A DNA stretch of 64,000 bases from Candidatus Parcubacteria bacterium (GCA_023128895.1 JAGMDC010000003.1:70514-134513); one strand, 5' to 3'; counted from the first letter of the stretch, positions 1-64,000 are shown. The notes: generated by a model from the sequence alone, not told the origin. Program-made: numbers and translations.

Positions 1-36
1 TACTTGGGCTTGAAAACAAAATTCGTCTGTTAAAAC

Positions 37-65
37 TTGACAAATTAGAAATAAAGAAGTATAAT
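37..65 (+). promoter_or_regulatory. sigma70 consensus promoter
   Basis: TTGACA(37-42)-17 nt-TATAAT(60-65) upstream of ORF 175. Confidence 0.85.
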
Positions 66-123
66 ATAATCAGCAATGATGATAATTTCGTCATATTAAA
101 ATTAAATAAGGATTGTTTTTAGA

Positions 124-176
124 ATTTTACATCACCGAATTGTCCGTCTTACGCGGACAGCTCGGTGATGTAAAAT
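124..176 (+). promoter_or_regulatory. 5'UTR hairpin sequestering SD and start codon
   Basis: Perfect 15-bp inverted repeat ATTTTACATCACCGA(124-138)/TCGGTGATGTAAAAT(162-176) plus inner stem; covers GGTGA and the AT of ATG. Confidence 0.7.
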
Positions 177-1275
177 GATAGTAATAGTCGGAGACCTACA
201 TCTTGTGGATGAGAGCGTAATGCCAAATATGCCATCAGCGACAATAGAAAAAATTTTCGCAAAAATAATCAAAAGTATAGAACAAACAAAACCAAACAGA
301 CTCACATTAGTTCTAAACGGAGACATCTTTGATACGCTTACTTCTGAACTGTGGCTCACAAATGAGTTCAATGGAGACACAGCGATAAAAGTGTTCCGGG
401 GTGTCCAAAAAACAGAAAGCGCGAAAATTTTCCAAAGAAAAATCAACAAACTTTGTTCAATGATTTCAGTAGAAATCCAGTATATCAGCGGTAATCACGA
501 TTTAACAAACGAATTTCCGCAATTGCGAAAAAAAATCAGCGATTTTCTTGGAATGGAAGTAGGAAAAAATATTTTCTTCGTAGACGAATTCTTTGACAAA
601 GCAACATCTGTTTACGCGACGCACGGGGACAAAAACGACGCATGGAAAATCTGGAAAACTAATTTTGGGAACCAAATGCAAATATGGTTCACAGTGAAAG
701 CATTGGTTGATATCAGAGACAAGACAGGCAACTTGAATTTCAAAAAAATCGCTAATGTCGGCGAAGTTCTTCCCAGAAAAAGAACTGAATTTATAAAAGC
801 AGTCCTGGGAGAGAAAGACGGAAACACAGCGAAAATAATAATAAGGCAGACAACAGAACAATTTTTCGCCAGTGATTCCACAAGAAACGCAATCAGAGCG
901 TTTTTCAATAAAAGACCAGTAATGGCGAAAATAACGGAAAAAATAGTTTGCAACAAAATAACTGCTGGGATTCTATCCCGCTTATTATTAGCATACTATT
1001 ACACAATAGAGAGAGATTTCAGAAACGCAAAACAAAAAAAGGAGATAAATAAATATCTCCGCGACAAAGGAATTCAAGCAAGATACATTGTCGTGGGGCA
1101 TACCCACGAAGAAGAACATTCAAAAATAGCGGGAACAGGCATAAAGTTCGTCAACCTCGGGTATTGTCAAAAACCCGGAGAAGGACTAGAAAAGTACAAT
1201 AAAATCAGAGGAAATATTTTTGTTTCCGACGAGTCATCCACAAAAATCATAAATATAAAAATCCCTGGCGCTTAA
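175..1275 (+). CDS. calcineurin-like metallophosphoesterase
   Basis: Motifs GDLH, NGDIFD, GNHD, HGD, GHTH in canonical order. Confidence 0.85.
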   Translation: MIVIVGDLHLVDESVMPNMPSATIEKIFAKIIKSIEQTKPNRLTLVLNGDIFDTLTSELWLTNEFNGDTAIKVFRGVQKTESAKIFQRKINKLCSMISVEIQYISGNHDLTNEFPQLRKKISDFLGMEVGKNIFFVDEFFDKATSVYATHGDKNDAWKIWKTNFGNQMQIWFTVKALVDIRDKTGNLNFKKIANVGEVLPRKRTEFIKAVLGEKDGNTAKIIIRQTTEQFFASDSTRNAIRAFFNKRPVMAKITEKIVCNKITAGILSRLLLAYYYTIERDFRNAKQKKEINKYLRDKGIQARYIVVGHTHEEEHSKIAGTGIKFVNLGYCQKPGEGLEKYNKIRGNIFVSDESSTKIINIKIPGA

Positions 1276-1322
1276 ACGGCTAAAATTGTTTTAAGTACCA
1301 GGGAAAATTTTTTTTACTAAAT

Positions 1323-4109
1323 TTATTCAATTTTGATTTTTGGAGATTTGCGTGTTTGGATTTTTTCTTGAATTTGAATTATCTTAAATTCTTCGTCATC
1401 GCTTTGCGGCGGCTCAATTTCTATTCTGTCGCCTTTTTTAATTTGGTCCGACAAAATCGCTTTTGCCAGCACGTTTTCCACTGTATTTTGAATTACTCTA
1501 TTCATTTCCCGCGCGCCAAAAGCAGGAGAATATCCTAATTCCACAATTTTCGTTTTCAAAGCAGGTGTGATATGAAAATCAATTTCTTTTTTCTTTAGCC
1601 CTTGCCTTACTTTATTCAGCATTAACGCAGAAATCCCCAATAAATGCCTTTTTGTTAACGGCTTGAACAGAACTACTGCGTCAAATCTATTGATAAATTC
1701 GGGCCTAAACATTCTTTTTTCAAACAGCATGCTCATAAGGTCTTTTTTAATAAGATCCATTTTAGTGTCTTCTTCAAGGTCCCTTACGATAATAGCGGCG
1801 CCGGCGTTTGAAGTCGCGATAATAATACAATTGCGAAAATTAACTCCCCTGCCCAATCCGTCAGTCAAATGACCTTCGTCCAAGACTTGCAAAAACAAAT
1901 TCAAAATATTTGGATGCGCTTTTTCTATTTCATCCAATAAAATTAAAGAAAACGGATTCCTTCTCACTTTACTGGTTAAAAGCCCGAACTGCTCTGTGGA
2001 TCCAATCAAACGCGCAATATCTTCTGTAGTTTGAAACTCTGACATATCCAACCGTATCATTTTATCTTCTCTTCCAAAATAAATTTCGCTTAACGCCTTT
2101 GAGGTCTCAGTCTTCCCTACTCCAGTAGGGCCCAAGAATAAGAACGTTCCGATCGGCTTCTTTCTTTGTTTAATCTCAGCGCGCGCGCGGCGCATGCTCG
2201 CGGAAATTTCTTTAACCGCTTCTTCCTGATTAATAATGCGCTGGTGAATTAATTTCTCCAAATTCAATAATTTTTCTTTTTCTTTTGTTTCTACATCCCC
2301 TACAGGGATTTCTGTTTTCTTGGTGATAATTTCCGCAACATGCTTTGGCACAACTATTTTGTTTCCCCTTTTTTTCGCGGTATGGACAACCACCTCGTCC
2401 AGTAAATCCAGGGCTTTTTTGGGAAAAGGAATATCCTCTAAATACCGCTCGGAATATTGTATCGCGCTCTTTAACGCTGAATAACTTATAAACACGCCAT
2501 GCCTGTTTTCAAACCTTGGCGATGAATTTTCTAAAACTCTTAATGTTTCTTTTTTGGAAAGTTCCGGAACTTTGACTTTCTCAAAAAGAGACGCTGTTGA
2601 AGCGTTACGCTCAATCTGATTAAGCCCGGCAATGCTTGTTATGGCAATAATCTGAAATTTAGGAGAACCGAGAAACGGTCCGAGTATCGCTGATATATTC
2701 ACGGCTCCGGCTTTATTCACTGTTCCAAAATAATTATGGAACTCGTCAATCACTAAAATAACATTTCCAGCGAAAATACATTCATCAAAAATTTTCAGCA
2801 AAACGGCTTCTACCTCTTCAACGCTTTCAAGTTGGGCAACTAAACCGGATAAATTCAATTCTATTATCCTCTTATAATTCAAGGGCGAGGAACTCAAGCC
2901 GAAAACGCTTTTTTGCGCAAGCGCCTTAACAATATTTTTCTTTCCAACCCCTGGCCTTCCAGCAAGCAGAATATTATTTATCTGGGAGCGGCATAAAATT
3001 TTCTCCATCTGGTCAATCTTGGAAAAATGCCCTACTTGTTCATAATGCGCGTATCGCATATATTTGCTCCAATTTACTGAATACTGGTCCAAGGTAATAG
3101 TATAAGCCATTGCCCAGTCCTTTGCCAAACTTCCTTTTTTCGCTAAATTTTTAGGGTCCCAAAATCTTTTATCCTGTTCAATTCTTTGTTCTATTCTCGT
3201 TTTCCAATCGCATAAATTGCTGATATCCTCAGGCTTGAGACTATTTTTTGTCAAAAAATTTTTAAAAGTTTGGTTATGTTTGGCAAGGGACAACAGGATG
3301 TCGCACGTACTCACGCGTTCGCGCTTTTTCTGAAAAGCGATTATTAAAGATTCCAAAATAACATCATGGAAGTCCACAAAATAATCCGAACTATCCGGTT
3401 TTGCGCGGAAATGAGTCTGGGATTGGCGCAATTTCGCTTTTAATAATTTTTGAATTTCTTGCGTCAACAAAAGCGCCCTGTTAAACACAAAATTTAATTC
3501 AGGATTTTTGTCTATAAGAAAATAGAACAAAATCGACGAATTCAAAGGAATTTTATTTTTCTTCGCAAATTTTATTGCTGCTGATACCGCGCTCGCTGAG
3601 CCAAAATCTAAAAATTCGGCAAGATTGTGTTTGCCTACAATATACATTTCGTCTTTCTTCTGTCTTTCATAGATACCTTTTTTGCGAACTTTCACAATGC
3701 TGGACAAAGGCGCTTTCAAAGCAGGATTTTTGAGATACTCAAAAAACTTTTCCAAAATCAAAGACGCGATTCCGAAACACAGAAAGATCATTGACAAACC
3801 CAATAACCGCAAACATATTGGATTGGAATAGATAAACGTTAAAGAAAATGTCTTTATTACGTCTATTAAATATATTTCAAACACTTTTATAATTTCTGTG
3901 TCGCCTCTTTGCGCGAAATATGTTTCAATCGGCGAGGTTATAAAAATAAAATAAAAAGTCAGGAGTATACATGCGATAAGACAAATAATGAACAAAATAA
4001 TAAAAATTCGCCTAAAAAAGTTTGCCAACTTAAAAGACGGGTGCTTTGCTACTTTCAGCGCCCTGTAAATATCTGCCTGTTTCAGGTCAAAATAAAATTC
4101 TGAAGCCAT
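1323..4109 (-). CDS. ClpA/ClpB-family AAA+ ATPase with N-terminal membrane segments
   Basis: Two AAA modules (GRPGVGKK/VIDEFH; GPTGVGKT/LLDEIEKAH), RPEFINRFD, FGAREM; hydrophobic N-terminus. Confidence 0.9.
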   Translation of the reverse strand: MASEFYFDLKQADIYRALKVAKHPSFKLANFFRRIFIILFIICLIACILLTFYFIFITSPIETYFAQRGDTEIIKVFEIYLIDVIKTFSLTFIYSNPICLRLLGLSMIFLCFGIASLILEKFFEYLKNPALKAPLSSIVKVRKKGIYERQKKDEMYIVGKHNLAEFLDFGSASAVSAAIKFAKKNKIPLNSSILFYFLIDKNPELNFVFNRALLLTQEIQKLLKAKLRQSQTHFRAKPDSSDYFVDFHDVILESLIIAFQKKRERVSTCDILLSLAKHNQTFKNFLTKNSLKPEDISNLCDWKTRIEQRIEQDKRFWDPKNLAKKGSLAKDWAMAYTITLDQYSVNWSKYMRYAHYEQVGHFSKIDQMEKILCRSQINNILLAGRPGVGKKNIVKALAQKSVFGLSSSPLNYKRIIELNLSGLVAQLESVEEVEAVLLKIFDECIFAGNVILVIDEFHNYFGTVNKAGAVNISAILGPFLGSPKFQIIAITSIAGLNQIERNASTASLFEKVKVPELSKKETLRVLENSSPRFENRHGVFISYSALKSAIQYSERYLEDIPFPKKALDLLDEVVVHTAKKRGNKIVVPKHVAEIITKKTEIPVGDVETKEKEKLLNLEKLIHQRIINQEEAVKEISASMRRARAEIKQRKKPIGTFLFLGPTGVGKTETSKALSEIYFGREDKMIRLDMSEFQTTEDIARLIGSTEQFGLLTSKVRRNPFSLILLDEIEKAHPNILNLFLQVLDEGHLTDGLGRGVNFRNCIIIATSNAGAAIIVRDLEEDTKMDLIKKDLMSMLFEKRMFRPEFINRFDAVVLFKPLTKRHLLGISALMLNKVRQGLKKKEIDFHITPALKTKIVELGYSPAFGAREMNRVIQNTVENVLAKAILSDQIKKGDRIEIEPPQSDDEEFKIIQIQEKIQTRKSPKIKIE

Positions 4110-4467
4110 AAATAAAGCAGGAAAATAAAAAGATTGGCAAAATCAGCCATCCTAAAAAAATTATAATTCCAGCAATAACAACAATTATTTCCGTTATAAT
4201 TCCAATAATAATCATACCTGTTCTGATAATTGAGCCTATCATTCTGGAAATCATATTCATGCAAAATGTTTCAAAATATTCTTTTGGGTCAAACCCCCTT
4301 GCGTACGGTTCCTGATATTTATGCCAATACGAAAACAAAGTTCTCAAAAGTAAAGGCACAGACCAATAATTGAAATTAAAGGCAAGAAAATTTTTCCAAG
4401 CCCTTAAAATCGCGCGCGCCTGCGCGCAATAATGCCAATAAAGATACTGAATTATGATATTAGACAT
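4087..4467 (-). CDS. hypothetical membrane protein
   Basis: 126-aa ORF with hydrophobic C-terminal half, overlapping the Clp ATPase start. Confidence 0.75.
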   Translation of the reverse strand: MSNIIIQYLYWHYCAQARAILRAWKNFLAFNFNYWSVPLLLRTLFSYWHKYQEPYARGFDPKEYFETFCMNMISRMIGSIIRTGMIIIGIITEIIVVIAGIIIFLGWLILPIFLFSCFIYGFRILF

Positions 4468-4469
4468 AG

Positions 4470-4543
4470 TGGACGATACAGGACTCGAACCTGTGGCCTC
4501 TGCGATGTGAACGCAGCGCTCTAACCAACTGAGCTAACCGTCC
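4470..4543 (-). tRNA. tRNA-Val(CAC)
   Basis: Cloverleaf GGACGGT TAGCTCAGTTGGTTAGAGC GCTGCG TT-CAC-AT CGCAG ... GGTTCGAGTCC; CCA not encoded. Confidence 0.95.
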
Positions 4544-4594
4544 TGTTAAATTATATTAACATTTTTCTTTTGTAAAGAAAAGAAGTACAATAGA

Positions 4595-4759
4595 ATGAGA
4601 GTGTGGGACAATATTTTTCGTAGCGAGAGTTTCAAAATTTGAGACAAATTTTTCAAATAATTTTTGAAACCTGTATGGAATACAAGTTGAGGAAATTTTT
4701 GGGAAATTTGACCGAATTTTGGAAGTTGCAGCAGAAAGGATATTGTTCTACACTCTCAT
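4595..4759. repeat. MITE-like element with ~21-bp imperfect terminal inverted repeats
   Basis: ATGAGAGTGTGGGACAATATT ... GATATTGTTCTACACTCTCAT; right end recurs at 21048-21069. Confidence 0.55.
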
Positions 4760-4763
4760 AATT

Positions 4764-6644
<1,881 letters not shown>

Positions 6645-6671
6645 ATAACAAAAATTCAACAACCCACAACC

Positions 6672-6708
6672 AAAAAACCAGCGCTTTCAGCACTGGTTTT
6701 GATTTTTT
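6672..6708 (+). terminator. intrinsic terminator-like hairpin
   Basis: AAAACCAG-cgctttcagca-CTGGTTTT followed by T-rich tract after ORF 4764-6644. Confidence 0.55.
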
Positions 6709-7055
6709 CCATACATTTTATTTTAATCTGGCGAGCTTTCCATGCCGAATCTCGAAAGTAGCCTAAGCGAAACTACGGTTCGCCAAAGGCTACGGCGAAG
6801 CGAAGGCGGGAGTTATTGAATAAAGTCTGAACTTTTTTTTCAACAAAATCCCGACGCTGAATTTTGATTTTGCCGCGCTTCGCGCGGACTAACAGGTGGC
6901 AAAAATTTCCCCTCTCAAACTTTCCCCATTTTTGCCGTTTGCTTAATTTCAGAAGGAATTTTGGGTTCCCGACCTCGCTTTGCGAGGTCGGGAAAAATTA
7001 TTATTGATTCTTTTTAAAAATGTCTTTTAACTTTCTTTAATCATCTGTTTCTTTT

Positions 7056-7346
7056 TTACTCCAAGAACTTAATCAAAATTGCCGCAAACCATAATATAAA
7101 CAATGTGATGCTCCACCAAAAAAACTTCTTCTGTGCATTTTTATCAAGTACTGATTTCCCTTCTTCTTCTTGACCATAGAGTAAATGAAATGCGTTATCT
7201 ATTACATGACCAGAAATACCATAGATAAAAGTAACTAGACCATAATAAAAATAATCAGGACTCCAAAGTGCAGCGATAGAAAAAGCAAGTCCGAAAACCG
7301 CAATATTTAAAAAATAAGAAACCTTGTCATTTATTAATAAATTCAT
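7056..7346 (-). CDS. small hypothetical membrane protein (about 3 TM)
   Basis: 96-aa ORF with hydrophobic segments, 12 nt downstream of the HEPN-motif gene. Confidence 0.7.
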   Translation of the reverse strand: MNLLINDKVSYFLNIAVFGLAFSIAALWSPDYFYYGLVTFIYGISGHVIDNAFHLLYGQEEEGKSVLDKNAQKKFFWWSITLFILWFAAILIKFLE

Positions 7347-7358
7347 AAATTTATTTAC

Positions 7359-8006
7359 TTAATTATTGTTGCTCGACTTCTGATTGTTCTTTTTTGTCTT
7401 TTGCTTTTTCTCAATAATCTCAACAAAAGGAGAATCATTAACAATTTCTATTGTGCCATGCTTGTTAAATTTAGCCCATTGATAAATTCCTAAAATTTTT
7501 AAATAATCATTATAAAAATCCTCGGTTTTCTTTATGACATAATTGACATCCTCTCGGCTGAGATTGTTCCATATCTTTTTTACCTCGGGCAATGCTATCT
7601 TTTTATCACGGTGAGCAGACAATTTATTTCTTACTTTCCTATATTTTCCATTTTTTGAAAATTCTCTTAATTCTTGCAGAAATTGATTAATTTTTTTCAA
7701 TATCTCTTTTTGTTGTTCACATTTAATAGATTGGCATTCAATGATTAGATTTTTAAATTCTTGAAATTTATCATACATTGAACATATATCCATTATTATA
7801 TATTTAAGAATCGCTCTTTTTCTATGCGGATCCTTTTGCTCCGCATATATTTCACTAAGACATGAAACATCGTCGTATATTAGCCTAAAAAGGTAAAGTT
7901 GTTTCGTTAAAGATTCTTCCGGAAAAAATTTGCTTTCGTTATAATCGCTAAAAGGATGATAAATATCATCCCTATCTTTATTGTAAAAATAATTGCTTTT
8001 GTCCAT
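7359..8006 (-). CDS. putative HEPN-domain protein
   Basis: Helical-looking 215-aa protein with R-x5-H motif (VRNKLSAH). Confidence 0.6.
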   Translation of the reverse strand: MDKSNYFYNKDRDDIYHPFSDYNESKFFPEESLTKQLYLFRLIYDDVSCLSEIYAEQKDPHRKRAILKYIIMDICSMYDKFQEFKNLIIECQSIKCEQQKEILKKINQFLQELREFSKNGKYRKVRNKLSAHRDKKIALPEVKKIWNNLSREDVNYVIKKTEDFYNDYLKILGIYQWAKFNKHGTIEIVNDSPFVEIIEKKQKTKKNNQKSSNNN

Positions 8007-8064
8007 AATCTAAAATATTTATTTAACTTCTGCGTCTGGAATTTCAGAAGTTGCAATTATATAG

Positions 8065-9633
8065 TTATAACTCTGGAGTATTAGAATGCGATTCTTCTAA
8101 AATCGGCAAATAGTTTACATAACCTACGCACCTTATATCGTCGTTCCCATCATAAATCATGGATTCTATAATATTTTTATCTTGAGTCCCCCAATAATTT
8201 TCAGAGGCTGAAAAAGTGTTAATACTGCCATCTGATAATTTCAAAACTATATTACTCATATCAATAAAGGAATTGTATTTGATCGTAACTTCTGATGAAT
8301 CTTGACTCATAACTATGATATAAAAATTGAAGTAACCCGTATTATTGATTGAGTGTCCTTTATAAAAAAAATTATTTTTTATACAAACTTTAACATCATT
8401 ATCAGTAAATATTCTAAAACCATATGTATTTACAAACTTATTATAGTTAATATTAATATTTCCGGAAGGAAACGCCATCGTTGACTGTTCGGCTAAATTA
8501 ATAAGTTCAGAATGTTGTAAATGAAAATGTCCATTATGATTGCCACCAGGCCAAAACATAAGTCCATTTTTAACTATACAATACTCTAAATCTAAAAATG
8601 CACTATCATATCCGGTAATATGAAAAAAATCAGAATCATTTCCACCATCAAAAGTAATCCTATCCCCTTTAATACCATGGGCATATATCGTGCCGTTAAT
8701 TAAAAACATATCACCACTTGTAGGTTTTGTAACTATTACGCCCGGTTTAATAGTAAGCGTTACACCTAATGGTATCTGAACAGTGCTGGTTATTATATAG
8801 GGACTATTTTTTGTTGTCCAAATAGTATTTTCAGAAATTATACCGCCTACTTCAGTGCCCGCTATCATCTCTTTCTTATAGAAAACTTGAATCATATCGT
8901 CATAATAAGGTGCTTTATACTGATTGTCAGAATTTTTCACAAACACCCTTAAATGTATTGTTTCTAGGTTAAAGATGTCATTATCAATAGTTACAGTAAC
9001 TTGATCCTCTGTTTGCCAAGTATTTGGAAATCCCGTGCCAACAAATTGGTAAAGAACCGGATTAGCGATTATATTATTAATCTCAACCCTTATTGTAATA
9101 GTTTCTCCCTCCTTTAATTCTGGCCAAGGACTCAACCAAGTGGTATTTTTACCGTTATACTCTGATTGAAGTTGTACATTATCTTTGGTATCGGTCAGCT
9201 TAATTATAGTAGCGTATTTAGTTTTAGATACTTCTTCAGCTTTTTCTTCCTCAACTTCTGGAATAAATTCTGGCCCTGCGGTTTCTTCTTGGATTGGTTG
9301 AATCTCTGATTCAGTTTCTGTTTTTTCTGCTAATTCTTGGTCCTGTTGGACGATTTCGTCTTCATCTATTTTTTGTTGAAAAATTTCTTCCTCTGTTGGT
9401 TCATCTTCTGATTTTGGTTCTTGTCCATTTTGCAATTCTTCTTTTGCTTCCTCATCTTTTACAGTTATAATTTCCTTGTTTTGTTCTAATACTCCAGAAA
9501 TATCAGCGGTAATAGATGGCGATTTTTCCTGCCTATGTAAAACAACACCAGCTCCTACTGATGAGGCGACGATAACTATAATAGCAATTATTAAAATCGG
9601 TATTTGAATAAATCCTTTTTGACTATTCATCAT
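8065..9633 (-). CDS. surface protein with pilin-like N-terminus, acidic linker and beta-helix-like C-terminal domain
   Basis: QKGFIQIPILIIAII leader; E/Q-rich stretch; NTIWTTKNSPYII, LTIKPGV, ASENYWG motifs. Confidence 0.7.
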   Translation of the reverse strand: MMNSQKGFIQIPILIIAIIVIVASSVGAGVVLHRQEKSPSITADISGVLEQNKEIITVKDEEAKEELQNGQEPKSEDEPTEEEIFQQKIDEDEIVQQDQELAEKTETESEIQPIQEETAGPEFIPEVEEEKAEEVSKTKYATIIKLTDTKDNVQLQSEYNGKNTTWLSPWPELKEGETITIRVEINNIIANPVLYQFVGTGFPNTWQTEDQVTVTIDNDIFNLETIHLRVFVKNSDNQYKAPYYDDMIQVFYKKEMIAGTEVGGIISENTIWTTKNSPYIITSTVQIPLGVTLTIKPGVIVTKPTSGDMFLINGTIYAHGIKGDRITFDGGNDSDFFHITGYDSAFLDLEYCIVKNGLMFWPGGNHNGHFHLQHSELINLAEQSTMAFPSGNININYNKFVNTYGFRIFTDNDVKVCIKNNFFYKGHSINNTGYFNFYIIVMSQDSSEVTIKYNSFIDMSNIVLKLSDGSINTFSASENYWGTQDKNIIESMIYDGNDDIRCVGYVNYLPILEESHSNTPEL

Positions 9634-9968
9634 CTATAACGATAACATAAAACCTTTAATTTTGCAAGTGTTTTTTTTGGTTTTCAATTTTTTTCGGCCC
9701 GTTATTAAAGCAAGCGGGCAAAAAATGGGGCGGATTTTTTGCCTATTAAGATGTCCGCCTTCTTTGGTAAACTAATGAAACGGATTTGAAAGGAAAAAAT
9801 TGTTTCACAATTTTTTCCGCCAATCCCTGTAAAAATTTAATCCAATTCTAATTAAAAAATTTTATGGCGGCGTTTAATATAAAATGTAAAATTTTTACAG
9901 GGTTTGGCTCGCCACCGAAAATAAACAAAACGGCGCTGAAAGCGCCGCAATTATCAAAATGTCCTATC

Positions 9969-10046
9969 TGGCGGGAGCGACCGGATTCGAACCGGCGATC
10001 TCATCCGTGACAAGGATGCGCTTTAAACCAGCTAAGCTACGCCCCC
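9969..10046 (-). tRNA. tRNA-Asp(GTC)
   Basis: GGGGGCG TAGCTTAGCTGGTTTAAAGC GCATCC TT-GTC-AC GGATG ... GGTTCGAATCC ... CGCTCCC G CCA. Confidence 0.95.
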
Positions 10047-10063
10047 ATAATAGAAAAAGTAAA

Positions 10064-10225
10064 GTGCCTAGGGCAGGAATCGAAGAGTTGCCCGAAGGCG
10101 GTGTTTTACCTCGCTTCGCTCGGCAAAACGCGGGAGGTAGGTTCTCACCACACCCTTAGCAAGTAAGAATTTTAGGCGCCTTCGGCGCTTAAAAATTCTC
10201 ACTGGTGCCTAGGGCAGGAATCGAA
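10064..10225. repeat. 21-bp direct repeat of a tRNA 3' end flanking a 120-bp hairpin-rich spacer
   Basis: GTGCCTAGGGCAGGAATCGAA at 10064-10084 and 10205-10225. Confidence 0.9.
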
Positions 10226-10276
10226 CCTACATTGGCCGCTTATGAGACGGTCTTAGACGCCAGTCTACTCCTAGGC
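10203..10276 (-). tRNA. atypical tRNA with CAT anticodon (elongator Met or Ile2)
   Basis: Perfect acceptor GCCTAGG/CCTAGGC, A73, encoded CCA, T-arm GTAGG-TTCGATT-CCTGC, loop CT-CAT-AA; abnormal D-arm and A8. Confidence 0.7.
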
Positions 10277-10288
10277 ATGTAGGTATAA

Positions 10289-10972
10289 TCATACTCTGCT
10301 TAATCCCTCTTTCCATCCATTAATTTTTCTCCTCAAGCGAGTCCCCTTGTGCACCAAAACTCTTAAATTACCGTAATGAGTATCGTGATTTGGATAAATT
10401 CTTTTTGATTTAGCTTTTATCAAAGTTGTCTTGGTAAATTGCGACAAAGGAATCCCCGTCACATTTGACCAATACTTTTCTACTTTTTTTACTCTTTCTT
10501 TATGAACTTCGTTAATCCTAATAGATAAAGAAAATCTTTCTTTAGAAACTTTACAAATTTCTTCAAACCATTTCAACATTAATAAAACTATCCGCGGGTC
10601 TGAATTTACAAAACCAACTTGGTCATTGCTTGAATGATTATATCCTTCACTCCAATATATTGAAATTCCGCTTATAAAAAGGTCTCGCCTACTAATTTTG
10701 CCTACTTCCTTTACCCCTTCTTTCTTTAATTTGGCTGTTTCTTCTATTCTGGTCTTTCTCACCTTTTCTAAAAAAATCATTCTTCCTTTATAACTACCGG
10801 CGCTTTGTTTCTTCGCCAATCTTTCAATTTGTTCAGGGGCGAGGGATATATCTCGACACCAACTGCTTATAGTGCCGCTTTTCTGCATATCAAGTTTTCT
10901 CGCAATTTCACTTATACTAAAACCTTTCTTGCGAAATTCTTGCGCTAAATATTTTTTCTTAATCACTGCCAT
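10289..10972 (-). CDS. HTH plus degenerate LAGLIDADG-like protein
   Basis: N-terminal GFSISEIARKL..TISSW HTH; LFISGISIYWSEG and VGFVNSDPRIVLLMLKWF motifs; ATG 10972 lies just after the tRNA. Confidence 0.65.
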   Translation of the reverse strand: MAVIKKKYLAQEFRKKGFSISEIARKLDMQKSGTISSWCRDISLAPEQIERLAKKQSAGSYKGRMIFLEKVRKTRIEETAKLKKEGVKEVGKISRRDLFISGISIYWSEGYNHSSNDQVGFVNSDPRIVLLMLKWFEEICKVSKERFSLSIRINEVHKERVKKVEKYWSNVTGIPLSQFTKTTLIKAKSKRIYPNHDTHYGNLRVLVHKGTRLRRKINGWKEGLSRV

Positions 10973-10990
10973 ATAAAAATATAAAACTTG

Positions 10991-11270
10991 TTGCGGTGCC
11001 TGGAATTGCACCAGGGTCTCGAGCTTCTTTTATATTAACCATTTGTTTCCAAATGGAATGGACTATCCCATCCCCCCGCTTACTTAAATGGGGGGCTCTC
11101 ATTATAGTCTCTGAACCTTCCGAGCGCTCAAAGCGTTGAGTGCTTGGCTTGGCTGCTGATTGTCCAATTAAGGAGTTCCCAGCAATTTCGAGAGTTTGTC
11201 TGCGGAATATTACTATTCCGAGCCACACAATCTGTATGGGGCTCGCAAGATACTACTTCTCCACACCGCT
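10991..11270 (-). tRNA. initiator-type tRNA-Met(CAT), intron-containing (exons 11270-11236 and 11026-10991)
   Basis: Spliced sequence AGCGGTG TGGAGAAGTAGTATCTTG CGAGC CC-CAT-AA GCTCG AGAC CCTGG TGCAATT CCAGG CACCGCA A; 1x72 mismatch, G2:C71, C3:G70, A11:U24. Confidence 0.85.
11027..11235 (-). ncRNA. group I intron, 209 nt, ORF-less
   Basis: 5' exon ends in U paired to IGS GTGTGGCTC; P (AAATTGCTGGGAA), Q (AATCAGCAG), R (GTTCAGAGACTA), S (GGGATAGTCC); P3 CTCTC/GAGAG, P7 GACTA/TAGTC; terminal G. Confidence 0.92.
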
Positions 11271-11376
11271 ATAAAAAAAATATCTACGAAAAATTTTCGT
11301 TGTATATCTATATCATACCGTAAAATAAAAAAAAATCAAGGCGCGGCGCGCTTTGAATTATATCTGCGTGAATATT

Positions 11377-11940
11377 TTACAGCAATCCCAAACTAATTAA
11401 TACAGATCTGTATGTTTCTAAAATTTTCTTTGTTTGTTCCGCTTCTAATTTGAAATCGGGATCCGCAATAATATAATTTCTGTTCTTATGCGCTTTTAGC
11501 AATTGTTCTTTGTCTTTGAAAATCATTGGACTTAAATTTTTAACTTTTTCTTCAAATGTCTTACCTGAATAACCTGATTTTTTCAGCATCTCGTCAAGCA
11601 AAGAATCCGCTTCTATCACTGCCAGCTTATATTCTGTTTCCCTGCCTGTGTCTATTTTCTTAAAAATCCTGTCCCACTGTTTAGTCAATCGTTTTACGCC
11701 ATACGGTTTGAAAGTTAAAAACTGAACAATATTTTCTACATACCTTAGCCGCAGCCAATCGGTCTTGGCAATGAGAAATACCAGCCATAAAATCAAAAAC
11801 AAAGAAAAGGCCCAAAATATCGGCTTTGCAATCCCTAAAATCTGTTGCATTACCAAGGGCATTTCTGTTTGCGCGACTTGCGCGAATATTACCTGCGGTT
11901 CAAAACTTTCAATATATGAAATAATGTCTTTTGGCTCCAT
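11377..11940 (-). CDS. conserved hypothetical membrane protein
   Basis: One TM segment followed by KLAVIEADSLLD..GKTFEEK..AHKNRNYII helical domain. Confidence 0.75.
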   Translation of the reverse strand: MEPKDIISYIESFEPQVIFAQVAQTEMPLVMQQILGIAKPIFWAFSLFLILWLVFLIAKTDWLRLRYVENIVQFLTFKPYGVKRLTKQWDRIFKKIDTGRETEYKLAVIEADSLLDEMLKKSGYSGKTFEEKVKNLSPMIFKDKEQLLKAHKNRNYIIADPDFKLEAEQTKKILETYRSVLISLGLL

Positions 11941-11974
11941 ACTCTAAATTATTCTAAATTCTAAATTCTAAATT

Positions 11975-13411
11975 CTATACCCTATATTCTAATTCCCTCG
12001 CGATGTCTAAAATTTTTTCTTCTTCAAACACATTACCGATAAGTTGAAGCCCTACTGGAAGATTATCAACTTTGCCGCACGGCAAAGACAAAGCAGGCAG
12101 GCCAGCCAAATTCACTGAAATAGTGAAAATATCAGAAAGATACATAGTAATAGGGTCGTCAACTTTTTCTCCGAGTTTGAAAGCAGTAGTGGGCGAAACT
12201 GGCGCCATAATAACATCTATATCCTGAAACGCTTTATTAAAATCCTCAATAATTCTTGTTCTCACTTTCTGCGCCTTCAAATAATACGCGTCATAATATC
12301 CAGCGGAAAGCGCGTAAATCCCAAGCATAATCCTGCGCCGAACTTCCTTGCCAAAGCCCTTTCCTCTTGTCTGTAAATATACATCCAAAAGATTATCCTG
12401 ATTTTTGGATTCTGAATAACCGTATTTTATTCCGTCAAATCTCGCGAGATTGGCGCTTGCTTCAGACGGAGAAATAATATAATAAACAGCTAACGCGTAT
12501 TTTGTGTGAGGCAAAGAGATTTCCTTTATTTTCGCGCCCATTTTCTCGTATTGTTTAATCGCGCTTCTGATTGTTTTCTCAACTTCCGGATTTATGCCTT
12601 TTACAAAATATTCCTTCGGAACCCCTATTCTTAAATTTTGAATTTTGCTTTGCCACGCCGTAGTTTTAGCGGAGGCGGGATTTATTTCTACGCTTGTGGA
12701 ATCCATCTCGTCTCTGCCGCGTATCGCGTTAAACACTATTTTAGCGTCCTCAACTGTTTTCGTTATTGGTCCAATCTGGTCCAAAGAAGAAGCAAACGCG
12801 ATTAAACCATTCCTGGAAACAGCGCCGTAACTCGGCTTCAGCCCGACTACTCCGCAAAAAGACGCCGGCAAACGGACAGACCCGCCGGTGTCAGAGCCAA
12901 GCGCGAAAGCGCACTCGTCTGCCGCAACCGCCGCGGCTGACCCTCCTGAAGAACCGCCCGGTACGCGCTCCAAATCGCAGGGATTTTTTGTGGGCCCAAA
13001 CGCGGAATTTTCTGTTGACGAACCCATTGCAAATTCGTCTAAATTTGTTTTTCCTAAAAACACACTCCCCTGCTTATTAAGTTTTTTTATTACTCCAGCA
13101 TCGTATGGGGCGATATAATTTTCTAAAATTTTTGAACCGGCAGTGCTTTGTTCTCCTTTAATCAAAATATTATCTTTAATGGCGCAGGGAATTCCAGCAA
13201 GCAGCGGCAATTTTTCGTTTTTAAAAATTAAATCATCAATTTTTTTTGCCTGTTCTATTGCTAACTTTTCAGTAACATGTAAATAAGCGAAAATATCCTT
13301 ATCGCTTTGTTTTATTTTATCTAAATACGCGTTAGCCAATTCTAATGCTGAAAATTTTTTATCTTTCAGTCCCTGATGAGTTTGTGTGATTGTAAGAGTA
13401 GTCAAATTCAC
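11975..13411 (-). CDS. gatA: Asp/Glu-tRNA amidotransferase subunit A
   Basis: Amidase signature GKTNLDEFAMGSS, PGGSSGGSAAAVA, GSDTGGSVR; EVRRRIMLG. Confidence 0.97.
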   Translation of the reverse strand: MNLTTLTITQTHQGLKDKKFSALELANAYLDKIKQSDKDIFAYLHVTEKLAIEQAKKIDDLIFKNEKLPLLAGIPCAIKDNILIKGEQSTAGSKILENYIAPYDAGVIKKLNKQGSVFLGKTNLDEFAMGSSTENSAFGPTKNPCDLERVPGGSSGGSAAAVAADECAFALGSDTGGSVRLPASFCGVVGLKPSYGAVSRNGLIAFASSLDQIGPITKTVEDAKIVFNAIRGRDEMDSTSVEINPASAKTTAWQSKIQNLRIGVPKEYFVKGINPEVEKTIRSAIKQYEKMGAKIKEISLPHTKYALAVYYIISPSEASANLARFDGIKYGYSESKNQDNLLDVYLQTRGKGFGKEVRRRIMLGIYALSAGYYDAYYLKAQKVRTRIIEDFNKAFQDIDVIMAPVSPTTAFKLGEKVDDPITMYLSDIFTISVNLAGLPALSLPCGKVDNLPVGLQLIGNVFEEEKILDIARELEYRV

Positions 13412-13686
13412 AATATTGGTTTAACTTTTACATATCTATTTTTTGTTTCTGGTGCTGATTTCACTAATTGAGCAACTGTTTTCGGCAATTGTTTTTTCGC
13501 CACATCCTCTCTAACAATATTTTCCAAAAAATAAGCATGGCTTGTTGGTTTGACATCAGAGACATCCACTTGTTCTAATTCTTTAAAAAAATCAAAAATC
13601 GAAGAAAGTTCTTTTTGTATTTTTGCCAGTTCCTGCGCTGACAATCCCAAACGCGCCAATTTAGCAATGTGTTTAACATCAAACAT
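13408..13686 (-). CDS. gatC: Asp/Glu-tRNA amidotransferase subunit C
   Basis: VKHIAKLARL, ENIVREDV, YVKVKPIL; overlaps the gatA start. Confidence 0.95.
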   Translation of the reverse strand: MFDVKHIAKLARLGLSAQELAKIQKELSSIFDFFKELEQVDVSDVKPTSHAYFLENIVREDVAKKQLPKTVAQLVKSAPETKNRYVKVKPIL

Positions 13687-13690
13687 AATT

Positions 13691-14764
13691 TTACTTGGGT
13701 GGTTCTAATTCCTCTGCGTCTACAAGCACTTCCTGAAGTTCGTCAAGATTCTCTAACACCATTCCAGCACCGCGCGCTACTGCTGTTAAAGGGTCGTCAA
13801 TAATCTTGCAGGGAATTTTTGTTTCTTTGGTAATTAAAGTATCAAGGCCCCTTAAAAGCGAACCGCCGCCGCCTAAATGTATGCCTTTAGACATAATGTC
13901 GGCTAATAACTCCGGCGGGGTCTCTTCTATTGTTGTTTTGACCATATCAACAATCTGCTTTACTGATTTTTCCAAAGCCCTGCGAATATCTTGGTCTGTT
14001 ACTGCAATTTCTTCAGGCAAACCAGTAACTAAATTTCTTCCCCTAATAGGCATTTCTCTTTTTTCTTTCAACGGATACGCGGATCCAATACCGATTTTGA
14101 CATCTTCAGCTGTTCTTTCCCCCACCAACAGCTTAAACTCCTCCTGCGCAAAATAAATAATGTCTTGATTCAACTTATCACCTGCTATTCTCAAACTTTT
14201 AGAAATCACCAAGCCGCCCAAAGATATCACCGCGATTTCAGTGGTACCGCCGCCAATGTCCACAATAAAATTTCCGCCCGCTTCCTGAACAGGAAGACGC
14301 GCGCCAATAGCAGACGCCATTGGCTGTTCTATTAAATACACTTTTCTCGCGCCGGCTGATTTAGTGGCGTCCTGAACCGCCTTTTTTTCCACCTCTGTTA
14401 CTCCGCAGGGAATGCCAATAATCACCCGCGGAGAAGAAATCAGCATAAATTTGCTTTTGCGAATTTTCTCAATAAAATATTTTAGCATCTGTTCTGTCAC
14501 TTCAAAATCAGAAATAACTCCTTTTACCAAAGGACGAGTGGCAACAATATTGCCCGGAGTTCTGCCAACCATTTTTTTTGCCTCGTTTCCAATGGCAAGA
14601 ACTCTGCCTGTCTTTTGGTTTATCGCGACAACAGACGGTTCTGAAATAACAATTCCTCTGCCACGGACATAAACTAAAGAATTTGCCGTACCCAAATCAA
14701 TGGCAATATCCTGCGAAAAACGAGAAAGAATTTTATTTAAAATATTTGTAATTTTGATATGCAT
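13691..14764 (-). CDS. mreB: rod shape-determining protein MreB
   Basis: IAIDLGTAN, EPSVVA, VDIGGGTTE, GGGSLL. Confidence 0.95.
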   Translation of the reverse strand: MHIKITNILNKILSRFSQDIAIDLGTANSLVYVRGRGIVISEPSVVAINQKTGRVLAIGNEAKKMVGRTPGNIVATRPLVKGVISDFEVTEQMLKYFIEKIRKSKFMLISSPRVIIGIPCGVTEVEKKAVQDATKSAGARKVYLIEQPMASAIGARLPVQEAGGNFIVDIGGGTTEIAVISLGGLVISKSLRIAGDKLNQDIIYFAQEEFKLLVGERTAEDVKIGIGSAYPLKEKREMPIRGRNLVTGLPEEIAVTDQDIRRALEKSVKQIVDMVKTTIEETPPELLADIMSKGIHLGGGGSLLRGLDTLITKETKIPCKIIDDPLTAVARGAGMVLENLDELQEVLVDAEELEPPK

Positions 14765-15975
14765 TTGATTAATCTAATTTGTTTCTTATTTCTTTGTTTA
14801 ACTTCTACGCAATTTTTCTCCAAAGTTTTTTCGCTTACAACAATTCTATAAGGTATCCCCATTAAATCAGCATCGGCAAACTTTTCGCCCGGCGACTTGT
14901 CTTCTCTATCGTCATACAATATTTCAATTCCTTGTTTTTCTAAATCTTGATATACTTTCTCTGTTTGTTTTTTAATTTTCAAGTTATTGCCTATTTGAAT
15001 TAAATGCGCTTGATACGGCGCAATCTCTTTTGGCCAGATAATTCCTTTGTCATCGTGATGAATTTCTACAACCGCGCCCATCAAACGAGGAAGTCCAATG
15101 CCGTAACAGCCCATTTCCACTAATTTTTTTGAGCCGTCTTGAGCTGTAAAAAAGAAATTAAACGGTTCAGTATATTTTGTCCTTAATTTAAAAATATTGC
15201 CAGCTTCTATGGCTTTTTCCTGCCTAAACTTTGTTTTACCGCACTCAGGGCATTTTGAATGTTCCTGTTTAATTTCCTTATTAATGGCTAATCCGCAATT
15301 TTCGCAAATATAAATAGTATCCTCTCCAGCAGAAGTTATTGTTTGAAATTCATGAGAATATTTTGAAAAACTTCCGCCGCTCGCCAAAGTTAGATGAGTC
15401 TGCAAACCAATCCCGCATCGCTTGAATATCTTAAAATACGCTTTCTTGGCTTTCTCATAATAAATATCCAAATCCTTTTCTGAAGTATGGAAAGAATACA
15501 AATCTTTCATAACAAATTCCTTGCTCCTTAAAATACCTGATTTAGCTCTTAATTCGTCTCTGAATTTATCCTGAATTTGATACACATAGCAAGGTAAATC
15601 CTTGTATGACGAAACATATTTCTGGACTAATGGAACAATAACTTCTTCGTGAGTGGCTCCTAAACCGTACTCCTGCCCTGATTTTCCTTTGACTTTATAA
15701 AGTTCTTCAAAAATTTTCCACCTATTTGTTTGCTCCCAATTTTTTTTTGGAACTAATGCGGGCATTAAAATTCTTTGCCCTCCAATTGCCTGTATTTCTT
15801 CACAAATTATTTTCTCAATTTTTTCCAAAACGCGCAACCCCGTTGGCAAAAAAACATAAACGCCAGCGCTCAATTTATCAACAAAACCAGCCCTTATTAA
15901 AAACTGAGCATTAACGCTTTTCTCATCTTTCGGCGCTTGTTTAACTGTTTTGGTGAACAATTTTGACTGCCTCAT
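14737..15975 (-). CDS. proS: prolyl-tRNA synthetase (short form, no editing domain)
   Basis: MRQSKLF, ATHEE, KFRDELR, EFVMKDLYSF, MGCYGIG, GEKFADADLMGIP. Confidence 0.95.
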   Translation of the reverse strand: MRQSKLFTKTVKQAPKDEKSVNAQFLIRAGFVDKLSAGVYVFLPTGLRVLEKIEKIICEEIQAIGGQRILMPALVPKKNWEQTNRWKIFEELYKVKGKSGQEYGLGATHEEVIVPLVQKYVSSYKDLPCYVYQIQDKFRDELRAKSGILRSKEFVMKDLYSFHTSEKDLDIYYEKAKKAYFKIFKRCGIGLQTHLTLASGGSFSKYSHEFQTITSAGEDTIYICENCGLAINKEIKQEHSKCPECGKTKFRQEKAIEAGNIFKLRTKYTEPFNFFFTAQDGSKKLVEMGCYGIGLPRLMGAVVEIHHDDKGIIWPKEIAPYQAHLIQIGNNLKIKKQTEKVYQDLEKQGIEILYDDREDKSPGEKFADADLMGIPYRIVVSEKTLEKNCVEVKQRNKKQIRLIKCISKLQIF

Positions 15976-16064
15976 ATTATTTAATCTTATCCCAAAATTC
16001 AAAATTAATCAAATTAAAAATTCCGAGAAATCTTCTCGGAATTTTTAATTTCTACAAGTAATTG

Positions 16065-17147
16065 TTAAAACAAGCGTTGAATATCTTTGAATGTGACGAA
16101 AATCAATAATAATATTAATAGATAGAAAAAGAAAACCGTGAGATTCTGTTCAACTTTTTGGGACACTGGCTTTTTTCTGATTGCCTCAATTCCCAAGAAT
16201 ACTAATTTGCCGCCGTCCAACGCGGGAATCGGCAAAATATTAAACAGCGCCAGGAAAATAGAAATTGTGGCTATAAGCTGAATAAAATAACTCGCGCCCA
16301 AAGAACTCATTTTAGCCAATAAGCCAAAAATTCCTACTGGACCCATTACTTGCGCTCCTGCCGGCATTCCCTGTCCGTTGATTAAATTGGAAATCACCAT
16401 GCCCCAGCCGCGCACAGCGCCGATAGTCAAATCAACAACGCTTATCGCGCCATGGATTGGCGCTTCATACCAGGGATAGGATTTTGTTGATGTTCTTATT
16501 AAACCCACTCCCATAGCGCCTTCGTTTTCAGGCGGCTCTTTCCTTGGCGTCAAACCTGTTTCAAAAATTTTCTCTCCTCTTTCAATGGTCAAAAATATTT
16601 CCTTGCCTAAATTCTCTCTAACTAATTCCTGCAATTCTACAACTTTGTCAATTTCTGTTCTTGAGTCCCCGGCGTTAATTTTTATTACAGCGTCTCCGGG
16701 CATTAATCCCGCTTGTTCCGCTGGCGAATTCGGCGCAATCATTATCACGCGAACCCTGGGGTCTATTAAGCCCTGCGCCTCATCACTCACAGCCGCCGGT
16801 ACGCCAAGACTCAATGCTATGCTAATAAGAATCCAGGAAATAATCCAGAACATTACAACACCGCCGAGAACAATTAACATTCTCTGGTAAATCGGTTTCT
16901 TGGCAAAACTTTTTATATCTTCTATGCCGCCCTCTTCTCCCCTGACCCTCACAAACGCGCCTAAAGGAATAAGATTTAATGAATAAATCGTATCCCCTAT
17001 TTTTTTGCCGAAAATGCGCGGCGGATAACCAATGCCAAATTCGTCAACAGCCACCCCGAATTTCTTGGCTAAAATAAAATGCCCGAACTCATGCAGGACA
17101 ATTAAACTCATCAAAGCGATAAACGCTATAATAATAGTAAAAACCAT
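16065..17147 (-). CDS. rseP: RIP metalloprotease RseP (M50 with PDZ)
   Basis: HEFGH, PLGAFV, PDZ SPAEQAGL, NILPIPALDGG. Confidence 0.92.
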   Translation of the reverse strand: MVFTIIIAFIALMSLIVLHEFGHFILAKKFGVAVDEFGIGYPPRIFGKKIGDTIYSLNLIPLGAFVRVRGEEGGIEDIKSFAKKPIYQRMLIVLGGVVMFWIISWILISIALSLGVPAAVSDEAQGLIDPRVRVIMIAPNSPAEQAGLMPGDAVIKINAGDSRTEIDKVVELQELVRENLGKEIFLTIERGEKIFETGLTPRKEPPENEGAMGVGLIRTSTKSYPWYEAPIHGAISVVDLTIGAVRGWGMVISNLINGQGMPAGAQVMGPVGIFGLLAKMSSLGASYFIQLIATISIFLALFNILPIPALDGGKLVFLGIEAIRKKPVSQKVEQNLTVFFFYLLILLLIFVTFKDIQRLF

Positions 17148-17171
17148 AAATTAGATATTAAATATTAAATA

Positions 17172-17726
17172 TTACGATTCTATTTCTTTTCTCTTATTCT
17201 CTCCCATTTCCTCAACTTTTTTGTTATATTTGTCAACCAAATCCTGCAAATCATCTTTTGCCCTGTACTTATTGTCTTCTGAAATCTCCCCTGCCATTTG
17301 CTTGTCTTGAATTTCTCTCCACGCATCCTCCCTCCAATGCCTTATTGTTTTTCTCGCGTCTTCCTGCTTTTCAGAAATAAATTTTAACAAATTTTTTCTA
17401 TATTCTTCTGTCAGCGGAGGAAAACTTAAACGAATTGTTTCCTTGTCTACTATTGGCGAAGCAACAACTGCGGACTGGGCAATAGATTTTTCAATCGACT
17501 CTAAATACGACTTATCCCAGGGCTGAATAACAATCTCACGCGGCCCTGTCACAGAAATCGTGGCTAATTGCTTTAAGGGAAACTTCTGGCCAAAACAATC
17601 CGCAACAATATCTTCAACTAAAGAAGGAGAGACTCTGCTCGTCCTTAATTTCGCCATCTCTTTTTCCAAAAATTCAATCACCTTTTCCATTTCCGGCTCA
17701 ATTTTTTTAATAATCTCATCATACAT
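17172..17726 (-). CDS. frr: ribosome recycling factor
   Basis: LRTSRVSPSLVE, IQPWDKS, PPLTEEYRK; start at MYDEII. Confidence 0.95.
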   Translation of the reverse strand: MYDEIIKKIEPEMEKVIEFLEKEMAKLRTSRVSPSLVEDIVADCFGQKFPLKQLATISVTGPREIVIQPWDKSYLESIEKSIAQSAVVASPIVDKETIRLSFPPLTEEYRKNLLKFISEKQEDARKTIRHWREDAWREIQDKQMAGEISEDNKYRAKDDLQDLVDKYNKKVEEMGENKRKEIES

Positions 17727-17765
17727 ATATTTTATGATAGCAAAAACTCTGCTATCCGACAAGGA

Positions 17766-18734
17766 TCAAAATTCTAACATCAGGGTTTCAAGGGCTAATC
17801 TGGTATTGATGTTAGTCGTAGCAAAAGAAAACTGGAGTTTTGAAATGGTCTTAATAATTTTTTGCAATTGTATTAGAGAATAATTTTTCTGTTTTGGATT
17901 CTGTTCCGCGGATTTCAAAGTATTTATTATTCTGTTCCTAATATGCCTGGACCAAATACTCAAGACTTTTTTAATGTCCTGCGGCTCTTGTTTAGACAAT
18001 TCCTGGACATATTGGAATCGCGCGAACAAATCAAATTGGCTCAATTTATTAAAATCTTTTACTCTTTGCTCTATCTCCAGCAATTTTTTTGGGTCTTTTA
18101 AAAAATTCAACGCCAAACCAGGCCTGCCCAAAGAAAAATCAACAATTTTTTCAATTTGAGATTCAGGAACACTTTGTTCTTTAATTTCCGCGCTGATTTC
18201 GCTTTTATCCACTAAAGAAAATTTAATTTTCTGAACCCTGGACAAAATGGTAGGCAAAATTCTGTCGGGATATTCAGTTATTAAAATAAAAAGCGCCCTT
18301 CCTTTTGGTTCTTCCAAAGTTTTCAAAAAAGAATTCTGCGCTTCCTGAGTCATAGAATGCGCCTGGTCTATCACGGCTGTCTTGAATAAAGAACGAGACG
18401 GGCTTAAAGAAAAATAATACTCTAATTTTCTTAATTGCGCGATTTTCATTTCTTTGTTGTCCGGCTTTAATAATGTAAAATCCGGAAAAATTCCTTTTTC
18501 AATATCACGGCAATTGCGGCAAACCCCGCATGGCTTGTTTGACTCTTTCTCGCCCGCCTGCAACGCTTTCGGCGTAGCCGATGCGGGCAGGCAATTCAGA
18601 AATTTAATAAATTCTATGGCTAATGTTTTCTTGCCAATATGCGACGGCCCATAAAATAAATAAGCGTGGGAAAGCCGTCCCAGCTTATAGGAATTTTCTA
18701 AAAATTTCCATTGTTTTTGATGCCCTAAAATCAT
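17766..18734 (-). CDS. holB: DNA polymerase III delta-prime subunit
   Basis: SHAYLFYGP..GK, PCGVCRNC, AQNSFLKTLEEP, LPTILSR. Confidence 0.92.
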   Translation of the reverse strand: MILGHQKQWKFLENSYKLGRLSHAYLFYGPSHIGKKTLAIEFIKFLNCLPASATPKALQAGEKESNKPCGVCRNCRDIEKGIFPDFTLLKPDNKEMKIAQLRKLEYYFSLSPSRSLFKTAVIDQAHSMTQEAQNSFLKTLEEPKGRALFILITEYPDRILPTILSRVQKIKFSLVDKSEISAEIKEQSVPESQIEKIVDFSLGRPGLALNFLKDPKKLLEIEQRVKDFNKLSQFDLFARFQYVQELSKQEPQDIKKVLSIWSRHIRNRIINTLKSAEQNPKQKNYSLIQLQKIIKTISKLQFSFATTNINTRLALETLMLEF

Positions 18735-18757
18735 AAACTAAAACATCAAAGTTCAAA

Positions 18758-19765
18758 TTACTTCTTTGACATTATGCTTTTCTTATATATATCCAAATTT
18801 TCCAAAACCGCGCCAGTGCCTTTTGCAACGCAAAGCAAAGGATTTTCCGCCACGAAACAAGGAACCCCTGTTTCCTGAGAAATTTTTTCCTCAATATTTC
18901 TTAATAAAGCCCCTCCTCCGGAAATTACCATTCCTTTATCCATTATGTCTGCTGAAATCTCAGGCGGCGTTTCCCTTAAGACAATTTTCACATTTTGAAT
19001 TATTTCATTTAAGACATCTGAAGTCGCTTCACAAATCTCGTTAGACGAAACCTTAATTGTTCTTGGGAGCCCTGAAATCAAATCCCTTCCCCTGATTTCC
19101 AATTTTTTTTCTTCTTTCTCGGGCAAAGCTGTCCCGATTTTTATCTTTATATCTTCCGCTGTTTGTTCCCCTACCGCTAAATTGTGCTTTCTTTTAATGT
19201 ACTCTGATATTACATAATTAATTTTATCGCCGGCCACTCTTAACGAAGACGATGTTACAATCCCGCCCAAAGAAATAGCCGCTACTTCAGAAGTGCCTCC
19301 TCCAATATCTACTATTAAATGCCCAGAACAAGTATTAATGGGAATACCAGCGCCAATTGCCGCTAAAATCGGCTCTTTCGCGATATACACCGCTTTCGCG
19401 CCTGCGTTCATTCCCGCCTCTATTACTGCCCTCTTTTCTGTGGAAGTAATTCCGGCAGGGACGGCAATCATTAATTCCGGTTTAAAAAATCGGAACGAAC
19501 CGACAACTTTAACAATAAAATACCTGATCATTGCCTGCGTTACTCTAAAATCAGCAATTACGCCGTCTTTTAACGGCCTGTAAACTTTAATAGTGCCTGG
19601 AGTTCTGCCTATCATTTCCTTTGCCTGCGCCCCTACTGCCAAAATTTTATTCTCGTCTAAAGATACCGCCACAACTGACGGCTCCTGCAAAACAATGCCT
19701 TTGTTTGGAACAAAAACCAAAGAGTTTGCTGTTCCTAAATCTATGCCAATTTTTTTAATAAACAT
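18758..19765 (-). CDS. mreB: rod shape-determining protein MreB/Mbl (second paralog)
   Basis: IGIDLGTAN, PLKDGVIAD, VDIGGGTSE. Confidence 0.95.
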   Translation of the reverse strand: MFIKKIGIDLGTANSLVFVPNKGIVLQEPSVVAVSLDENKILAVGAQAKEMIGRTPGTIKVYRPLKDGVIADFRVTQAMIRYFIVKVVGSFRFFKPELMIAVPAGITSTEKRAVIEAGMNAGAKAVYIAKEPILAAIGAGIPINTCSGHLIVDIGGGTSEVAAISLGGIVTSSSLRVAGDKINYVISEYIKRKHNLAVGEQTAEDIKIKIGTALPEKEEKKLEIRGRDLISGLPRTIKVSSNEICEATSDVLNEIIQNVKIVLRETPPEISADIMDKGMVISGGGALLRNIEEKISQETGVPCFVAENPLLCVAKGTGAVLENLDIYKKSIMSKK

Positions 19766-19776
19766 AATTCTTGATT

Positions 19777-21039
19777 TTAAATTTTTATTCTTTTAATATC
19801 CGCGCCTAAACTTTGGAGTTTCTGTTCAAAATTTTCATATCCTCTGTCAATTTGATTAATATTATTCATAATTGTTTCTCCTTTTGCCAGCAAAGCCGCA
19901 ACAACAAGAGACGCGCCAGCCCTAATATCCCAACTTTCAATACTTAAACCGCACAGAGAAGTTTTTCCGAATATAATAGCCCTGTGCGGGTCAACAATTT
20001 CTATGTCAGCTCCCATTTTTCGCAATTCTTGAAGATAATTAAACCTTGATTCATACAAAGGATCGTGCACCAAACTCTTGCCCTGAGCTTGAGTCAAAAG
20101 CACGGAAGTAAAAGGCAGAAAATCAGTGGGAAACCCTGGATAGAAAAATGTTTGCACTCTTGCCGGCTTAAGATTTGGAGAATACCCGACTGTGATGGAA
20201 TTTTCCCCTTTCTTAAAATTAACTCCTATTTCTTCTAATTTGTCTAAAAACAAATCTAAATGGTCAAGGCGGATATTTTTAATATTTACTTCACCAGGAG
20301 TCACGCATCCGGCAGTAATAAAAGTTACAGTCACAATAGGGTCCGGAATTATTGTATGCTCTACTCCTTTCAAATCCTCCCTGCCCCTGATTGTAATAGT
20401 ATGACCTCCCAATCCATTAATTTCCACGCCCATCTTTTTCAGCATTTCTCCGACATCCTGCACTTGCGGTTCGCAAGCCGCTCCCTTTATAATCGTTTCG
20501 CCCGGAAGAAGCGATGCCGCAAGCATAACATTTTCAGTAGCAGTTACGCTAAACTCTTTTAAGACAATTTCTGTTGGCACCAAATTTTTTGCTTGAAAAA
20601 AATAAAAATCTCCCTGTTCTTTAATTTCCGCGCCTAATTTCTTTAATGCTTCCAAATGAGTTGTAATAGGCCTTAAACCGATTTTGTCGCCCCCTGGACG
20701 CGGAATTTTTAATGACCCAAACCTTGCGAGCAATGGCCCTATCAGTAAAACAGATAATCGTGTTTTCGCGAATTTCTCAAAATCAAGATTTTCCGGCTTG
20801 ACTTCTCTTGTGTTGATTCTTATTTTCTTTGTGTCCAAGCGCTCTATTTTCGCGCCCATATCTTTGAGAATATTTAATATCACAAAAACATCTTCTACCA
20901 GAGGAAGATTGTCAATAATCACATCTTCATTGGTTAAAAGCGAAGCGGTTAATACGGGACCGGCAGAATTTTTATATCCCTCAATTTCAACTTCGCCGTT
21001 CAACGGTTTTCCGCCCTGAATAATAAATTTCTCTGACAT
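19777..21039 (-). CDS. murA: UDP-N-acetylglucosamine 1-carboxyvinyltransferase
   Basis: GYKNS, PGGDKIGLRP, SVTATEN, YPGFPTD, DIRAGA, IDRGYE; start MSEKFII. Confidence 0.95.
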   Translation of the reverse strand: MSEKFIIQGGKPLNGEVEIEGYKNSAGPVLTASLLTNEDVIIDNLPLVEDVFVILNILKDMGAKIERLDTKKIRINTREVKPENLDFEKFAKTRLSVLLIGPLLARFGSLKIPRPGGDKIGLRPITTHLEALKKLGAEIKEQGDFYFFQAKNLVPTEIVLKEFSVTATENVMLAASLLPGETIIKGAACEPQVQDVGEMLKKMGVEINGLGGHTITIRGREDLKGVEHTIIPDPIVTVTFITAGCVTPGEVNIKNIRLDHLDLFLDKLEEIGVNFKKGENSITVGYSPNLKPARVQTFFYPGFPTDFLPFTSVLLTQAQGKSLVHDPLYESRFNYLQELRKMGADIEIVDPHRAIIFGKTSLCGLSIESWDIRAGASLVVAALLAKGETIMNNINQIDRGYENFEQKLQSLGADIKRIKI

Positions 21040-21069
21040 TGTGTTGCTATGAGAGTGTAGAACAATATC

Positions 21070-21099
21070 ATTATACCCCCAAAAATCCCCTCCTGTCAA
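21070..21099 (-). promoter_or_regulatory. sigma70 promoter for the murA-mreB-holB operon
   Basis: TTGACA-18 nt-TATAAT on the minus strand. Confidence 0.75.
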
Positions 21100-21137
21100 A
21101 TTTCGCGCGCTCATAAAAAAAAGCGGCTCAACGAGCC

Positions 21138-22304
21138 TTAATTTTTTATTTTATAAGTGGCGTATTCGAAAGGGAGCCATGGATTTGCATAAAGAAGCTT
21201 TGCTACAAACGAAAAGGAAGATATCCCTGAAAAATCAATCCCCTGCAAGGAACGACCCAATTTATTTAATTTTTCGTCTTCCAAAGCGCGAGCAAACTTC
21301 GTAAATTTATAGAGTTTATCAAACTCTTTCCCTGTCTTTTCCCAAAGAATTTTTTCGTACTCTCTCAATCCTTCAGCGCTTGTGTCTCCATTTTTAATAG
21401 CGTTATACGCGGTGCGCGCTGCAAAATTTCCCGACAGCATAGCATATCTTATACCGCCCCCTGTCAATGGATTAACTTCCCTCGCCGCGTCTCCTACAAG
21501 GAGAATGTTGTCCGCGCTATGCGCTTTTATAGACGCCCCTGGAATTTTTCCTGCAGATATGCCCATAATCCCGTATTTAGAAAAATTCGCGTTCACGAAC
21601 TTATCTAAATAACCAGCAATAATACTTCTGTCTGCATCAAACATACCTATCCCAACATTTGCGAGACCGTTTCCTTTTGGAAAAATCCAAACATATCCTC
21701 CGCCTGGCGTATATTTATTGCCTATATAAATCTTTGCGCGGTCTAAATCCTTTAACTCTAAGGAATATAAAAGATATTGTTGGCAATATATCCAATCGGC
21801 GTTATCTATTCCAACGTTTATCCCGGCTAATCGTCCTATGTTTGAGTTTGGGCCATCTGCTGCAATCACTACATTAGCAAAAAGAGAAAATTTCTCACCA
21901 GAATGTAAAATCTCAAGTTTGGCTTTTCCATTCTCTTTTGCAAATCCTTTCGCTTTAGCGCGCATCAAAATATCAGCGCCAGCATCCATTGCTCTCGTTG
22001 CCAAATGTCTCTCAAAAAGCGGCCTGTCTAAAATATAAGCTCTGTCGTTAACAGAAGCATTAGTTCCGTCAGGGAAAAAGACGTCAAGACCTTTTATTTC
22101 CGTGGATACATATTTTTTATCCACTGGTCCTAAAATTTCTTCAATGTGCCTTTGTCCCACTCCTTCCGCGCAATTGGAGGAATATCCTATACTCCTTTGC
22201 TGCTCCACTAATAAAACATTCAAACCTATTTCAGCTGCTATTTTCGCAGCCCAGGACCCGCCGGGTCCAGCCCCAACAACTATCACATCATATTCTTTTT
22301 CCAT
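21138..22304 (-). CDS. geranylgeranyl reductase family flavoprotein (archaeal digeranylgeranylglycerophospholipid reductase-like)
   Basis: YDVIVVGAGPGGS, IG...CAEGVG, LDRPLFE, IAADG, PGGGYVWIFPKG...ANVGIG, LVGDAAREVNPLTGGGI. Confidence 0.88.
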   Translation of the reverse strand: MEKEYDVIVVGAGPGGSWAAKIAAEIGLNVLLVEQQRSIGYSSNCAEGVGQRHIEEILGPVDKKYVSTEIKGLDVFFPDGTNASVNDRAYILDRPLFERHLATRAMDAGADILMRAKAKGFAKENGKAKLEILHSGEKFSLFANVVIAADGPNSNIGRLAGINVGIDNADWIYCQQYLLYSLELKDLDRAKIYIGNKYTPGGGYVWIFPKGNGLANVGIGMFDADRSIIAGYLDKFVNANFSKYGIMGISAGKIPGASIKAHSADNILLVGDAAREVNPLTGGGIRYAMLSGNFAARTAYNAIKNGDTSAEGLREYEKILWEKTGKEFDKLYKFTKFARALEDEKLNKLGRSLQGIDFSGISSFSFVAKLLYANPWLPFEYATYKIKN

Positions 22305-22340
22305 TTTCTATCCTCTCCTGTTTTTTTATATATTCAAAAT

Positions 22341-22409
22341 CTTATGTGCCGATGGCTTCCTATTTTCGCCATCAAGCAAATATTAACACTTTTCTTTCCT
22401 GTTTGTCAA
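22341..22409 (-). promoter_or_regulatory. promoter plus 5' leader hairpin, copy 1
   Basis: TTGACA-18-TAATAT then TGCTTGATGGC-loop-GCCATCGGCA CATAAG; near-identical to 23238-23304. Confidence 0.8.
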
Positions 22410-22555
22410 TTTTTTTTTACAACAAGCGGCATAAAAAAAAATGCCTAATCGTGTCAGCTAAATTTCAGCCAAACACTAATTAAACAAATGTTTGCGATTA
22501 TGGCGCTAATGCCCCTTAACCCACTTTATAACTTCTTTCATTTGTTTTATCCCCT

Positions 22556-23200
22556 CTATATCGCCCGTATCCTCAAAAAAATATCCAATGCCAGTTCTCC
22601 ATAAATCCCAGCATAGTGTTTTTCTCCCAATTCTTTGTAACACTCTGATATTCCGGCATAAGTCAACGCCTCACCTCTCTCGTCGCCTACTTTCTTACGA
22701 GCAGCCAATGCCATTTCGTAGAGCAAAATCGCTCTCTCCGCACTCCCTTTCACTTGCTCAATATACGCAACACTCTGCATCATATTTCCGACATCCTTAT
22801 CACTCGCCGCATGGTCACTCTCACTCATCGCTTTCAAAAGCGCCATTTTCGTTGCTTCTACCTCTTCGTCCGAAATCGGAATATTACCATAGACTTTGCA
22901 GATAAACATCTCAAACCACGTATAAGCAAGTTGAATTGGATCATCATTCCTGTACCCAGCCGCGTGTTGCAAACTTTCAACCGCATACTCGTATTTGCCC
23001 ATTGCCCGAAGTATTCTACCTTCACAATGGCAAATCAATCCTTTTAATATTCTTGATTTGCTTTCGGGTAAAAAATCTGCTTGGTCCCATGCTTCCCTCA
23101 ATGCTTGTAACGCCGCATTGTTATTGCCTTTCTCTGAAAGCCCATTTGCTCTATCAATCATTTTCTTTATTTCTTTTCTATCCATTTTTTTCTTTTTCAC
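22556..23200 (-). CDS. tetratricopeptide-repeat protein
   Basis: TPR-like helices (GRILRAMGKYEYAVESLQHA; GDERGEALTYAGISECYKELG); C-terminus possibly frameshifted. Confidence 0.8.
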   Translation of the reverse strand: MKKKKMDRKEIKKMIDRANGLSEKGNNNAALQALREAWDQADFLPESKSRILKGLICHCEGRILRAMGKYEYAVESLQHAAGYRNDDPIQLAYTWFEMFICKVYGNIPISDEEVEATKMALLKAMSESDHAASDKDVGNMMQSVAYIEQVKGSAERAILLYEMALAARKKVGDERGEALTYAGISECYKELGEKHYAGIYGELALDIFLRIRAI

Positions 23201-23237
23201 TTCCTGTTCTTTTTATTATTTATCTATTATTCATATC

Positions 23238-23304
23238 CTTATGTGCCGATGGCCTCTTTTTTCGCCATCAAGCAAACGTTAACACTTTATTTTTTATTTG
23301 TCAA
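23238..23304 (-). promoter_or_regulatory. promoter plus 5' leader hairpin, copy 2
   Basis: TTGACA-17-TAACGT (the -35 is the Leu-Thr codons of the upstream gene) then the same GATGGC/GCCATC hairpin. Confidence 0.8.
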
Positions 23305-24717
23305 ATCAGAATGTTTGACAAGGACTTTTTTCTCGAAATATTGTAAAAGATATGGGAGTTTATCGCGCGGACGCAGTTTATCGCGCGAGCGCTGTTCAGC
23401 GATTTTCCAACTCAGATAAAACGCTGTAATACATTCTTTCTTTGTTCCAACGCACTCCAACGGCTTTACTTTCTTCTCCCCTATCAATTCCTTCATAATC
23501 GGCAATAATTCTTTTTTCTCAAAAAGGTTTTCGTGAAAAATTATGAGCAGTTCTTTCTCTTTTAAAAACGGATATAAAATTGAAAATACAAACAAACATT
23601 TGGAACAATTGTTGCACCACTTTCCTAACGGCTTTCTTGTTCCTGAATGAGTTTTTCGCGCTTCATTGCAGCTCAAAAATACGGAAAAATATCGCGAAAA
23701 TTTGGAAAACATTTTAGCGATTTGTATTTCGTCAAACTTTCTTAAAAAATTAAAATAATTAATGTCTTTTGTTAGATATTTTTTAATATAATTTTTGAAT
23801 TTTTTTTCAAAATCCGCGGTTTTTGAATACTGGTGATTGATAATTTTCCCTAAATATTCTACATTGCCTTCGTTAGCGCTTTTCTCGCACGACATTGCCA
23901 CATTTTCATATCCAAACAGCGCGGCGCAGAAAACAGCCAAATTAGAAACAATAGCAGTTATAGGAGTATGGCCGTTAAGAAACTCTTTTTGAATTAGTTT
24001 TATTAAAGCAGGGTCAATTTTCCGCTTTATAATTATAGGATTTTTAATGCCGGCGATTTTGAAAATCTTAAAATGCTCTTTTGTAGGATTTAAAACAAAA
24101 CAATTTAATTGTTTCACGGACAACTCGCTTTTCAATGTTTCCAATGTTGTGATAGAATCCTTGCCCTCGCCCATTGGAATCAGCACCTTGCCATTTATAG
24201 CTTGCGGAGGCCGGGTCTCCACACCAATTCCATTGGCGTGGGGGCGGGCCTCCGTCAATTTTGCGGAGGTCGGGTTTCCTTTTGCTTTGCCTGTTGAAAC
24301 AATTTTTAAAAAATTTGGCTGTTTGAAATCAATTTTATTCTCATAAAAGAACTGCCCCATTCCATTCAATATAAAGTCCTCCCACCATTTGATTTGCGCT
24401 TTATTAAGATACCCTGCTCTGATTTCTATTTTTGGCGAACAAGTCGTTTTCCAATAACTTGGAATTTCCATCATTCCAATATGGAAAACAAAATTATCAA
24501 ACGCGCTCTCCCCTATTTTTTCTTTTATTCTCTTAATTTGTTTTTGATTCACATTCTCAATCAAAATTCTCGGCTTAAATTCAATACTACGAGAACGGTT
24601 CTCGTAGTGTTGAATTTTAAAATCAAAAAACAATTCCAAATTATTTTTAGATATTTTGCAGGAATAATCCTGATAAACAAACTTTGGATATTTTTTCCTT
24701 AAATCCTTTGCTTTCAT
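23287..24717 (-). CDS. murL: MurL-like UDP-MurNAc-L-Ala-L-Glu epimerase
   Basis: SYWK, GMGQFFYEN, GEGKDS, LNGHTP, NHQYSK, FLSCN, WCNNCSKC, KPLECVG. Confidence 0.8.
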   Translation of the reverse strand: MKAKDLRKKYPKFVYQDYSCKISKNNLELFFDFKIQHYENRSRSIEFKPRILIENVNQKQIKRIKEKIGESAFDNFVFHIGMMEIPSYWKTTCSPKIEIRAGYLNKAQIKWWEDFILNGMGQFFYENKIDFKQPNFLKIVSTGKAKGNPTSAKLTEARPHANGIGVETRPPQAINGKVLIPMGEGKDSITTLETLKSELSVKQLNCFVLNPTKEHFKIFKIAGIKNPIIIKRKIDPALIKLIQKEFLNGHTPITAIVSNLAVFCAALFGYENVAMSCEKSANEGNVEYLGKIINHQYSKTADFEKKFKNYIKKYLTKDINYFNFLRKFDEIQIAKMFSKFSRYFSVFLSCNEARKTHSGTRKPLGKWCNNCSKCLFVFSILYPFLKEKELLIIFHENLFEKKELLPIMKELIGEKKVKPLECVGTKKECITAFYLSWKIAEQRSRDKLRPRDKLPYLLQYFEKKVLVKHSDLTNKK

Positions 24718-24801
24718 ATACTTCATTATTGCTAAAAACCCTGAAAAAAGCAAAAAAAAATAACTGGGTTGAATTTTAACTCAGCTTGATTTTTTTTAAT
24801 T

Positions 24802-25203
24802 TCATTGCATCTTTTGAACATCTATCATTTTATTGGAACAGCGCTTACAGCGTGACTTAGTGGTTATTTGGTAAATTGTCCCTATCTCCCATTCATTGAA
24901 TTTCGAAGAGCCTATCGTTATAGAAAAACCATTCTCGAAAACAATGATGTGTCTGAGTGTGAATATTCTAATTTCAACCACTTTCCCGATATATCTTTTT
25001 TTCTCTGAAGACCATCTATGTTCCTTTGGTATTTCAACTATTATAGTTTCTACAACACTTTGATTAACTGGCTCCTTGACTTTAATATCTTTGCACGTAA
25101 CGATTACTGGTTGTTCCTCGTATCTTACTGATGTTGCTATCAACCCAAATAAAAACGCTGCTGCAATCACAACAAATATCACATTTCTTGTTCTTTCCCT
25201 CAT
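24802..25203 (-). CDS. hypothetical membrane-anchored protein
   Basis: N-terminal TM, C-terminal CKRC; own promoter (TTGACT-17-TAAAAG) and SD AGGAGGT. Confidence 0.75.
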   Translation of the reverse strand: MRERTRNVIFVVIAAAFLFGLIATSVRYEEQPVIVTCKDIKVKEPVNQSVVETIIVEIPKEHRWSSEKKRYIGKVVEIRIFTLRHIIVFENGFSITIGSSKFNEWEIGTIYQITTKSRCKRCSNKMIDVQKMQ

Positions 25204-25299
25204 GCCTTTCTACCTCCTATTTTTTTTTAAATTTGATGAAAATTTTCTTTTTCTCATCTCTGTCTTTCTTTTAACAAATCTTTAAGGATTAGTCAATGA

Positions 25300-26400
25300 T
25301 TATAACCCTTCTTCGGAAAGTTGTTTGAGCAGGTCCTTTTGCTTTCTGGAAAGATGCTTTGGAATATCAACATCTAATTTTACATAAAGGTGGCCCCTGC
25401 CAAATCCGGAAAAATGCGGAATTCCTTTTCTGGAAATTCTCAATATCTTGCCTGACTGAGTAGCGCTCGGAACTTTTAATAAAATTTTAGTGCCATCCAA
25501 ATTAGAAATTTCTATCTCGCTTCCCAGAGCTGCCCGCGAAAAAGAAACTGGGACTGAAATATGCAAGTCGTCGCCTGTTCTCTTAAACACAGGATGCTTC
25601 TTGACAAAAATGCGGACATATATATTTCCTGACTCGCCTCCCCTAATTCCAGCATCGCCTTTGCCTTCAATTTTTATTACTTGATTGCTATCAACTCCTG
25701 CCGGGATAAAAATTTTAATTTTTTCTTCGCCCTGTACTCTTCCCTCGCCTTTGCAGACATTGCAGGGTTTTTCCGGTTTTGTTCCTTCGCCTTTACACTC
25801 CGGACAAATAGTATAATGCGTTATAGAGCCAAGAAATGTTCTTTTAATCTGCTGAACCTGTCCCGTTCCCCTGCAGGAAAAACACTCTTTTACAGCAGTA
25901 CCCGGCTCCGCGCCTGTCCCTTTGCATCTGGAGCAGGTATTCATTTTATAAAGTTTGATTTCGCGCGCCTGATTTTTTAACACTGCTTCCAAAGGAAGTT
26001 CTATGTCTATTTGAATATTATCCCCTCTTTTAATATCTGTTTTTCGCTCAGCCCTGCCAAACCCATGACCAAAAAACTCTCCAAATATATCTCCCATATC
26101 TCCAAATCCAAATTCCGCTCCCTGCCCGAATTTATCTCTCATCGCTTCAAAATCAAATCCGCCAGCGCCGAAACCGGGACCTCCTTGCGCGCCGCCTTCA
26201 AATACCCTGCCAAATTTGTCATATTGCTCTCTCTTGCTTTTATCAGAAAGAATTTGATAAGCTTCGTTTATCTCCTTAAATTTTTTTTCGTCGCCGCCTT
26301 TGTCTGGATGGTATTTATGGGCAAGCTTCCTATATGCTTTTTTTATATCCTGTTCTGTGGCATTCTTCGCCACCCCCAGGATTTGATAATAATCAGCCAT
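25300..26400 (-). CDS. dnaJ: chaperone DnaJ
   Basis: J-domain HPD, G/F region, four CxxCxGxG repeats. Confidence 0.98.
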
Positions 26401-26413
26401 AAATAAAAAAATG

Positions 26414-26585
26414 ATGAGCGAGGCAACAAGCCCTCAATGGCAAACATCGGAGGCGCCTGAGCATGGTCCGAGCCCCCACACCTAATTTAGGTGTGGGGGC
26501 TCGGTCAGGCGCTGAGATATTAGACCCCAAAATCCCGCTGGGATTTTGAGGGTCGGTGCCTTGAGGACTTCGTTGCCGAGCGAAT
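26414..26585. repeat. ~170-bp branched palindromic repeat, copy 1 (dnaK-dnaJ spacer)
   Basis: High identity to 37416-37588 and 40635-40802; terminal inverted arms. Confidence 0.92.
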
Positions 26586-26595
26586 TATTTATGAA

Positions 26596-28491
26596 TTACT
26601 TCTCCTTATATTCGCCTTCTTCCGCGGTTTTGTCGTCAGTTTGTTTGTCGTCTTTATTTTCTCCTTCCTGCGGAGGAGTTTGCTGCTGCGTTTGCTGATA
26701 CATTTGCGCCCCTACTTTCTGAATTGCTTGGGACAATTCTTCTGTCTTTTGTTTAATTTCTTCTATGCTATCGCTATCTTTTACTTTCCTTAACGCTTCT
26801 ATTTTTTCTTCTATCTCTTTTTTTGTTTCTGCTGAAACCTTGTCTCCAGCGTCTTTCAGGGTCTTTTTTGTTGTGTATATCAAACTATCCGCCAAATTTT
26901 TTGCTTCAATTGTTTCTTTCTTTTTCCTGTCTTCTTCAGCGTGCAATTCCGCGTCTTTTTTCATTTTATCCACTTCTTCGTCTGACACGCCGCAAGAACC
27001 CTCAATCCTTATTGATTGGGTTTTCCCGCTCGCTTTATCTTTCGCTGAAACATTTAAAATTCCGTTCGCGTCAATGTCAAAACTCACTTCTATTTGAGGC
27101 ACGCCGCGCGGCGCGGGCGGAATTCCGTCTAAAATAAATCTGCCCAATGTCTTATTATCCGCGGAACTCGGCCTCTCGCCCTGCAAAATATGAATTTCCA
27201 CTGAGGGCTGATTGTCAGCAGCAGTTGAAAAAACCTGCGTCTTGGAAGTTGGAATAGTTGTATTTTTTGAAATCAAAATAGTGTTAACCTGTCCCATTGT
27301 TTCAATACCCAAAGACAACGGCGTTACATCTAAAAGCAAAACATCTTTTACTTCCCCTTGTAATATGCCCGCCTGGACCGCGGCGCCCATTGCGACAACT
27401 TCGTCAGGATTAATGCCTTTATGCGGCTCTTTGCCGAATAAATTTTTAATTTCTTCCTGTATTTTCGGCATTCTTGTCTGGCCTCCTACCAACACTATCT
27501 CGTGGATATCTTTTATTTCCATACCAGCGTCCTTTAATGTTTGTTTTGTTAATTCAATTGACCTGTCAACATATTCTTTGACTAATTCTTCAAACTCCGC
27601 GCGCGTTAATTTATAAAGAAGATGCTTGGGTCCGGAACTATCAGAAGTCACAAATGGAATATTAATTTCTGTCTCTAATGTAGTGGACAATTCAACTTTG
27701 GCTTTCTCCGCCGCTTCTTTTAGCCGCTGTAAAGCCAATTGGTCTTGCGATAAATCAATTCCCTGATCTTGCTTAAATTTATCCACCAGCCATGTAATAA
27801 TTTTTTGGTCAAAATCATCTCCCCCTAAATGAGTGTCTCCGCCAGTAGATTTCACTTCCACTGTATCCTCACTCACATCCAAAACAGAAACATCAAATGT
27901 TCCTCCGCCAAAGTCATATACAATAATGTTTTTCTCTCCCTGCTTTGTTAAGCCGTAAGCCAGCGCCGCGGCAGTTGGCTCGTTAATTATTCTTTTCACT
28001 GTAAATCCAGCTACCTCGCCCGCGACTTTTGTCGCCTTTCTCTGTGAATCGTCAAAATAAGCGGGACAAGTGATAATCGCTTCTGTGATTTTTTCGCCTA
28101 ATTTCTCTTCCGCGTCTGCTTTCAATTTCTGCAAAAACATTGCTGAAATTTCCAATGGCTTGTACCATTTATCTCCCATTTTTACTTCCACTCCCCCATC
28201 AGACGCCTCTTTTAATTCATAAGGGAGAAGTTTTTTGTCCTTTTGAATTTCTAAATCAGAAAACCGGCGGCCTACCAGCCGTTTAACAGAAAAAATAGTA
28301 TTTTGGGAATTAGTTATCTGCTGTCTTTTTGCCAAAATACCTGCTAATCTCTCATTATTTTTGCCCAACGCAACAACAGAAGGCGTGGTACGCGCACCCT
28401 CTTTATTTTCAATAATTTTCGGCTCCCCTGCCTCAACAACGGCCATTGCCGAATAAGTTGTTCCTAAATCAATACCTAATATCTTTGACAT
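26596..28491 (-). CDS. dnaK: chaperone DnaK
   Basis: [44 protein letters not shown]. Confidence 0.98.
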
Positions 28492-28590
28492 ATTTGTGAT
28501 TAAATACCACCCCTAAACAGACAGCATAGAGATGGTTTTCTATACATTATATATTATACATTATACATTATACAAAATAGCGCGTAAAAA

Positions 28591-30984
28591 TCAAGATTTG
28601 GTTTGTCTTAATTTTGACAAAAGAAAAATTGTCTTAATGATTGTATCTGGGTTCAAAGAAATACTCTCTATCCCTTCTTTAACTAAAAATTCCGCAAACG
28701 CCGGAAAGTCGCTCGGAGCGTTTCCGCAGATGCCGCAGTATTTTTTCTTTTTGTTGCAAAGTTTAATAACTTGCGATATCATTTCTTTCACAGCTGGATT
28801 TCTTTCGTCGCTGATATGCGCGATGCGCGCGTTATCTCTGTCCATTCCCAATATTAATTGCGTTAAATCGTTTGACCCGATAGACATTCCGTCAAAAATT
28901 TCTAAAAATTCATCTGCTAAAATAACATTAGACGGAATCTCGCACATTACAATTACTTTCAACTCATCTTTGCCTTTTTCCAAGCCAAATTTTTTCATTA
29001 AAGCGATCACGGCTCTTCCCTCTTCCGGGGTTCTGCAAAATGGAACCATTACTGTAATATTTTTCAAACCGAATTCATCACGCGTTTTCTTTATCGCCTT
29101 ACATTCCATTTCAAACGCTGGCTGAAATTCCTTGTCTAAATAACGGCAAGCGCCTCTAAATCCAAGCATTGGATTTGATTCTTCGTTTTCAAATAATTCC
29201 CCTCCAATAAGATTTTTATATTCATTAGTCTTGAAATCAGACAGACGCACAATCACTTCTTTCGGATAGAACGCAGACGCGATTATCCCCACGCCTTCCG
29301 CAAGTTTATCCACAAAATACTGCTCTTTGTCTTTATACCCAATCGTCAACTCCTCCACCTTCTTAATTATTTTTTTGAATTTCTGGCTTGGGATTTCCTT
29401 GAATTTATTCAGGGCTAATGGATGTATTCTAATCTTCTCGGCAATAATAAATTCCTCGCGCGCCAGACCAACCCCATTATTCGGCAAAAACGAATTCTTA
29501 AAAGCAATATCCGGCGTTCCGATATTAAGCATTATCTTTGTTTTAATCTTTGGAATTTTCTTCAAATTATATTTCTTAATTTCGAATGAAATTTTTCCAG
29601 AATAAATTTTCCCGTCCAGCCCCTGAGAGCAGTCAATGGTAATTTCTTGGTTATTTTTCAAAATTTTAGTGCCGCGCAAAGTTCCTACAATGCAGGGAAT
29701 TCCCAATTCTCTTGAAACAATTGCCGCGTGGCATACCTTGGAGCCTTCGTCGGTAATAACAGCGCTGGCTATTCTTATCGCAGGCACCCAGTCAGGGTCG
29801 GTCATCTTAGTTACCAAAATTTCTCCTTTCTGAAACTGAGCAATTTCAGAAACATTTGAAATAATTCTCACTCTCCCTTGCCCAATTTTATTTCCAACAG
29901 CAATCCCGCGCAAAATCGGTTTATCTTTTGATTTAATTTTATATTCTTCGTAAAATGTTTTAACTTGCGCTGCGTGAACTGTTTCAGGCCTGGATTGGAC
30001 AATAAATAAATCCCCTGTCTTTCCGTCTTTCGCCCATTCGATATCCTGCGGCAGATTATAAAGCTTTTCTATATCGCAAGCCCATTGGGCCAGCTTCAAA
30101 ATTTCATCATCAGAAAGTGAAAATTTTGTTTGGTCTTTTGGCAAAACTTTTGTTTGTTTCAACCCGCCCTTCCTATTATAAACATACTTTATATTTTTTC
30201 TGCCTAAACTGCGGGAAATTATTGGCTTATAGCCCTGCTTCAATGTCGGCTTAAACACGTAAAATTCGTCCGGGGTAATCTTTCCTTTTACAATGAGCTC
30301 CCCTACTCCATATATTGAATTTATTAAAATAACATCAGGAAATCCAGTTTCAGTATCCAGAGTGAACATTACGCCGGCAGAACCCAAATCAGACCTTACC
30401 ATTTTCTGTATACACACAGACAAAGCGATTTTCAAATGCTCAAATCCCTTTTCCTCGCGATACGCGATAGCTCTGTCAGTGAACAAAGAAGCCATGCATT
30501 TTTTAACCGAGCTTAATAATTCCCGCTCGCCAGTAATATTAAGATATGATTCATGCTGTCCAGCAAAACTAGCGCTCGGCAGGTCTTCCGCTGTTGCCGA
30601 ACTCCTAACAGCAACACTCAAATTCTTCTCATTATATTCCTGCGACAATTTTCTATAATTTTTCAAAATCGCTTTTTCCAAATCTTCTGGAAAATTTGCC
30701 GCTAAAACCAAATCCCGCGCGCTTTTCCCGGTTTCTTGCAAATTCTTAATGCTCTTGGGATTAAATTTCTTAAAAATTTCTTTTAATTCCTTGTCAATCT
30801 TATTTTCTTTCAAAAAATACCAAAACGCGTCTGCCGTAAGCGCGAACCCGTCAGGAATTTTTATTCCTTTTTTAGTTAATTGCGAAAACATCTCGCCCAA
30901 TGACGCGTTCTTGCCCCCGACCAAACCAACATCGCTCTTGCGAATCTCCTTAAACCATAAAATATATTTTTGATTTTTCATCAT
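28591..30984 (-). CDS. ppsA: phosphoenolpyruvate synthase
   Basis: VGGKNASLGEM, AVRSSATAEDLP, QSRPETVH, CHAAIVSRE, SIGSNDLTQ. Confidence 0.97.
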   Translation of the reverse strand: MMKNQKYILWFKEIRKSDVGLVGGKNASLGEMFSQLTKKGIKIPDGFALTADAFWYFLKENKIDKELKEIFKKFNPKSIKNLQETGKSARDLVLAANFPEDLEKAILKNYRKLSQEYNEKNLSVAVRSSATAEDLPSASFAGQHESYLNITGERELLSSVKKCMASLFTDRAIAYREEKGFEHLKIALSVCIQKMVRSDLGSAGVMFTLDTETGFPDVILINSIYGVGELIVKGKITPDEFYVFKPTLKQGYKPIISRSLGRKNIKYVYNRKGGLKQTKVLPKDQTKFSLSDDEILKLAQWACDIEKLYNLPQDIEWAKDGKTGDLFIVQSRPETVHAAQVKTFYEEYKIKSKDKPILRGIAVGNKIGQGRVRIISNVSEIAQFQKGEILVTKMTDPDWVPAIRIASAVITDEGSKVCHAAIVSRELGIPCIVGTLRGTKILKNNQEITIDCSQGLDGKIYSGKISFEIKKYNLKKIPKIKTKIMLNIGTPDIAFKNSFLPNNGVGLAREEFIIAEKIRIHPLALNKFKEIPSQKFKKIIKKVEELTIGYKDKEQYFVDKLAEGVGIIASAFYPKEVIVRLSDFKTNEYKNLIGGELFENEESNPMLGFRGACRYLDKEFQPAFEMECKAIKKTRDEFGLKNITVMVPFCRTPEEGRAVIALMKKFGLEKGKDELKVIVMCEIPSNVILADEFLEIFDGMSIGSNDLTQLILGMDRDNARIAHISDERNPAVKEMISQVIKLCNKKKKYCGICGNAPSDFPAFAEFLVKEGIESISLNPDTIIKTIFLLSKLRQTKS

Positions 30985-30987
30985 ATT

Positions 30988-31623
30988 TTAAACCGCAATA
31001 ATTTTATTTTTAATCAGAAAATCTTTTACTGTTTCAAAAATTTTCTGATGCCCAACGGAATTCGGATGCACTCCGTCTTCTAATAATTTTTTATAATCCA
31101 ATTTGAGCCAATCCTCAAAAATTTCAATAAAATGAACATTATTTTTCTTGCAAACTTGCTTTATTATTTGGTCGTATTTTTGAATGTATTCATTTTTGTA
31201 TGACTCATCCGAGTTCCAAGGGATTGGATTGACTTTTACTTCTTCAACAGGAGTCAGCCCAGCAAAAATAATCTTTGAAGAAAATTTTTGGACAATATTT
31301 GTCAACTTTTGAATATTATTTTCAAAATTTTTTATTGAAACTCTCGAACTATTTTTACTATAAATAAATTCGGAATCATTTAAACCAGTTTGAATTATTA
31401 TTACATTACTTTCTTTATACTTTTGCTCTATCCTCACCTTACATTCATTTTCAATCCGTTTCAGCAATTGTGTTGAAATATCACCAGGATTCCCTAAATT
31501 AAAAACTTCATTAAATTTTCCAGTTGTCTTAAACCAAATCTTGAATCTATTTACCCAACCGCCATATTTAATATCATCCGCTCCCCAAACTATACTATCT
31601 CCAAAAACTAAAATTCTTGCCAT
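30988..31623 (-). CDS. SGNH/GDSL hydrolase
   Basis: FGDSI, NLG, GLND, DGVHPN. Confidence 0.9.
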   Translation of the reverse strand: MARILVFGDSIVWGADDIKYGGWVNRFKIWFKTTGKFNEVFNLGNPGDISTQLLKRIENECKVRIEQKYKESNVIIIQTGLNDSEFIYSKNSSRVSIKNFENNIQKLTNIVQKFSSKIIFAGLTPVEEVKVNPIPWNSDESYKNEYIQKYDQIIKQVCKKNNVHFIEIFEDWLKLDYKKLLEDGVHPNSVGHQKIFETVKDFLIKNKIIAV

Positions 31624-31635
31624 GAAATTAATTTA

Positions 31636-32085
31636 TTAAAAAAGTTTTAATGTTAATGTCGTTACTATAACGCCGGCGATCAAAACGCCTAAAAATATCA
31701 ATGGCAGTGCTTTCTTAAATGGAATCCTGAAAATAAAAGCGCAGATAGAGCCTGTCCACGCGCCGGTAAAAGGCAAAGGAATTGCCACTAAAATAACTAA
31801 CGCCAATTCCTTCCAAACTTCAAATTTTTTCTGATGATTTTTTCTGTTTCTATCAAACAGCCATACAAAAAAGCGATTAAATCTATACCACCGATGGCTT
31901 AAATATTCAGAAGCGGGACCTAACAGCAAAAGCAGAAACACTACTGGAACCATATTGCCCAAAACAGAAAACACAAAAGCAGTTTTAACAGGCAGATGAT
32001 AAACCTCTAAGGCAACAGGAATAGACGCGCGCAACTCCCCTATTGGCGTCATCGCGATAAAAAATGTTTGAAGTTCAGCAATCAT
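31636..32085 (-). CDS. COG2426-like small multidrug export family membrane protein
   Basis: MTPIGELRASIP, VAIPLPFTGAWTG. Confidence 0.85.
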   Translation of the reverse strand: MIAELQTFFIAMTPIGELRASIPVALEVYHLPVKTAFVFSVLGNMVPVVFLLLLLGPASEYLSHRWYRFNRFFVWLFDRNRKNHQKKFEVWKELALVILVAIPLPFTGAWTGSICAFIFRIPFKKALPLIFLGVLIAGVIVTTLTLKLF

Positions 32086-33122
32086 TGTTTTCTCAAGTAC
32101 TCTGCCGCTTTTTCCGGCTCAATAGTTGAAATCTCTATGCCAGTGCAAAGTTCAAACCCAGCCCAGGTAGATGTTTTTGGCAGAATAGACAAATGCCAGT
32201 GATAAAAATCGTAATTTTTCCCGTCGCACGGCGCTGTATGAATAAAAAAATTATACGACGGATTATTCAACCCTTTATAAAGTTTATGCATTGCCATTTG
32301 CAACACTTCCGCAAGAGCCCATTTCTGTTTCTCGCTGATTCTCTCAAAATAAGCAGAATGCTGTTTGGGCGAAATCACGATTTCAAACGCCATTCTTGAC
32401 GCAAAAGGACATAAAGCTACAAAATATTTATTCTCAAACACAATTCTTTTCTTATTTTTAATATCCCATTTGTTCATTAAGCAGTGAACGCATTTTTTAC
32501 TATCCTTAAAAAATTTTTTGGAGCAGTTTAGCCCTGACTGGATGTCTGGATCCATAATAGGAATAGCGATAATCTGGGAATGCGGATGCGCTATGGAAGC
32601 GCCAGCTTCCGGACCATGATTGTGAAAAATAGAAACATAATTAACGAATTTTTCTTTCATCAAATCAAGATATCTGTCTTGATAAACATCAATTACTTCT
32701 TTAATTTGCGTTTGGGAAAATTGCGCTATCTGCTTTCTATGGTCTTTTGTTATTATTACTTCATGAAAACCCGCGGCGTTCATCAAATGATAAGGGCCTT
32801 CTGTTCTTTTATTTATTTTTTCATTATAAATAAACGCCGGATATTTATTCGGCACTGACACTACAGACCATCGTTTAGGAATCCCGCCTTTTGCGGTTAT
32901 ATCAACCTTCTTGCCGTCATAAAAAACCATCAAAGGTTTCTCCTGTTTGGAAAGATGGCAAAACACGCAATCTCGCGGAGAAACATGCTCTATAATTTTC
33001 TTGTCCTTTTTAAATGTTTCAGGCCTTCGCGCGCGGCCAGTGGCAATGACCACCCAATCTCCGCTTACTAAATCAAAACGAAGTTCTGACGGAAATTTTG
33101 CTTTTTTACTTTTATTTATCAT
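32082..33122 (-). CDS. galT: galactose-1-phosphate uridylyltransferase
   Basis: SELRFD, RARRP, CVFC, NKYPA, GASIAHPHSQ, AGFEL. Confidence 0.93.
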   Translation of the reverse strand: MINKSKKAKFPSELRFDLVSGDWVVIATGRARRPETFKKDKKIIEHVSPRDCVFCHLSKQEKPLMVFYDGKKVDITAKGGIPKRWSVVSVPNKYPAFIYNEKINKRTEGPYHLMNAAGFHEVIITKDHRKQIAQFSQTQIKEVIDVYQDRYLDLMKEKFVNYVSIFHNHGPEAGASIAHPHSQIIAIPIMDPDIQSGLNCSKKFFKDSKKCVHCLMNKWDIKNKKRIVFENKYFVALCPFASRMAFEIVISPKQHSAYFERISEKQKWALAEVLQMAMHKLYKGLNNPSYNFFIHTAPCDGKNYDFYHWHLSILPKTSTWAGFELCTGIEISTIEPEKAAEYLRKQ

Positions 33123-33852
33123 CGTACTTTTTCAACACCAAATTTTTTCTAATGTGGAAAACATCTATCAGCATTTTTACCATATTTTTGAAACCCACTG
33201 TGCTTGTAGTGTCGTTTATCCATCTCACTGGTACTTCTTTTATCTCATAACCCATTTTTTTTGCCAAGACCAAAATTTCAACATCAAAAGCAAAACGGTC
33301 AATTTTACACTTTGGAAAAATATCCTCTACCGACTTTGCGGTGAATCCCTTAAACCCGCATTGAGTATCCCAAATTCCCCTTAACCCTGAAACAATTTGG
33401 ACAATTAAATTAAAAATATTGCCAAGTATTATTCTCCACCAGGGCTGAGACACGGCAATATCCGCGCCTTTTATATCCCGCGAGCCAATCACGACTTCGC
33501 GTCCCTTGTCAAATTCAGGCCACATCTTTTCTATGTGGTTTATAGTTGTAGAATTATCAGCGTCCATAAACACGCAAAATTCTCCTTTTGCTTCCAACAT
33601 TCCCTGCCGCGTCACAAAACCTTTCCCGCGATTTTTTTTATTATCAATCAAACGCAAATTTTTAATTTCCGGTAAAACCTGGCTCACTTCCTCTGCTGTC
33701 TTGTCCGGCGAACCGTCATTAACAACAATAATTTCATAAGTATATTTTTGGCTCCTCAAATACTCATCAATTTTTTTTAAGGTATCTCCAATACGACCCG
33801 CTTCTTTATAAGCCGGAATTATAACTGACAAATGAATTTTTTTATTATCCAT
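33112..33852 (-). CDS. GT2 glycosyltransferase (polyprenol-phosphate glycosyltransferase-like)
   Basis: SVIIPAY, VNDGS, NRGKG, FMDAD, DTQCGFK, FAFDVE. Confidence 0.92.
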   Translation of the reverse strand: MDNKKIHLSVIIPAYKEAGRIGDTLKKIDEYLRSQKYTYEIIVVNDGSPDKTAEEVSQVLPEIKNLRLIDNKKNRGKGFVTRQGMLEAKGEFCVFMDADNSTTINHIEKMWPEFDKGREVVIGSRDIKGADIAVSQPWWRIILGNIFNLIVQIVSGLRGIWDTQCGFKGFTAKSVEDIFPKCKIDRFAFDVEILVLAKKMGYEIKEVPVRWINDTTSTVGFKNMVKMLIDVFHIRKNLVLKKYDDK

Positions 33853-33920
33853 AATAATTTTTTTATTATTTATCTATTGTACCAAAAAAATATAAAAAAA
33901 AGTAGGGTGATAAAACCCTT

Positions 33921-34490
33921 TTAATCAATTATATTTTTTACTTGTTCTAAAATCTCTCGCAACTCATTCAATGTGCTGCCATTATGGAACGCTCTAATCT
34001 GCCGTATTACTGAAAAATAACTGGGTATTGCTTGTTCCAATAAACCTGTGCGCAAAAATCTGTCTATTGAACCAGTCTGCATAGTAATATCAGCGTAAAC
34101 ATAGCTAATTCTCTCTTGAATATCCGCAATTTGGCGTACTATATTGTTTCCTTGGAAAGCCGATTCTAATTTATTCAAATGCATTATTATCTTTTGCAGC
34201 CAATCAATGTATCCCTCTAAAATACTTGTGTCTATGTGTAAAACATCTTTATCGCTGACTTTTGTGAAAAAATATTGATTAAACGTTTCAATCTGTTCAA
34301 TCATTTTTTCTAAAAAAACAACAAGTCCTTGCGCGTAATATCCTTCATCAATCATTTTTTTCACAAAAATATTGAATGGCATCAAATCTAAATCTGCTTC
34401 TGTAATTTTTCTAAATCCTGAAATCGATTTTTCTGTTTTTGCCTTTTTATGTACGCCAAAACTTTCAAAAATCTTTTTCATTTCTCCCAT
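33921..34490 (-). CDS. hypothetical protein (cassette 4)
   Basis: 189-aa ORF with promoter TTTACA-17-TAAGTT, SD AGGAGGGG and terminator-like hairpin. Confidence 0.75.
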   Translation of the reverse strand: MGEMKKIFESFGVHKKAKTEKSISGFRKITEADLDLMPFNIFVKKMIDEGYYAQGLVVFLEKMIEQIETFNQYFFTKVSDKDVLHIDTSILEGYIDWLQKIIMHLNKLESAFQGNNIVRQIADIQERISYVYADITMQTGSIDRFLRTGLLEQAIPSYFSVIRQIRAFHNGSTLNELREILEQVKNIID

Positions 34491-34630
34491 AATTATCCCC
34501 TCCTATTTTATGATTTATTGAATGTACTATCTCAAACTTAACAAACTATCTTGAATTTGTAAAGAAAAAATTCAAAAAATAAGTAAAAAAATTCGGGGAA
34601 AGAATTAATTCAAGCCCCATGATTGCGATT

Positions 34631-35026
34631 TTACCAATCGATTACCTCTATGAAGGGATTTTCCGCGCGCATGATCCGAGTCCAAATGTCTATGACTCTC
34701 CGAGGATGGACAGTTTTCCACTCTCCTTTCAAAATAACTCCTATCACACTAACCCTTCTCCCTGGAGTTAAATCTCCAAAATATATATTATTCCAAAGAT
34801 TATAGCTTTCTCCCTCTACTGCCAGATAGTAAGGGCCCAACCTTATCGCTTCACTGAGACACATTCCTTCGCGAGGCATTATTTGGATAATCAATCCTCC
34901 TGCTTTTTCCAATACTTCCATGCAAGAAAGTATTTCTTCTATCATTTGTTCTGTTGTTATCTCTATCTTTTTCTTCCCTTTTATCTCTTTTCCCACCTTT
35001 TTCACTTCTTCCAATATTTTTCCCAT
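34631..35026 (-). CDS. hypothetical protein (cassette 3), paralog of 35571-35960
   Basis: MGKILEEVKKV..ITTEQMIEEILSCM aligns with MGNVLDKINEV..LTSEAMIEEIMKCM. Confidence 0.75.
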   Translation of the reverse strand: MGKILEEVKKVGKEIKGKKKIEITTEQMIEEILSCMEVLEKAGGLIIQIMPREGMCLSEAIRLGPYYLAVEGESYNLWNNIYFGDLTPGRRVSVIGVILKGEWKTVHPRRVIDIWTRIMRAENPFIEVIDW

Positions 35027-35171
35027 ATTTATCTATCACATCCTAATTTGTGCTAAATTTAGTATTACTTATCGTCTTATTTCTGTCAAGACTTTGGTGT
35101 CATGAGTTTGAAAAAATAAGTAAAAAAATTCGGGGAAAAAATTGATTCAATCCCCATGTTCACTATATGTG

Positions 35172-35426
35172 TTAATCCCAAAACTTTTTTGTTGCCCTTA
35201 TTCCGAACTCTGGTTTGCCTTCTCTTGTGACTATGATAAATTCAAACTTATCTTCTCGTTTGACTAAAATCGAATTTATGGCTTGCATCATTTCTTCTTC
35301 ACTAAATGATGTAAATTGTTGCGCGCTTAAATTCTTTTTTATCTCCTCACAAGTGACAACCCCTTTGGAATACACTATTATTTTCATTACGGCTCTTCTA
35401 AGGCCAACATTTTTTGGTTCTGCCAT
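35172..35426 (-). CDS. hypothetical protein (cassette 2), possibly winged-helix
   Basis: 84-aa ORF between repeated blocks; helix-helix-helix-beta-hairpin-like pattern. Confidence 0.65.
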   Translation of the reverse strand: MAEPKNVGLRRAVMKIIVYSKGVVTCEEIKKNLSAQQFTSFSEEEMMQAINSILVKREDKFEFIIVTREGKPEFGIRATKKFWD

Positions 35427-35570
35427 ATTACACCCCTTAATTTATGCTAAATTTAACATAAACTAATCCTTGATTTCTGTCAAGACTTTGGTGTCATGAG
35501 TTTGAAAAAATAAGTAAAAAAATTCGGGGAAAGAATTAATTCAAGCCCCATGATTGCGCCGCCACAAAAA

Positions 35571-35960
35571 TCATCTCACTATTTTTACACTAAAATTCTC
35601 GGAAAGAATTATGTCTTCCCAAATTTTTCTCGCTTGGGCAAGCACTGGGGTCCCTTTCTCCCATAATCGATCCAACCCGCCAGCAAATATTTCATATAAC
35701 TGTTGTTCTAAGGTATCTGAAGTTTGAACTAACAAGTTGCTCCACCCAGCATGAGGTATAGACAAATAATTCCCTGCTATTCTTATCTTTCGTTTCGAAT
35801 CCATCGAATCAACTATCGCAATCTCTAACACTTTTCCAATTTCCGCTGCTTTAGCCATACACTTCATGATTTCTTCTATCATCGCTTCAGATGTCAATTT
35901 TTTTCTCGATTTTTTTTCTTTTTCCACGACTTCATTAATTTTATCTAACACATTTCCCAT
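35571..35960 (-). CDS. hypothetical protein (cassette 1)
   Basis: 129-aa ORF with SD GGGTGA; promoter lies inside the map 3' end. Confidence 0.75.
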   Translation of the reverse strand: MGNVLDKINEVVEKEKKSRKKLTSEAMIEEIMKCMAKAAEIGKVLEIAIVDSMDSKRKIRIAGNYLSIPHAGWSNLLVQTSDTLEQQLYEIFAGGLDRLWEKGTPVLAQARKIWEDIILSENFSVKIVR

Positions 35961-35998
35961 TTTTTATCACCCCTAATTAGTGCTAAATATAGCATAAA

Positions 35999-36751
35999 CT
36001 AATCCTTAATTTCTGTCAAGACTTTGGGACCATGAGCAGTAATTGCGATAGTGTGCTCAAAGTGCGCGCAGACAGACCCGTCAATTGTTTGAAAAGCATG
36101 CCCGTCTGGACCTCTTCTAATTTTCCAATCCCCTGTAGTGAGCATTGGCTCAATGCAAAAAACCATTCCCGGTTTAATAACCGCGCCAGCGCGGCGCTTG
36201 CCGTAATTCAAAACTTCTGGCTCTTCGTGAAGTTCTTTGCCAATCCCATGCCCGCATAGTTCGCGCACAACTCCGAATCCTTGGTCTTCAGCGTGGCGCT
36301 GGATAGTGTTCCCAATATCTCCAAAAGTGTTTCCTGGACGCGATTTCTTAATTCCCCTCTTCAGCGCTTTCTTTGTCGCCCTTATTAAACGCAAAATTTC
36401 CGGAACAACTTCTCCAACTGGAACAGTTATTGCCATATCAGAAAGATATCCTTTATATTTCAAACCTAAATCTAAGGTTATAATATCTCCCTGCTTTAAC
36501 TTATAATCACACGGAACTTCGTGGACGATTGACTGATTTACTGACGAACACAATGCCGCTGGATACCCGCCATAACCCTTGAATGCCGGTTCTGTGTTAT
36601 ATTTAAAAATAAGGTCCTCTGCGGCCTTATCTAATTGTTTGGTAGTAATCCCCACATCAACCATCTGCTCCAATTGTTTCACAATTTTTGCCAAAATTTT
36701 ACCCGCTTCCGCCATTATTGCGATTTCCTGTTTGGTTTTTATAGAAATCAT
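35999..36751 (-). CDS. map: methionine aminopeptidase type I
   Basis: AFKGY, VHEVP, GHGIG..LHEEP, IEPML, AHFEHTI. Confidence 0.97.
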   Translation of the reverse strand: MISIKTKQEIAIMAEAGKILAKIVKQLEQMVDVGITTKQLDKAAEDLIFKYNTEPAFKGYGGYPAALCSSVNQSIVHEVPCDYKLKQGDIITLDLGLKYKGYLSDMAITVPVGEVVPEILRLIRATKKALKRGIKKSRPGNTFGDIGNTIQRHAEDQGFGVVRELCGHGIGKELHEEPEVLNYGKRRAGAVIKPGMVFCIEPMLTTGDWKIRRGPDGHAFQTIDGSVCAHFEHTIAITAHGPKVLTEIKD

Positions 36752-37407
36752 TTAATTTTCTCAAGGATTTCTTTGAAGACATCGTCAATCGGCTGTTCGC
36801 CGTTAATTTTAATAAGCCGATTTTGTTGTTTATAATACTCAACTACTTCTACAACTGTATTATCATAATAATCAAGACGATTATTTATGGCTTCAACGCT
36901 ATCATCGCGCCGAGTAATTAACTCTCCCCCGCATTTATCGCAAACTTTCAATTTCTTAAATTCGCCCACCCATGGAATTAATCGCCCACACTCCTTGCAA
37001 ATCCTTCTTTTGGTCAAACGGCCAATCGCTTCTTCTCTGGAAATATCAATTAATAAATTAAAAGTATTTTCTTTGCGTTCCAAAAATTCTAAAAATCTAT
37101 CTAATGCTTGCGCCTCGCTAACTCTGCGAGGAGCGCCATCAAGAATAAATCCCTGATCTTCTTTAAGATTATAAGCAAAACTATGCATCCATAAAGTTGC
37201 TGCCAAATCATCTAATGGGAATCCGCCCTCTCTCACAATTTTTTTAACTCTCGCGCCCGTGTCTGTGTCAGCTTTTAATAAATCTCTAAATAAATCACCA
37301 GTGGAAATATAACAAAAATCGCCAAATTCTTTCATTAAAAGTTTCGCTTGTGTCCCTTTGCCTGAACCAGACCTTCCTATTAAAGTAAAATTTATTGGTT
37401 TGTCCAT
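36748..37407 (-). CDS. adk: adenylate kinase
   Basis: GRSGSGKGTQA, ISTGDLFR, LDGAPR, Zn-lid CKEC/CDKC; located between secY and map. Confidence 0.93.
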   Translation of the reverse strand: MDKPINFTLIGRSGSGKGTQAKLLMKEFGDFCYISTGDLFRDLLKADTDTGARVKKIVREGGFPLDDLAATLWMHSFAYNLKEDQGFILDGAPRRVSEAQALDRFLEFLERKENTFNLLIDISREEAIGRLTKRRICKECGRLIPWVGEFKKLKVCDKCGGELITRRDDSVEAINNRLDYYDNTVVEVVEYYKQQNRLIKINGEQPIDDVFKEILEKIK

Positions 37408-37415
37408 AATGATAA

Positions 37416-37588
37416 ATGAGCAAGGCAACAAGTCCTCAATGGCAAACATCGGAGGCGCCTGAGCATGGTCCGAGCCCCTACACCTAAATTAGGTGTGGGG
37501 GCTCGGTCAGGCGCTGAGATATTAGACCCCAAAACCCACCTTAGGGGTTTGAGGGTCGGTGCCTTGAGGGCTTCGTTGCCTTGCGAAT
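37416..37588. repeat. ~170-bp branched palindromic repeat, copy 2 (secY-adk spacer)
   Basis: High identity to copy 1. Confidence 0.92.
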
Positions 37589-37599
37589 TTAATTAAACG

Positions 37600-38877
37600 T
37601 TAAAATGTTTCGTAGTCCCTCATTTGCAATTGCGCGTTAATCTGCTTCATTGTTTCCAGCACAACTGACACAATAATCAAGAGAGCTGTTCCTCCCAACA
37701 AGAACTGAAACACCATCACGCCGGTAATTCCGCCTATAATAGACGGCATTATCGCGATAGTTCCCAAAAATAAAGCCCCAAAAAGCAAAATCCTGTTCAG
37801 AATATAATACAAAAAATTAGCAGTTGACTCTCCCGGCCTTATTCCAGGCACAAAGCCCCCCATTTTCTGCAAATTTGTTGCTATCGCCTTAGGGTCAAAA
37901 GTTACAGCAGTGTAAAAATAAGTGAACAGCACAACTAAAATAAAATACAAAGTCGCGTAGACCCAGGGATTTTGAAATAAATCCCCTACTGTTTGCGCGA
38001 CACTTCCAACTATGCCGCCCGCGCCTGCCAAAAAACTGGCGATCATTCCCGGGAAAAGCATTAGAGACAAAGCGAAAATAATAGGGATTACGCCTGCCGG
38101 ATTAATATTTAATGGCAAATAAGTTGAGACCCCGCCATACATTTTCTGCCCCCGCACTCTTTTTGCGTAAGAAACAGGGATATTCCGGCGCGCTTCGTTC
38201 ACAACAACCACGCCGGCAATTATAAGAATAGCCATTATGAAAAAAGCAATGTATGTAGGAATTGCGGAAGGATCCCAAGTGATAAACATCTGGCGAATAT
38301 TATTTGGAAAATCAGCAATAATTCCAGCGAAAATCAAAAGCGAAACTCCATTGCCAATTCCTTTTTCGGTAATCAGTTCTCCCAGCCACATTAAAAACAC
38401 GGCTCCAGCGACCACAGTTAAAATTGAACTGGCCATTAAAGCGGGTGAAAGAGAGCCGATAAGCCCCTGTCTTTGAAATAAAGTTAACATAGCAAATCCC
38501 TGCAATGTAGCCAAAGGCACAGTGAGCACTCTTCCATATTGATTAAATTTTTGCCTGCCTGCTTCCCCTTCCTCTTTATACATTTTTTCAAACGCGGGAA
38601 AAATCATGGTCAAAAGTTGTAAAATAATCACTGCTGTAATATACGGCCCCAATCCAAGCATCACAATGGAAAGATTGTCCAACGCCCCGCCGGTAAACAT
38701 ATTCATAAGCCCGAACATCTGATTTCTCTCAAAAAACTCTCTTAAATTTTCTATATCAATTCCGGGGATAGGAATATTCGCGCACAGCCGAAAAACAAAA
38801 AAAATAAATAAAACAAACAACATTTTATTGCGCAAATCGTGAATTTTCAATATTTGTATAAGTTTATCTAAAATCAT
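37600..38877 (-). CDS. secY: preprotein translocase SecY
   Basis: LGLGPYITA, WLGELITEKGIGNGVS, AGVIPIIFA, GGFVPGIRPG. Confidence 0.98.
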   Translation of the reverse strand: MILDKLIQILKIHDLRNKMLFVLFIFFVFRLCANIPIPGIDIENLREFFERNQMFGLMNMFTGGALDNLSIVMLGLGPYITAVIILQLLTMIFPAFEKMYKEEGEAGRQKFNQYGRVLTVPLATLQGFAMLTLFQRQGLIGSLSPALMASSILTVVAGAVFLMWLGELITEKGIGNGVSLLIFAGIIADFPNNIRQMFITWDPSAIPTYIAFFIMAILIIAGVVVVNEARRNIPVSYAKRVRGQKMYGGVSTYLPLNINPAGVIPIIFALSLMLFPGMIASFLAGAGGIVGSVAQTVGDLFQNPWVYATLYFILVVLFTYFYTAVTFDPKAIATNLQKMGGFVPGIRPGESTANFLYYILNRILLFGALFLGTIAIMPSIIGGITGVMVFQFLLGGTALLIIVSVVLETMKQINAQLQMRDYETF

Positions 38878-39311
38878 TTTAATTCTTTGATTTTTCCGCC
38901 AATTTTTTCTATCTTTTCTTTCGCTGTTTTAGATATTTTGCAATCTTCAATAATCAATGCTTTGGTTATCTGCCCCTTTCCTAAAATTTTAACTCGCGGA
39001 ATTCTTTTTTCTATTTTACGAATTATTCCTTTTTTAAGCAAGGCTGCTGGATTTACTTTTTCTTTATCCTGGAAATATTTTTCAAAAAAAGCAAAATTTA
39101 TTTCCAAAAAATTCTTTGGTTTGGGATTAAATTTATAACCCCTTAATTTTGGGTATCTCTTAAGCAACCCGCGGACCATTGGTTCTTTATTGCTGCCAGA
39201 TCTTGATTTCTGTCCTTTTAATCCGCGTCCAGCATAAGTGCCGCGCTTCCCTCCGCGGGCAACGCGCTTTCTTGTTTTTGTTTTATGATTTGGTTTAAGT
39301 TCATTCAACAT
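38874..39311 (-). CDS. rplO: 50S ribosomal protein L15
   Basis: GTYAGRGLKGQKSRSG, PKLRG, VKILGKG. Confidence 0.95.
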   Translation of the reverse strand: MLNELKPNHKTKTRKRVARGGKRGTYAGRGLKGQKSRSGSNKEPMVRGLLKRYPKLRGYKFNPKPKNFLEINFAFFEKYFQDKEKVNPAALLKKGIIRKIEKRIPRVKILGKGQITKALIIEDCKISKTAKEKIEKIGGKIKELK

Positions 39312-39317
39312 AAATTA

Positions 39318-39851
39318 TTACTTTTTAGTTTTTTTATCAACATCGCTACGCTCGCCTGCATCGCTATGCGAAGCATTGCGGGCAGGTGTGTTTCCTAACA
39401 TCTCTAACGCTGCAATAGTTGCTTTTGCGTTGTTTAATTTATTTCTGGTCTTCCCGAGTACCTTTGAAGATATATTTTTAATTCCAGCCAAAGAACAAAT
39501 TACCCTGACTGTGCCGCCTGCGACTAATCCTCTGCCTTCTTTTTGCGGCTTAAGCAGGACTTTTGCGGCTCCAAATTTGGAAATCACTTCATAAGGAATA
39601 GTGCCTTGTGAAATAGGAACTTTGATTAAATTCTTTTTTGCCAACCTGGTTGCTTTTTCTATGCCCTGCGCTACATCAGAACCCTTGGCCACTCCAACTC
39701 CAACTCTCCCTTTTTTATCGCCAACAACCATTACAGCGCGAAACCGAAGACGGCGGCCGCCAGCAGTCACCCGTGTTACTCTTGCCAAATCCAAAAGTTT
39801 AGAATCGAACTCGTCTTTTGGCTTATTTTTACGAAATCTTTGATTAAACAT
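39318..39851 (-). CDS. rpsE: 30S ribosomal protein S5
   Basis: RVTRVTAGGRRLRF, VGDKKGRVGVG, GLVAGG. Confidence 0.97.
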   Translation of the reverse strand: MFNQRFRKNKPKDEFDSKLLDLARVTRVTAGGRRLRFRAVMVVGDKKGRVGVGVAKGSDVAQGIEKATRLAKKNLIKVPISQGTIPYEVISKFGAAKVLLKPQKEGRGLVAGGTVRVICSLAGIKNISSKVLGKTRNKLNNAKATIAALEMLGNTPARNASHSDAGERSDVDKKTKK

Positions 39852-39924
39852 AATAAAATAATAAATGATTTTTACTCTTGACAAAACCAATCAATGTGCT
39901 ATAACCTTATCAAGGAGGTTAAAA

Positions 39925-40164
39925 ATGGAAATAGGAACTACTTTTATTTTTGTGATAGCGCTATGTATAATAAGTTTGTGCCATTTGATTTTTTCTTTCG
40001 GCATAAATTTTACCATGGGAAATATGGTTAAAATCGCTGAATCTAATGGTACCAAACTTGAATCTGCTATCAAAAAAATAAAATATGTTAACAGATTAAG
40101 CAATACGATAGCACTCTGTGTCGCCATGTTAGCGCTGGGGATACTAATAGCACAATCCATTTAA
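39925..40164 (+). CDS. small 2-TM hypothetical protein, antisense within the spc operon
   Basis: TTGACA(39878) promoter, SD AAGGAGGT, ATG 39925, hairpin plus T-run at 40169-40202. Confidence 0.75.
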   Translation: MEIGTTFIFVIALCIISLCHLIFSFGINFTMGNMVKIAESNGTKLESAIKKIKYVNRLSNTIALCVAMLALGILIAQSI

Positions 40165-40211
40165 ATGTTTGCAGGCGGACAAATTCACCTGTATTTTTTT
40201 TATTCAATTTT

Positions 40212-40613
40212 TTAAAATTTCAATCCTGCTTCGCGGGCTCCCTCTGCCAGGGCTTTCACTCTTCCGTGATATTTATATCCGCCTCTGTCAAAAACAATTT
40301 TTTTAATTTTCTTTTCCAGCGCTCTCTCGGCAACCAACTTCCCTACTGCGTATGCCAGCGCTGTTTTGCCTGCCTGCTCGGTAGGCAGGCCTGCCTGCTC
40401 GGTAGGCAGGGCCTTGCGGTCTCCAGCGTCTGGTTTTTTAATTTCTTTTTCCTGCGCCTCAACAATTGTATTCCCTTTTTCGTCATCAATAAGCTGCGCG
40501 TAAATATGCTGATGCGACCGAAAAACGCAAAGACGCGGAATTTTAATAGTTCCAGACACTTTTGCTCTCACCCGTTTATGCCGCCTAATTTTCTTTTCTT
40601 GTTTCTTTAACAT
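40212..40613 (-). CDS. rplR: 50S ribosomal protein L18
   Basis: [33 protein letters not shown]. Confidence 0.97.
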
Positions 40614-40634
40614 ATTTTAACTTAAAAATAAATA

Positions 40635-40802
40635 ATGAGCGAGGCAACAAGCCCTCAATGGCAAACATCGGAAGCGCCTGAGCATGGTCTCCGAGCCACG
40701 CCTACTGGCGGGGCGAGGAGTCAGGCACTGAGATATTAGACCCCAAAATTCCGCTGGGAATTTTGAGGGTCGGTGCCTTGAGGGCTTCGTTGCCTTGCGA
40801 AT
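40635..40802. repeat. ~170-bp branched palindromic repeat, copy 3 (rplF-rplR spacer)
   Basis: Same scaffold as copies 1 and 2 with a different distal hairpin. Confidence 0.92.
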
Positions 40803-40821
40803 TGTTATAAACTACAAAACC

Positions 40822-41364
40822 TTACTCTGCTGTCGCGGCTTTTTTGCCCACTTTCTTTCTTACAATTTCTCCTTCATATCTGATTCCTTTGCCTTTATAC
40901 GGCTCTGGAGGCCGAATTTTTCTTATTTTCGCGGCTGTCTGCCCAACTTTTTCCTTATCAATGCCGGAAACAGTGATTATATTTTTCTCTACTGAAAATT
41001 TCACTCCTGGGACAGATGAAAACTCTACTGAATGGCTAAATCCCACCTGTAAAATTAAATCTTCACCTTGCAAATTTGCCTTATATCCCAATCCCTGCAC
41101 CTCTAATTTCTTTTCATAACCATGAACTACTCCTTCCACCATATTAGAAACCAAACTCCTGGTTAATCCCCAAAAAGCATTAGATTTTTTTGTCTCTGCT
41201 TGCAATAAAACAATAATCTCTCCTTGTTTTTGCTCCAACTTAATTTCAGGCCGAATCTCTCGCGAGAGTTCTCCTTTTGGTCCTTTGACCACAATTTTCT
41301 GACCATCAATTTTCACTTCAACGCCTTCTAATATTTTAATTGGTTTTTTACCTATCCTTGACAT
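40822..41364 (-). CDS. rplF: 50S ribosomal protein L6
   Basis: MSRIGKKP, KGPKG, PEPYKGKGIRY. Confidence 0.98.
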   Translation of the reverse strand: MSRIGKKPIKILEGVEVKIDGQKIVVKGPKGELSREIRPEIKLEQKQGEIIVLLQAETKKSNAFWGLTRSLVSNMVEGVVHGYEKKLEVQGLGYKANLQGEDLILQVGFSHSVEFSSVPGVKFSVEKNIITVSGIDKEKVGQTAAKIRKIRPPEPYKGKGIRYEGEIVRKKVGKKAATAE

Positions 41365-41383
41365 AAATAATAATTTTCAATTT

Positions 41384-41770
41384 TTACCATACTTCGCATA
41401 TTATTTCGCCGCCTAAATTCTGCTTGCGCGCGTCTTCGTCTGTCATTAAACCCTTTGAAGTGGAAATAACAGACATACCAAATCCGCCTTTAACTTTTTT
41501 AAGTTTATCTTTAACGCTATAAATTCTCTGGCCTTGTTTGGAAACTCTTTTAAGCCCCTGTATAGCCGGCCGTTTATCCTGATATTTCAACGCAATCTCT
41601 ATTACAGCACGAGTTTTTCTTCCCTTTTTCTCTACCTTGCCTAAAAATCCCTGTTTTTCTAAAATTTTAGCAATCTCATACTTAAAATTAGAAAATGGAA
41701 TATTCACTGATGGATGTTCCACCATTTGCGCGTTCCTTATTCTATTGAGCATATCAACAATTGTATCCAT
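41384..41770 (-). CDS. rpsH: 30S ribosomal protein S8
   Basis: DMLNRIRNA, STSKGLMT, GGEIICEVW. Confidence 0.98.
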   Translation of the reverse strand: MDTIVDMLNRIRNAQMVEHPSVNIPFSNFKYEIAKILEKQGFLGKVEKKGRKTRAVIEIALKYQDKRPAIQGLKRVSKQGQRIYSVKDKLKKVKGGFGMSVISTSKGLMTDEDARKQNLGGEIICEVW

Positions 41771-41824
41771 AATAAATTTAAAACTTAAAATTTGCCTGCC
41801 TGCTCGGTAGGCAGGAAACTTGAT

Positions 41825-42010
41825 TTACCAAGAAGATTTTTTTACTCCGGGAATTTCGCCTTTATTCGCCATTTCCCTAAAACATATACGGCATAAACCA
41901 AACTTTCTCATATATCCCCTATTTCTGCCGCACTTAAAACAACGCAGCACTTTACGAGTGGAAAACTTTGGTTTCTTTTTTGATTTTGCTATTTGTGATT
42001 GTTTAGCCAT
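41825..42010 (-). CDS. rpsN: 30S ribosomal protein S14 (Zn-binding type Z)
   Basis: [24 protein letters not shown]. Confidence 0.97.
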
Positions 42011-42013
42011 AAA

Positions 42014-42571
42014 TTATTTTTTTATGGGAAATCCTAATAATTTAAATAACTCTAATCCTTGTTCTTTATTTTTAGCTGTGGTCGCAATCACGGTCTCAAA
42101 TCCAAACATAACTTTTGATTTTTCAGGAGATATTTCTGGAAAAGAAATATGTTCTTTCACAGCAATAGTTAAATTACCAGTAGCGTCAACAGATTTTGCG
42201 TCAATTCCTCTAAAATCTCTTGACCGAGGAAGCGCTATATGAATCAACCTGTCTAAAAAATCATACATCTTTTTTCTCCTTAGCGCAACCATTGCGCCGA
42301 TAATCATACCCTCGCGAATTTTGAAACCAGCGATTGATTTTTTTGCCTTGGTCAAAACAGGCGCCTGCCCGCAAATCAAAGACAAATCATGCGCGATTGA
42401 CTCTTGAATTTTCTTTTTCTCGTCAGATGTCTTATCTGAAACCAATCTGCCAAAACCAGTATTAACAACCACTTTATCAATTTTAGGCACTGCCATATCA
42501 TTCTTATAACCGAATTTTTTCTTCATTGCGCCTACAACTTCCTTTTGATATTTTTCTTTTAAATTTATCAT
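42014..42571 (-). CDS. rplE: 50S ribosomal protein L5
   Basis: VPKIDKVVVN, AKKSIAGFKIREG, LPRSRDFRG. Confidence 0.98.
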   Translation of the reverse strand: MINLKEKYQKEVVGAMKKKFGYKNDMAVPKIDKVVVNTGFGRLVSDKTSDEKKKIQESIAHDLSLICGQAPVLTKAKKSIAGFKIREGMIIGAMVALRRKKMYDFLDRLIHIALPRSRDFRGIDAKSVDATGNLTIAVKEHISFPEISPEKSKVMFGFETVIATTAKNKEQGLELFKLLGFPIKK

Positions 42572-42879
42572 ATTTCTTCACCGCACTTTTTACAAATTCT
42601 ATTTTTTATTTTCTTTTCTTTGTCAACTTTATATCCTATTCTCACTGCTTTACCGCATTTAGGACATATTATTTTTACATTGGAAATACTCAAAGGCCCG
42701 GGCATTTCAACAATCTGCCCTTTTTCTCCGCTTTTTTTCGGCCTCACGCTCTTTTTTCTAATATTGATTCCTTCCACCAAAACTTTCCCTTTTTTTGGAA
42801 GCGCTTGCAAGACCTTGCCTTTCCTGCCGCGGTCTTTGCCGGAAATTATTAAAACTGTGTCATTTTTGCGTATTTTCAT
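42568..42879 (-). CDS. rplX: 50S ribosomal protein L24
   Basis: ISGKDRGRKGKV, VEGIN, ISNV. Confidence 0.97.
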   Translation of the reverse strand: MKIRKNDTVLIISGKDRGRKGKVLQALPKKGKVLVEGINIRKKSVRPKKSGEKGQIVEMPGPLSISNVKIICPKCGKAVRIGYKVDKEKKIKNRICKKCGEEI

Positions 42880-43247
42880 ACTATATCTTTTGCCATTCCC
42901 GCAATTTTTTCATAACCCATTTCTTTTATTTCGCGGGCTATGGGACCTAAAATTCTCCCGCCTTTGGGATTTTTAGTAGTGCCCTCTAAAATTACAGCGG
43001 CATTATCGTCAAATCTAATATAAGAGCCGTCTTTTCTCCTAAATTCTTTTTTTTGCCTTACAATCACCGCCCTCACTTTATCATGCTTTTTCACAATTTT
43101 TCTTGGTTCCGCTTTTTTCACAGCAGCAACAATAACATCTCCTATTCGCGCGTATCTCCTGCGGCTCCCGCCCAATACCTTAAAACACTGAACTATTTTT
43201 GCTCCAGTATTATCTGCTATTTTTAACATTGTTTGCGGCTGAATCAT
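42876..43247 (-). CDS. rplN: 50S ribosomal protein L14
   Basis: MIQPQT..ADNTGA, DGSYIRFDDNAAV. Confidence 0.98.
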   Translation of the reverse strand: MIQPQTMLKIADNTGAKIVQCFKVLGGSRRRYARIGDVIVAAVKKAEPRKIVKKHDKVRAVIVRQKKEFRRKDGSYIRFDDNAAVILEGTTKNPKGGRILGPIAREIKEMGYEKIAGMAKDIV

Positions 43248-43474
43248 AATTTTTTAATTACTCGCCAACATTTATCTTTTGATATTGGTCTGGTTTCCTC
43301 AATTACTACTTTATCTCCAACTTTATATTCTCCCTCTTCATAATGCGCTTTATATTTTTTGTGAAGCTTAAAACGCCTCTTATATTTAGGGTCTTTTTTA
43401 ATTCTTTCAACCTTAACAACCAATGTGTTCTTCATTTTGTCTGAAACAATTATTCCTGTTAATTGATGTTTCAT
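43244..43474 (-). CDS. rpsQ: 30S ribosomal protein S17
   Basis: VSDKMKNT, KKYKAH, ETRPISKDK. Confidence 0.97.
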   Translation of the reverse strand: MKHQLTGIIVSDKMKNTLVVKVERIKKDPKYKRRFKLHKKYKAHYEEGEYKVGDKVVIEETRPISKDKCWRVIKKL

Positions 43475-43653
43475 AATTTAGTTAGTATAGTTAGTATTCG
43501 CGCGATGTCTCTTCTTTTTGAACGAATTTCCCGCACATTTTTCACCTTACCAGAAGCCAAATCAAAACGCAACTGGCGAAGTTTTTCTCTATCCTGTTCT
43601 AAAAGTCCTTTTAATTCTTTTTCTGATTTTTGTCTTAATTCGTTTGGTTTCAT
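43471..43653 (-). CDS. rpmC: 50S ribosomal protein L29
   Basis: ELRQKS, LRF, RRDIARILT. Confidence 0.95.
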   Translation of the reverse strand: MKPNELRQKSEKELKGLLEQDREKLRQLRFDLASGKVKNVREIRSKRRDIARILTILTKL

Positions 43654-43664
43654 CGTTATATAAA

Positions 43665-44069
43665 TTATCGCATTATGAACTTAGTTCTTATAGGCATTTT
43701 CTCTCCAGCGCGCTTTAACGACTCTTTTGCCGCCTCCTCTTCTATGCCGTCAATCTCAAACATAATTCTACCCGGCTTTATTGGAAAACAATAATATTCC
43801 ACTCCGCCCTTTCCTCCTCCCATAGGCGTTTCATTTCCTTTTTGCGTCACTGGCTTGTATGGAAAAATTCTTATCCAAAGCTTTCCTCTTTTTTTCAAAT
43901 ATCTAATAATCGCCCTGCGCGCGGCTTCAATCTGTCTAGAATTTATCCATTTTGCTTCCAGTGCTTTTAATCCAAAACTGCCAAAAGCCAATTCTGTTCC
44001 TCTTGTCTCTATCCCTTTTGAACTGCCCTTATGCCATTTGCGATGTTTAACTTTTTTAGGAATTAACAT
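43665..44069 (-). CDS. rplP: 50S ribosomal protein L16
   Basis: MLIPKKVKHRK, RQIEAAR, WIRIFP, MGGGKG. Confidence 0.98.
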   Translation of the reverse strand: MLIPKKVKHRKWHKGSSKGIETRGTELAFGSFGLKALEAKWINSRQIEAARRAIIRYLKKRGKLWIRIFPYKPVTQKGNETPMGGGKGGVEYYCFPIKPGRIMFEIDGIEEEAAKESLKRAGEKMPIRTKFIMR

Positions 44070-44085
44070 ATACTGTGATTGCTAA

Positions 44086-44811
44086 TTAATCAAATTTTTC
44101 ACCTTTATATATCCATACTTTTATTCCAACAACCCCATAATTGCAATGAGCACTGGCTGTGCCATAATCAATTTCCGCTCTTAGTGTTTGCCTTGGTAAA
44201 GACCCGATTTTCAGCCATTCCTTGCGCGCAATTTCTTTCCCGTCCAACCTGCCGGCGACCTGAATCCGCGCGCCTTTTATTCCCTTTGAATTCATTATTT
44301 TGTCCAATCCCTGTTTAAGCGCCCTTCTGTATGGAAAACGTTTTTCCAATTGAGATGCCACCAATTGAGCCACCAAACTTGATTTTGTCCACGGCTCTCT
44401 AATTTCCTTAATGTCAATTTTTACTTTCTTGGTTTGTTTGGTGTCGCTTACGCTGATTTCTTTTTTTGCTTTTTCCTTGTTTTTTATTTTCTTGAGAGAA
44501 AGTGTCTCTTTCCTCCTGGAAATTTTAGAAATTTTTTGTTCTATTTTTTCTCTTAATTCTTCCACGCCCTTGCCGCCTCTCCCAATAATCAAACCAGGCC
44601 TTGAAGTATTTATAATAATATTTATTTTGTCAGGGGACTTTTCTATCTCAACGCTTTGCAGACCGCAGTCCTTTAACTGTTTTTCCAGAAAACTCCGTAT
44701 CACAAAATCCTCCTCTAAAAATTCTGCGAGATTTTTCTTTGTCTGCCACCTTGAATCCCAATCATTGGCATCTCTTAAACGATATGCTTTTGGGTGAACT
44801 CTATGAGACAT
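44086..44811 (-). CDS. rpsC: 30S ribosomal protein S3
   Basis: VHPKAYRL, RPGLIIGRGG, GRLDGKEIAR, GIKVWIYKG. Confidence 0.97.
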   Translation of the reverse strand: MSHRVHPKAYRLRDANDWDSRWQTKKNLAEFLEEDFVIRSFLEKQLKDCGLQSVEIEKSPDKINIIINTSRPGLIIGRGGKGVEELREKIEQKISKISRRKETLSLKKIKNKEKAKKEISVSDTKQTKKVKIDIKEIREPWTKSSLVAQLVASQLEKRFPYRRALKQGLDKIMNSKGIKGARIQVAGRLDGKEIARKEWLKIGSLPRQTLRAEIDYGTASAHCNYGVVGIKVWIYKGEKFD

Positions 44812-44813
44812 AA

Positions 44814-45356
44814 TTAAAATGCTTTTCGCCTAAACACTCTTTTTAATCCTGTTGCGCGCTCCGGCCTTTGTTTTTCAAATTCCGGCTTTATTTTTCGCTT
44901 CTTCACCTTAACAGGTATTTTTCTCTCTCTTTCTGCTTCTATCTTTTCTTTTGTCGGCTCCTCAACACCTTTTTTGGGCAAAATTTTCTTTTTCTTTTTT
45001 ATTTCTTTTTTCTCAATTTCATCCAATACCAAGGTAATATGCGAAGTCCTTTTCCGAATCTCATTAGCCCTGCCCCGTGATACTGGACGCCATCGTTTAG
45101 GTTTGGGGCCCTCGTCAACTAACAATTTAGAGATATAAAGCTCGGCAATATTTTCTATTTGAAAATTATTTTTTGCGTTGGCAATTGCGGAGTTTAATAA
45201 TTTCAACATAGGAATACTCGCTTTTTTATCCGCAAAATTCAAAATCTTTTGAGCTTTCTCAACTGATTTTCCTTTTATCAAATCAGCAATTAATCTTACT
45301 TTCCTTGGTGTAATATGTAAATAACTTAATTTCGCTTTTATAATCATAATTCTCAT
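44814..45356 (-). CDS. rplV: 50S ribosomal protein L22 with charged C-terminal extension
   Basis: [30 protein letters not shown]. Confidence 0.97.
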
Positions 45357-45649
45357 TTCTCTTGTTTCACTTTTGCTTCCTGCTCTCTCTGCATTTTGCC
45401 TCCATGCCTTACAAATTTTGTGGTAAAAGAGAACTCTCCCAACTTATGCCCCACCATATCTTCAGTGATATACACAGGAGCAAATTCTTTTCCATTATGG
45501 ACCCCAAAAGTAAAACCCACCATTTCAGGCGTGATAATACAAAAACGCGCCCATGTTTTAATAATGGTTTTATCTTCTTTTCTCAAATTGCTGATTTTCT
45601 TCATCAACTTCTCGTCTATATATGGTCCTTTCTTTAAACTTCTAGACAT
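45353..45649 (-). CDS. rpsS: 30S ribosomal protein S19
   Basis: [23 protein letters not shown]. Confidence 0.98.
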
Positions 45650-45665
45650 ATTCTATTTTTAAGTG

Positions 45666-45713
45666 AAGCGAGGGAAGTCCAAGTGAGCTTGCTCGCTTGG
45701 ACTTCAGAGCGAA
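45666..45713. repeat. short palindromic element with GCGAGG...GAGCGA ends
   Basis: GAAGTCCAAG/CTTGGACTTC stem flanked by motifs matching the ends of the 170-bp repeat. Confidence 0.65.
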
Positions 45714-45737
45714 CGCAGAAAATTTATCCCGCAGGGT

Positions 45738-46574
45738 TCATTTTCTTTTCTTTATTTTCCTTCTTCTAATAATAAACTTGTTTGTTTGTTTGTTCTTTTT
45801 TCTAGTTCTTGCGCCTAAAGCCGGCTTTCCCCACGGTGTCTTTGGATGCGGCATTCCAGCCCCTGATCTTCCTTCTCCGCCGCCCATTGGATGGTCGCAA
45901 GGATTCATAGCGCTTCCTCTCACTGTAGGCCTTTTTCCCATATGCCTTTTTCTGCCTGCTTTGCCTAATTTAATAAACCGATGTTCTGGATTGGAAACTA
46001 TTCCTATCGAAGCAAATCCTTGCATAGGAACTTTCCTAATCTCAGAAGACGGCATTTCCAAATGAATATATTTTCCCTCTTGGCCTAAAACTTTGGCTGA
46101 AGTTCCCGCGCCTCTCACTATCTGTCCTCCCTGCCCGGGACTAAGTTCAATATTGTGAACCATTGTCCCTGCTGGAATATTTCTCAATTCCATTCTATTG
46201 CCTGGTTTTAATTCCGTTTTTTTCGAAAAAATAATCTCATCCCCGACTTTCATATTCTGCGCGGCTAAAATATATTTTCTCTCTTTGTCTTTATACTCCA
46301 AAAGCGCAATAAAGGCAAATCGATTAGGGTCGTATTCTACGGCAATCACTTTCGCAGGCACATCTATTTTACTCTGCCCAAATTCAATAATTCTGTAAAT
46401 ATGTTTAGCGCCCCCTCCTCTGTGCCTCACTGTAATTCTGCCTGATAAATTTCTTCCTGATTTTTTCTTCAATGATTTAATCAGCGCCCTTTCAGGCTTT
46501 TTTTTAGTCAATCCAGAAAAATCCGCGCCTCTCGTCCCTCTTGTCCCTGAAGTTGTTGGTTTATATATTTTCAT
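45738..46574 (-). CDS. rplB: 50S ribosomal protein L2
   Basis: GRITVRHRGGG, EYDPNR, RPTVRGSAMNPCDHPMGGGEG. Confidence 0.98.
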   Translation of the reverse strand: MKIYKPTTSGTRGTRGADFSGLTKKKPERALIKSLKKKSGRNLSGRITVRHRGGGAKHIYRIIEFGQSKIDVPAKVIAVEYDPNRFAFIALLEYKDKERKYILAAQNMKVGDEIIFSKKTELKPGNRMELRNIPAGTMVHNIELSPGQGGQIVRGAGTSAKVLGQEGKYIHLEMPSSEIRKVPMQGFASIGIVSNPEHRFIKLGKAGRKRHMGKRPTVRGSAMNPCDHPMGGGEGRSGAGMPHPKTPWGKPALGARTRKKNKQTNKFIIRRRKIKKRK

Positions 46575-46578
46575 AATT

Positions 46579-46630
46579 ATGAGTGAGGGAGGAATACAAA
46601 AACTTGTTTTTGTATTCCAACCGAGCGAGT
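46579..46630. repeat. short palindromic element with GAGTGAGG...CCGAGCGA ends
   Basis: GGAATACAAAAA/TTTTTGTATTCC stem with the same terminal motifs as repeat copy 1. Confidence 0.65.
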
Positions 46631-46657
46631 AATTATGCGGCTTTGCCGCAATAAAAT

Positions 46658-47119
46658 TTATCGTGGAAGTAACTCTATCTTCTGTCCTTCCTTAACTTTT
46701 ACAATGGCTTTTCTATACCCCTGTTTCCAACCCATAGTTTTTCCAACCCGTCTTTTCCTTCTGGGAATATTAATCACATTAACCCTTACAACATCTACGC
46801 CGTAAACATCTTCCACTGCTTGTCTAATTTCCTGTTTGTTCGCTTTTTGCGCAACATTAAAAATATACTGATTTTTTTCAACCAAATCAGTTGCTTTTTC
46901 TGAAATATGAGGGATTTTCAATATTTTATAACTTATTCCTGTTTTTATTACTGATTTTCTTTTTTTAGCAACTATTTTCTTCTCTGCTGGCTTCTTTAGT
47001 TTCGCTGGCTTAACACCAACTCTTTCTTCTTTCTTTTCCTTTACTGCCTTTACTTCTTCTTTCTTTTCCTCTTTTATTTCCTCTTTTTTCTTTTTCCTTA
47101 AAAAATTAAATATACTCAT
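46658..47119 (-). CDS. rplW: 50S ribosomal protein L23 with charged N-terminal extension
   Basis: PHISEKA, ANKQEIRQAVE, YRKAIV. Confidence 0.95.
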   Translation of the reverse strand: MSIFNFLRKKKKEEIKEEKKEEVKAVKEKKEERVGVKPAKLKKPAEKKIVAKKRKSVIKTGISYKILKIPHISEKATDLVEKNQYIFNVAQKANKQEIRQAVEDVYGVDVVRVNVINIPRRKRRVGKTMGWKQGYRKAIVKVKEGQKIELLPR

Positions 47120-47125
47120 AAAATT

Positions 47126-47782
47126 TCATTTAACAAATGTTTTTTCTATTACTTTTATTGATGGCCTTGCCATCATAATATATTTATATTTTAAAATATC
47201 CAAACAATTCAAGTCTTTTGCCTGCATTACCGCTGTATCAGGAATGTTTCTCGCTGCTCTGACTATATTCTCGTCTTTTTCCGGAATAACAATCAAAAAA
47301 CTTGCTTTTTCTTTATTTTGTTTTGCTATTAAATTCGCGATTTCTTTTGTTTTTGGCTTGTCTAGCTTGAACTCGTCTAAAATAATCAACAACCCATTCT
47401 TTGCTTTTTGGCTTAAAGCCATAATCAGGGCTTTCCTTCTCATTTTTAATGGAATAATTTTCTTAAAATTTCGCTTATTTGTAGGCCCAAAAGTTATACC
47501 GCCGCCGCGCCATATAGGAGACCTGTTTGACCCTACTCTTGCCCTGCCTGTCCCTTTCTGGCGCCAGGGCTTTCGTCCGCCGCCTCTCACCTCTCCCTTG
47601 TCTTTTGTATGGGCTGAAACCTGCCTTCTATTCGCCATTTGCGATACAACCACCTGATGCACCAAATCAGAATTAAAATCCTCGCCAAACACCTTGTCCG
47701 GCAAATCCATGTTCTTTGTTTCATCTTTCTCGATTTTCTTGGGTTTATCTTTTTTTTGATTGTCTAATTGTGTTTCTGCCAT
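47126..47782 (-). CDS. rplD: 50S ribosomal protein L4
   Basis: EVRGGGRKPWRQKGTGRARVGS, WRGGG. Confidence 0.98.
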   Translation of the reverse strand: MAETQLDNQKKDKPKKIEKDETKNMDLPDKVFGEDFNSDLVHQVVVSQMANRRQVSAHTKDKGEVRGGGRKPWRQKGTGRARVGSNRSPIWRGGGITFGPTNKRNFKKIIPLKMRRKALIMALSQKAKNGLLIILDEFKLDKPKTKEIANLIAKQNKEKASFLIVIPEKDENIVRAARNIPDTAVMQAKDLNCLDILKYKYIMMARPSIKVIEKTFVK

Positions 47783-47798
47783 TGTTTTTTTTAATTTT

Positions 47799-48395
47799 TC
47801 ATCCTCTGATTTCCAGTAATGTGCCGCGCCTGCCGGGAACCGCGCCTTTTACAGCGATTAAATTATTCTCTTTGTCTATTTTAACTATTTTCAAATTCTT
47901 TACAGTTGTTCTGTCAGCGCCCATTCTGCCAGGCATTTTTCTTCCCTTGATAACTCTTTGCGGCCAAGCACTCCCCACTGACCCTATTGTTCTTTCTTCG
48001 TGTTTAGCTCCATGCGTCGCTTTCCTGCCGTGGAACCCATGCCTTTTTACGCCCCCTTGAAACCCCTTTCCTTTGGAAATTCCTGAAATTTTTACTTTGT
48101 CCATTAGGTCAAAAACTGAAACATCAATTGCATCGCCTTGTTTAATATCTTTAATATCCTGTTCAACAATTCTATATTCTCTAATGTATTTATATTCTTT
48201 GCCTTTTTCTGTTTTCTTTATATTTTTTGTTTTCTTATCAAAACCGATTTGTATTGCTTCGTATTCATCCGTGTCCTTTGTCTTGAGCTGCAATACCTTG
48301 CAGGGACCTGCTTCAATCAAAGTAACTGGAATTACATTCCCTTGTTCGTCAAAGAGCTGGCTCATTTCTAATTTTTTACCTAAAATAAATTTCAT
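47799..48395 (-). CDS. rplC: 50S ribosomal protein L3
   Basis: SKGKGFQGGVKRHGF, KMPGRMG, KGAVPG. Confidence 0.98.
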   Translation of the reverse strand: MKFILGKKLEMSQLFDEQGNVIPVTLIEAGPCKVLQLKTKDTDEYEAIQIGFDKKTKNIKKTEKGKEYKYIREYRIVEQDIKDIKQGDAIDVSVFDLMDKVKISGISKGKGFQGGVKRHGFHGRKATHGAKHEERTIGSVGSAWPQRVIKGRKMPGRMGADRTTVKNLKIVKIDKENNLIAVKGAVPGRRGTLLEIRG

Positions 48396-48526
48396 CTTTT
48401 TTTTCTAATCAAAAACTGAGCGCTAGCCCAGTTTTTAATATACAGACTAGTTTAATTTTTCATTTATCAATTTTGGAATATGTGCCTAAAACAATTGTCA
48501 TATTCTTAAAATTTATTCAAAAACAT

Positions 48527-48859
48527 TCACATTTTAATTTCAATATCCACGCCAGCAGGCAAAGTCAAATTTGTCAAAGCGTCAATAATCCTTGAATTTG
48601 GATTTAAGATGTCAATCAGCCGCTTGTGGGTTCTCATTTCAAACTGTTCTCTGCTGTCTTTATGGATAAAAGTAGACCTATTCACAGTATATTTGTGAAT
48701 TTCTGTTGGCAAAGGAATAGGCCCTAAAACCTCGGCTCCATAACGCAAAGCAGTCTCCACGATTTGTCGACTGCTTGTGTCAATTACTTTATGGTCGTAA
48801 GCCCGAAGTTTTATCCGTAATTTTGGCTTAACTTCTTCTGCTAATTTTTTTGTTGCCAT
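48527..48859 (-). CDS. rpsJ: 30S ribosomal protein S10
   Basis: [28 protein letters not shown]. Confidence 0.98.
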
Positions 48860-48903
48860 CTTAAAGAACTTTTGTCTAAATTATGAATTATGAATTCTTA
48901 ATT

Positions 48904-50103
48904 CTATTTTATGATTTTTGTTACTACCCCTGCTCCCACTGTTTTGCCGCCTTCTCTGATAGCAAATCTCTGCTGTTCTTCCATAGCAATAGGAACAATT
49001 AATTTGATTTTCAGAGTGGCCGTATCTCCTGGCATAACCATTTCTGTTCCTTCCGGCAAGACCACATCTCCCGTAACATCAGTTGTTCTGAAATAAAACT
49101 GCGGCTTGTATCCGCTGAAAAACGGAGAATGCCTTCCTCCTTCTTCTTTACTCAATACGTAAACCTCTCCATCAAATTCAGTATGAGGCGTAATGGTTCC
49201 CGGTTTTGACAAAACTTGGCCTCTTTCAACATCTTCTTTTTTAAGTCCGCGCAATAAAACCCCGACATTATCCCCTGCTCGCGCTTCGTCCAATGTTTTA
49301 TTAAACATCTCCATGCTCACCGCAACTGTTTTTTGGGTTGGTTTGATTCCAACAACCTCTATTTCGTCGTTTGAATGAATAACGCCTCTTTCAACTCTGC
49401 CCGTTGGCACAGTCCCCCTGCCAGCAATAGAAAACACATCCTCAACAGCCATTAAAAACGGCTTGTCAATGTCTCTTTCCGGTTCTGGAATAAATTCGTC
49501 CACCTTGTCCATCAACTCCAAAATTGGCTTTATATTTTCATCGTCAACAGATTTGCCTTCCAAAGCTTTTAACGCGGAACCTCTTATAATAGGAACTTTA
49601 TCTCCGGGATATTCATATTTGGTTAAAAGTTCGCGAATTTCCGATTCCACTAAATCAATAATTTCTGGGTCGTCCACTGCGTCGCATTTATTCAAAAATA
49701 CCACTAATGAAGGCAGGCCAACCTGGCGAGCCAAAAGAATATGCTCTCTTGTCTGCGGCATAGCGCCGTCAGGAGCGGAAACAACTAAAATCGCTCCGTC
49801 CATCTGCGCCGCGCCAGTCACCATATTTTTAATATAATCAGCGTGCCCTGGGCAATCAATATGCGCGTAATGGCGTTTTTCCGTTTCATATTCAACATGG
49901 CAGACATTAATAGTAACGCCGCGCTCTTTTTCCTCCGGTGCTGAATCAATCTCGCTCACGCCTTTTTCGCTCGCTTTCAGGCCTTTTAATTTAAGCGCGT
50001 GTAAAATCGCGGCTGTTAAAGTGGTTTTGCCGTGATCCACATGGCCAATAGTGCCGATATTCAAATGAGGTTTTACTCTCTCAAATTTTTCTTTCTCTGC
50101 CAT
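48904..50103 (-). CDS. tuf: elongation factor Tu
   Basis: [31 protein letters not shown]; start MAEKEKF. Confidence 0.99.
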
Positions 50104-50261
50104 GAAAAACTTAAAACTTGAAACATACCTGCCTGCCGATAGGCAGGAAACTTGAAACTTAATTAAAGGTTTCAAATTTTATATCTCAAATTCATAAAAT
50201 TATATTATGTTATATTATGTTAATATATCAAAATTAAAAAAAAAGTCAACAGTTATTCATC

Positions 50262-50561
50262 TTACACAGGTAAATTCTCAATATCTGCTTCTTCATCTTC
50301 TTCCTGGATAGGTATTTCTAAAAAATTCTTGCCTTCCTGGCTCAAACCTTCCTGCTCGCGCTCGCGTTCCTTGTCCTGCTCCTGCTTCTTATCCTGCTCA
50401 ATTATTAAATCCGCTTTGTCAAAAGGGTTGTTCTTATATCCTTCCACTATCTTTTTATAATCACCGAAACTCATCACAGTTAAAACAGGCCTGCCGTCCT
50501 CAACAATTATAAACTTGCCGCCGTCTTTTTCTATTAAATTTTTAATCTCATCTAAATTCAT
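50262..50561 (-). CDS. hypothetical protein (Phd/YefM-like N-terminus, acidic tail)
   Basis: KFIIVEDGRPVLTVMSFGDY resembles the Phd/YefM beta-beta-alpha pattern. Confidence 0.6.
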   Translation of the reverse strand: MNLDEIKNLIEKDGGKFIIVEDGRPVLTVMSFGDYKKIVEGYKNNPFDKADLIIEQDKKQEQDKEREREQEGLSQEGKNFLEIPIQEEDEEADIENLPV

Positions 50562-50728
50562 ATAATTTACTTATAGCAAACTTTCCAAAAAAAATCAAAT
50601 TATTAAATAAAAATTTTTACTGTCGAACAACAGCATCAAATAATTTCAAACCCATAGACCAGTCCGTAGGTCTATCTTTAAAACTAACAATTGGAATTCA
50701 AAAATTATTTCTCGCTCTCATCTTCATC

Positions 50729-50953
50729 CTAGTTTTCGCTCACTTTTTCTAATTTCTCGCGGGTTTCCTCTAATTCTTTTTGCTTTTTATTCTCTTCCGC
50801 TTCCTGAACAAGTTTCATCCTGGTGGTTTTTTCTAATTTCTCTTTATCCGGTTTCAAGCCCCCTTTTTCTTCTTTAGTTCCTCCCGTATCTTTTTCCACT
50901 AATCTTCTTCGAACTCCTTTAAAATAACTTTTCTCTAAAAAACCTCTTGGCAT
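50729..50953 (-). CDS. small charged hypothetical protein
   Basis: 74-aa K/E-rich ORF between fusA and tuf. Confidence 0.6.
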   Translation of the reverse strand: MPRGFLEKSYFKGVRRRLVEKDTGGTKEEKGGLKPDKEKLEKTTRMKLVQEAEENKKQKELEETREKLEKVSEN

Positions 50954-51118
50954 AATTTTTATAATTTTTTATTTATATTTTGAACCCGACCTTTTTCAAT
51001 CGATTTTTTGAATTCCTTATTTTTGTAATTCTGATATTCTCCATATTTAACATATTCTATCACAAATAGAATTTTATGGAAAACTAAAATGTCCCGAGAA
51101 ATATTCTCGGGACATTTT

Positions 51119-51174
51119 CTTATTCTATATTCTATATTCTATATTCTATATTCTATATTCTATATTCTATATTC
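51119..51174. repeat. heptamer tandem repeat (TATTCTA)n
   Basis: About 8 copies overlapping the fusA stop codon. Confidence 0.9.
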
Positions 51175-53272
51175 TCTTGCCTTCAATGATTTCTTGTGTG
51201 ATGTTTGCAGGTATCTCTTCATAATCGTCAAATTCCATTGTGAAATTGCCTCTGCCCTGCGTCAGAGAACGTAAAGCAGTAGCATACCCAAACATTTCAG
51301 ATAAAGGAATTTTCGCGCTTATAACTTTCGTATTCAACCTATCTTCTGTTTCTTCAATCTTGCCGCGTCTGCTGGACAAATCGCCGATAACATCGCCGAA
51401 AAATTCTTCTGGAATAACTACTTCTAATTTCATAATTGGTTCTAATAGATACGCTTGCGCGCGCTTAGCCGCGCTCTGCAAAGCCATTGACCCGGCAATT
51501 TTAAACGCGATTTCAGAAGAATCAACCTCGTGGAAAGACCCGTCATATAGGGCGCAGGACAAATCAATCAATGGATAACCAGCCACAACGCCTTTTGACA
51601 TTGCTTCTTTAATTCCTTTTTCTACCGCCGAAATAAATTCTTTTGGAATAACTCCTCCTTTTATCTCGTCAATAAATTCAAAGCCCTCTCCTCTTTCTTT
51701 TGGCTCAACTCTGACCCAAACATGGCCGTATTGTCCCCTGCCGCCTGACTGCTTAATGTATTTCGCTTCTGCTTGAGCTTCTGTCTTAATTGTTTCTTTA
51801 TACGCAACCTGGGGCCTGCCAACATTTGCTTCAACATTAAATTCTCTTTTCATTCTATCCACAAGAATATCCAAATGAAGTTCGCCCATTCCGGAAATAA
51901 TTGTTTCGCCGGTGTCCGGGTCTCCTTTAATTTTGAAAGTCGGGTCTTCGTCTGACAATTTTTTAAGCGCCAAGCCCATTTTCTCCTGGTCTGCTTTTGT
52001 CTTTGGTTCAATGCGGATGGAAATTACCGGCTCTGGGAAAGTAATCTCTTCTAAAATCACAGGAGCGTTTTCCGCGCACAAACTATTTCCAGTTCCAGTA
52101 TTTTTAAGACCCACTGTTGCCGCGATGTCGCCGGCAAATAATTCATCAACCTCCTCCCTTTCCGCGGCATGCATTCTCAAAATTCTTCCCAAACGCTCTT
52201 TTTCGCCAGTATTGGCGTTTACGATATAAGAACCCTTTATTATAGAACCGGAATAAACTCTGAAATATGTCAAGGTTCCCACATAAGGGTCTGCGGCGAT
52301 TTTGAAAGCCAAAGCGCAGAACGGTTCGTCATCGCTTGCTTTCTTTTCAACCTCCTTGTTTGTCTTGGGGTCTATGCCTTTAATTGGAGGCAGGTCAACA
52401 GGCGAAGGCAGGTAATCAACAGCAGCGTCCAATACCAGCTGAACTCCGGTATTTTTCAGCGCTGAACCGCAAAATACTGGAATCAGTTTATAGTCAATAG
52501 TTGCTTTTCTTAAAACTTGTTTGATTTTCTCAACAGGAATTTCTTTGCCGGCAAGATATTGCTCCAACATTTCCGCATCTTCCGCAGCAACTTTTTCAAT
52601 AAGTTTTTCGCGCCATTTTTTCGCGTCGTCTAATAAATCCGCAGGAACCTCTTCTTCCTTCACTTCCTCGCCTAACTTGCCCCCAAATCTCATTGCCTTC
52701 ATAGACAGCAAATCAATCACGCCTTTAAGATTTTCTTCCAAACCAATGGGAATCTGCATTGCTACAGCATTAGGGGAAAGTTTTTGCCCAATTGAAGCAA
52801 AACTCTTTTCAAAAGACGCGCCCATTCTGTCTAATTTATTTATAAAACAAATTCTTGGAACATTAAATTTATCTGCCTGTCGCCACACTGTTTCTGACTG
52901 CGGCTCCACTCCGGCAACTCCGTCAAAAACAACCACAGCGCCGTCCAGTACCCGCAGAGACCTTTGGACCTCCACTGTAAAGTCAATATGTCCGGGAGTG
53001 TCAATAATATTTATCCTGTGTTCATTGGTCTTGTCTTTTGTGGTATATTCTCTTGGAGACCAAAAACAAGTTGTTGCCGCGGAAGTAATGGTTATACCTC
53101 TTTCCCGCTCCTGTTCCATCCAGTCCATAACTGCCTCGCCCTCGTGGACTTCGCCGATTTTATGGGAAATTCCCGTGTAAAACAAAACACGCTCGGTAAA
53201 TGTTGTCTTGCCGGCGTCAATATGAGCTATTATACCTATGTTACGATATTTTTCTATTGAATATTTGCGCAT
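51167..53272 (-). CDS. fusA: elongation factor G
   Basis: [39 protein letters not shown]. Confidence 0.99.
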
Positions 53273-53413
53273 AAAATAATTACTACCACAAAGTCAGCAA
53301 AAAATAAATCAGAATTAATACTAAAATAAAAGTAAAAATGAAATCTATTGGACCAGCCATAAGAATAGAATTTAGAATATAGAATTTAGAAGAATTATTC
53401 CAGATTCTATATT

Positions 53414-53881
53414 CTATCTGGCGAAATGGGCGAAGGCGCGGTTTGCGTCTGCCATACGATGTGTGTCGTTTTTCTTTTTCACCGCGGATCCCTCATTACT
53501 AGACGCGGCAATCAATTCTTCCGCTAATTTTTCTTTCATTGGCTTGCCCTTTTTTGCCTTAGACGCGTTTATCAGCCACCTCATAGCCAAACTAATTTTC
53601 CTCTCCCCTCTCACTTCTCTTGGAACTTGGTAAACAGCTCCTCCAATTCTTTTTGACTTTACTTCCATATCTGGCGCGGCATTCGCCATTGCCAAATCAA
53701 AAATCTCTAATGGATCTTTCTTTGTTTTTTCTTTAATAATGTCAAAAGCGCTATAAACGATTTTTACAGCAATAGTTTTCTTGCCTTTGCGCATTATCTG
53801 GTTGATAAATTTGGCAACCATTACATTGTCATACACAATATCCCCTGGAATTATTCTTTTTGAAATTTTTTTGCGAGCCAT
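53414..53881 (-). CDS. rpsG: 30S ribosomal protein S7
   Basis: [30 protein letters not shown]. Confidence 0.98.
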
Positions 53882-53889
53882 AATAAATA

Positions 53890-54300
53890 TTATTTTGGTT
53901 TCTTGGTGCCATACTTGCTTCTTACTTGTTTTCGCCCTTCCACTCCGCCAGTATCCAAAACGCCCCTCACAATATGATACCGCACTCCGGGCAAATCCTT
54001 TACTCTGCCTCCCCTTAATACAACAACTGAATGCTCCTGTAAATTATGCCCAATGCCTGGAATATACGCTGTCACCTCCATTCCATTGCTCAACCGCACC
54101 CTTGCGACTTTGCGCATTGCTGAATTCGGCTTTTTGGGAGTAGTTGTAAAAACTTTTAAGCACACTCCCCTCTTGAAAGGAGAAGGATGTTTAATTGGCT
54201 TGTTTTTTAACACATTAAAACTGAAACTCAAAGCAGGCCTTTTAGTCGGCTTTTTCGCTGTTCTCCTATTTTTTTTAAGTAATTGATGAATTGTCGGCAT
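53890..54300 (-). CDS. rpsL: 30S ribosomal protein S12
   Basis: [34 protein letters not shown]. Confidence 0.99.
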
Positions 54301-54593
54301 AATAAAATCATTAACGAATTATTCAATTAACGAATTAACGAATTACGAATTAAAATAATTAAGCATAAGTATATATGCTTATATATAATCTAACAAAACG
54401 CAAAAAAAAAGTCAAATTTTGTAAAAAAAATTGCCCAAAATAGGATGCATTTTTCTGCTCGCTCCTGCCCGCAACGCTTCGCGTAGCGATGCAGGCGGGC
54501 GGAAAAGTAAATAAACTCGCTTCGCTCGCTTATTTTCTTTTCGCTCACTTCTCAAAAAAATGAGGACGCAGCGCGCCCCATAAATTATGTATA

Positions 54594-55457
54594 CTATATT
54601 GTCTCGAGTTTTTTTACGAGTTTATCGACTCTCCTATCGAGTTTCCTTCTAGAAATTTTACCCGAATTCCATTTTTTAGAAAGTTCTATAATCTCTGCCC
54701 GTTCTCTGCCAATCACTATTACTCCCTTATCCCGCAATTTTTCATAAACTCGCGCAGGTTTCTTCAAACCTTTTCTTGGATAGGTTTGCCATGTCAGCAT
54801 ATGGTCCGCCGCTTTCATGATCAGCTTTATTTGCTCTCTGTCAAGCCAGTCAAATCCGAGAAACTTATCTACACTATCCAACAAATTTTCGTGCGCAAAA
54901 ATTTCATTTGCTAAACTCTCTACCGTGCCATGGCATACCATCTGATATATAATCTCCCGCAAGACTTGAGTTCTATACTCTTTCTCGTCTATCCCGACTT
55001 CCTTCACTGCTTCAATCATCTTCTCCACATTATGCGGAAAAGATAATTTACTCGTATTCAGAAACATCTCTTTCCACGGCTCTTTATCTAAACCCTGGCC
55101 TATTCTCTGCGAAAACTGGCTCACTGTTCTTACTTCCTCAACAGTGAAATGTCTGCGGATATCCCTGAACAAAAGGAGCAAACTCGTTCGTCCCAAACTA
55201 ACCATGTCTAATGTTGTGAGCAAACGCAAATCAATGTCTGCAGGAATTTTCAATATTGCTTCCAGCACATCTAGCCAATTTCTCTTGCGCCACGCGTCCC
55301 AAACTTTGCTAATTTGCTCATTTAAGAACAAATTCTTTTGCTCGCTGAAAAATTCCTCGCCCGCCGCGTCCAGAAATCCTATTTCTGAAAGATATGCAAA
55401 CTCTTCTTCTTTCAAAACCGATTTTGCTTTTATTTCTTCTTCCACTTTTATACCCAT
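54594..55457 (-). CDS. hypothetical protein, paralog B
   Basis: 287 aa; N-terminal ~130 aa nearly identical to 56024-56887; SD AAGGAGGT. Confidence 0.8.
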   Translation of the reverse strand: MGIKVEEEIKAKSVLKEEEFAYLSEIGFLDAAGEEFFSEQKNLFLNEQISKVWDAWRKRNWLDVLEAILKIPADIDLRLLTTLDMVSLGRTSLLLLFRDIRRHFTVEEVRTVSQFSQRIGQGLDKEPWKEMFLNTSKLSFPHNVEKMIEAVKEVGIDEKEYRTQVLREIIYQMVCHGTVESLANEIFAHENLLDSVDKFLGFDWLDREQIKLIMKAADHMLTWQTYPRKGLKKPARVYEKLRDKGVIVIGRERAEIIELSKKWNSGKISRRKLDRRVDKLVKKLETI

Positions 55458-55458
55458 T

Positions 55459-55650
55459 TTATACCTCCTTTTTTTCTTTCAAATTCTGCTCCCATAATTC
55501 ATCTCTTCTCTCTTTTTCCGCTTTTTCCAACAGGACTTCGCAGCGCTTCACATTTTCCTGCGCTTCCTCCAACTCATTTTTTTTCAACTCAACATATGCC
55601 TTAGCAAGCCCAACTCTGGCCCTGCAAGACTCAACCTCTCTTTCGCCCAT
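55459..55650 (-). CDS. small coiled-coil protein, paralog B
   Basis: 63 aa ending LWEQNLKEKKEV like 56891-57079. Confidence 0.7.
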   Translation of the reverse strand: MGEREVESCRARVGLAKAYVELKKNELEEAQENVKRCEVLLEKAEKERRDELWEQNLKEKKEV

Positions 55651-56023
55651 TTTTTTTCCTATCTTTTCTGATCAAAACACTTTCCTTAGTATGCTTTCCT
55701 CTACAAATTGTAATGTGCTTCTCTGATATCCATTATATTACAATTTTCTCCTAAATTGTCAAATAACTTTCAGCGCGCCGAGGCCACAGCGAAGTGACCT
55801 CGGCAGAATACCTTCGCTTGATGGTGGGGTATTAAAAATGTATCCCTGAGGTACATTTGTAAAAAAAATTGCCCCAAATAGGATGCATTTTTCTGCTCGC
55901 TCCTGCCCGCAACGCTTCGCGTAGCGATGCAGGCGGGCGGAAAAGTAAATAAACTCGCTTCGCTCGCTTATTTTCTTTTCGCTCACTTCTCAAAAAAATG
56001 AGGACGCAGCGCGCCCCATCATA

Positions 56024-56887
56024 TTATTTTATTTCTATCGCAAGCCCGGCTTTCTTGATTACCCGCTTGACTTTCCTGACCATTTTTTCATATGAGAATT
56101 TATTTCTGTCGTATCCGTCGCGAATCTCTATTATCTTCTCTCTCGCTTCACCAATCCAGACATCGTGTCCCTCTTCTATTAGCGTTTTATACACATTGCA
56201 CGCGGCTCTAAAACTCTTTCGCGACAGCAGAGTATCACCTGCTTGTAACAGTTCTCTTGCGTGCATCTGTTGCCCGTGCATATACTTATCCATATATGCC
56301 ACAATTTCAACAAAATCACTGTTACCCTCTAGATATTCAACCAAACCTTGGTTTTCCTTGGTTATTTCAATCATGTGTTCCCAAATTACTTGTATATACT
56401 CGTCTTTGTCTATCCTTGTTTCCGCTACTGCTTCAATCATCTTTTCTATGCCGTCCTCCGCATCTGGAAAATACTTTCTTGCCATTTCCAGAAACATCTC
56501 TTTCCACGGCTCTTTATTTAAATCCTGACCTGCTCTCCGCGAAAACTGACTCACTGTTCTTACTTCCTCAATAGTGAAATGTCTGCGGATATTCCAGAAC
56601 AAAAGGAGCAAACTCGTTCGTCCCAAATTAACCATGTCTAATGTTGTGAGTAAACGCAAATCAATGTCTGAATCAATGTCTGCAGGAATTTTCAATATTG
56701 CTTCAAGCACGCCTAGCCAATTTCTCTCGTACCACGCGTCCCAAACTTTGCTAACTTGCTCATTTAAGAACAAATTCTTTTGCTCGCTGAAAAATTCCTC
56801 GTCTGCCGCATCCCAAAACCCTACTCCTAAAAGATACGCAAACTCTTCTTCTTTCAAAACCGATTTTGCTTTTATTTCTCCTACCAT
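56024..56887 (-). CDS. hypothetical protein, paralog A
   Basis: 287 aa; SD AAGGAGGT. Confidence 0.8.
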   Translation of the reverse strand: MVGEIKAKSVLKEEEFAYLLGVGFWDAADEEFFSEQKNLFLNEQVSKVWDAWYERNWLGVLEAILKIPADIDSDIDLRLLTTLDMVNLGRTSLLLLFWNIRRHFTIEEVRTVSQFSRRAGQDLNKEPWKEMFLEMARKYFPDAEDGIEKMIEAVAETRIDKDEYIQVIWEHMIEITKENQGLVEYLEGNSDFVEIVAYMDKYMHGQQMHARELLQAGDTLLSRKSFRAACNVYKTLIEEGHDVWIGEAREKIIEIRDGYDRNKFSYEKMVRKVKRVIKKAGLAIEIK

Positions 56888-56890
56888 ATC

Positions 56891-57079
56891 TTATACCTCC
56901 TTTTTTTCTTTCAAATTCTGCTCCCATAATTTATCGTCTTCCTCTTTTTCCACTTGTTCTAATTGTCCTTTCCAATACGCCAAATCTTCCATCGCTCCCT
57001 CAAATGCCACTCTTTTTCGCTCAACATCCATCTCTGCGGCCTCAACCATACGCTTACAATGCTCTTTTTTTTCTTCCAC
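56891..57079 (-). CDS. small coiled-coil protein, paralog A
   Basis: GTG start 8 nt after GGAGG; 62 aa. Confidence 0.7.
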   Translation of the reverse strand: MEEKKEHCKRMVEAAEMDVERKRVAFEGAMEDLAYWKGQLEQVEKEEDDKLWEQNLKEKKEV

Positions 57080-57230
57080 TTTTCATGCCTCCTTTTTTTT
57101 CTTTCATTATAGCACTCGCCTCAATATGCTTGCCTCTACAAATTGTAATGTGCTTCTTTGGTATCCATTATATTACAATTTTCTCCCAATTTGTCAAATA
57201 ACTTTTAGTGAATTTCACTCCCAAGCACAA

Positions 57231-57273
57231 TTAAAATGACAATCCGTGCCAACGCGCACGGATTGTCATTTTA
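57231..57273. terminator. long perfect-arm hairpin (terminator-like)
   Basis: TTAAAATGACAATCCGTGC/GCACGGATTGTCATTTTAA. Confidence 0.6.
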
Positions 57274-57310
57274 ATGATAATATTGCTTTCCCTCGTAGTT
57301 TTCGCACTTC

Positions 57311-57952
57311 TCAAAAGAACGGAACGCCGACGATTAAATAAAACAAATAGTTAATCAAAGGCAATATCCATTGAAGGCAGAAAAAAATCACGAAAAGCAA
57401 AATAAACAAACCGTACTGAGTTAAAATGATTTTTACATTTTCCATACTTCGCGGCAGAAACGCGAAAAGAATATGAGACCCGTCCAACGGCGGGATTGGC
57501 AAAAGATTAAACACTGCTAAAAGCAGATTAACCCATACAATATATCCGAAAACAAAAATCAAACTCTGGGAAAAATGGTCCATTCCAAAAGGCAAAAATC
57601 TCAATAATAACCCAAACACAATTGCCAATGAAATATTTGCCAAGGGTCCTGCGGCGCCGACTTTTGCCGCGCCGTATTTCTGGTCTCGGAAATTATACGG
57701 ATTTATTGGAACTGGCTTTGCCCAACCGAAAATCACGCCAGCGCCAGTAAGCATACTTGTTAAAATCAAAAACCCTGGCACAATGATAGAACCTATTGGG
57801 TCCAAGTGCTTTAATGGATTTAATGTCAGACGGCCAGCCATTTTCGCGGTGGGGTCGCCCAAAAAATTAGCGACTTCGCCGTGCGCAACCTCATGTATCA
57901 CAACCGAAAAAAGAAATATAATAATAATTAAAATCAATACAAAAATTTCCAT
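57311..57952 (-). CDS. site-2 protease family (M50) protein
   Basis: HEVAHG, GRLTLNPLKHLDP, FGWAKPVP, NLLPIPPLDGS. Confidence 0.93.
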   Translation of the reverse strand: MEIFVLILIIIIFLFSVVIHEVAHGEVANFLGDPTAKMAGRLTLNPLKHLDPIGSIIVPGFLILTSMLTGAGVIFGWAKPVPINPYNFRDQKYGAAKVGAAGPLANISLAIVFGLLLRFLPFGMDHFSQSLIFVFGYIVWVNLLLAVFNLLPIPPLDGSHILFAFLPRSMENVKIILTQYGLFILLFVIFFCLQWILPLINYLFYLIVGVPFF

Positions 57953-58053
57953 ATTTTTATTATATCAAAAAATCAAACTCTTGCCAAATTTTTGGAAATG
58001 GTCTATGATAACGATTGACTAATTATCATTTATCAGTAATCATTTATCTAATT

Positions 58054-58269
58054 ATGAAACAGTGTCCTATTTGCCAAAAAAAATCAATAATGGCACGAAA
58101 GTTGAACAAACTAAGGGGAAAGTATAACCCAAGCCCTAAAAAACGAAAATATCCCAATCTGCAATGGGTAAGAGTTCCTATGGATGTAAAACCAAAATTC
58201 AAGGAATTTGCGGGCAAAAGAATTCTTGCCTGCACAAAATGCATTAAATCGCTTTCAAAATTAAAATAA
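58054..58269 (+). CDS. rpmB: 50S ribosomal protein L28
   Basis: CPIC..., KRKYPNLQ, ACTKCIKS. Confidence 0.85.
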   Translation: MKQCPICQKKSIMARKLNKLRGKYNPSPKKRKYPNLQWVRVPMDVKPKFKEFAGKRILACTKCIKSLSKLK

Positions 58270-58317
58270 CAAAAGCCCTAATATCAGGGCTTTCGTTTTA
58301 TTTTCGGCGATTTTTTT

Positions 58318-58607
58318 TTACAAAAAAAATCCCGCATTTGCGAGATAAGTTAAAGCCCTGCGTTCTTTTTGTTGCAAAGATCACTAGATAGTCAAAGCCC
58401 TGCGTTCTCTTTAGAATCTGGAAAGCAATCCATAAGGGTGCTCCCTTTTGTTGCAAAGATCACTAGATAGTCAAAGCCCTGCGTTCTCTTTAGAATCTGG
58501 AAAGCAATCCACGTGGGTGTCCGCATACATAGCCCAAGGGCTATCTAAATATAGAACTCCCGAAGAAAACTTTTGTCCCAGAATCTATTTAGAAAACAAC
58601 AGGACCA
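58318..58607 (-). ncRNA. candidate small RNA or micropeptide transcript with internal repeats
   Basis: Promoter TTGACT-18-TACACT (58642-58613), terminator ATCTCGC-AAAT-GCGGGAT-T-run (58346-58322), no long ORF on this strand. Confidence 0.5.
58352..58511. repeat. 66-bp direct repeat with 79-bp period plus a 15-bp third partial copy
   Basis: 58367-58432 matches 58446-58511; AAAGCCCTGCGTTCT occurs three times. Confidence 0.9.
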
Positions 58608-58672
58608 TTATCAGTGTAGCATATTTTACCCCCAAAAGTCAATACTAAATTTTACAGCTGCGTAGGTCACTG

Positions 58673-59737
58673 TTAAACTTTTAGGATATCAACTAATTGA
58701 TGGATTAGGGACAGAACAACCGGAGGAGGCATTAAACTGTAAACTGGCTCGTTCTTTTCATCTTGGACTACCCATGGCTTTTCAATTATTCTCGCTTTTC
58801 CTTCCTGTTTATCCCATTGATAAGAATATGCGGGAGTAATCTCATATTTATCAATATATTCGTCTGCCTTGTCCACGGGCACTGAATTTCTTAATAAAAT
58901 TTTGGGAATTCCGCGCAAAGAAAATGCTTTCTTGATTAACTCATCGTCTAAATTCAATCGCTCCCTTATCGGCTTTATGCCAAACTCGTCCCCTTCTTTT
59001 TGGAGCATTTCCGCGTTCTCGCACCCTGGCTCGTCGCACATTAGAAAAAATTCCTTTTCCTGCTCCCTGTATCCGATTTTTGAAGTCGGCAATAATTTCA
59101 AATTTCTTGATGTCTTGCACTTTGGACAAACCCTTCTGTATTTTATTCTCTCATCAATTATATTTTCCGGTACATCAATCAAAACAAAAATATCAGGATC
59201 CTGCCTGTAATCAATCAAATCCCTAAAAAACAAAGAAAAGCCAATCTGGTCCAGTGCCCTGGGAAAACCGTCAATGAAAATCGCTTTGCCTTTTTGTTTG
59301 GCTATTTCCCTTTTAACCAAACATAAAACCAATTCTGTTGGAAGCAATTTTTTTGTGCTTCTTAACTCCAATAAGGAAATTATTTCTTCAATCCCGAGCC
59401 AGCCGCGATAATTATTTTTCAGAAATTCAATCAATTGCGCGCGCTTGTCTTTGTCTTTCAATTCCTCGTCTATTTCCCTTGCCATATCCCCTACTGAAAA
59501 ATGGAATATTTTTTCAGGGCCTATTATTTCGGCAAACATTTTCGCGTAAGTCCCTTTGCCTGAATTTTTTTTGCCCAGAAGATAAATAATAAAACTATTG
59601 TGTTCCAAATATTCTTTTATTTTTTTTATTTCCTTTTCTGCCTTCAATTCAAAATACTCCTTTCTTTGCGCAGGGTCTGTTAAATCAAATTTCTTGTCTA
59701 TATCTTGTTTCTTTGTCTTAAAAAGAGGAAAGTCCAT
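58673..59737 (-). CDS. adenylate kinase-like nucleoside monophosphate kinase, extended
   Basis: GKKNSGKGT, SVGDMAR, FIDGFPR, RRVCPKC lid. Confidence 0.8.
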   Translation of the reverse strand: MDFPLFKTKKQDIDKKFDLTDPAQRKEYFELKAEKEIKKIKEYLEHNSFIIYLLGKKNSGKGTYAKMFAEIIGPEKIFHFSVGDMAREIDEELKDKDKRAQLIEFLKNNYRGWLGIEEIISLLELRSTKKLLPTELVLCLVKREIAKQKGKAIFIDGFPRALDQIGFSLFFRDLIDYRQDPDIFVLIDVPENIIDERIKYRRVCPKCKTSRNLKLLPTSKIGYREQEKEFFLMCDEPGCENAEMLQKEGDEFGIKPIRERLNLDDELIKKAFSLRGIPKILLRNSVPVDKADEYIDKYEITPAYSYQWDKQEGKARIIEKPWVVQDEKNEPVYSLMPPPVVLSLIHQLVDILKV

Positions 59738-60623
59738 AATTATCTTGCGTTTTAATTTTTAAATTACTGCCATCGGAAAAAATTTTAATGTCGCCGTTTT
59801 GGTCTGTTCTTAATATATTTATATCAAATTTTTCCAAAGTTGCCAATGTTTCAGGATATGGATGCCCATATCTATTATTTCTCCCGCACTGTATCACCGC
59901 GATTTTTGGACTCACTGCTTCAATAAATTCCTGTGCTGTTGATGTTTTGCTCCCGTGATGCCCGACTTTCAGCACATCTGAATCCAAATAAATCCCTTCT
60001 TCTATCAATTCATTCTCTACTGATTTGAAAGCGTCGCCTGTGAATAAAAAAGAATTTTCTCCAAAACTTAAACGCGCGATAACAGAAGTGTTATTAACGC
60101 TCTTAATTTCCTGACTTTCTAAACTCTCAAATGGATAAAGGACTTCCAGTTTATAATATTCAGAACTATTGCCTGAAAAAATTTTCACACCCGCTTGCGC
60201 TATAATTATATTCGCGCCTTCGTCTTGAATAATTTTTTGCCACTCCTTATATTCTGCCGTGTTTCTTATAATGCCTGTCCATAAAATATTTTCCACTTTG
60301 TATGATTTCAACACTTCAATCAGGCCCGCTATATGGTCGTGCTCCGGATGGGTCAAAATAATCAAATCAATTGTCCTGTCCCAATACGGCATTGTTTGCG
60401 ATAATTTTCTCAAAATCGCTGTACTGCTAGGTCCGCCGTCAATTAAAATCTGGTGCTGTTGCGGCGTTTGAATAAAAATCGCGTCGCCTTGGCCTATATC
60501 AAAAAAATTGACTTCTAATGGCTGGGGTTTGGTTAAATCCCATAAAATCAATCCAGCTGTAGCGTTGCACAGAAGCAGACCAAACAAAATATATTTTGTA
60601 TAATTAATCTCTTTCTTGTACAC
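59718..60623 (-). CDS. ComEC/Rec2-type metallo-beta-lactamase domain protein
   Basis: DIGQGDA, LIDGG, THPEHDHIAG, FTGD, KVGHHGS, YGHP. Confidence 0.92.
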   Translation of the reverse strand: MYKKEINYTKYILFGLLLCNATAGLILWDLTKPQPLEVNFFDIGQGDAIFIQTPQQHQILIDGGPSSTAILRKLSQTMPYWDRTIDLIILTHPEHDHIAGLIEVLKSYKVENILWTGIIRNTAEYKEWQKIIQDEGANIIIAQAGVKIFSGNSSEYYKLEVLYPFESLESQEIKSVNNTSVIARLSFGENSFLFTGDAFKSVENELIEEGIYLDSDVLKVGHHGSKTSTAQEFIEAVSPKIAVIQCGRNNRYGHPYPETLATLEKFDINILRTDQNGDIKIFSDGSNLKIKTQDNYGLSSF

Positions 60624-60640
60624 GATTATGTAATCATATT

Positions 60641-60682
60641 CAAATAGCCAAAAACCGCTTTCAGCGGTTTTTGGCTATTTGA
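60641..60682. terminator. perfect hairpin downstream of the small Zn-ribbon gene
   Basis: CAAATAGCCAAAAACCGCT/AGCGGTTTTTGGCTATTTG. Confidence 0.65.
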
Positions 60683-60698
60683 TAACTATCAAAATCTG

Positions 60699-60878
60699 TT
60701 ACTTTTTGCTCGGAAGAATTTTAAACATCTTTGTCCCGCATTCAGGGCAAATTCCTGTCATTGCTCTTCTCTTTGTTCCGCCTTTGCCTTTCATAGTAAT
60801 TTCCTTCGGATCATTCATAGTTCTTTTTTCTTTACATTTTACGCAATAAGCGATATTTTCAGTTTTTTCTTCAGCCAT
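60699..60878 (-). CDS. small Zn-ribbon protein (DUF5679-like), below the ORF-track cutoff
   Basis: MAEEKTENIAYCVKCKEKRTM...GICPECGTKMFKILPSKK, 59 aa. Confidence 0.85.
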   Translation of the reverse strand: MAEEKTENIAYCVKCKEKRTMNDPKEITMKGKGGTKRRAMTGICPECGTKMFKILPSKK

Positions 60879-61023
60879 AATATTAAATAATTAATAATTA
60901 ATAATTCTCCGACCTTTACCCTGTTAAATAATTTCGCCTTTGGCGAAATTGCCGCAAAGCGGCATTTAACGGGGTGAACTTTTCTACAACTTTATTTTAC
61001 CTTAAATCAAGTAAAAAAGATAG

Positions 61024-62415
61024 TCAACCCCTATCATTGCGAAATTTATTCTGGAAAAAATCTTTGAGGTCTTTGACTTTTATTCTTTGCTGCTTCATTG
61101 TAATGCGGTCACGGACTGTTAAATCATCATTTTCCAATGTTTCAAAATCTATTGTCAGGCAGAAAGGCGTGCCAATTTCGTCCTGGCGGCGGTAGCGGCG
61201 GCCTATTGAGCCAACCTCGTCATACTGGCAAACAAACTTAAATTTTAACAACTGATATACTTCTTTTGCTTTTTTTACCAAATCCGGCTTGTTTTTTACT
61301 AATGGAAAAACAGCGATTTTCACAGGCGACAAGCGCTTATCCAAGTTTAGAACCGCCTCAACCTCTTTCACTGATTTGGTTGTTTCTGTTCTTCCGCCTT
61401 TTATCTCGGAATACGCCTCGCATAGAAACGCCAAAGCGCTTCTTCCTACTCCAACAGATGTTTCAATAACATAAGGCGTATATTTCTCTTTTGTGTCAGG
61501 GTTAAAATACTTTAATTCCTCTTTGCTGTGTTTGGTATGATTAGATAAATCATAATCTCCCCTATTATGGACTCCTTCTATTTCCTTCCATCCAAAGGGA
61601 AACTTGTATTCAATGTCAATTTGCCTCTTAGCGTAATGCGCTCTGTCCTTTCTTGGTATTTCTATGGCGCGCAGGTTTTCTTTTTTAATCCCTAAATCAA
61701 TATACCAGTTCATTCGCTGTTCTTTCCAATATTCAAACCAGTCATCCGGAGTTTTCGCGTCTTTCGGATTACCCGCCCGCATCGCTACGCTTCGCTTGCG
61801 AAGCGTTGCGGGCGGGGAGAACCATTGCATTTCCATTTGCTCAAACTCGCGCACGCGAAAAATAAAATTTCCCGGAGTTATCTCGTTTCTAAACGCTTTG
61901 CCAATTTGCGCGATTCCGAAAGGCGGCTTCAGGCGCATGGAATTCATCACATTCAAAAAATTTACATAAATCCCCTGACAGGTTTCAGGCCTTAAATACG
62001 CAATAGAACTGTCATCTTCAACAGGCCCAACAAATGTTTTCATCATCAAATTAAATTTTTTCGGCTTTGTGAGCCCGCCGCCGCACTCCGGACAAATATT
62101 TTTTTGAAGTTCATCCAGCTTAAATCGCTTGTGGCATTTCCTGCACTCAACTAATTCATCGGCAAACCCGGCTGTAAGATGGCCTGACGCCTGCCATACT
62201 TTTGGCGACATTAAAATACTCGCGTCTATCCCAACAATATTATCCTGTTTTTTTGTCATTTCATCCCACCAGAGTTGTTTAATATTTCTTTTCATCTCCG
62301 CGCCCAACGGCCCAAAATCATAACAACTGCCAAAACCGCCGTATATCTCTGACGACAAAAAAACAAATCCGCGGCGTTTGCACAAAGATATAATTTTATC
62401 CATTAAATTAATCAT
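61024..62415 (-). CDS. glyQS: glycyl-tRNA synthetase (alpha2 type)
   Basis: LCKRRGF, YLRPETCQG, GKAFRNEI, REFEQME, IGRRYRRQDEIGTP. Confidence 0.97.
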   Translation of the reverse strand: MINLMDKIISLCKRRGFVFLSSEIYGGFGSCYDFGPLGAEMKRNIKQLWWDEMTKKQDNIVGIDASILMSPKVWQASGHLTAGFADELVECRKCHKRFKLDELQKNICPECGGGLTKPKKFNLMMKTFVGPVEDDSSIAYLRPETCQGIYVNFLNVMNSMRLKPPFGIAQIGKAFRNEITPGNFIFRVREFEQMEMQWFSPPATLRKRSVAMRAGNPKDAKTPDDWFEYWKEQRMNWYIDLGIKKENLRAIEIPRKDRAHYAKRQIDIEYKFPFGWKEIEGVHNRGDYDLSNHTKHSKEELKYFNPDTKEKYTPYVIETSVGVGRSALAFLCEAYSEIKGGRTETTKSVKEVEAVLNLDKRLSPVKIAVFPLVKNKPDLVKKAKEVYQLLKFKFVCQYDEVGSIGRRYRRQDEIGTPFCLTIDFETLENDDLTVRDRITMKQQRIKVKDLKDFFQNKFRNDRG

Positions 62416-64000
62416 TGGACTATTCCCTGCTCCTCGCTCACAGATTGGTCGTCAGGTAGAGTAGTATTAACAGCAGGGCTCTTAATAGACAGAAGCTGTT
62501 CTGTCCAGATATCTTCGCCAATTATTTCCGCTTCGCTGATAATATCAGGAATACTGCCTCTCTGGGCTTCATCAGGCGTAAAAGCAACCTGGAAAGCAAT
62601 ATTAGGCGTAGAAGTCGCATTCAACGACGCTTCATCTGTAAACAAATCCCCAACATCCCAAACAATTTCCCTGGACACAGAATCAAACGCAAATTTTTCT
62701 TTTTGCTCCTCCGGGAAAATCTCGCCCGTGAGTTCAGATTGCGGCGGCAAAATCGCTTTCACTTTCACATTTTCAATATCATTATAATAATCCCCTACCT
62801 GCCACATAATAGTATAAGTATTTCTTTCTCCGGCCCTTGGCGGTACGGGTCCGGAATTCCCGAAAATTTCGTCCTGAAAATATCCTTTTTGCGCAAACTC
62901 CAGAACAGTGTTTATTTTTGTTGCAAATTCCTGGCGCGCCTGGCTCAAAATAATTTTGTCTTTTACCACAAGATTTCTGTCCTCCCCGGTAATATCCCAT
63001 CTTTCTTTTAATTCTATCCAAAATTCCACTATTCCTTCTTCTTGCGCGTCTAAAAATTTAAGTTTTGGCACTCTGCGCGAATCAAAAATTATGGAATTGT
63101 CTCCTGTTTCAAAACTGCCTGTATTAGACCTCAATGTTTGAAAATCATAAGCATGACCCTGCAGTTTTACAACTAAAAACAAATCCGTGAGTAAATCCTG
63201 TCCTATATTTTTGAAAAAAATCTCATAATGAAGCAAACTGCCCGGGTCGGCAATATACTCTGGATTTCCGTTTATCTGCTGTGATATGAACAACGACGGT
63301 TCAACTATTTCTATGCTCTGGAATATCTGCTTTAGCAAAACAAACTCTCCATTCTGCCAAATGCCCAATTCCGCTTGCAAAAGTTTCCGCTCGTTCGGTT
63401 CCCCGAATACTTCGCCAAAAACCTCAATTTTGCCTCCCTGAGCTTTGCTCAAAACCCCGATATCCCACTCTGTTTTTTCTATTGCTTTTGGCTTGCTGGA
63501 TATAAACTCAAAACCAGAAGGATATATTATTTTTACCCTTAATCCGGAAATCGGATAGTCAATATTTGAAAAATAATTCAAACGAAATTTGCTTTGTTTT
63601 CCTGCTTCGGTTTTGGAAGGAAAATCAAATTCAAAAGTCAGAGGAACTTTTTCTATTATTGTAGTAAAACTTGTCGTTGATTCATATTTCGCCTGTAAAT
63701 TTTTAGGAACATAACTTAACCATGCCTTGGCTATTTTTGCGTCGCCATCTTTGCCCAATAATCTTGCTTTAAATTTGAAAGTTCTTTCTTCACCGGGATA
63801 AATTGCTTCCCCTAAATCTTCTGAATGTAAAATTTCTCTTAACAAACCATTTTCAACAATGGAATTTTCTGGATATTCAAAAATCAATTCTGGATTCTCT
63901 ACTCTAACATTTCCGTTATTTTTATATTTAACAATATATTCCACTTCCTGGGCCAAATCCGCGCTTTCCATACCTAAAATTTCCAGCTTCACGCTTTCTT
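62412..64000 (-). CDS. hypothetical protein with repeated Ig-like/DUF11-like domains (5' end outside window)
   Basis: Open to the window edge; repeated YIVKYKNNG / YEIFFKNIG / YTIMWQV..IVWDVG patterns. Confidence 0.75.
   Translation of the reverse strand, partial: ESVKLEILGMESADLAQEVEYIVKYKNNGNVRVENPELIFEYPENSIVENGLLREILHSEDLGEAIYPGEERTFKFKARLLGKDGDAKIAKAWLSYVPKNLQAKYESTTSFTTIIEKVPLTFEFDFPSKTEAGKQSKFRLNYFSNIDYPISGLRVKIIYPSGFEFISSKPKAIEKTEWDIGVLSKAQGGKIEVFGEVFGEPNERKLLQAELGIWQNGEFVLLKQIFQSIEIVEPSLFISQQINGNPEYIADPGSLLHYEIFFKNIGQDLLTDLFLVVKLQGHAYDFQTLRSNTGSFETGDNSIIFDSRRVPKLKFLDAQEEGIVEFWIELKERWDITGEDRNLVVKDKIILSQARQEFATKINTVLEFAQKGYFQDEIFGNSGPVPPRAGERNTYTIMWQVGDYYNDIENVKVKAILPPQSELTGEIFPEEQKEKFAFDSVSREIVWDVGDLFTDEASLNATSTPNIAFQVAFTPDEAQRGSIPDIISEAEIIGEDIWTEQLLSIKSPAVNTTLPDDQSVSEEQGIVQ

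Follow-up and report, generated by a model that had tools for sequence, protein, structure and literature searches.

Strong Shine–Dalgarno leaders in a Parcubacterium without an anti-Shine–Dalgarno: possible mRNAs for the ribosomes of a host archaeon

Why should a bacterium whose ribosome carries no anti-Shine–Dalgarno keep strong Shine–Dalgarno (SD) motifs in front of a subset of its genes? The question is raised by a stretch of 64 000 nucleotides (hereafter the window; C5:70514-134513) from a Candidatus Parcubacteria genome of 741 kb, which is assembled in 11 contigs and 96.6% complete. A sequence-only reading of the window had proposed two translation-initiation regimes, one for SD-less core genes and one for some 13 solitary SD-led accessory ORFs with promoters and terminators of their own, and had offered three explanations: foreign genes recruited under native promoters, an SD-dependent regulon, or mRNAs made by an epibiont for the ribosomes of its host. 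The features concerned are the following, in window coordinates.

37–1275, plus strand: metallophosphoesterase cassette (promoter 37–65, 104-nt leader, GGTGAT SD, ORF 175–1275)
7056–9633, minus strand: tRNA-Asp island with three accessory genes, SD-less by their leader scores
21138–22409, minus strand: cassette of an archaeal-type geranylgeranyl (DGGGPL) reductase (promoter 22409–22380, 5′ hairpin, RGYAC motif, SD, ORF 22304–21138, terminator-like hairpin)
22556–23304, minus strand: TPR protein cassette (promoter 23304–23276, 5′ hairpin leader as in the reductase cassette, start 23185)
24802–25296, minus strand: SD-led membrane-anchored protein (ORF 25203–24802, weak promoter), a weak paralogue of a GCID lipoprotein encoded elsewhere in the genome
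33921–34490, minus strand: SD-led orphan at the end of a row of four tandem cassettes, with a terminator-like hairpin but no clear promoter
34631–35089, minus strand: SD-led orphan cassette (promoter 35089–35061, start 35026), paralogue of 35960
35172–35483, minus strand: SD-led orphan cassette (promoter 35483–35455, start 35426)
35571–36019, minus strand: SD-led orphan cassette (promoter 36019–35991, start 35960)
35999–54300, minus strand: SD-less cluster of ribosomal-protein and translation-factor genes with AU-rich leaders, of which only rplE (42571) reaches -8.5
39878–40164, plus strand: SD-led small membrane protein inserted antisense in the ribosomal-protein cluster (promoter 39878–39905, start 39925, terminator)
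54594–55762, minus strand: two-gene cassette (promoter 55762–55735, 63-aa ORF 55650 with a weak SD, 287-aa orphan 55457 with a strong SD, terminator)
56024–57197, minus strand: duplicate two-gene cassette (promoter 57197–57170, 62-aa ORF with GTG start 57079, 287-aa orphan 56887 that is 56% identical to 55457, terminator)

When scored against the canonical anti-SD (a short motif that agrees with Amin et al.), 12 of the 13 starts pair at -9.1 to -12.3 kcal/mol, while the start at 55650 reaches only -4.2. The supposedly solitary ORFs are better counted as 11 units, because 55650 and 55457, as well as 57079 and 56887, form two-gene units. The most likely start of the TPR gene is ATG 23185 and not GTG 23200, since an SD is found 9 nt upstream of 23185, from where the orthologue in G005 also aligns. 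Most units, but not all, have a promoter and terminator of their own: a TTGAC-type sigma70 promoter scoring at least 7 lies upstream of 9 of the 11 (it is weak for 25203, and 34490 has none), and a hairpin with a U-run is found 3′ of 10 of the 13 ORFs (that of 175 is weak, and 23185 and the first gene of each pair lack one). The 5′ hairpin of the reductase and TPR leaders is real. Another genus conserves promoter, hairpin and SD of both genes, the hairpin having one change on both of its sides. On the SD-less side, rpsL, rpsG, fusA, rplB, proS, murA and mreB (names taken from translations) and the three genes of the tRNA-Asp island all score above -4.2, and of the 72 genes that were called in the window, the exceptions on the core side are rplE (-8.5), dnaK (-7.8) and glyS (-7.3). 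Accessory status alone therefore gives no SD, since the island genes have none.

This division holds for the whole genome. Across 707 genes, called with a hexamer model blind to SD motifs, pairing energies to the canonical anti-SD are bimodal, and 61 genes have a strong SD (-8.4 kcal/mol or below), compared with 16 in a control window 40 nt further upstream and a mean of 11.8 (maximum 17) in 30 shuffles; at -12 or below, there are 35 genes versus 1.1 in the shuffles. These main counts come from unedited calls. For the motif and annotation set, seven starts were shifted, three ORFs added and two removed by hand, and the annotation set holds 67 SD genes after exclusion of two strong-scoring rows (a gene fragment and rplE). 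The class thus numbers about 60–70 accessory genes, roughly a tenth of the total. A strong SD precedes 6 of the 379 genes common to the sampled relatives versus 55 of the 328 that are not (p=8e-14), the latter including some core genes because the relatives were sampled in part. The transcripts form a distinct class, as had been suspected: a strong sigma70 promoter is present for 33/52 SD genes versus 68/333 SD-less ones, and a U-run follows the stop codon in 40/54 versus 56/287 (a stricter terminator scan, 15/54 versus 9/70, was superseded by the hairpin/U-run scan). In five genomes, none of 73 promoter-bearing SD genes has its start 12 nt or less from the -10 box, whereas 64 of 210 SD-less ones do. 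As a sequence pattern, then, the bulk of genes are read from AU-rich or near-leaderless mRNAs without an SD, and the second class from short, terminated mRNAs whose leader is A-rich and contains an SD. The SD word is the exact complement of the canonical 16S tail at a spacing of 4–11 nt, and its flavour shifts between lineages. GGAGG followed by TG accounts for 74/120 motifs in five genomes with TFB or the archaeal lipobox versus 6/41 in G037 and G038, which use AAGGAGG, the five and the two genomes being kin and not independent. This split between GGAGGTG-like and AAGGAGG-like words parallels that between euryarchaeal and bacterial motifs in Table S3 of Amin et al. (2018; PMC6107228), six rows of which also agree with the initial attribution of GGTGA/GAGGTG-type SDs to Euryarchaeota.

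What could read these motifs? The 3′ tail of the sole SSU match in the assembly ends GGATCA-TAACAT in the gene sequence and holds no CCUCC, so that an SD-dependent regulon on the cell's own ribosome, one of the original proposals, is not possible by ordinary base pairing. CCTCC was counted by eye in 3 of 108 tails from 104 of the 201 genomes of the order, with a search pattern that misses some tails, and all 20 readable tails among 30 loci lack it. Pairing of the cell's own tail with the SD leaders was rejected, since the complement of this tail gives a flat profile genome-wide with no peak before starts. Also rejected was a trans-acting anti-SD RNA as a general solution: a folded RNA of the source genome shows CCUCCU in a loop, but it is the one candidate and was not found in seven family genomes. 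The sequestered system of Bacteroidia, with its SD-led rpsU, resembles the present case in combining SD-blind bulk translation with SDs on selected genes (PMC13000453, in the part consulted). However, Bacteroidia keep an anti-SD that is hidden by bS21, whereas here the anti-SD is gone, bS21 (PF01165) was not found in the 96.6% complete genome and dozens of accessory genes are concerned, and a system of this type was rejected. Anti-SD loss in part of the Parcubacteria has been published (Tsurumaki et al., 2022; PMC9297842), and these bacteria and the 128 anti-SD-less taxa of Amin et al. (2018; PMC6107228) likewise have 16S tails without CCUCC and mostly SD-less genes. The passages of these papers considered here presume that SD helices do not form and give no SD-led class, whereas a tenth of the present genes keep a strong and conserved SD; the published description of genes without SD fits the shared genes and not the 55 of 328 others. 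Among relatives, G388 has two different 16S tails, and G251 and G264 keep an anti-SD. The class therefore does not need anti-SD loss, and in these two genomes the cell's own ribosome could read the SD.

The SD-led class recurs in relatives, with 22/362 genes in G005 (control 1), 17/377 in G004 (control 7), and, on contigs selected for having a match, 16/144 in G029 (control 3) and 15/109 in G022 (control 5). The single-contig genomes G037 and G038 (about 200 kb each), both with one SSU match and no anti-SD, have 15/178 (control 6) and 28/255 (control 11). Its distribution is patchy: by a looser pattern, GGAGGT-ATG, the near-complete G041–G043 and G044 show no excess over a reversed control, while G045 does. 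At rpS3-centred loci of 75 named relatives there is no SD excess either (32 versus 79 in the control, 1906 genes), as expected for core regions. Where orthologues exist, the SD is retained at 30–48% protein identity in other genera and families. An SD-led SPFH gene outside the window (C9:12603-13835) stands in head-to-head orientation to the genes that precede virB4 of a type IV secretion system (T4SS). At 30 loci from 36 matching genomes, seven of which had built the search profile, an SD precedes the first ATG in 23 of 29 readable starts, and T4SS genes (those before virB4, or virB4 itself) lie within 1.5 kb in 18 of 29. The two neighbouring genes, which gene order suggests are PrgI/VirB3 and TrsD (cf. 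PMC12102498), have an SD in 0/18 and 0/13 cases. From 23/29 against 0/31, and from the diverged orthologues, we conclude that the SD is held under selection. The SPFH family was detected in 36 of the 201 genomes of the order at 1e-10, while a search of 200 class-wide genomes at 1e-15 did not recover it, and its Atlas clusters are mostly Minisyncoccota. A small SD-led family, A1, is conserved in three genomes and represented at one metagenome locus; the Atlas was blank for it and a fold search gave no match at E<=0.001.

The proteins encoded by the class have an archaeal affinity. All 27 organism-named matches of the reductase among the 120 matches listed are archaeal, at 38–42% identity, and the best NCBIfam models include NikR and, both below cut-off, methanogen thymidylate synthase and Sso10a. 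SD-led enzymes comprise a thymidylate synthase of methanogen type, its dCTP deaminase-like partner, enzymes of NAD salvage, pyrD/E/F and purB/C; among the other products, NikR and an Sso10a-like protein stand beside a HEAT protein and numerous small membrane proteins. A lipobox of the form GC[I]D, which we take to be the euryarchaeal type, occurs in 3/61 SD genes versus 0/595 SD-less ones (5/67 versus 4/589 by a looser rule), and Lgt and LspA were not found in the 96.6% complete genome. The archaeal lipid reductase, NikR, the Sso10a-like protein and archaeal-type lipoproteins in a cell apparently without Lgt or LspA suggest a cargo directed at the host. Recruitment of foreign genes under native promoters is true of their origin but leaves the retention of the SD unexplained. 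SepRS and SepCysS, both above the NCBIfam cut-off, flank tRNA-Cys and are SD-less with native leaders although archaeal-type, so that archaeal origin does not explain the SD; these are genes whose translation has to take place in the bacterium. With no CysRS found, SepRS-tRNACys-SepCysS is the only Cys-tRNA route found in the genome, and it is known from Parcubacteria (PMC5424206).

Outside the window, at C5:35802-36710, lies a gene for a full-length archaeal TFB (Zn ribbon, B-reader and two cyclin repeats, with a diverged last helix). It emerged from a scan of most remaining genes (about 415 proteins of at least 90 aa, strict thresholds) and scores 270 against NCBIfam PRK00423, below the cut-off of 384. 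Archaeal TFB acts together with TBP, its textbook partner, and with the archaeal RNA polymerase; TBP was not found in the genome. TFB is present in 16 of 101 relatives, and in all seven family genomes that carry it, it stands beside the same two genes. In a midpoint-rooted tree of 63 rows (matches of the G000 query, leaving out the truncated G007, G299 and G324 and the later-found G251), the TFBs of the family are nested with those of ANME-1 in a 100/99 clade, while the copies of other families fall outside on long branches. This suggests that the host of the family is most likely a relative of ANME-1. The median number of GGAGGTGA-ATG sites is 15 in nine genomes with TFB, seven of them from one family, versus 3 in 32 genomes without, and among 250 class genomes the sole TFB carrier, G251, has the highest SD count. 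TFB thus appears to track the SD class across genomes. Thirteen of 19 TFB genes, with starts picked by eye, are SD-led (-7.9 or better) behind a sigma70 promoter, while that of the source genome (-1.1) and five other copies are SD-less.

These observations outline a model in which the parasite transcribes the SD-led mRNAs and the ribosomes of its archaeal host translate them, a proposition that seems to us evenly poised between true and false. The cell's own ribosome, lacking an anti-SD, would read AU-rich or near-leaderless mRNAs, while its sigma70 polymerase would produce from a second gene set, behind strong promoters, mRNAs that are short and terminated and carry an A-rich leader with an SD of euryarchaeal style. 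Because these promoters are bacterial, RNA and not DNA would have to meet the archaeal ribosome; and because the SD is kept in a cell with no anti-SD of its own, a ribosome that has one would read these mRNAs, the host being presumably its only source. The mRNAs may pass where the two cells touch, plausibly by way of the relaxase-less T4SS, to which the SD-led SPFH gene in the T4SS locus points. In the host, TFB, NikR and the Sso10a-like protein could retune transcription, other products could raise nucleotide and NAD supply and alter lipids, and a membrane scaffold could form at the junction, much as with viral auxiliary genes. The T4SS as route and SPFH as host-side scaffold are speculative, as is the idea that anti-SD loss serves as a firewall against the reading of imported host mRNA. 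TFB, the lipoproteins without Lgt and LspA, the SPFH of the T4SS locus and the SepRS control all suggest export. The main counter-points are the SD-less TFBs of the source genome and five others, by which SD and host target are not one-to-one, and the split gene sets: purB/purC are SD-led and purM/purL SD-less, and the reductase is SD-led while the tetraether synthase Tes and prenyl enzymes are SD-less. Several SD-led enzymes, such as the quinone-dependent PyrD and PyrF, are ordinary or bacterial-type, and 54 of the 91 scanned SD-class proteins have no Pfam match (14/70 for random SD-less ones, at a stricter threshold). The lack of SD excess in G041–G044 and the SD-less called start of SPFH in G037 (-4.2) also speak against it, as does the fact that no export motif common to all SD-led leaders was found; the best candidate, RGYAY (19/69 versus 3/130), was picked post hoc and reaches significance in G000 and G005 only. 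The pattern is firm, while the mechanism could go either way.

The alternative that survives best, though it is an unlikely one, is that the cell's own ribosome translates these mRNAs and that the SD-like word is a label, recognized by a protein or adaptor RNA, for timing, stability or routing to secretion, the proteins being exported or used at home. SD-less TFB copies, which must still be made somewhere, fit this view, as do the split purine pathway and the anti-SD kept by G251, and the RNA with CCUCCU in its loop could be such an adaptor, but it was found in no other family genome. The word being an exact complement of the 16S tail at 4–11 nt from the start, with a flavour that shifts between lineages, speaks against this view, as do membrane helices in 42 of 149 SD-class proteins and lipoboxes where Lgt and LspA were not found. 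T4SS protein effectors bear a positively charged C-terminal signal; the soluble SD-class proteins have no such basic tail, and their reading as T4SS protein effectors was rejected.

Host ribosomes might instead be pulled into the parasite or a shared junction and translate the SD-led mRNAs there, the mRNA staying where it was made, which we regard as distinctly improbable, although it would account no less well for an SD in a cell that lacks the anti-SD. Ribosomes of archaea depend on factors of their own, and TFB, NikR and the lipoproteins would still have to reach the host. In the sections consulted of a recent report, host rRNA drops and host RNA appears in attached parasites, but the imported RNA is described as food (bioRxiv 10.64898/2026.06.21.733656). 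A very slim chance is left to the SDs being functionless leftovers of recent capture from archaea or their viruses. Turnover is indeed fast (a reciprocal match for 6/69 SD genes versus 347/589 others) and the class has a codon bias of its own (fewer U-ending codons in 6/7 genomes, more ATA in 7/7). Yet conservation of the SD in diverged orthologues largely refutes this, and against it also stand the distance to the nearest named archaeal relatives (38–47% identity), the native sigma70 promoters and common leaders directly before the SD, a CPR-specific SPFH family that keeps its SD across many families, and SepRS and SepCysS, which lost theirs. A second, unassembled 16S gene with an anti-SD, or mis-binned archaeal DNA, might be suspected in an 11-contig bin at 96.6% completeness, given the two tails of G388, but is scarcely credible with SD genes intermixed with core genes on 9 of 11 contigs, a TFB syntenic across the family, and SD classes in the single-contig G037 and G038.

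Viral auxiliary and host-takeover genes are typically small orphans, nucleotide and NAD enzymes, and host-type transcription factors and translation signals, as here. Unlike them, the SD-led genes are dispersed one by one over the chromosome of a cell and are driven by sigma70 promoters of the bacterium itself, and a viral search for close relatives found none for TFB. A prophage or integrated archaeal element, which would form one contiguous block with viral hallmarks, was rejected, as the SD genes are scattered and no virion families occur among the 91 Pfam-scanned proteins. We would nonetheless venture, while slightly sooner doubting than asserting it, that part of the Minisyncoccales are cellular 'mRNA viruses', which would send mRNAs with host-type SDs through a T4SS into an archaeal (in other lineages bacterial) host to yield a replacement TFB, metabolic boosters and an SPFH scaffold. 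If so, the flavour of the SD and the clade of the TFB would be enough to predict the host from genome sequence.

We know of no T4SS shown to export mRNA. In the mostly open-access literature covered, no report came to light of an SD-led class in anti-SD-less CPR, of a TFB in CPR, of mRNA passing from parasite to host or of a link between an SD-led class and a T4SS. The relaxase-less T4SS of Patescibacteria (PMC12102498) is likewise chromosomal and its cargo is not known; SPFH is not mentioned in the part of that paper considered. RNA traffic has been documented from host to parasite, in a different class and with a bacterial host: the cultured, RNA-feeding Minisyncoccota strain OT8 extends tubes into its host, whose RNA it takes up, a physical parasite–host RNA route with flow opposite to that proposed here and no mention of SD in the portion consulted (bioRxiv 10.64898/2026.06.21.733656). 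Nealsonbacteria, Minisyncoccus and Yanofskybacteria, of the same broad lineage, live on archaea, namely methanogens with a lowered ribosome signal (PMC10936435, PMC12281837, 10.1101/2022.04.20.488981); the excerpts considered do not mention Shine–Dalgarno, and the host here would be ANME-1-like.

If the export model is right, this would be cross-domain gene expression by a cellular parasite, with bearing on how CPR bacteria exploit their hosts and on what the conserved relaxase-less T4SS carries. A conserved SD in a cell whose ribosome is unable to pair with it would indicate a second reader, and the SD-led genes provide a list of candidate effectors from sequence alone. Inheritance of an archaeal TFB in bacterial chromosomes is surprising by whatever route, and it names ANME-1-like methane oxidisers as probable hosts. 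As for the parasite itself, its assignment to the Parcubacteria stands, rpS3 being at most 60% identical to named records with Ca. Nealsonbacteria as the nearest. The TFB of one family member has exactly the sequence of a deposited protein labelled 'Minisyncoccales bacterium', and RNA runs are listed for the same sample, labelled cold seep metagenome.

Among the relatives' genomes, G038 carries ten small cassettes of genes led by a Shine-Dalgarno (SD) motif in one tandem cluster, and an SD-led reverse transcriptase is encoded apart from it.

L316:11297-16926 (G038), tandem cluster of ten small SD-led cassettes
L324:17466-18713 (G038), SD-led reverse transcriptase

In three genera, a copy of the anti-SD lies within a gene leader, where it could pair over the SD of the same gene in a long hairpin.

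L035:15967-16030, L158:13239 and L171:2357, leaders with an anti-SD copy

In the genome under study (G000), a sigma70 promoter directly 3' of the SD-led nikR gene is followed by a folded RNA of ~105 nt, whose top loop shows CCUCCUAA, and then by an odd tRNA with an anticodon loop of 6 nt.

L040:18258-18435 (G000 contig C4), + strand, sigma70 promoter, folded RNA and odd tRNA

Odd tRNA-like RNAs are also present in G001 and G006, where they are preceded by different leaders and the CCUCCUAA loop word was not found with them.

Two further loci hold a lipid synthase gene and a tRNA-Cys operon.

L056:4676-6202, - strand, SD-less tetraether lipid synthase Tes in a CPR genome, exceeding the NCBIfam cut-off
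L060:14603-17314, - strand, SepRS-tRNACys-SepCysS operon (no CysRS was detected)

The archaeal transcription factor TFB reaches 420-550 aa in G022, G028 and G343, with additional cyclin-like repeats or tails, and tandem copies occur in G305 and G343 (loci for these TFBs: L250, L248, L249 and L260).

Within the window, an initiator-like tRNA-Met(CAT) gene undetected by ARAGORN (11000-11270, - strand) is interrupted by a group I intron (Rfam match at 11039-11248). On visual inspection, the three G-C pairs that characterise initiator tRNAs are missing from its anticodon stem. An ORF separates this intron-bearing tRNA from tRNA-Met.

Window 10289-10972, - strand, 227-aa ORF
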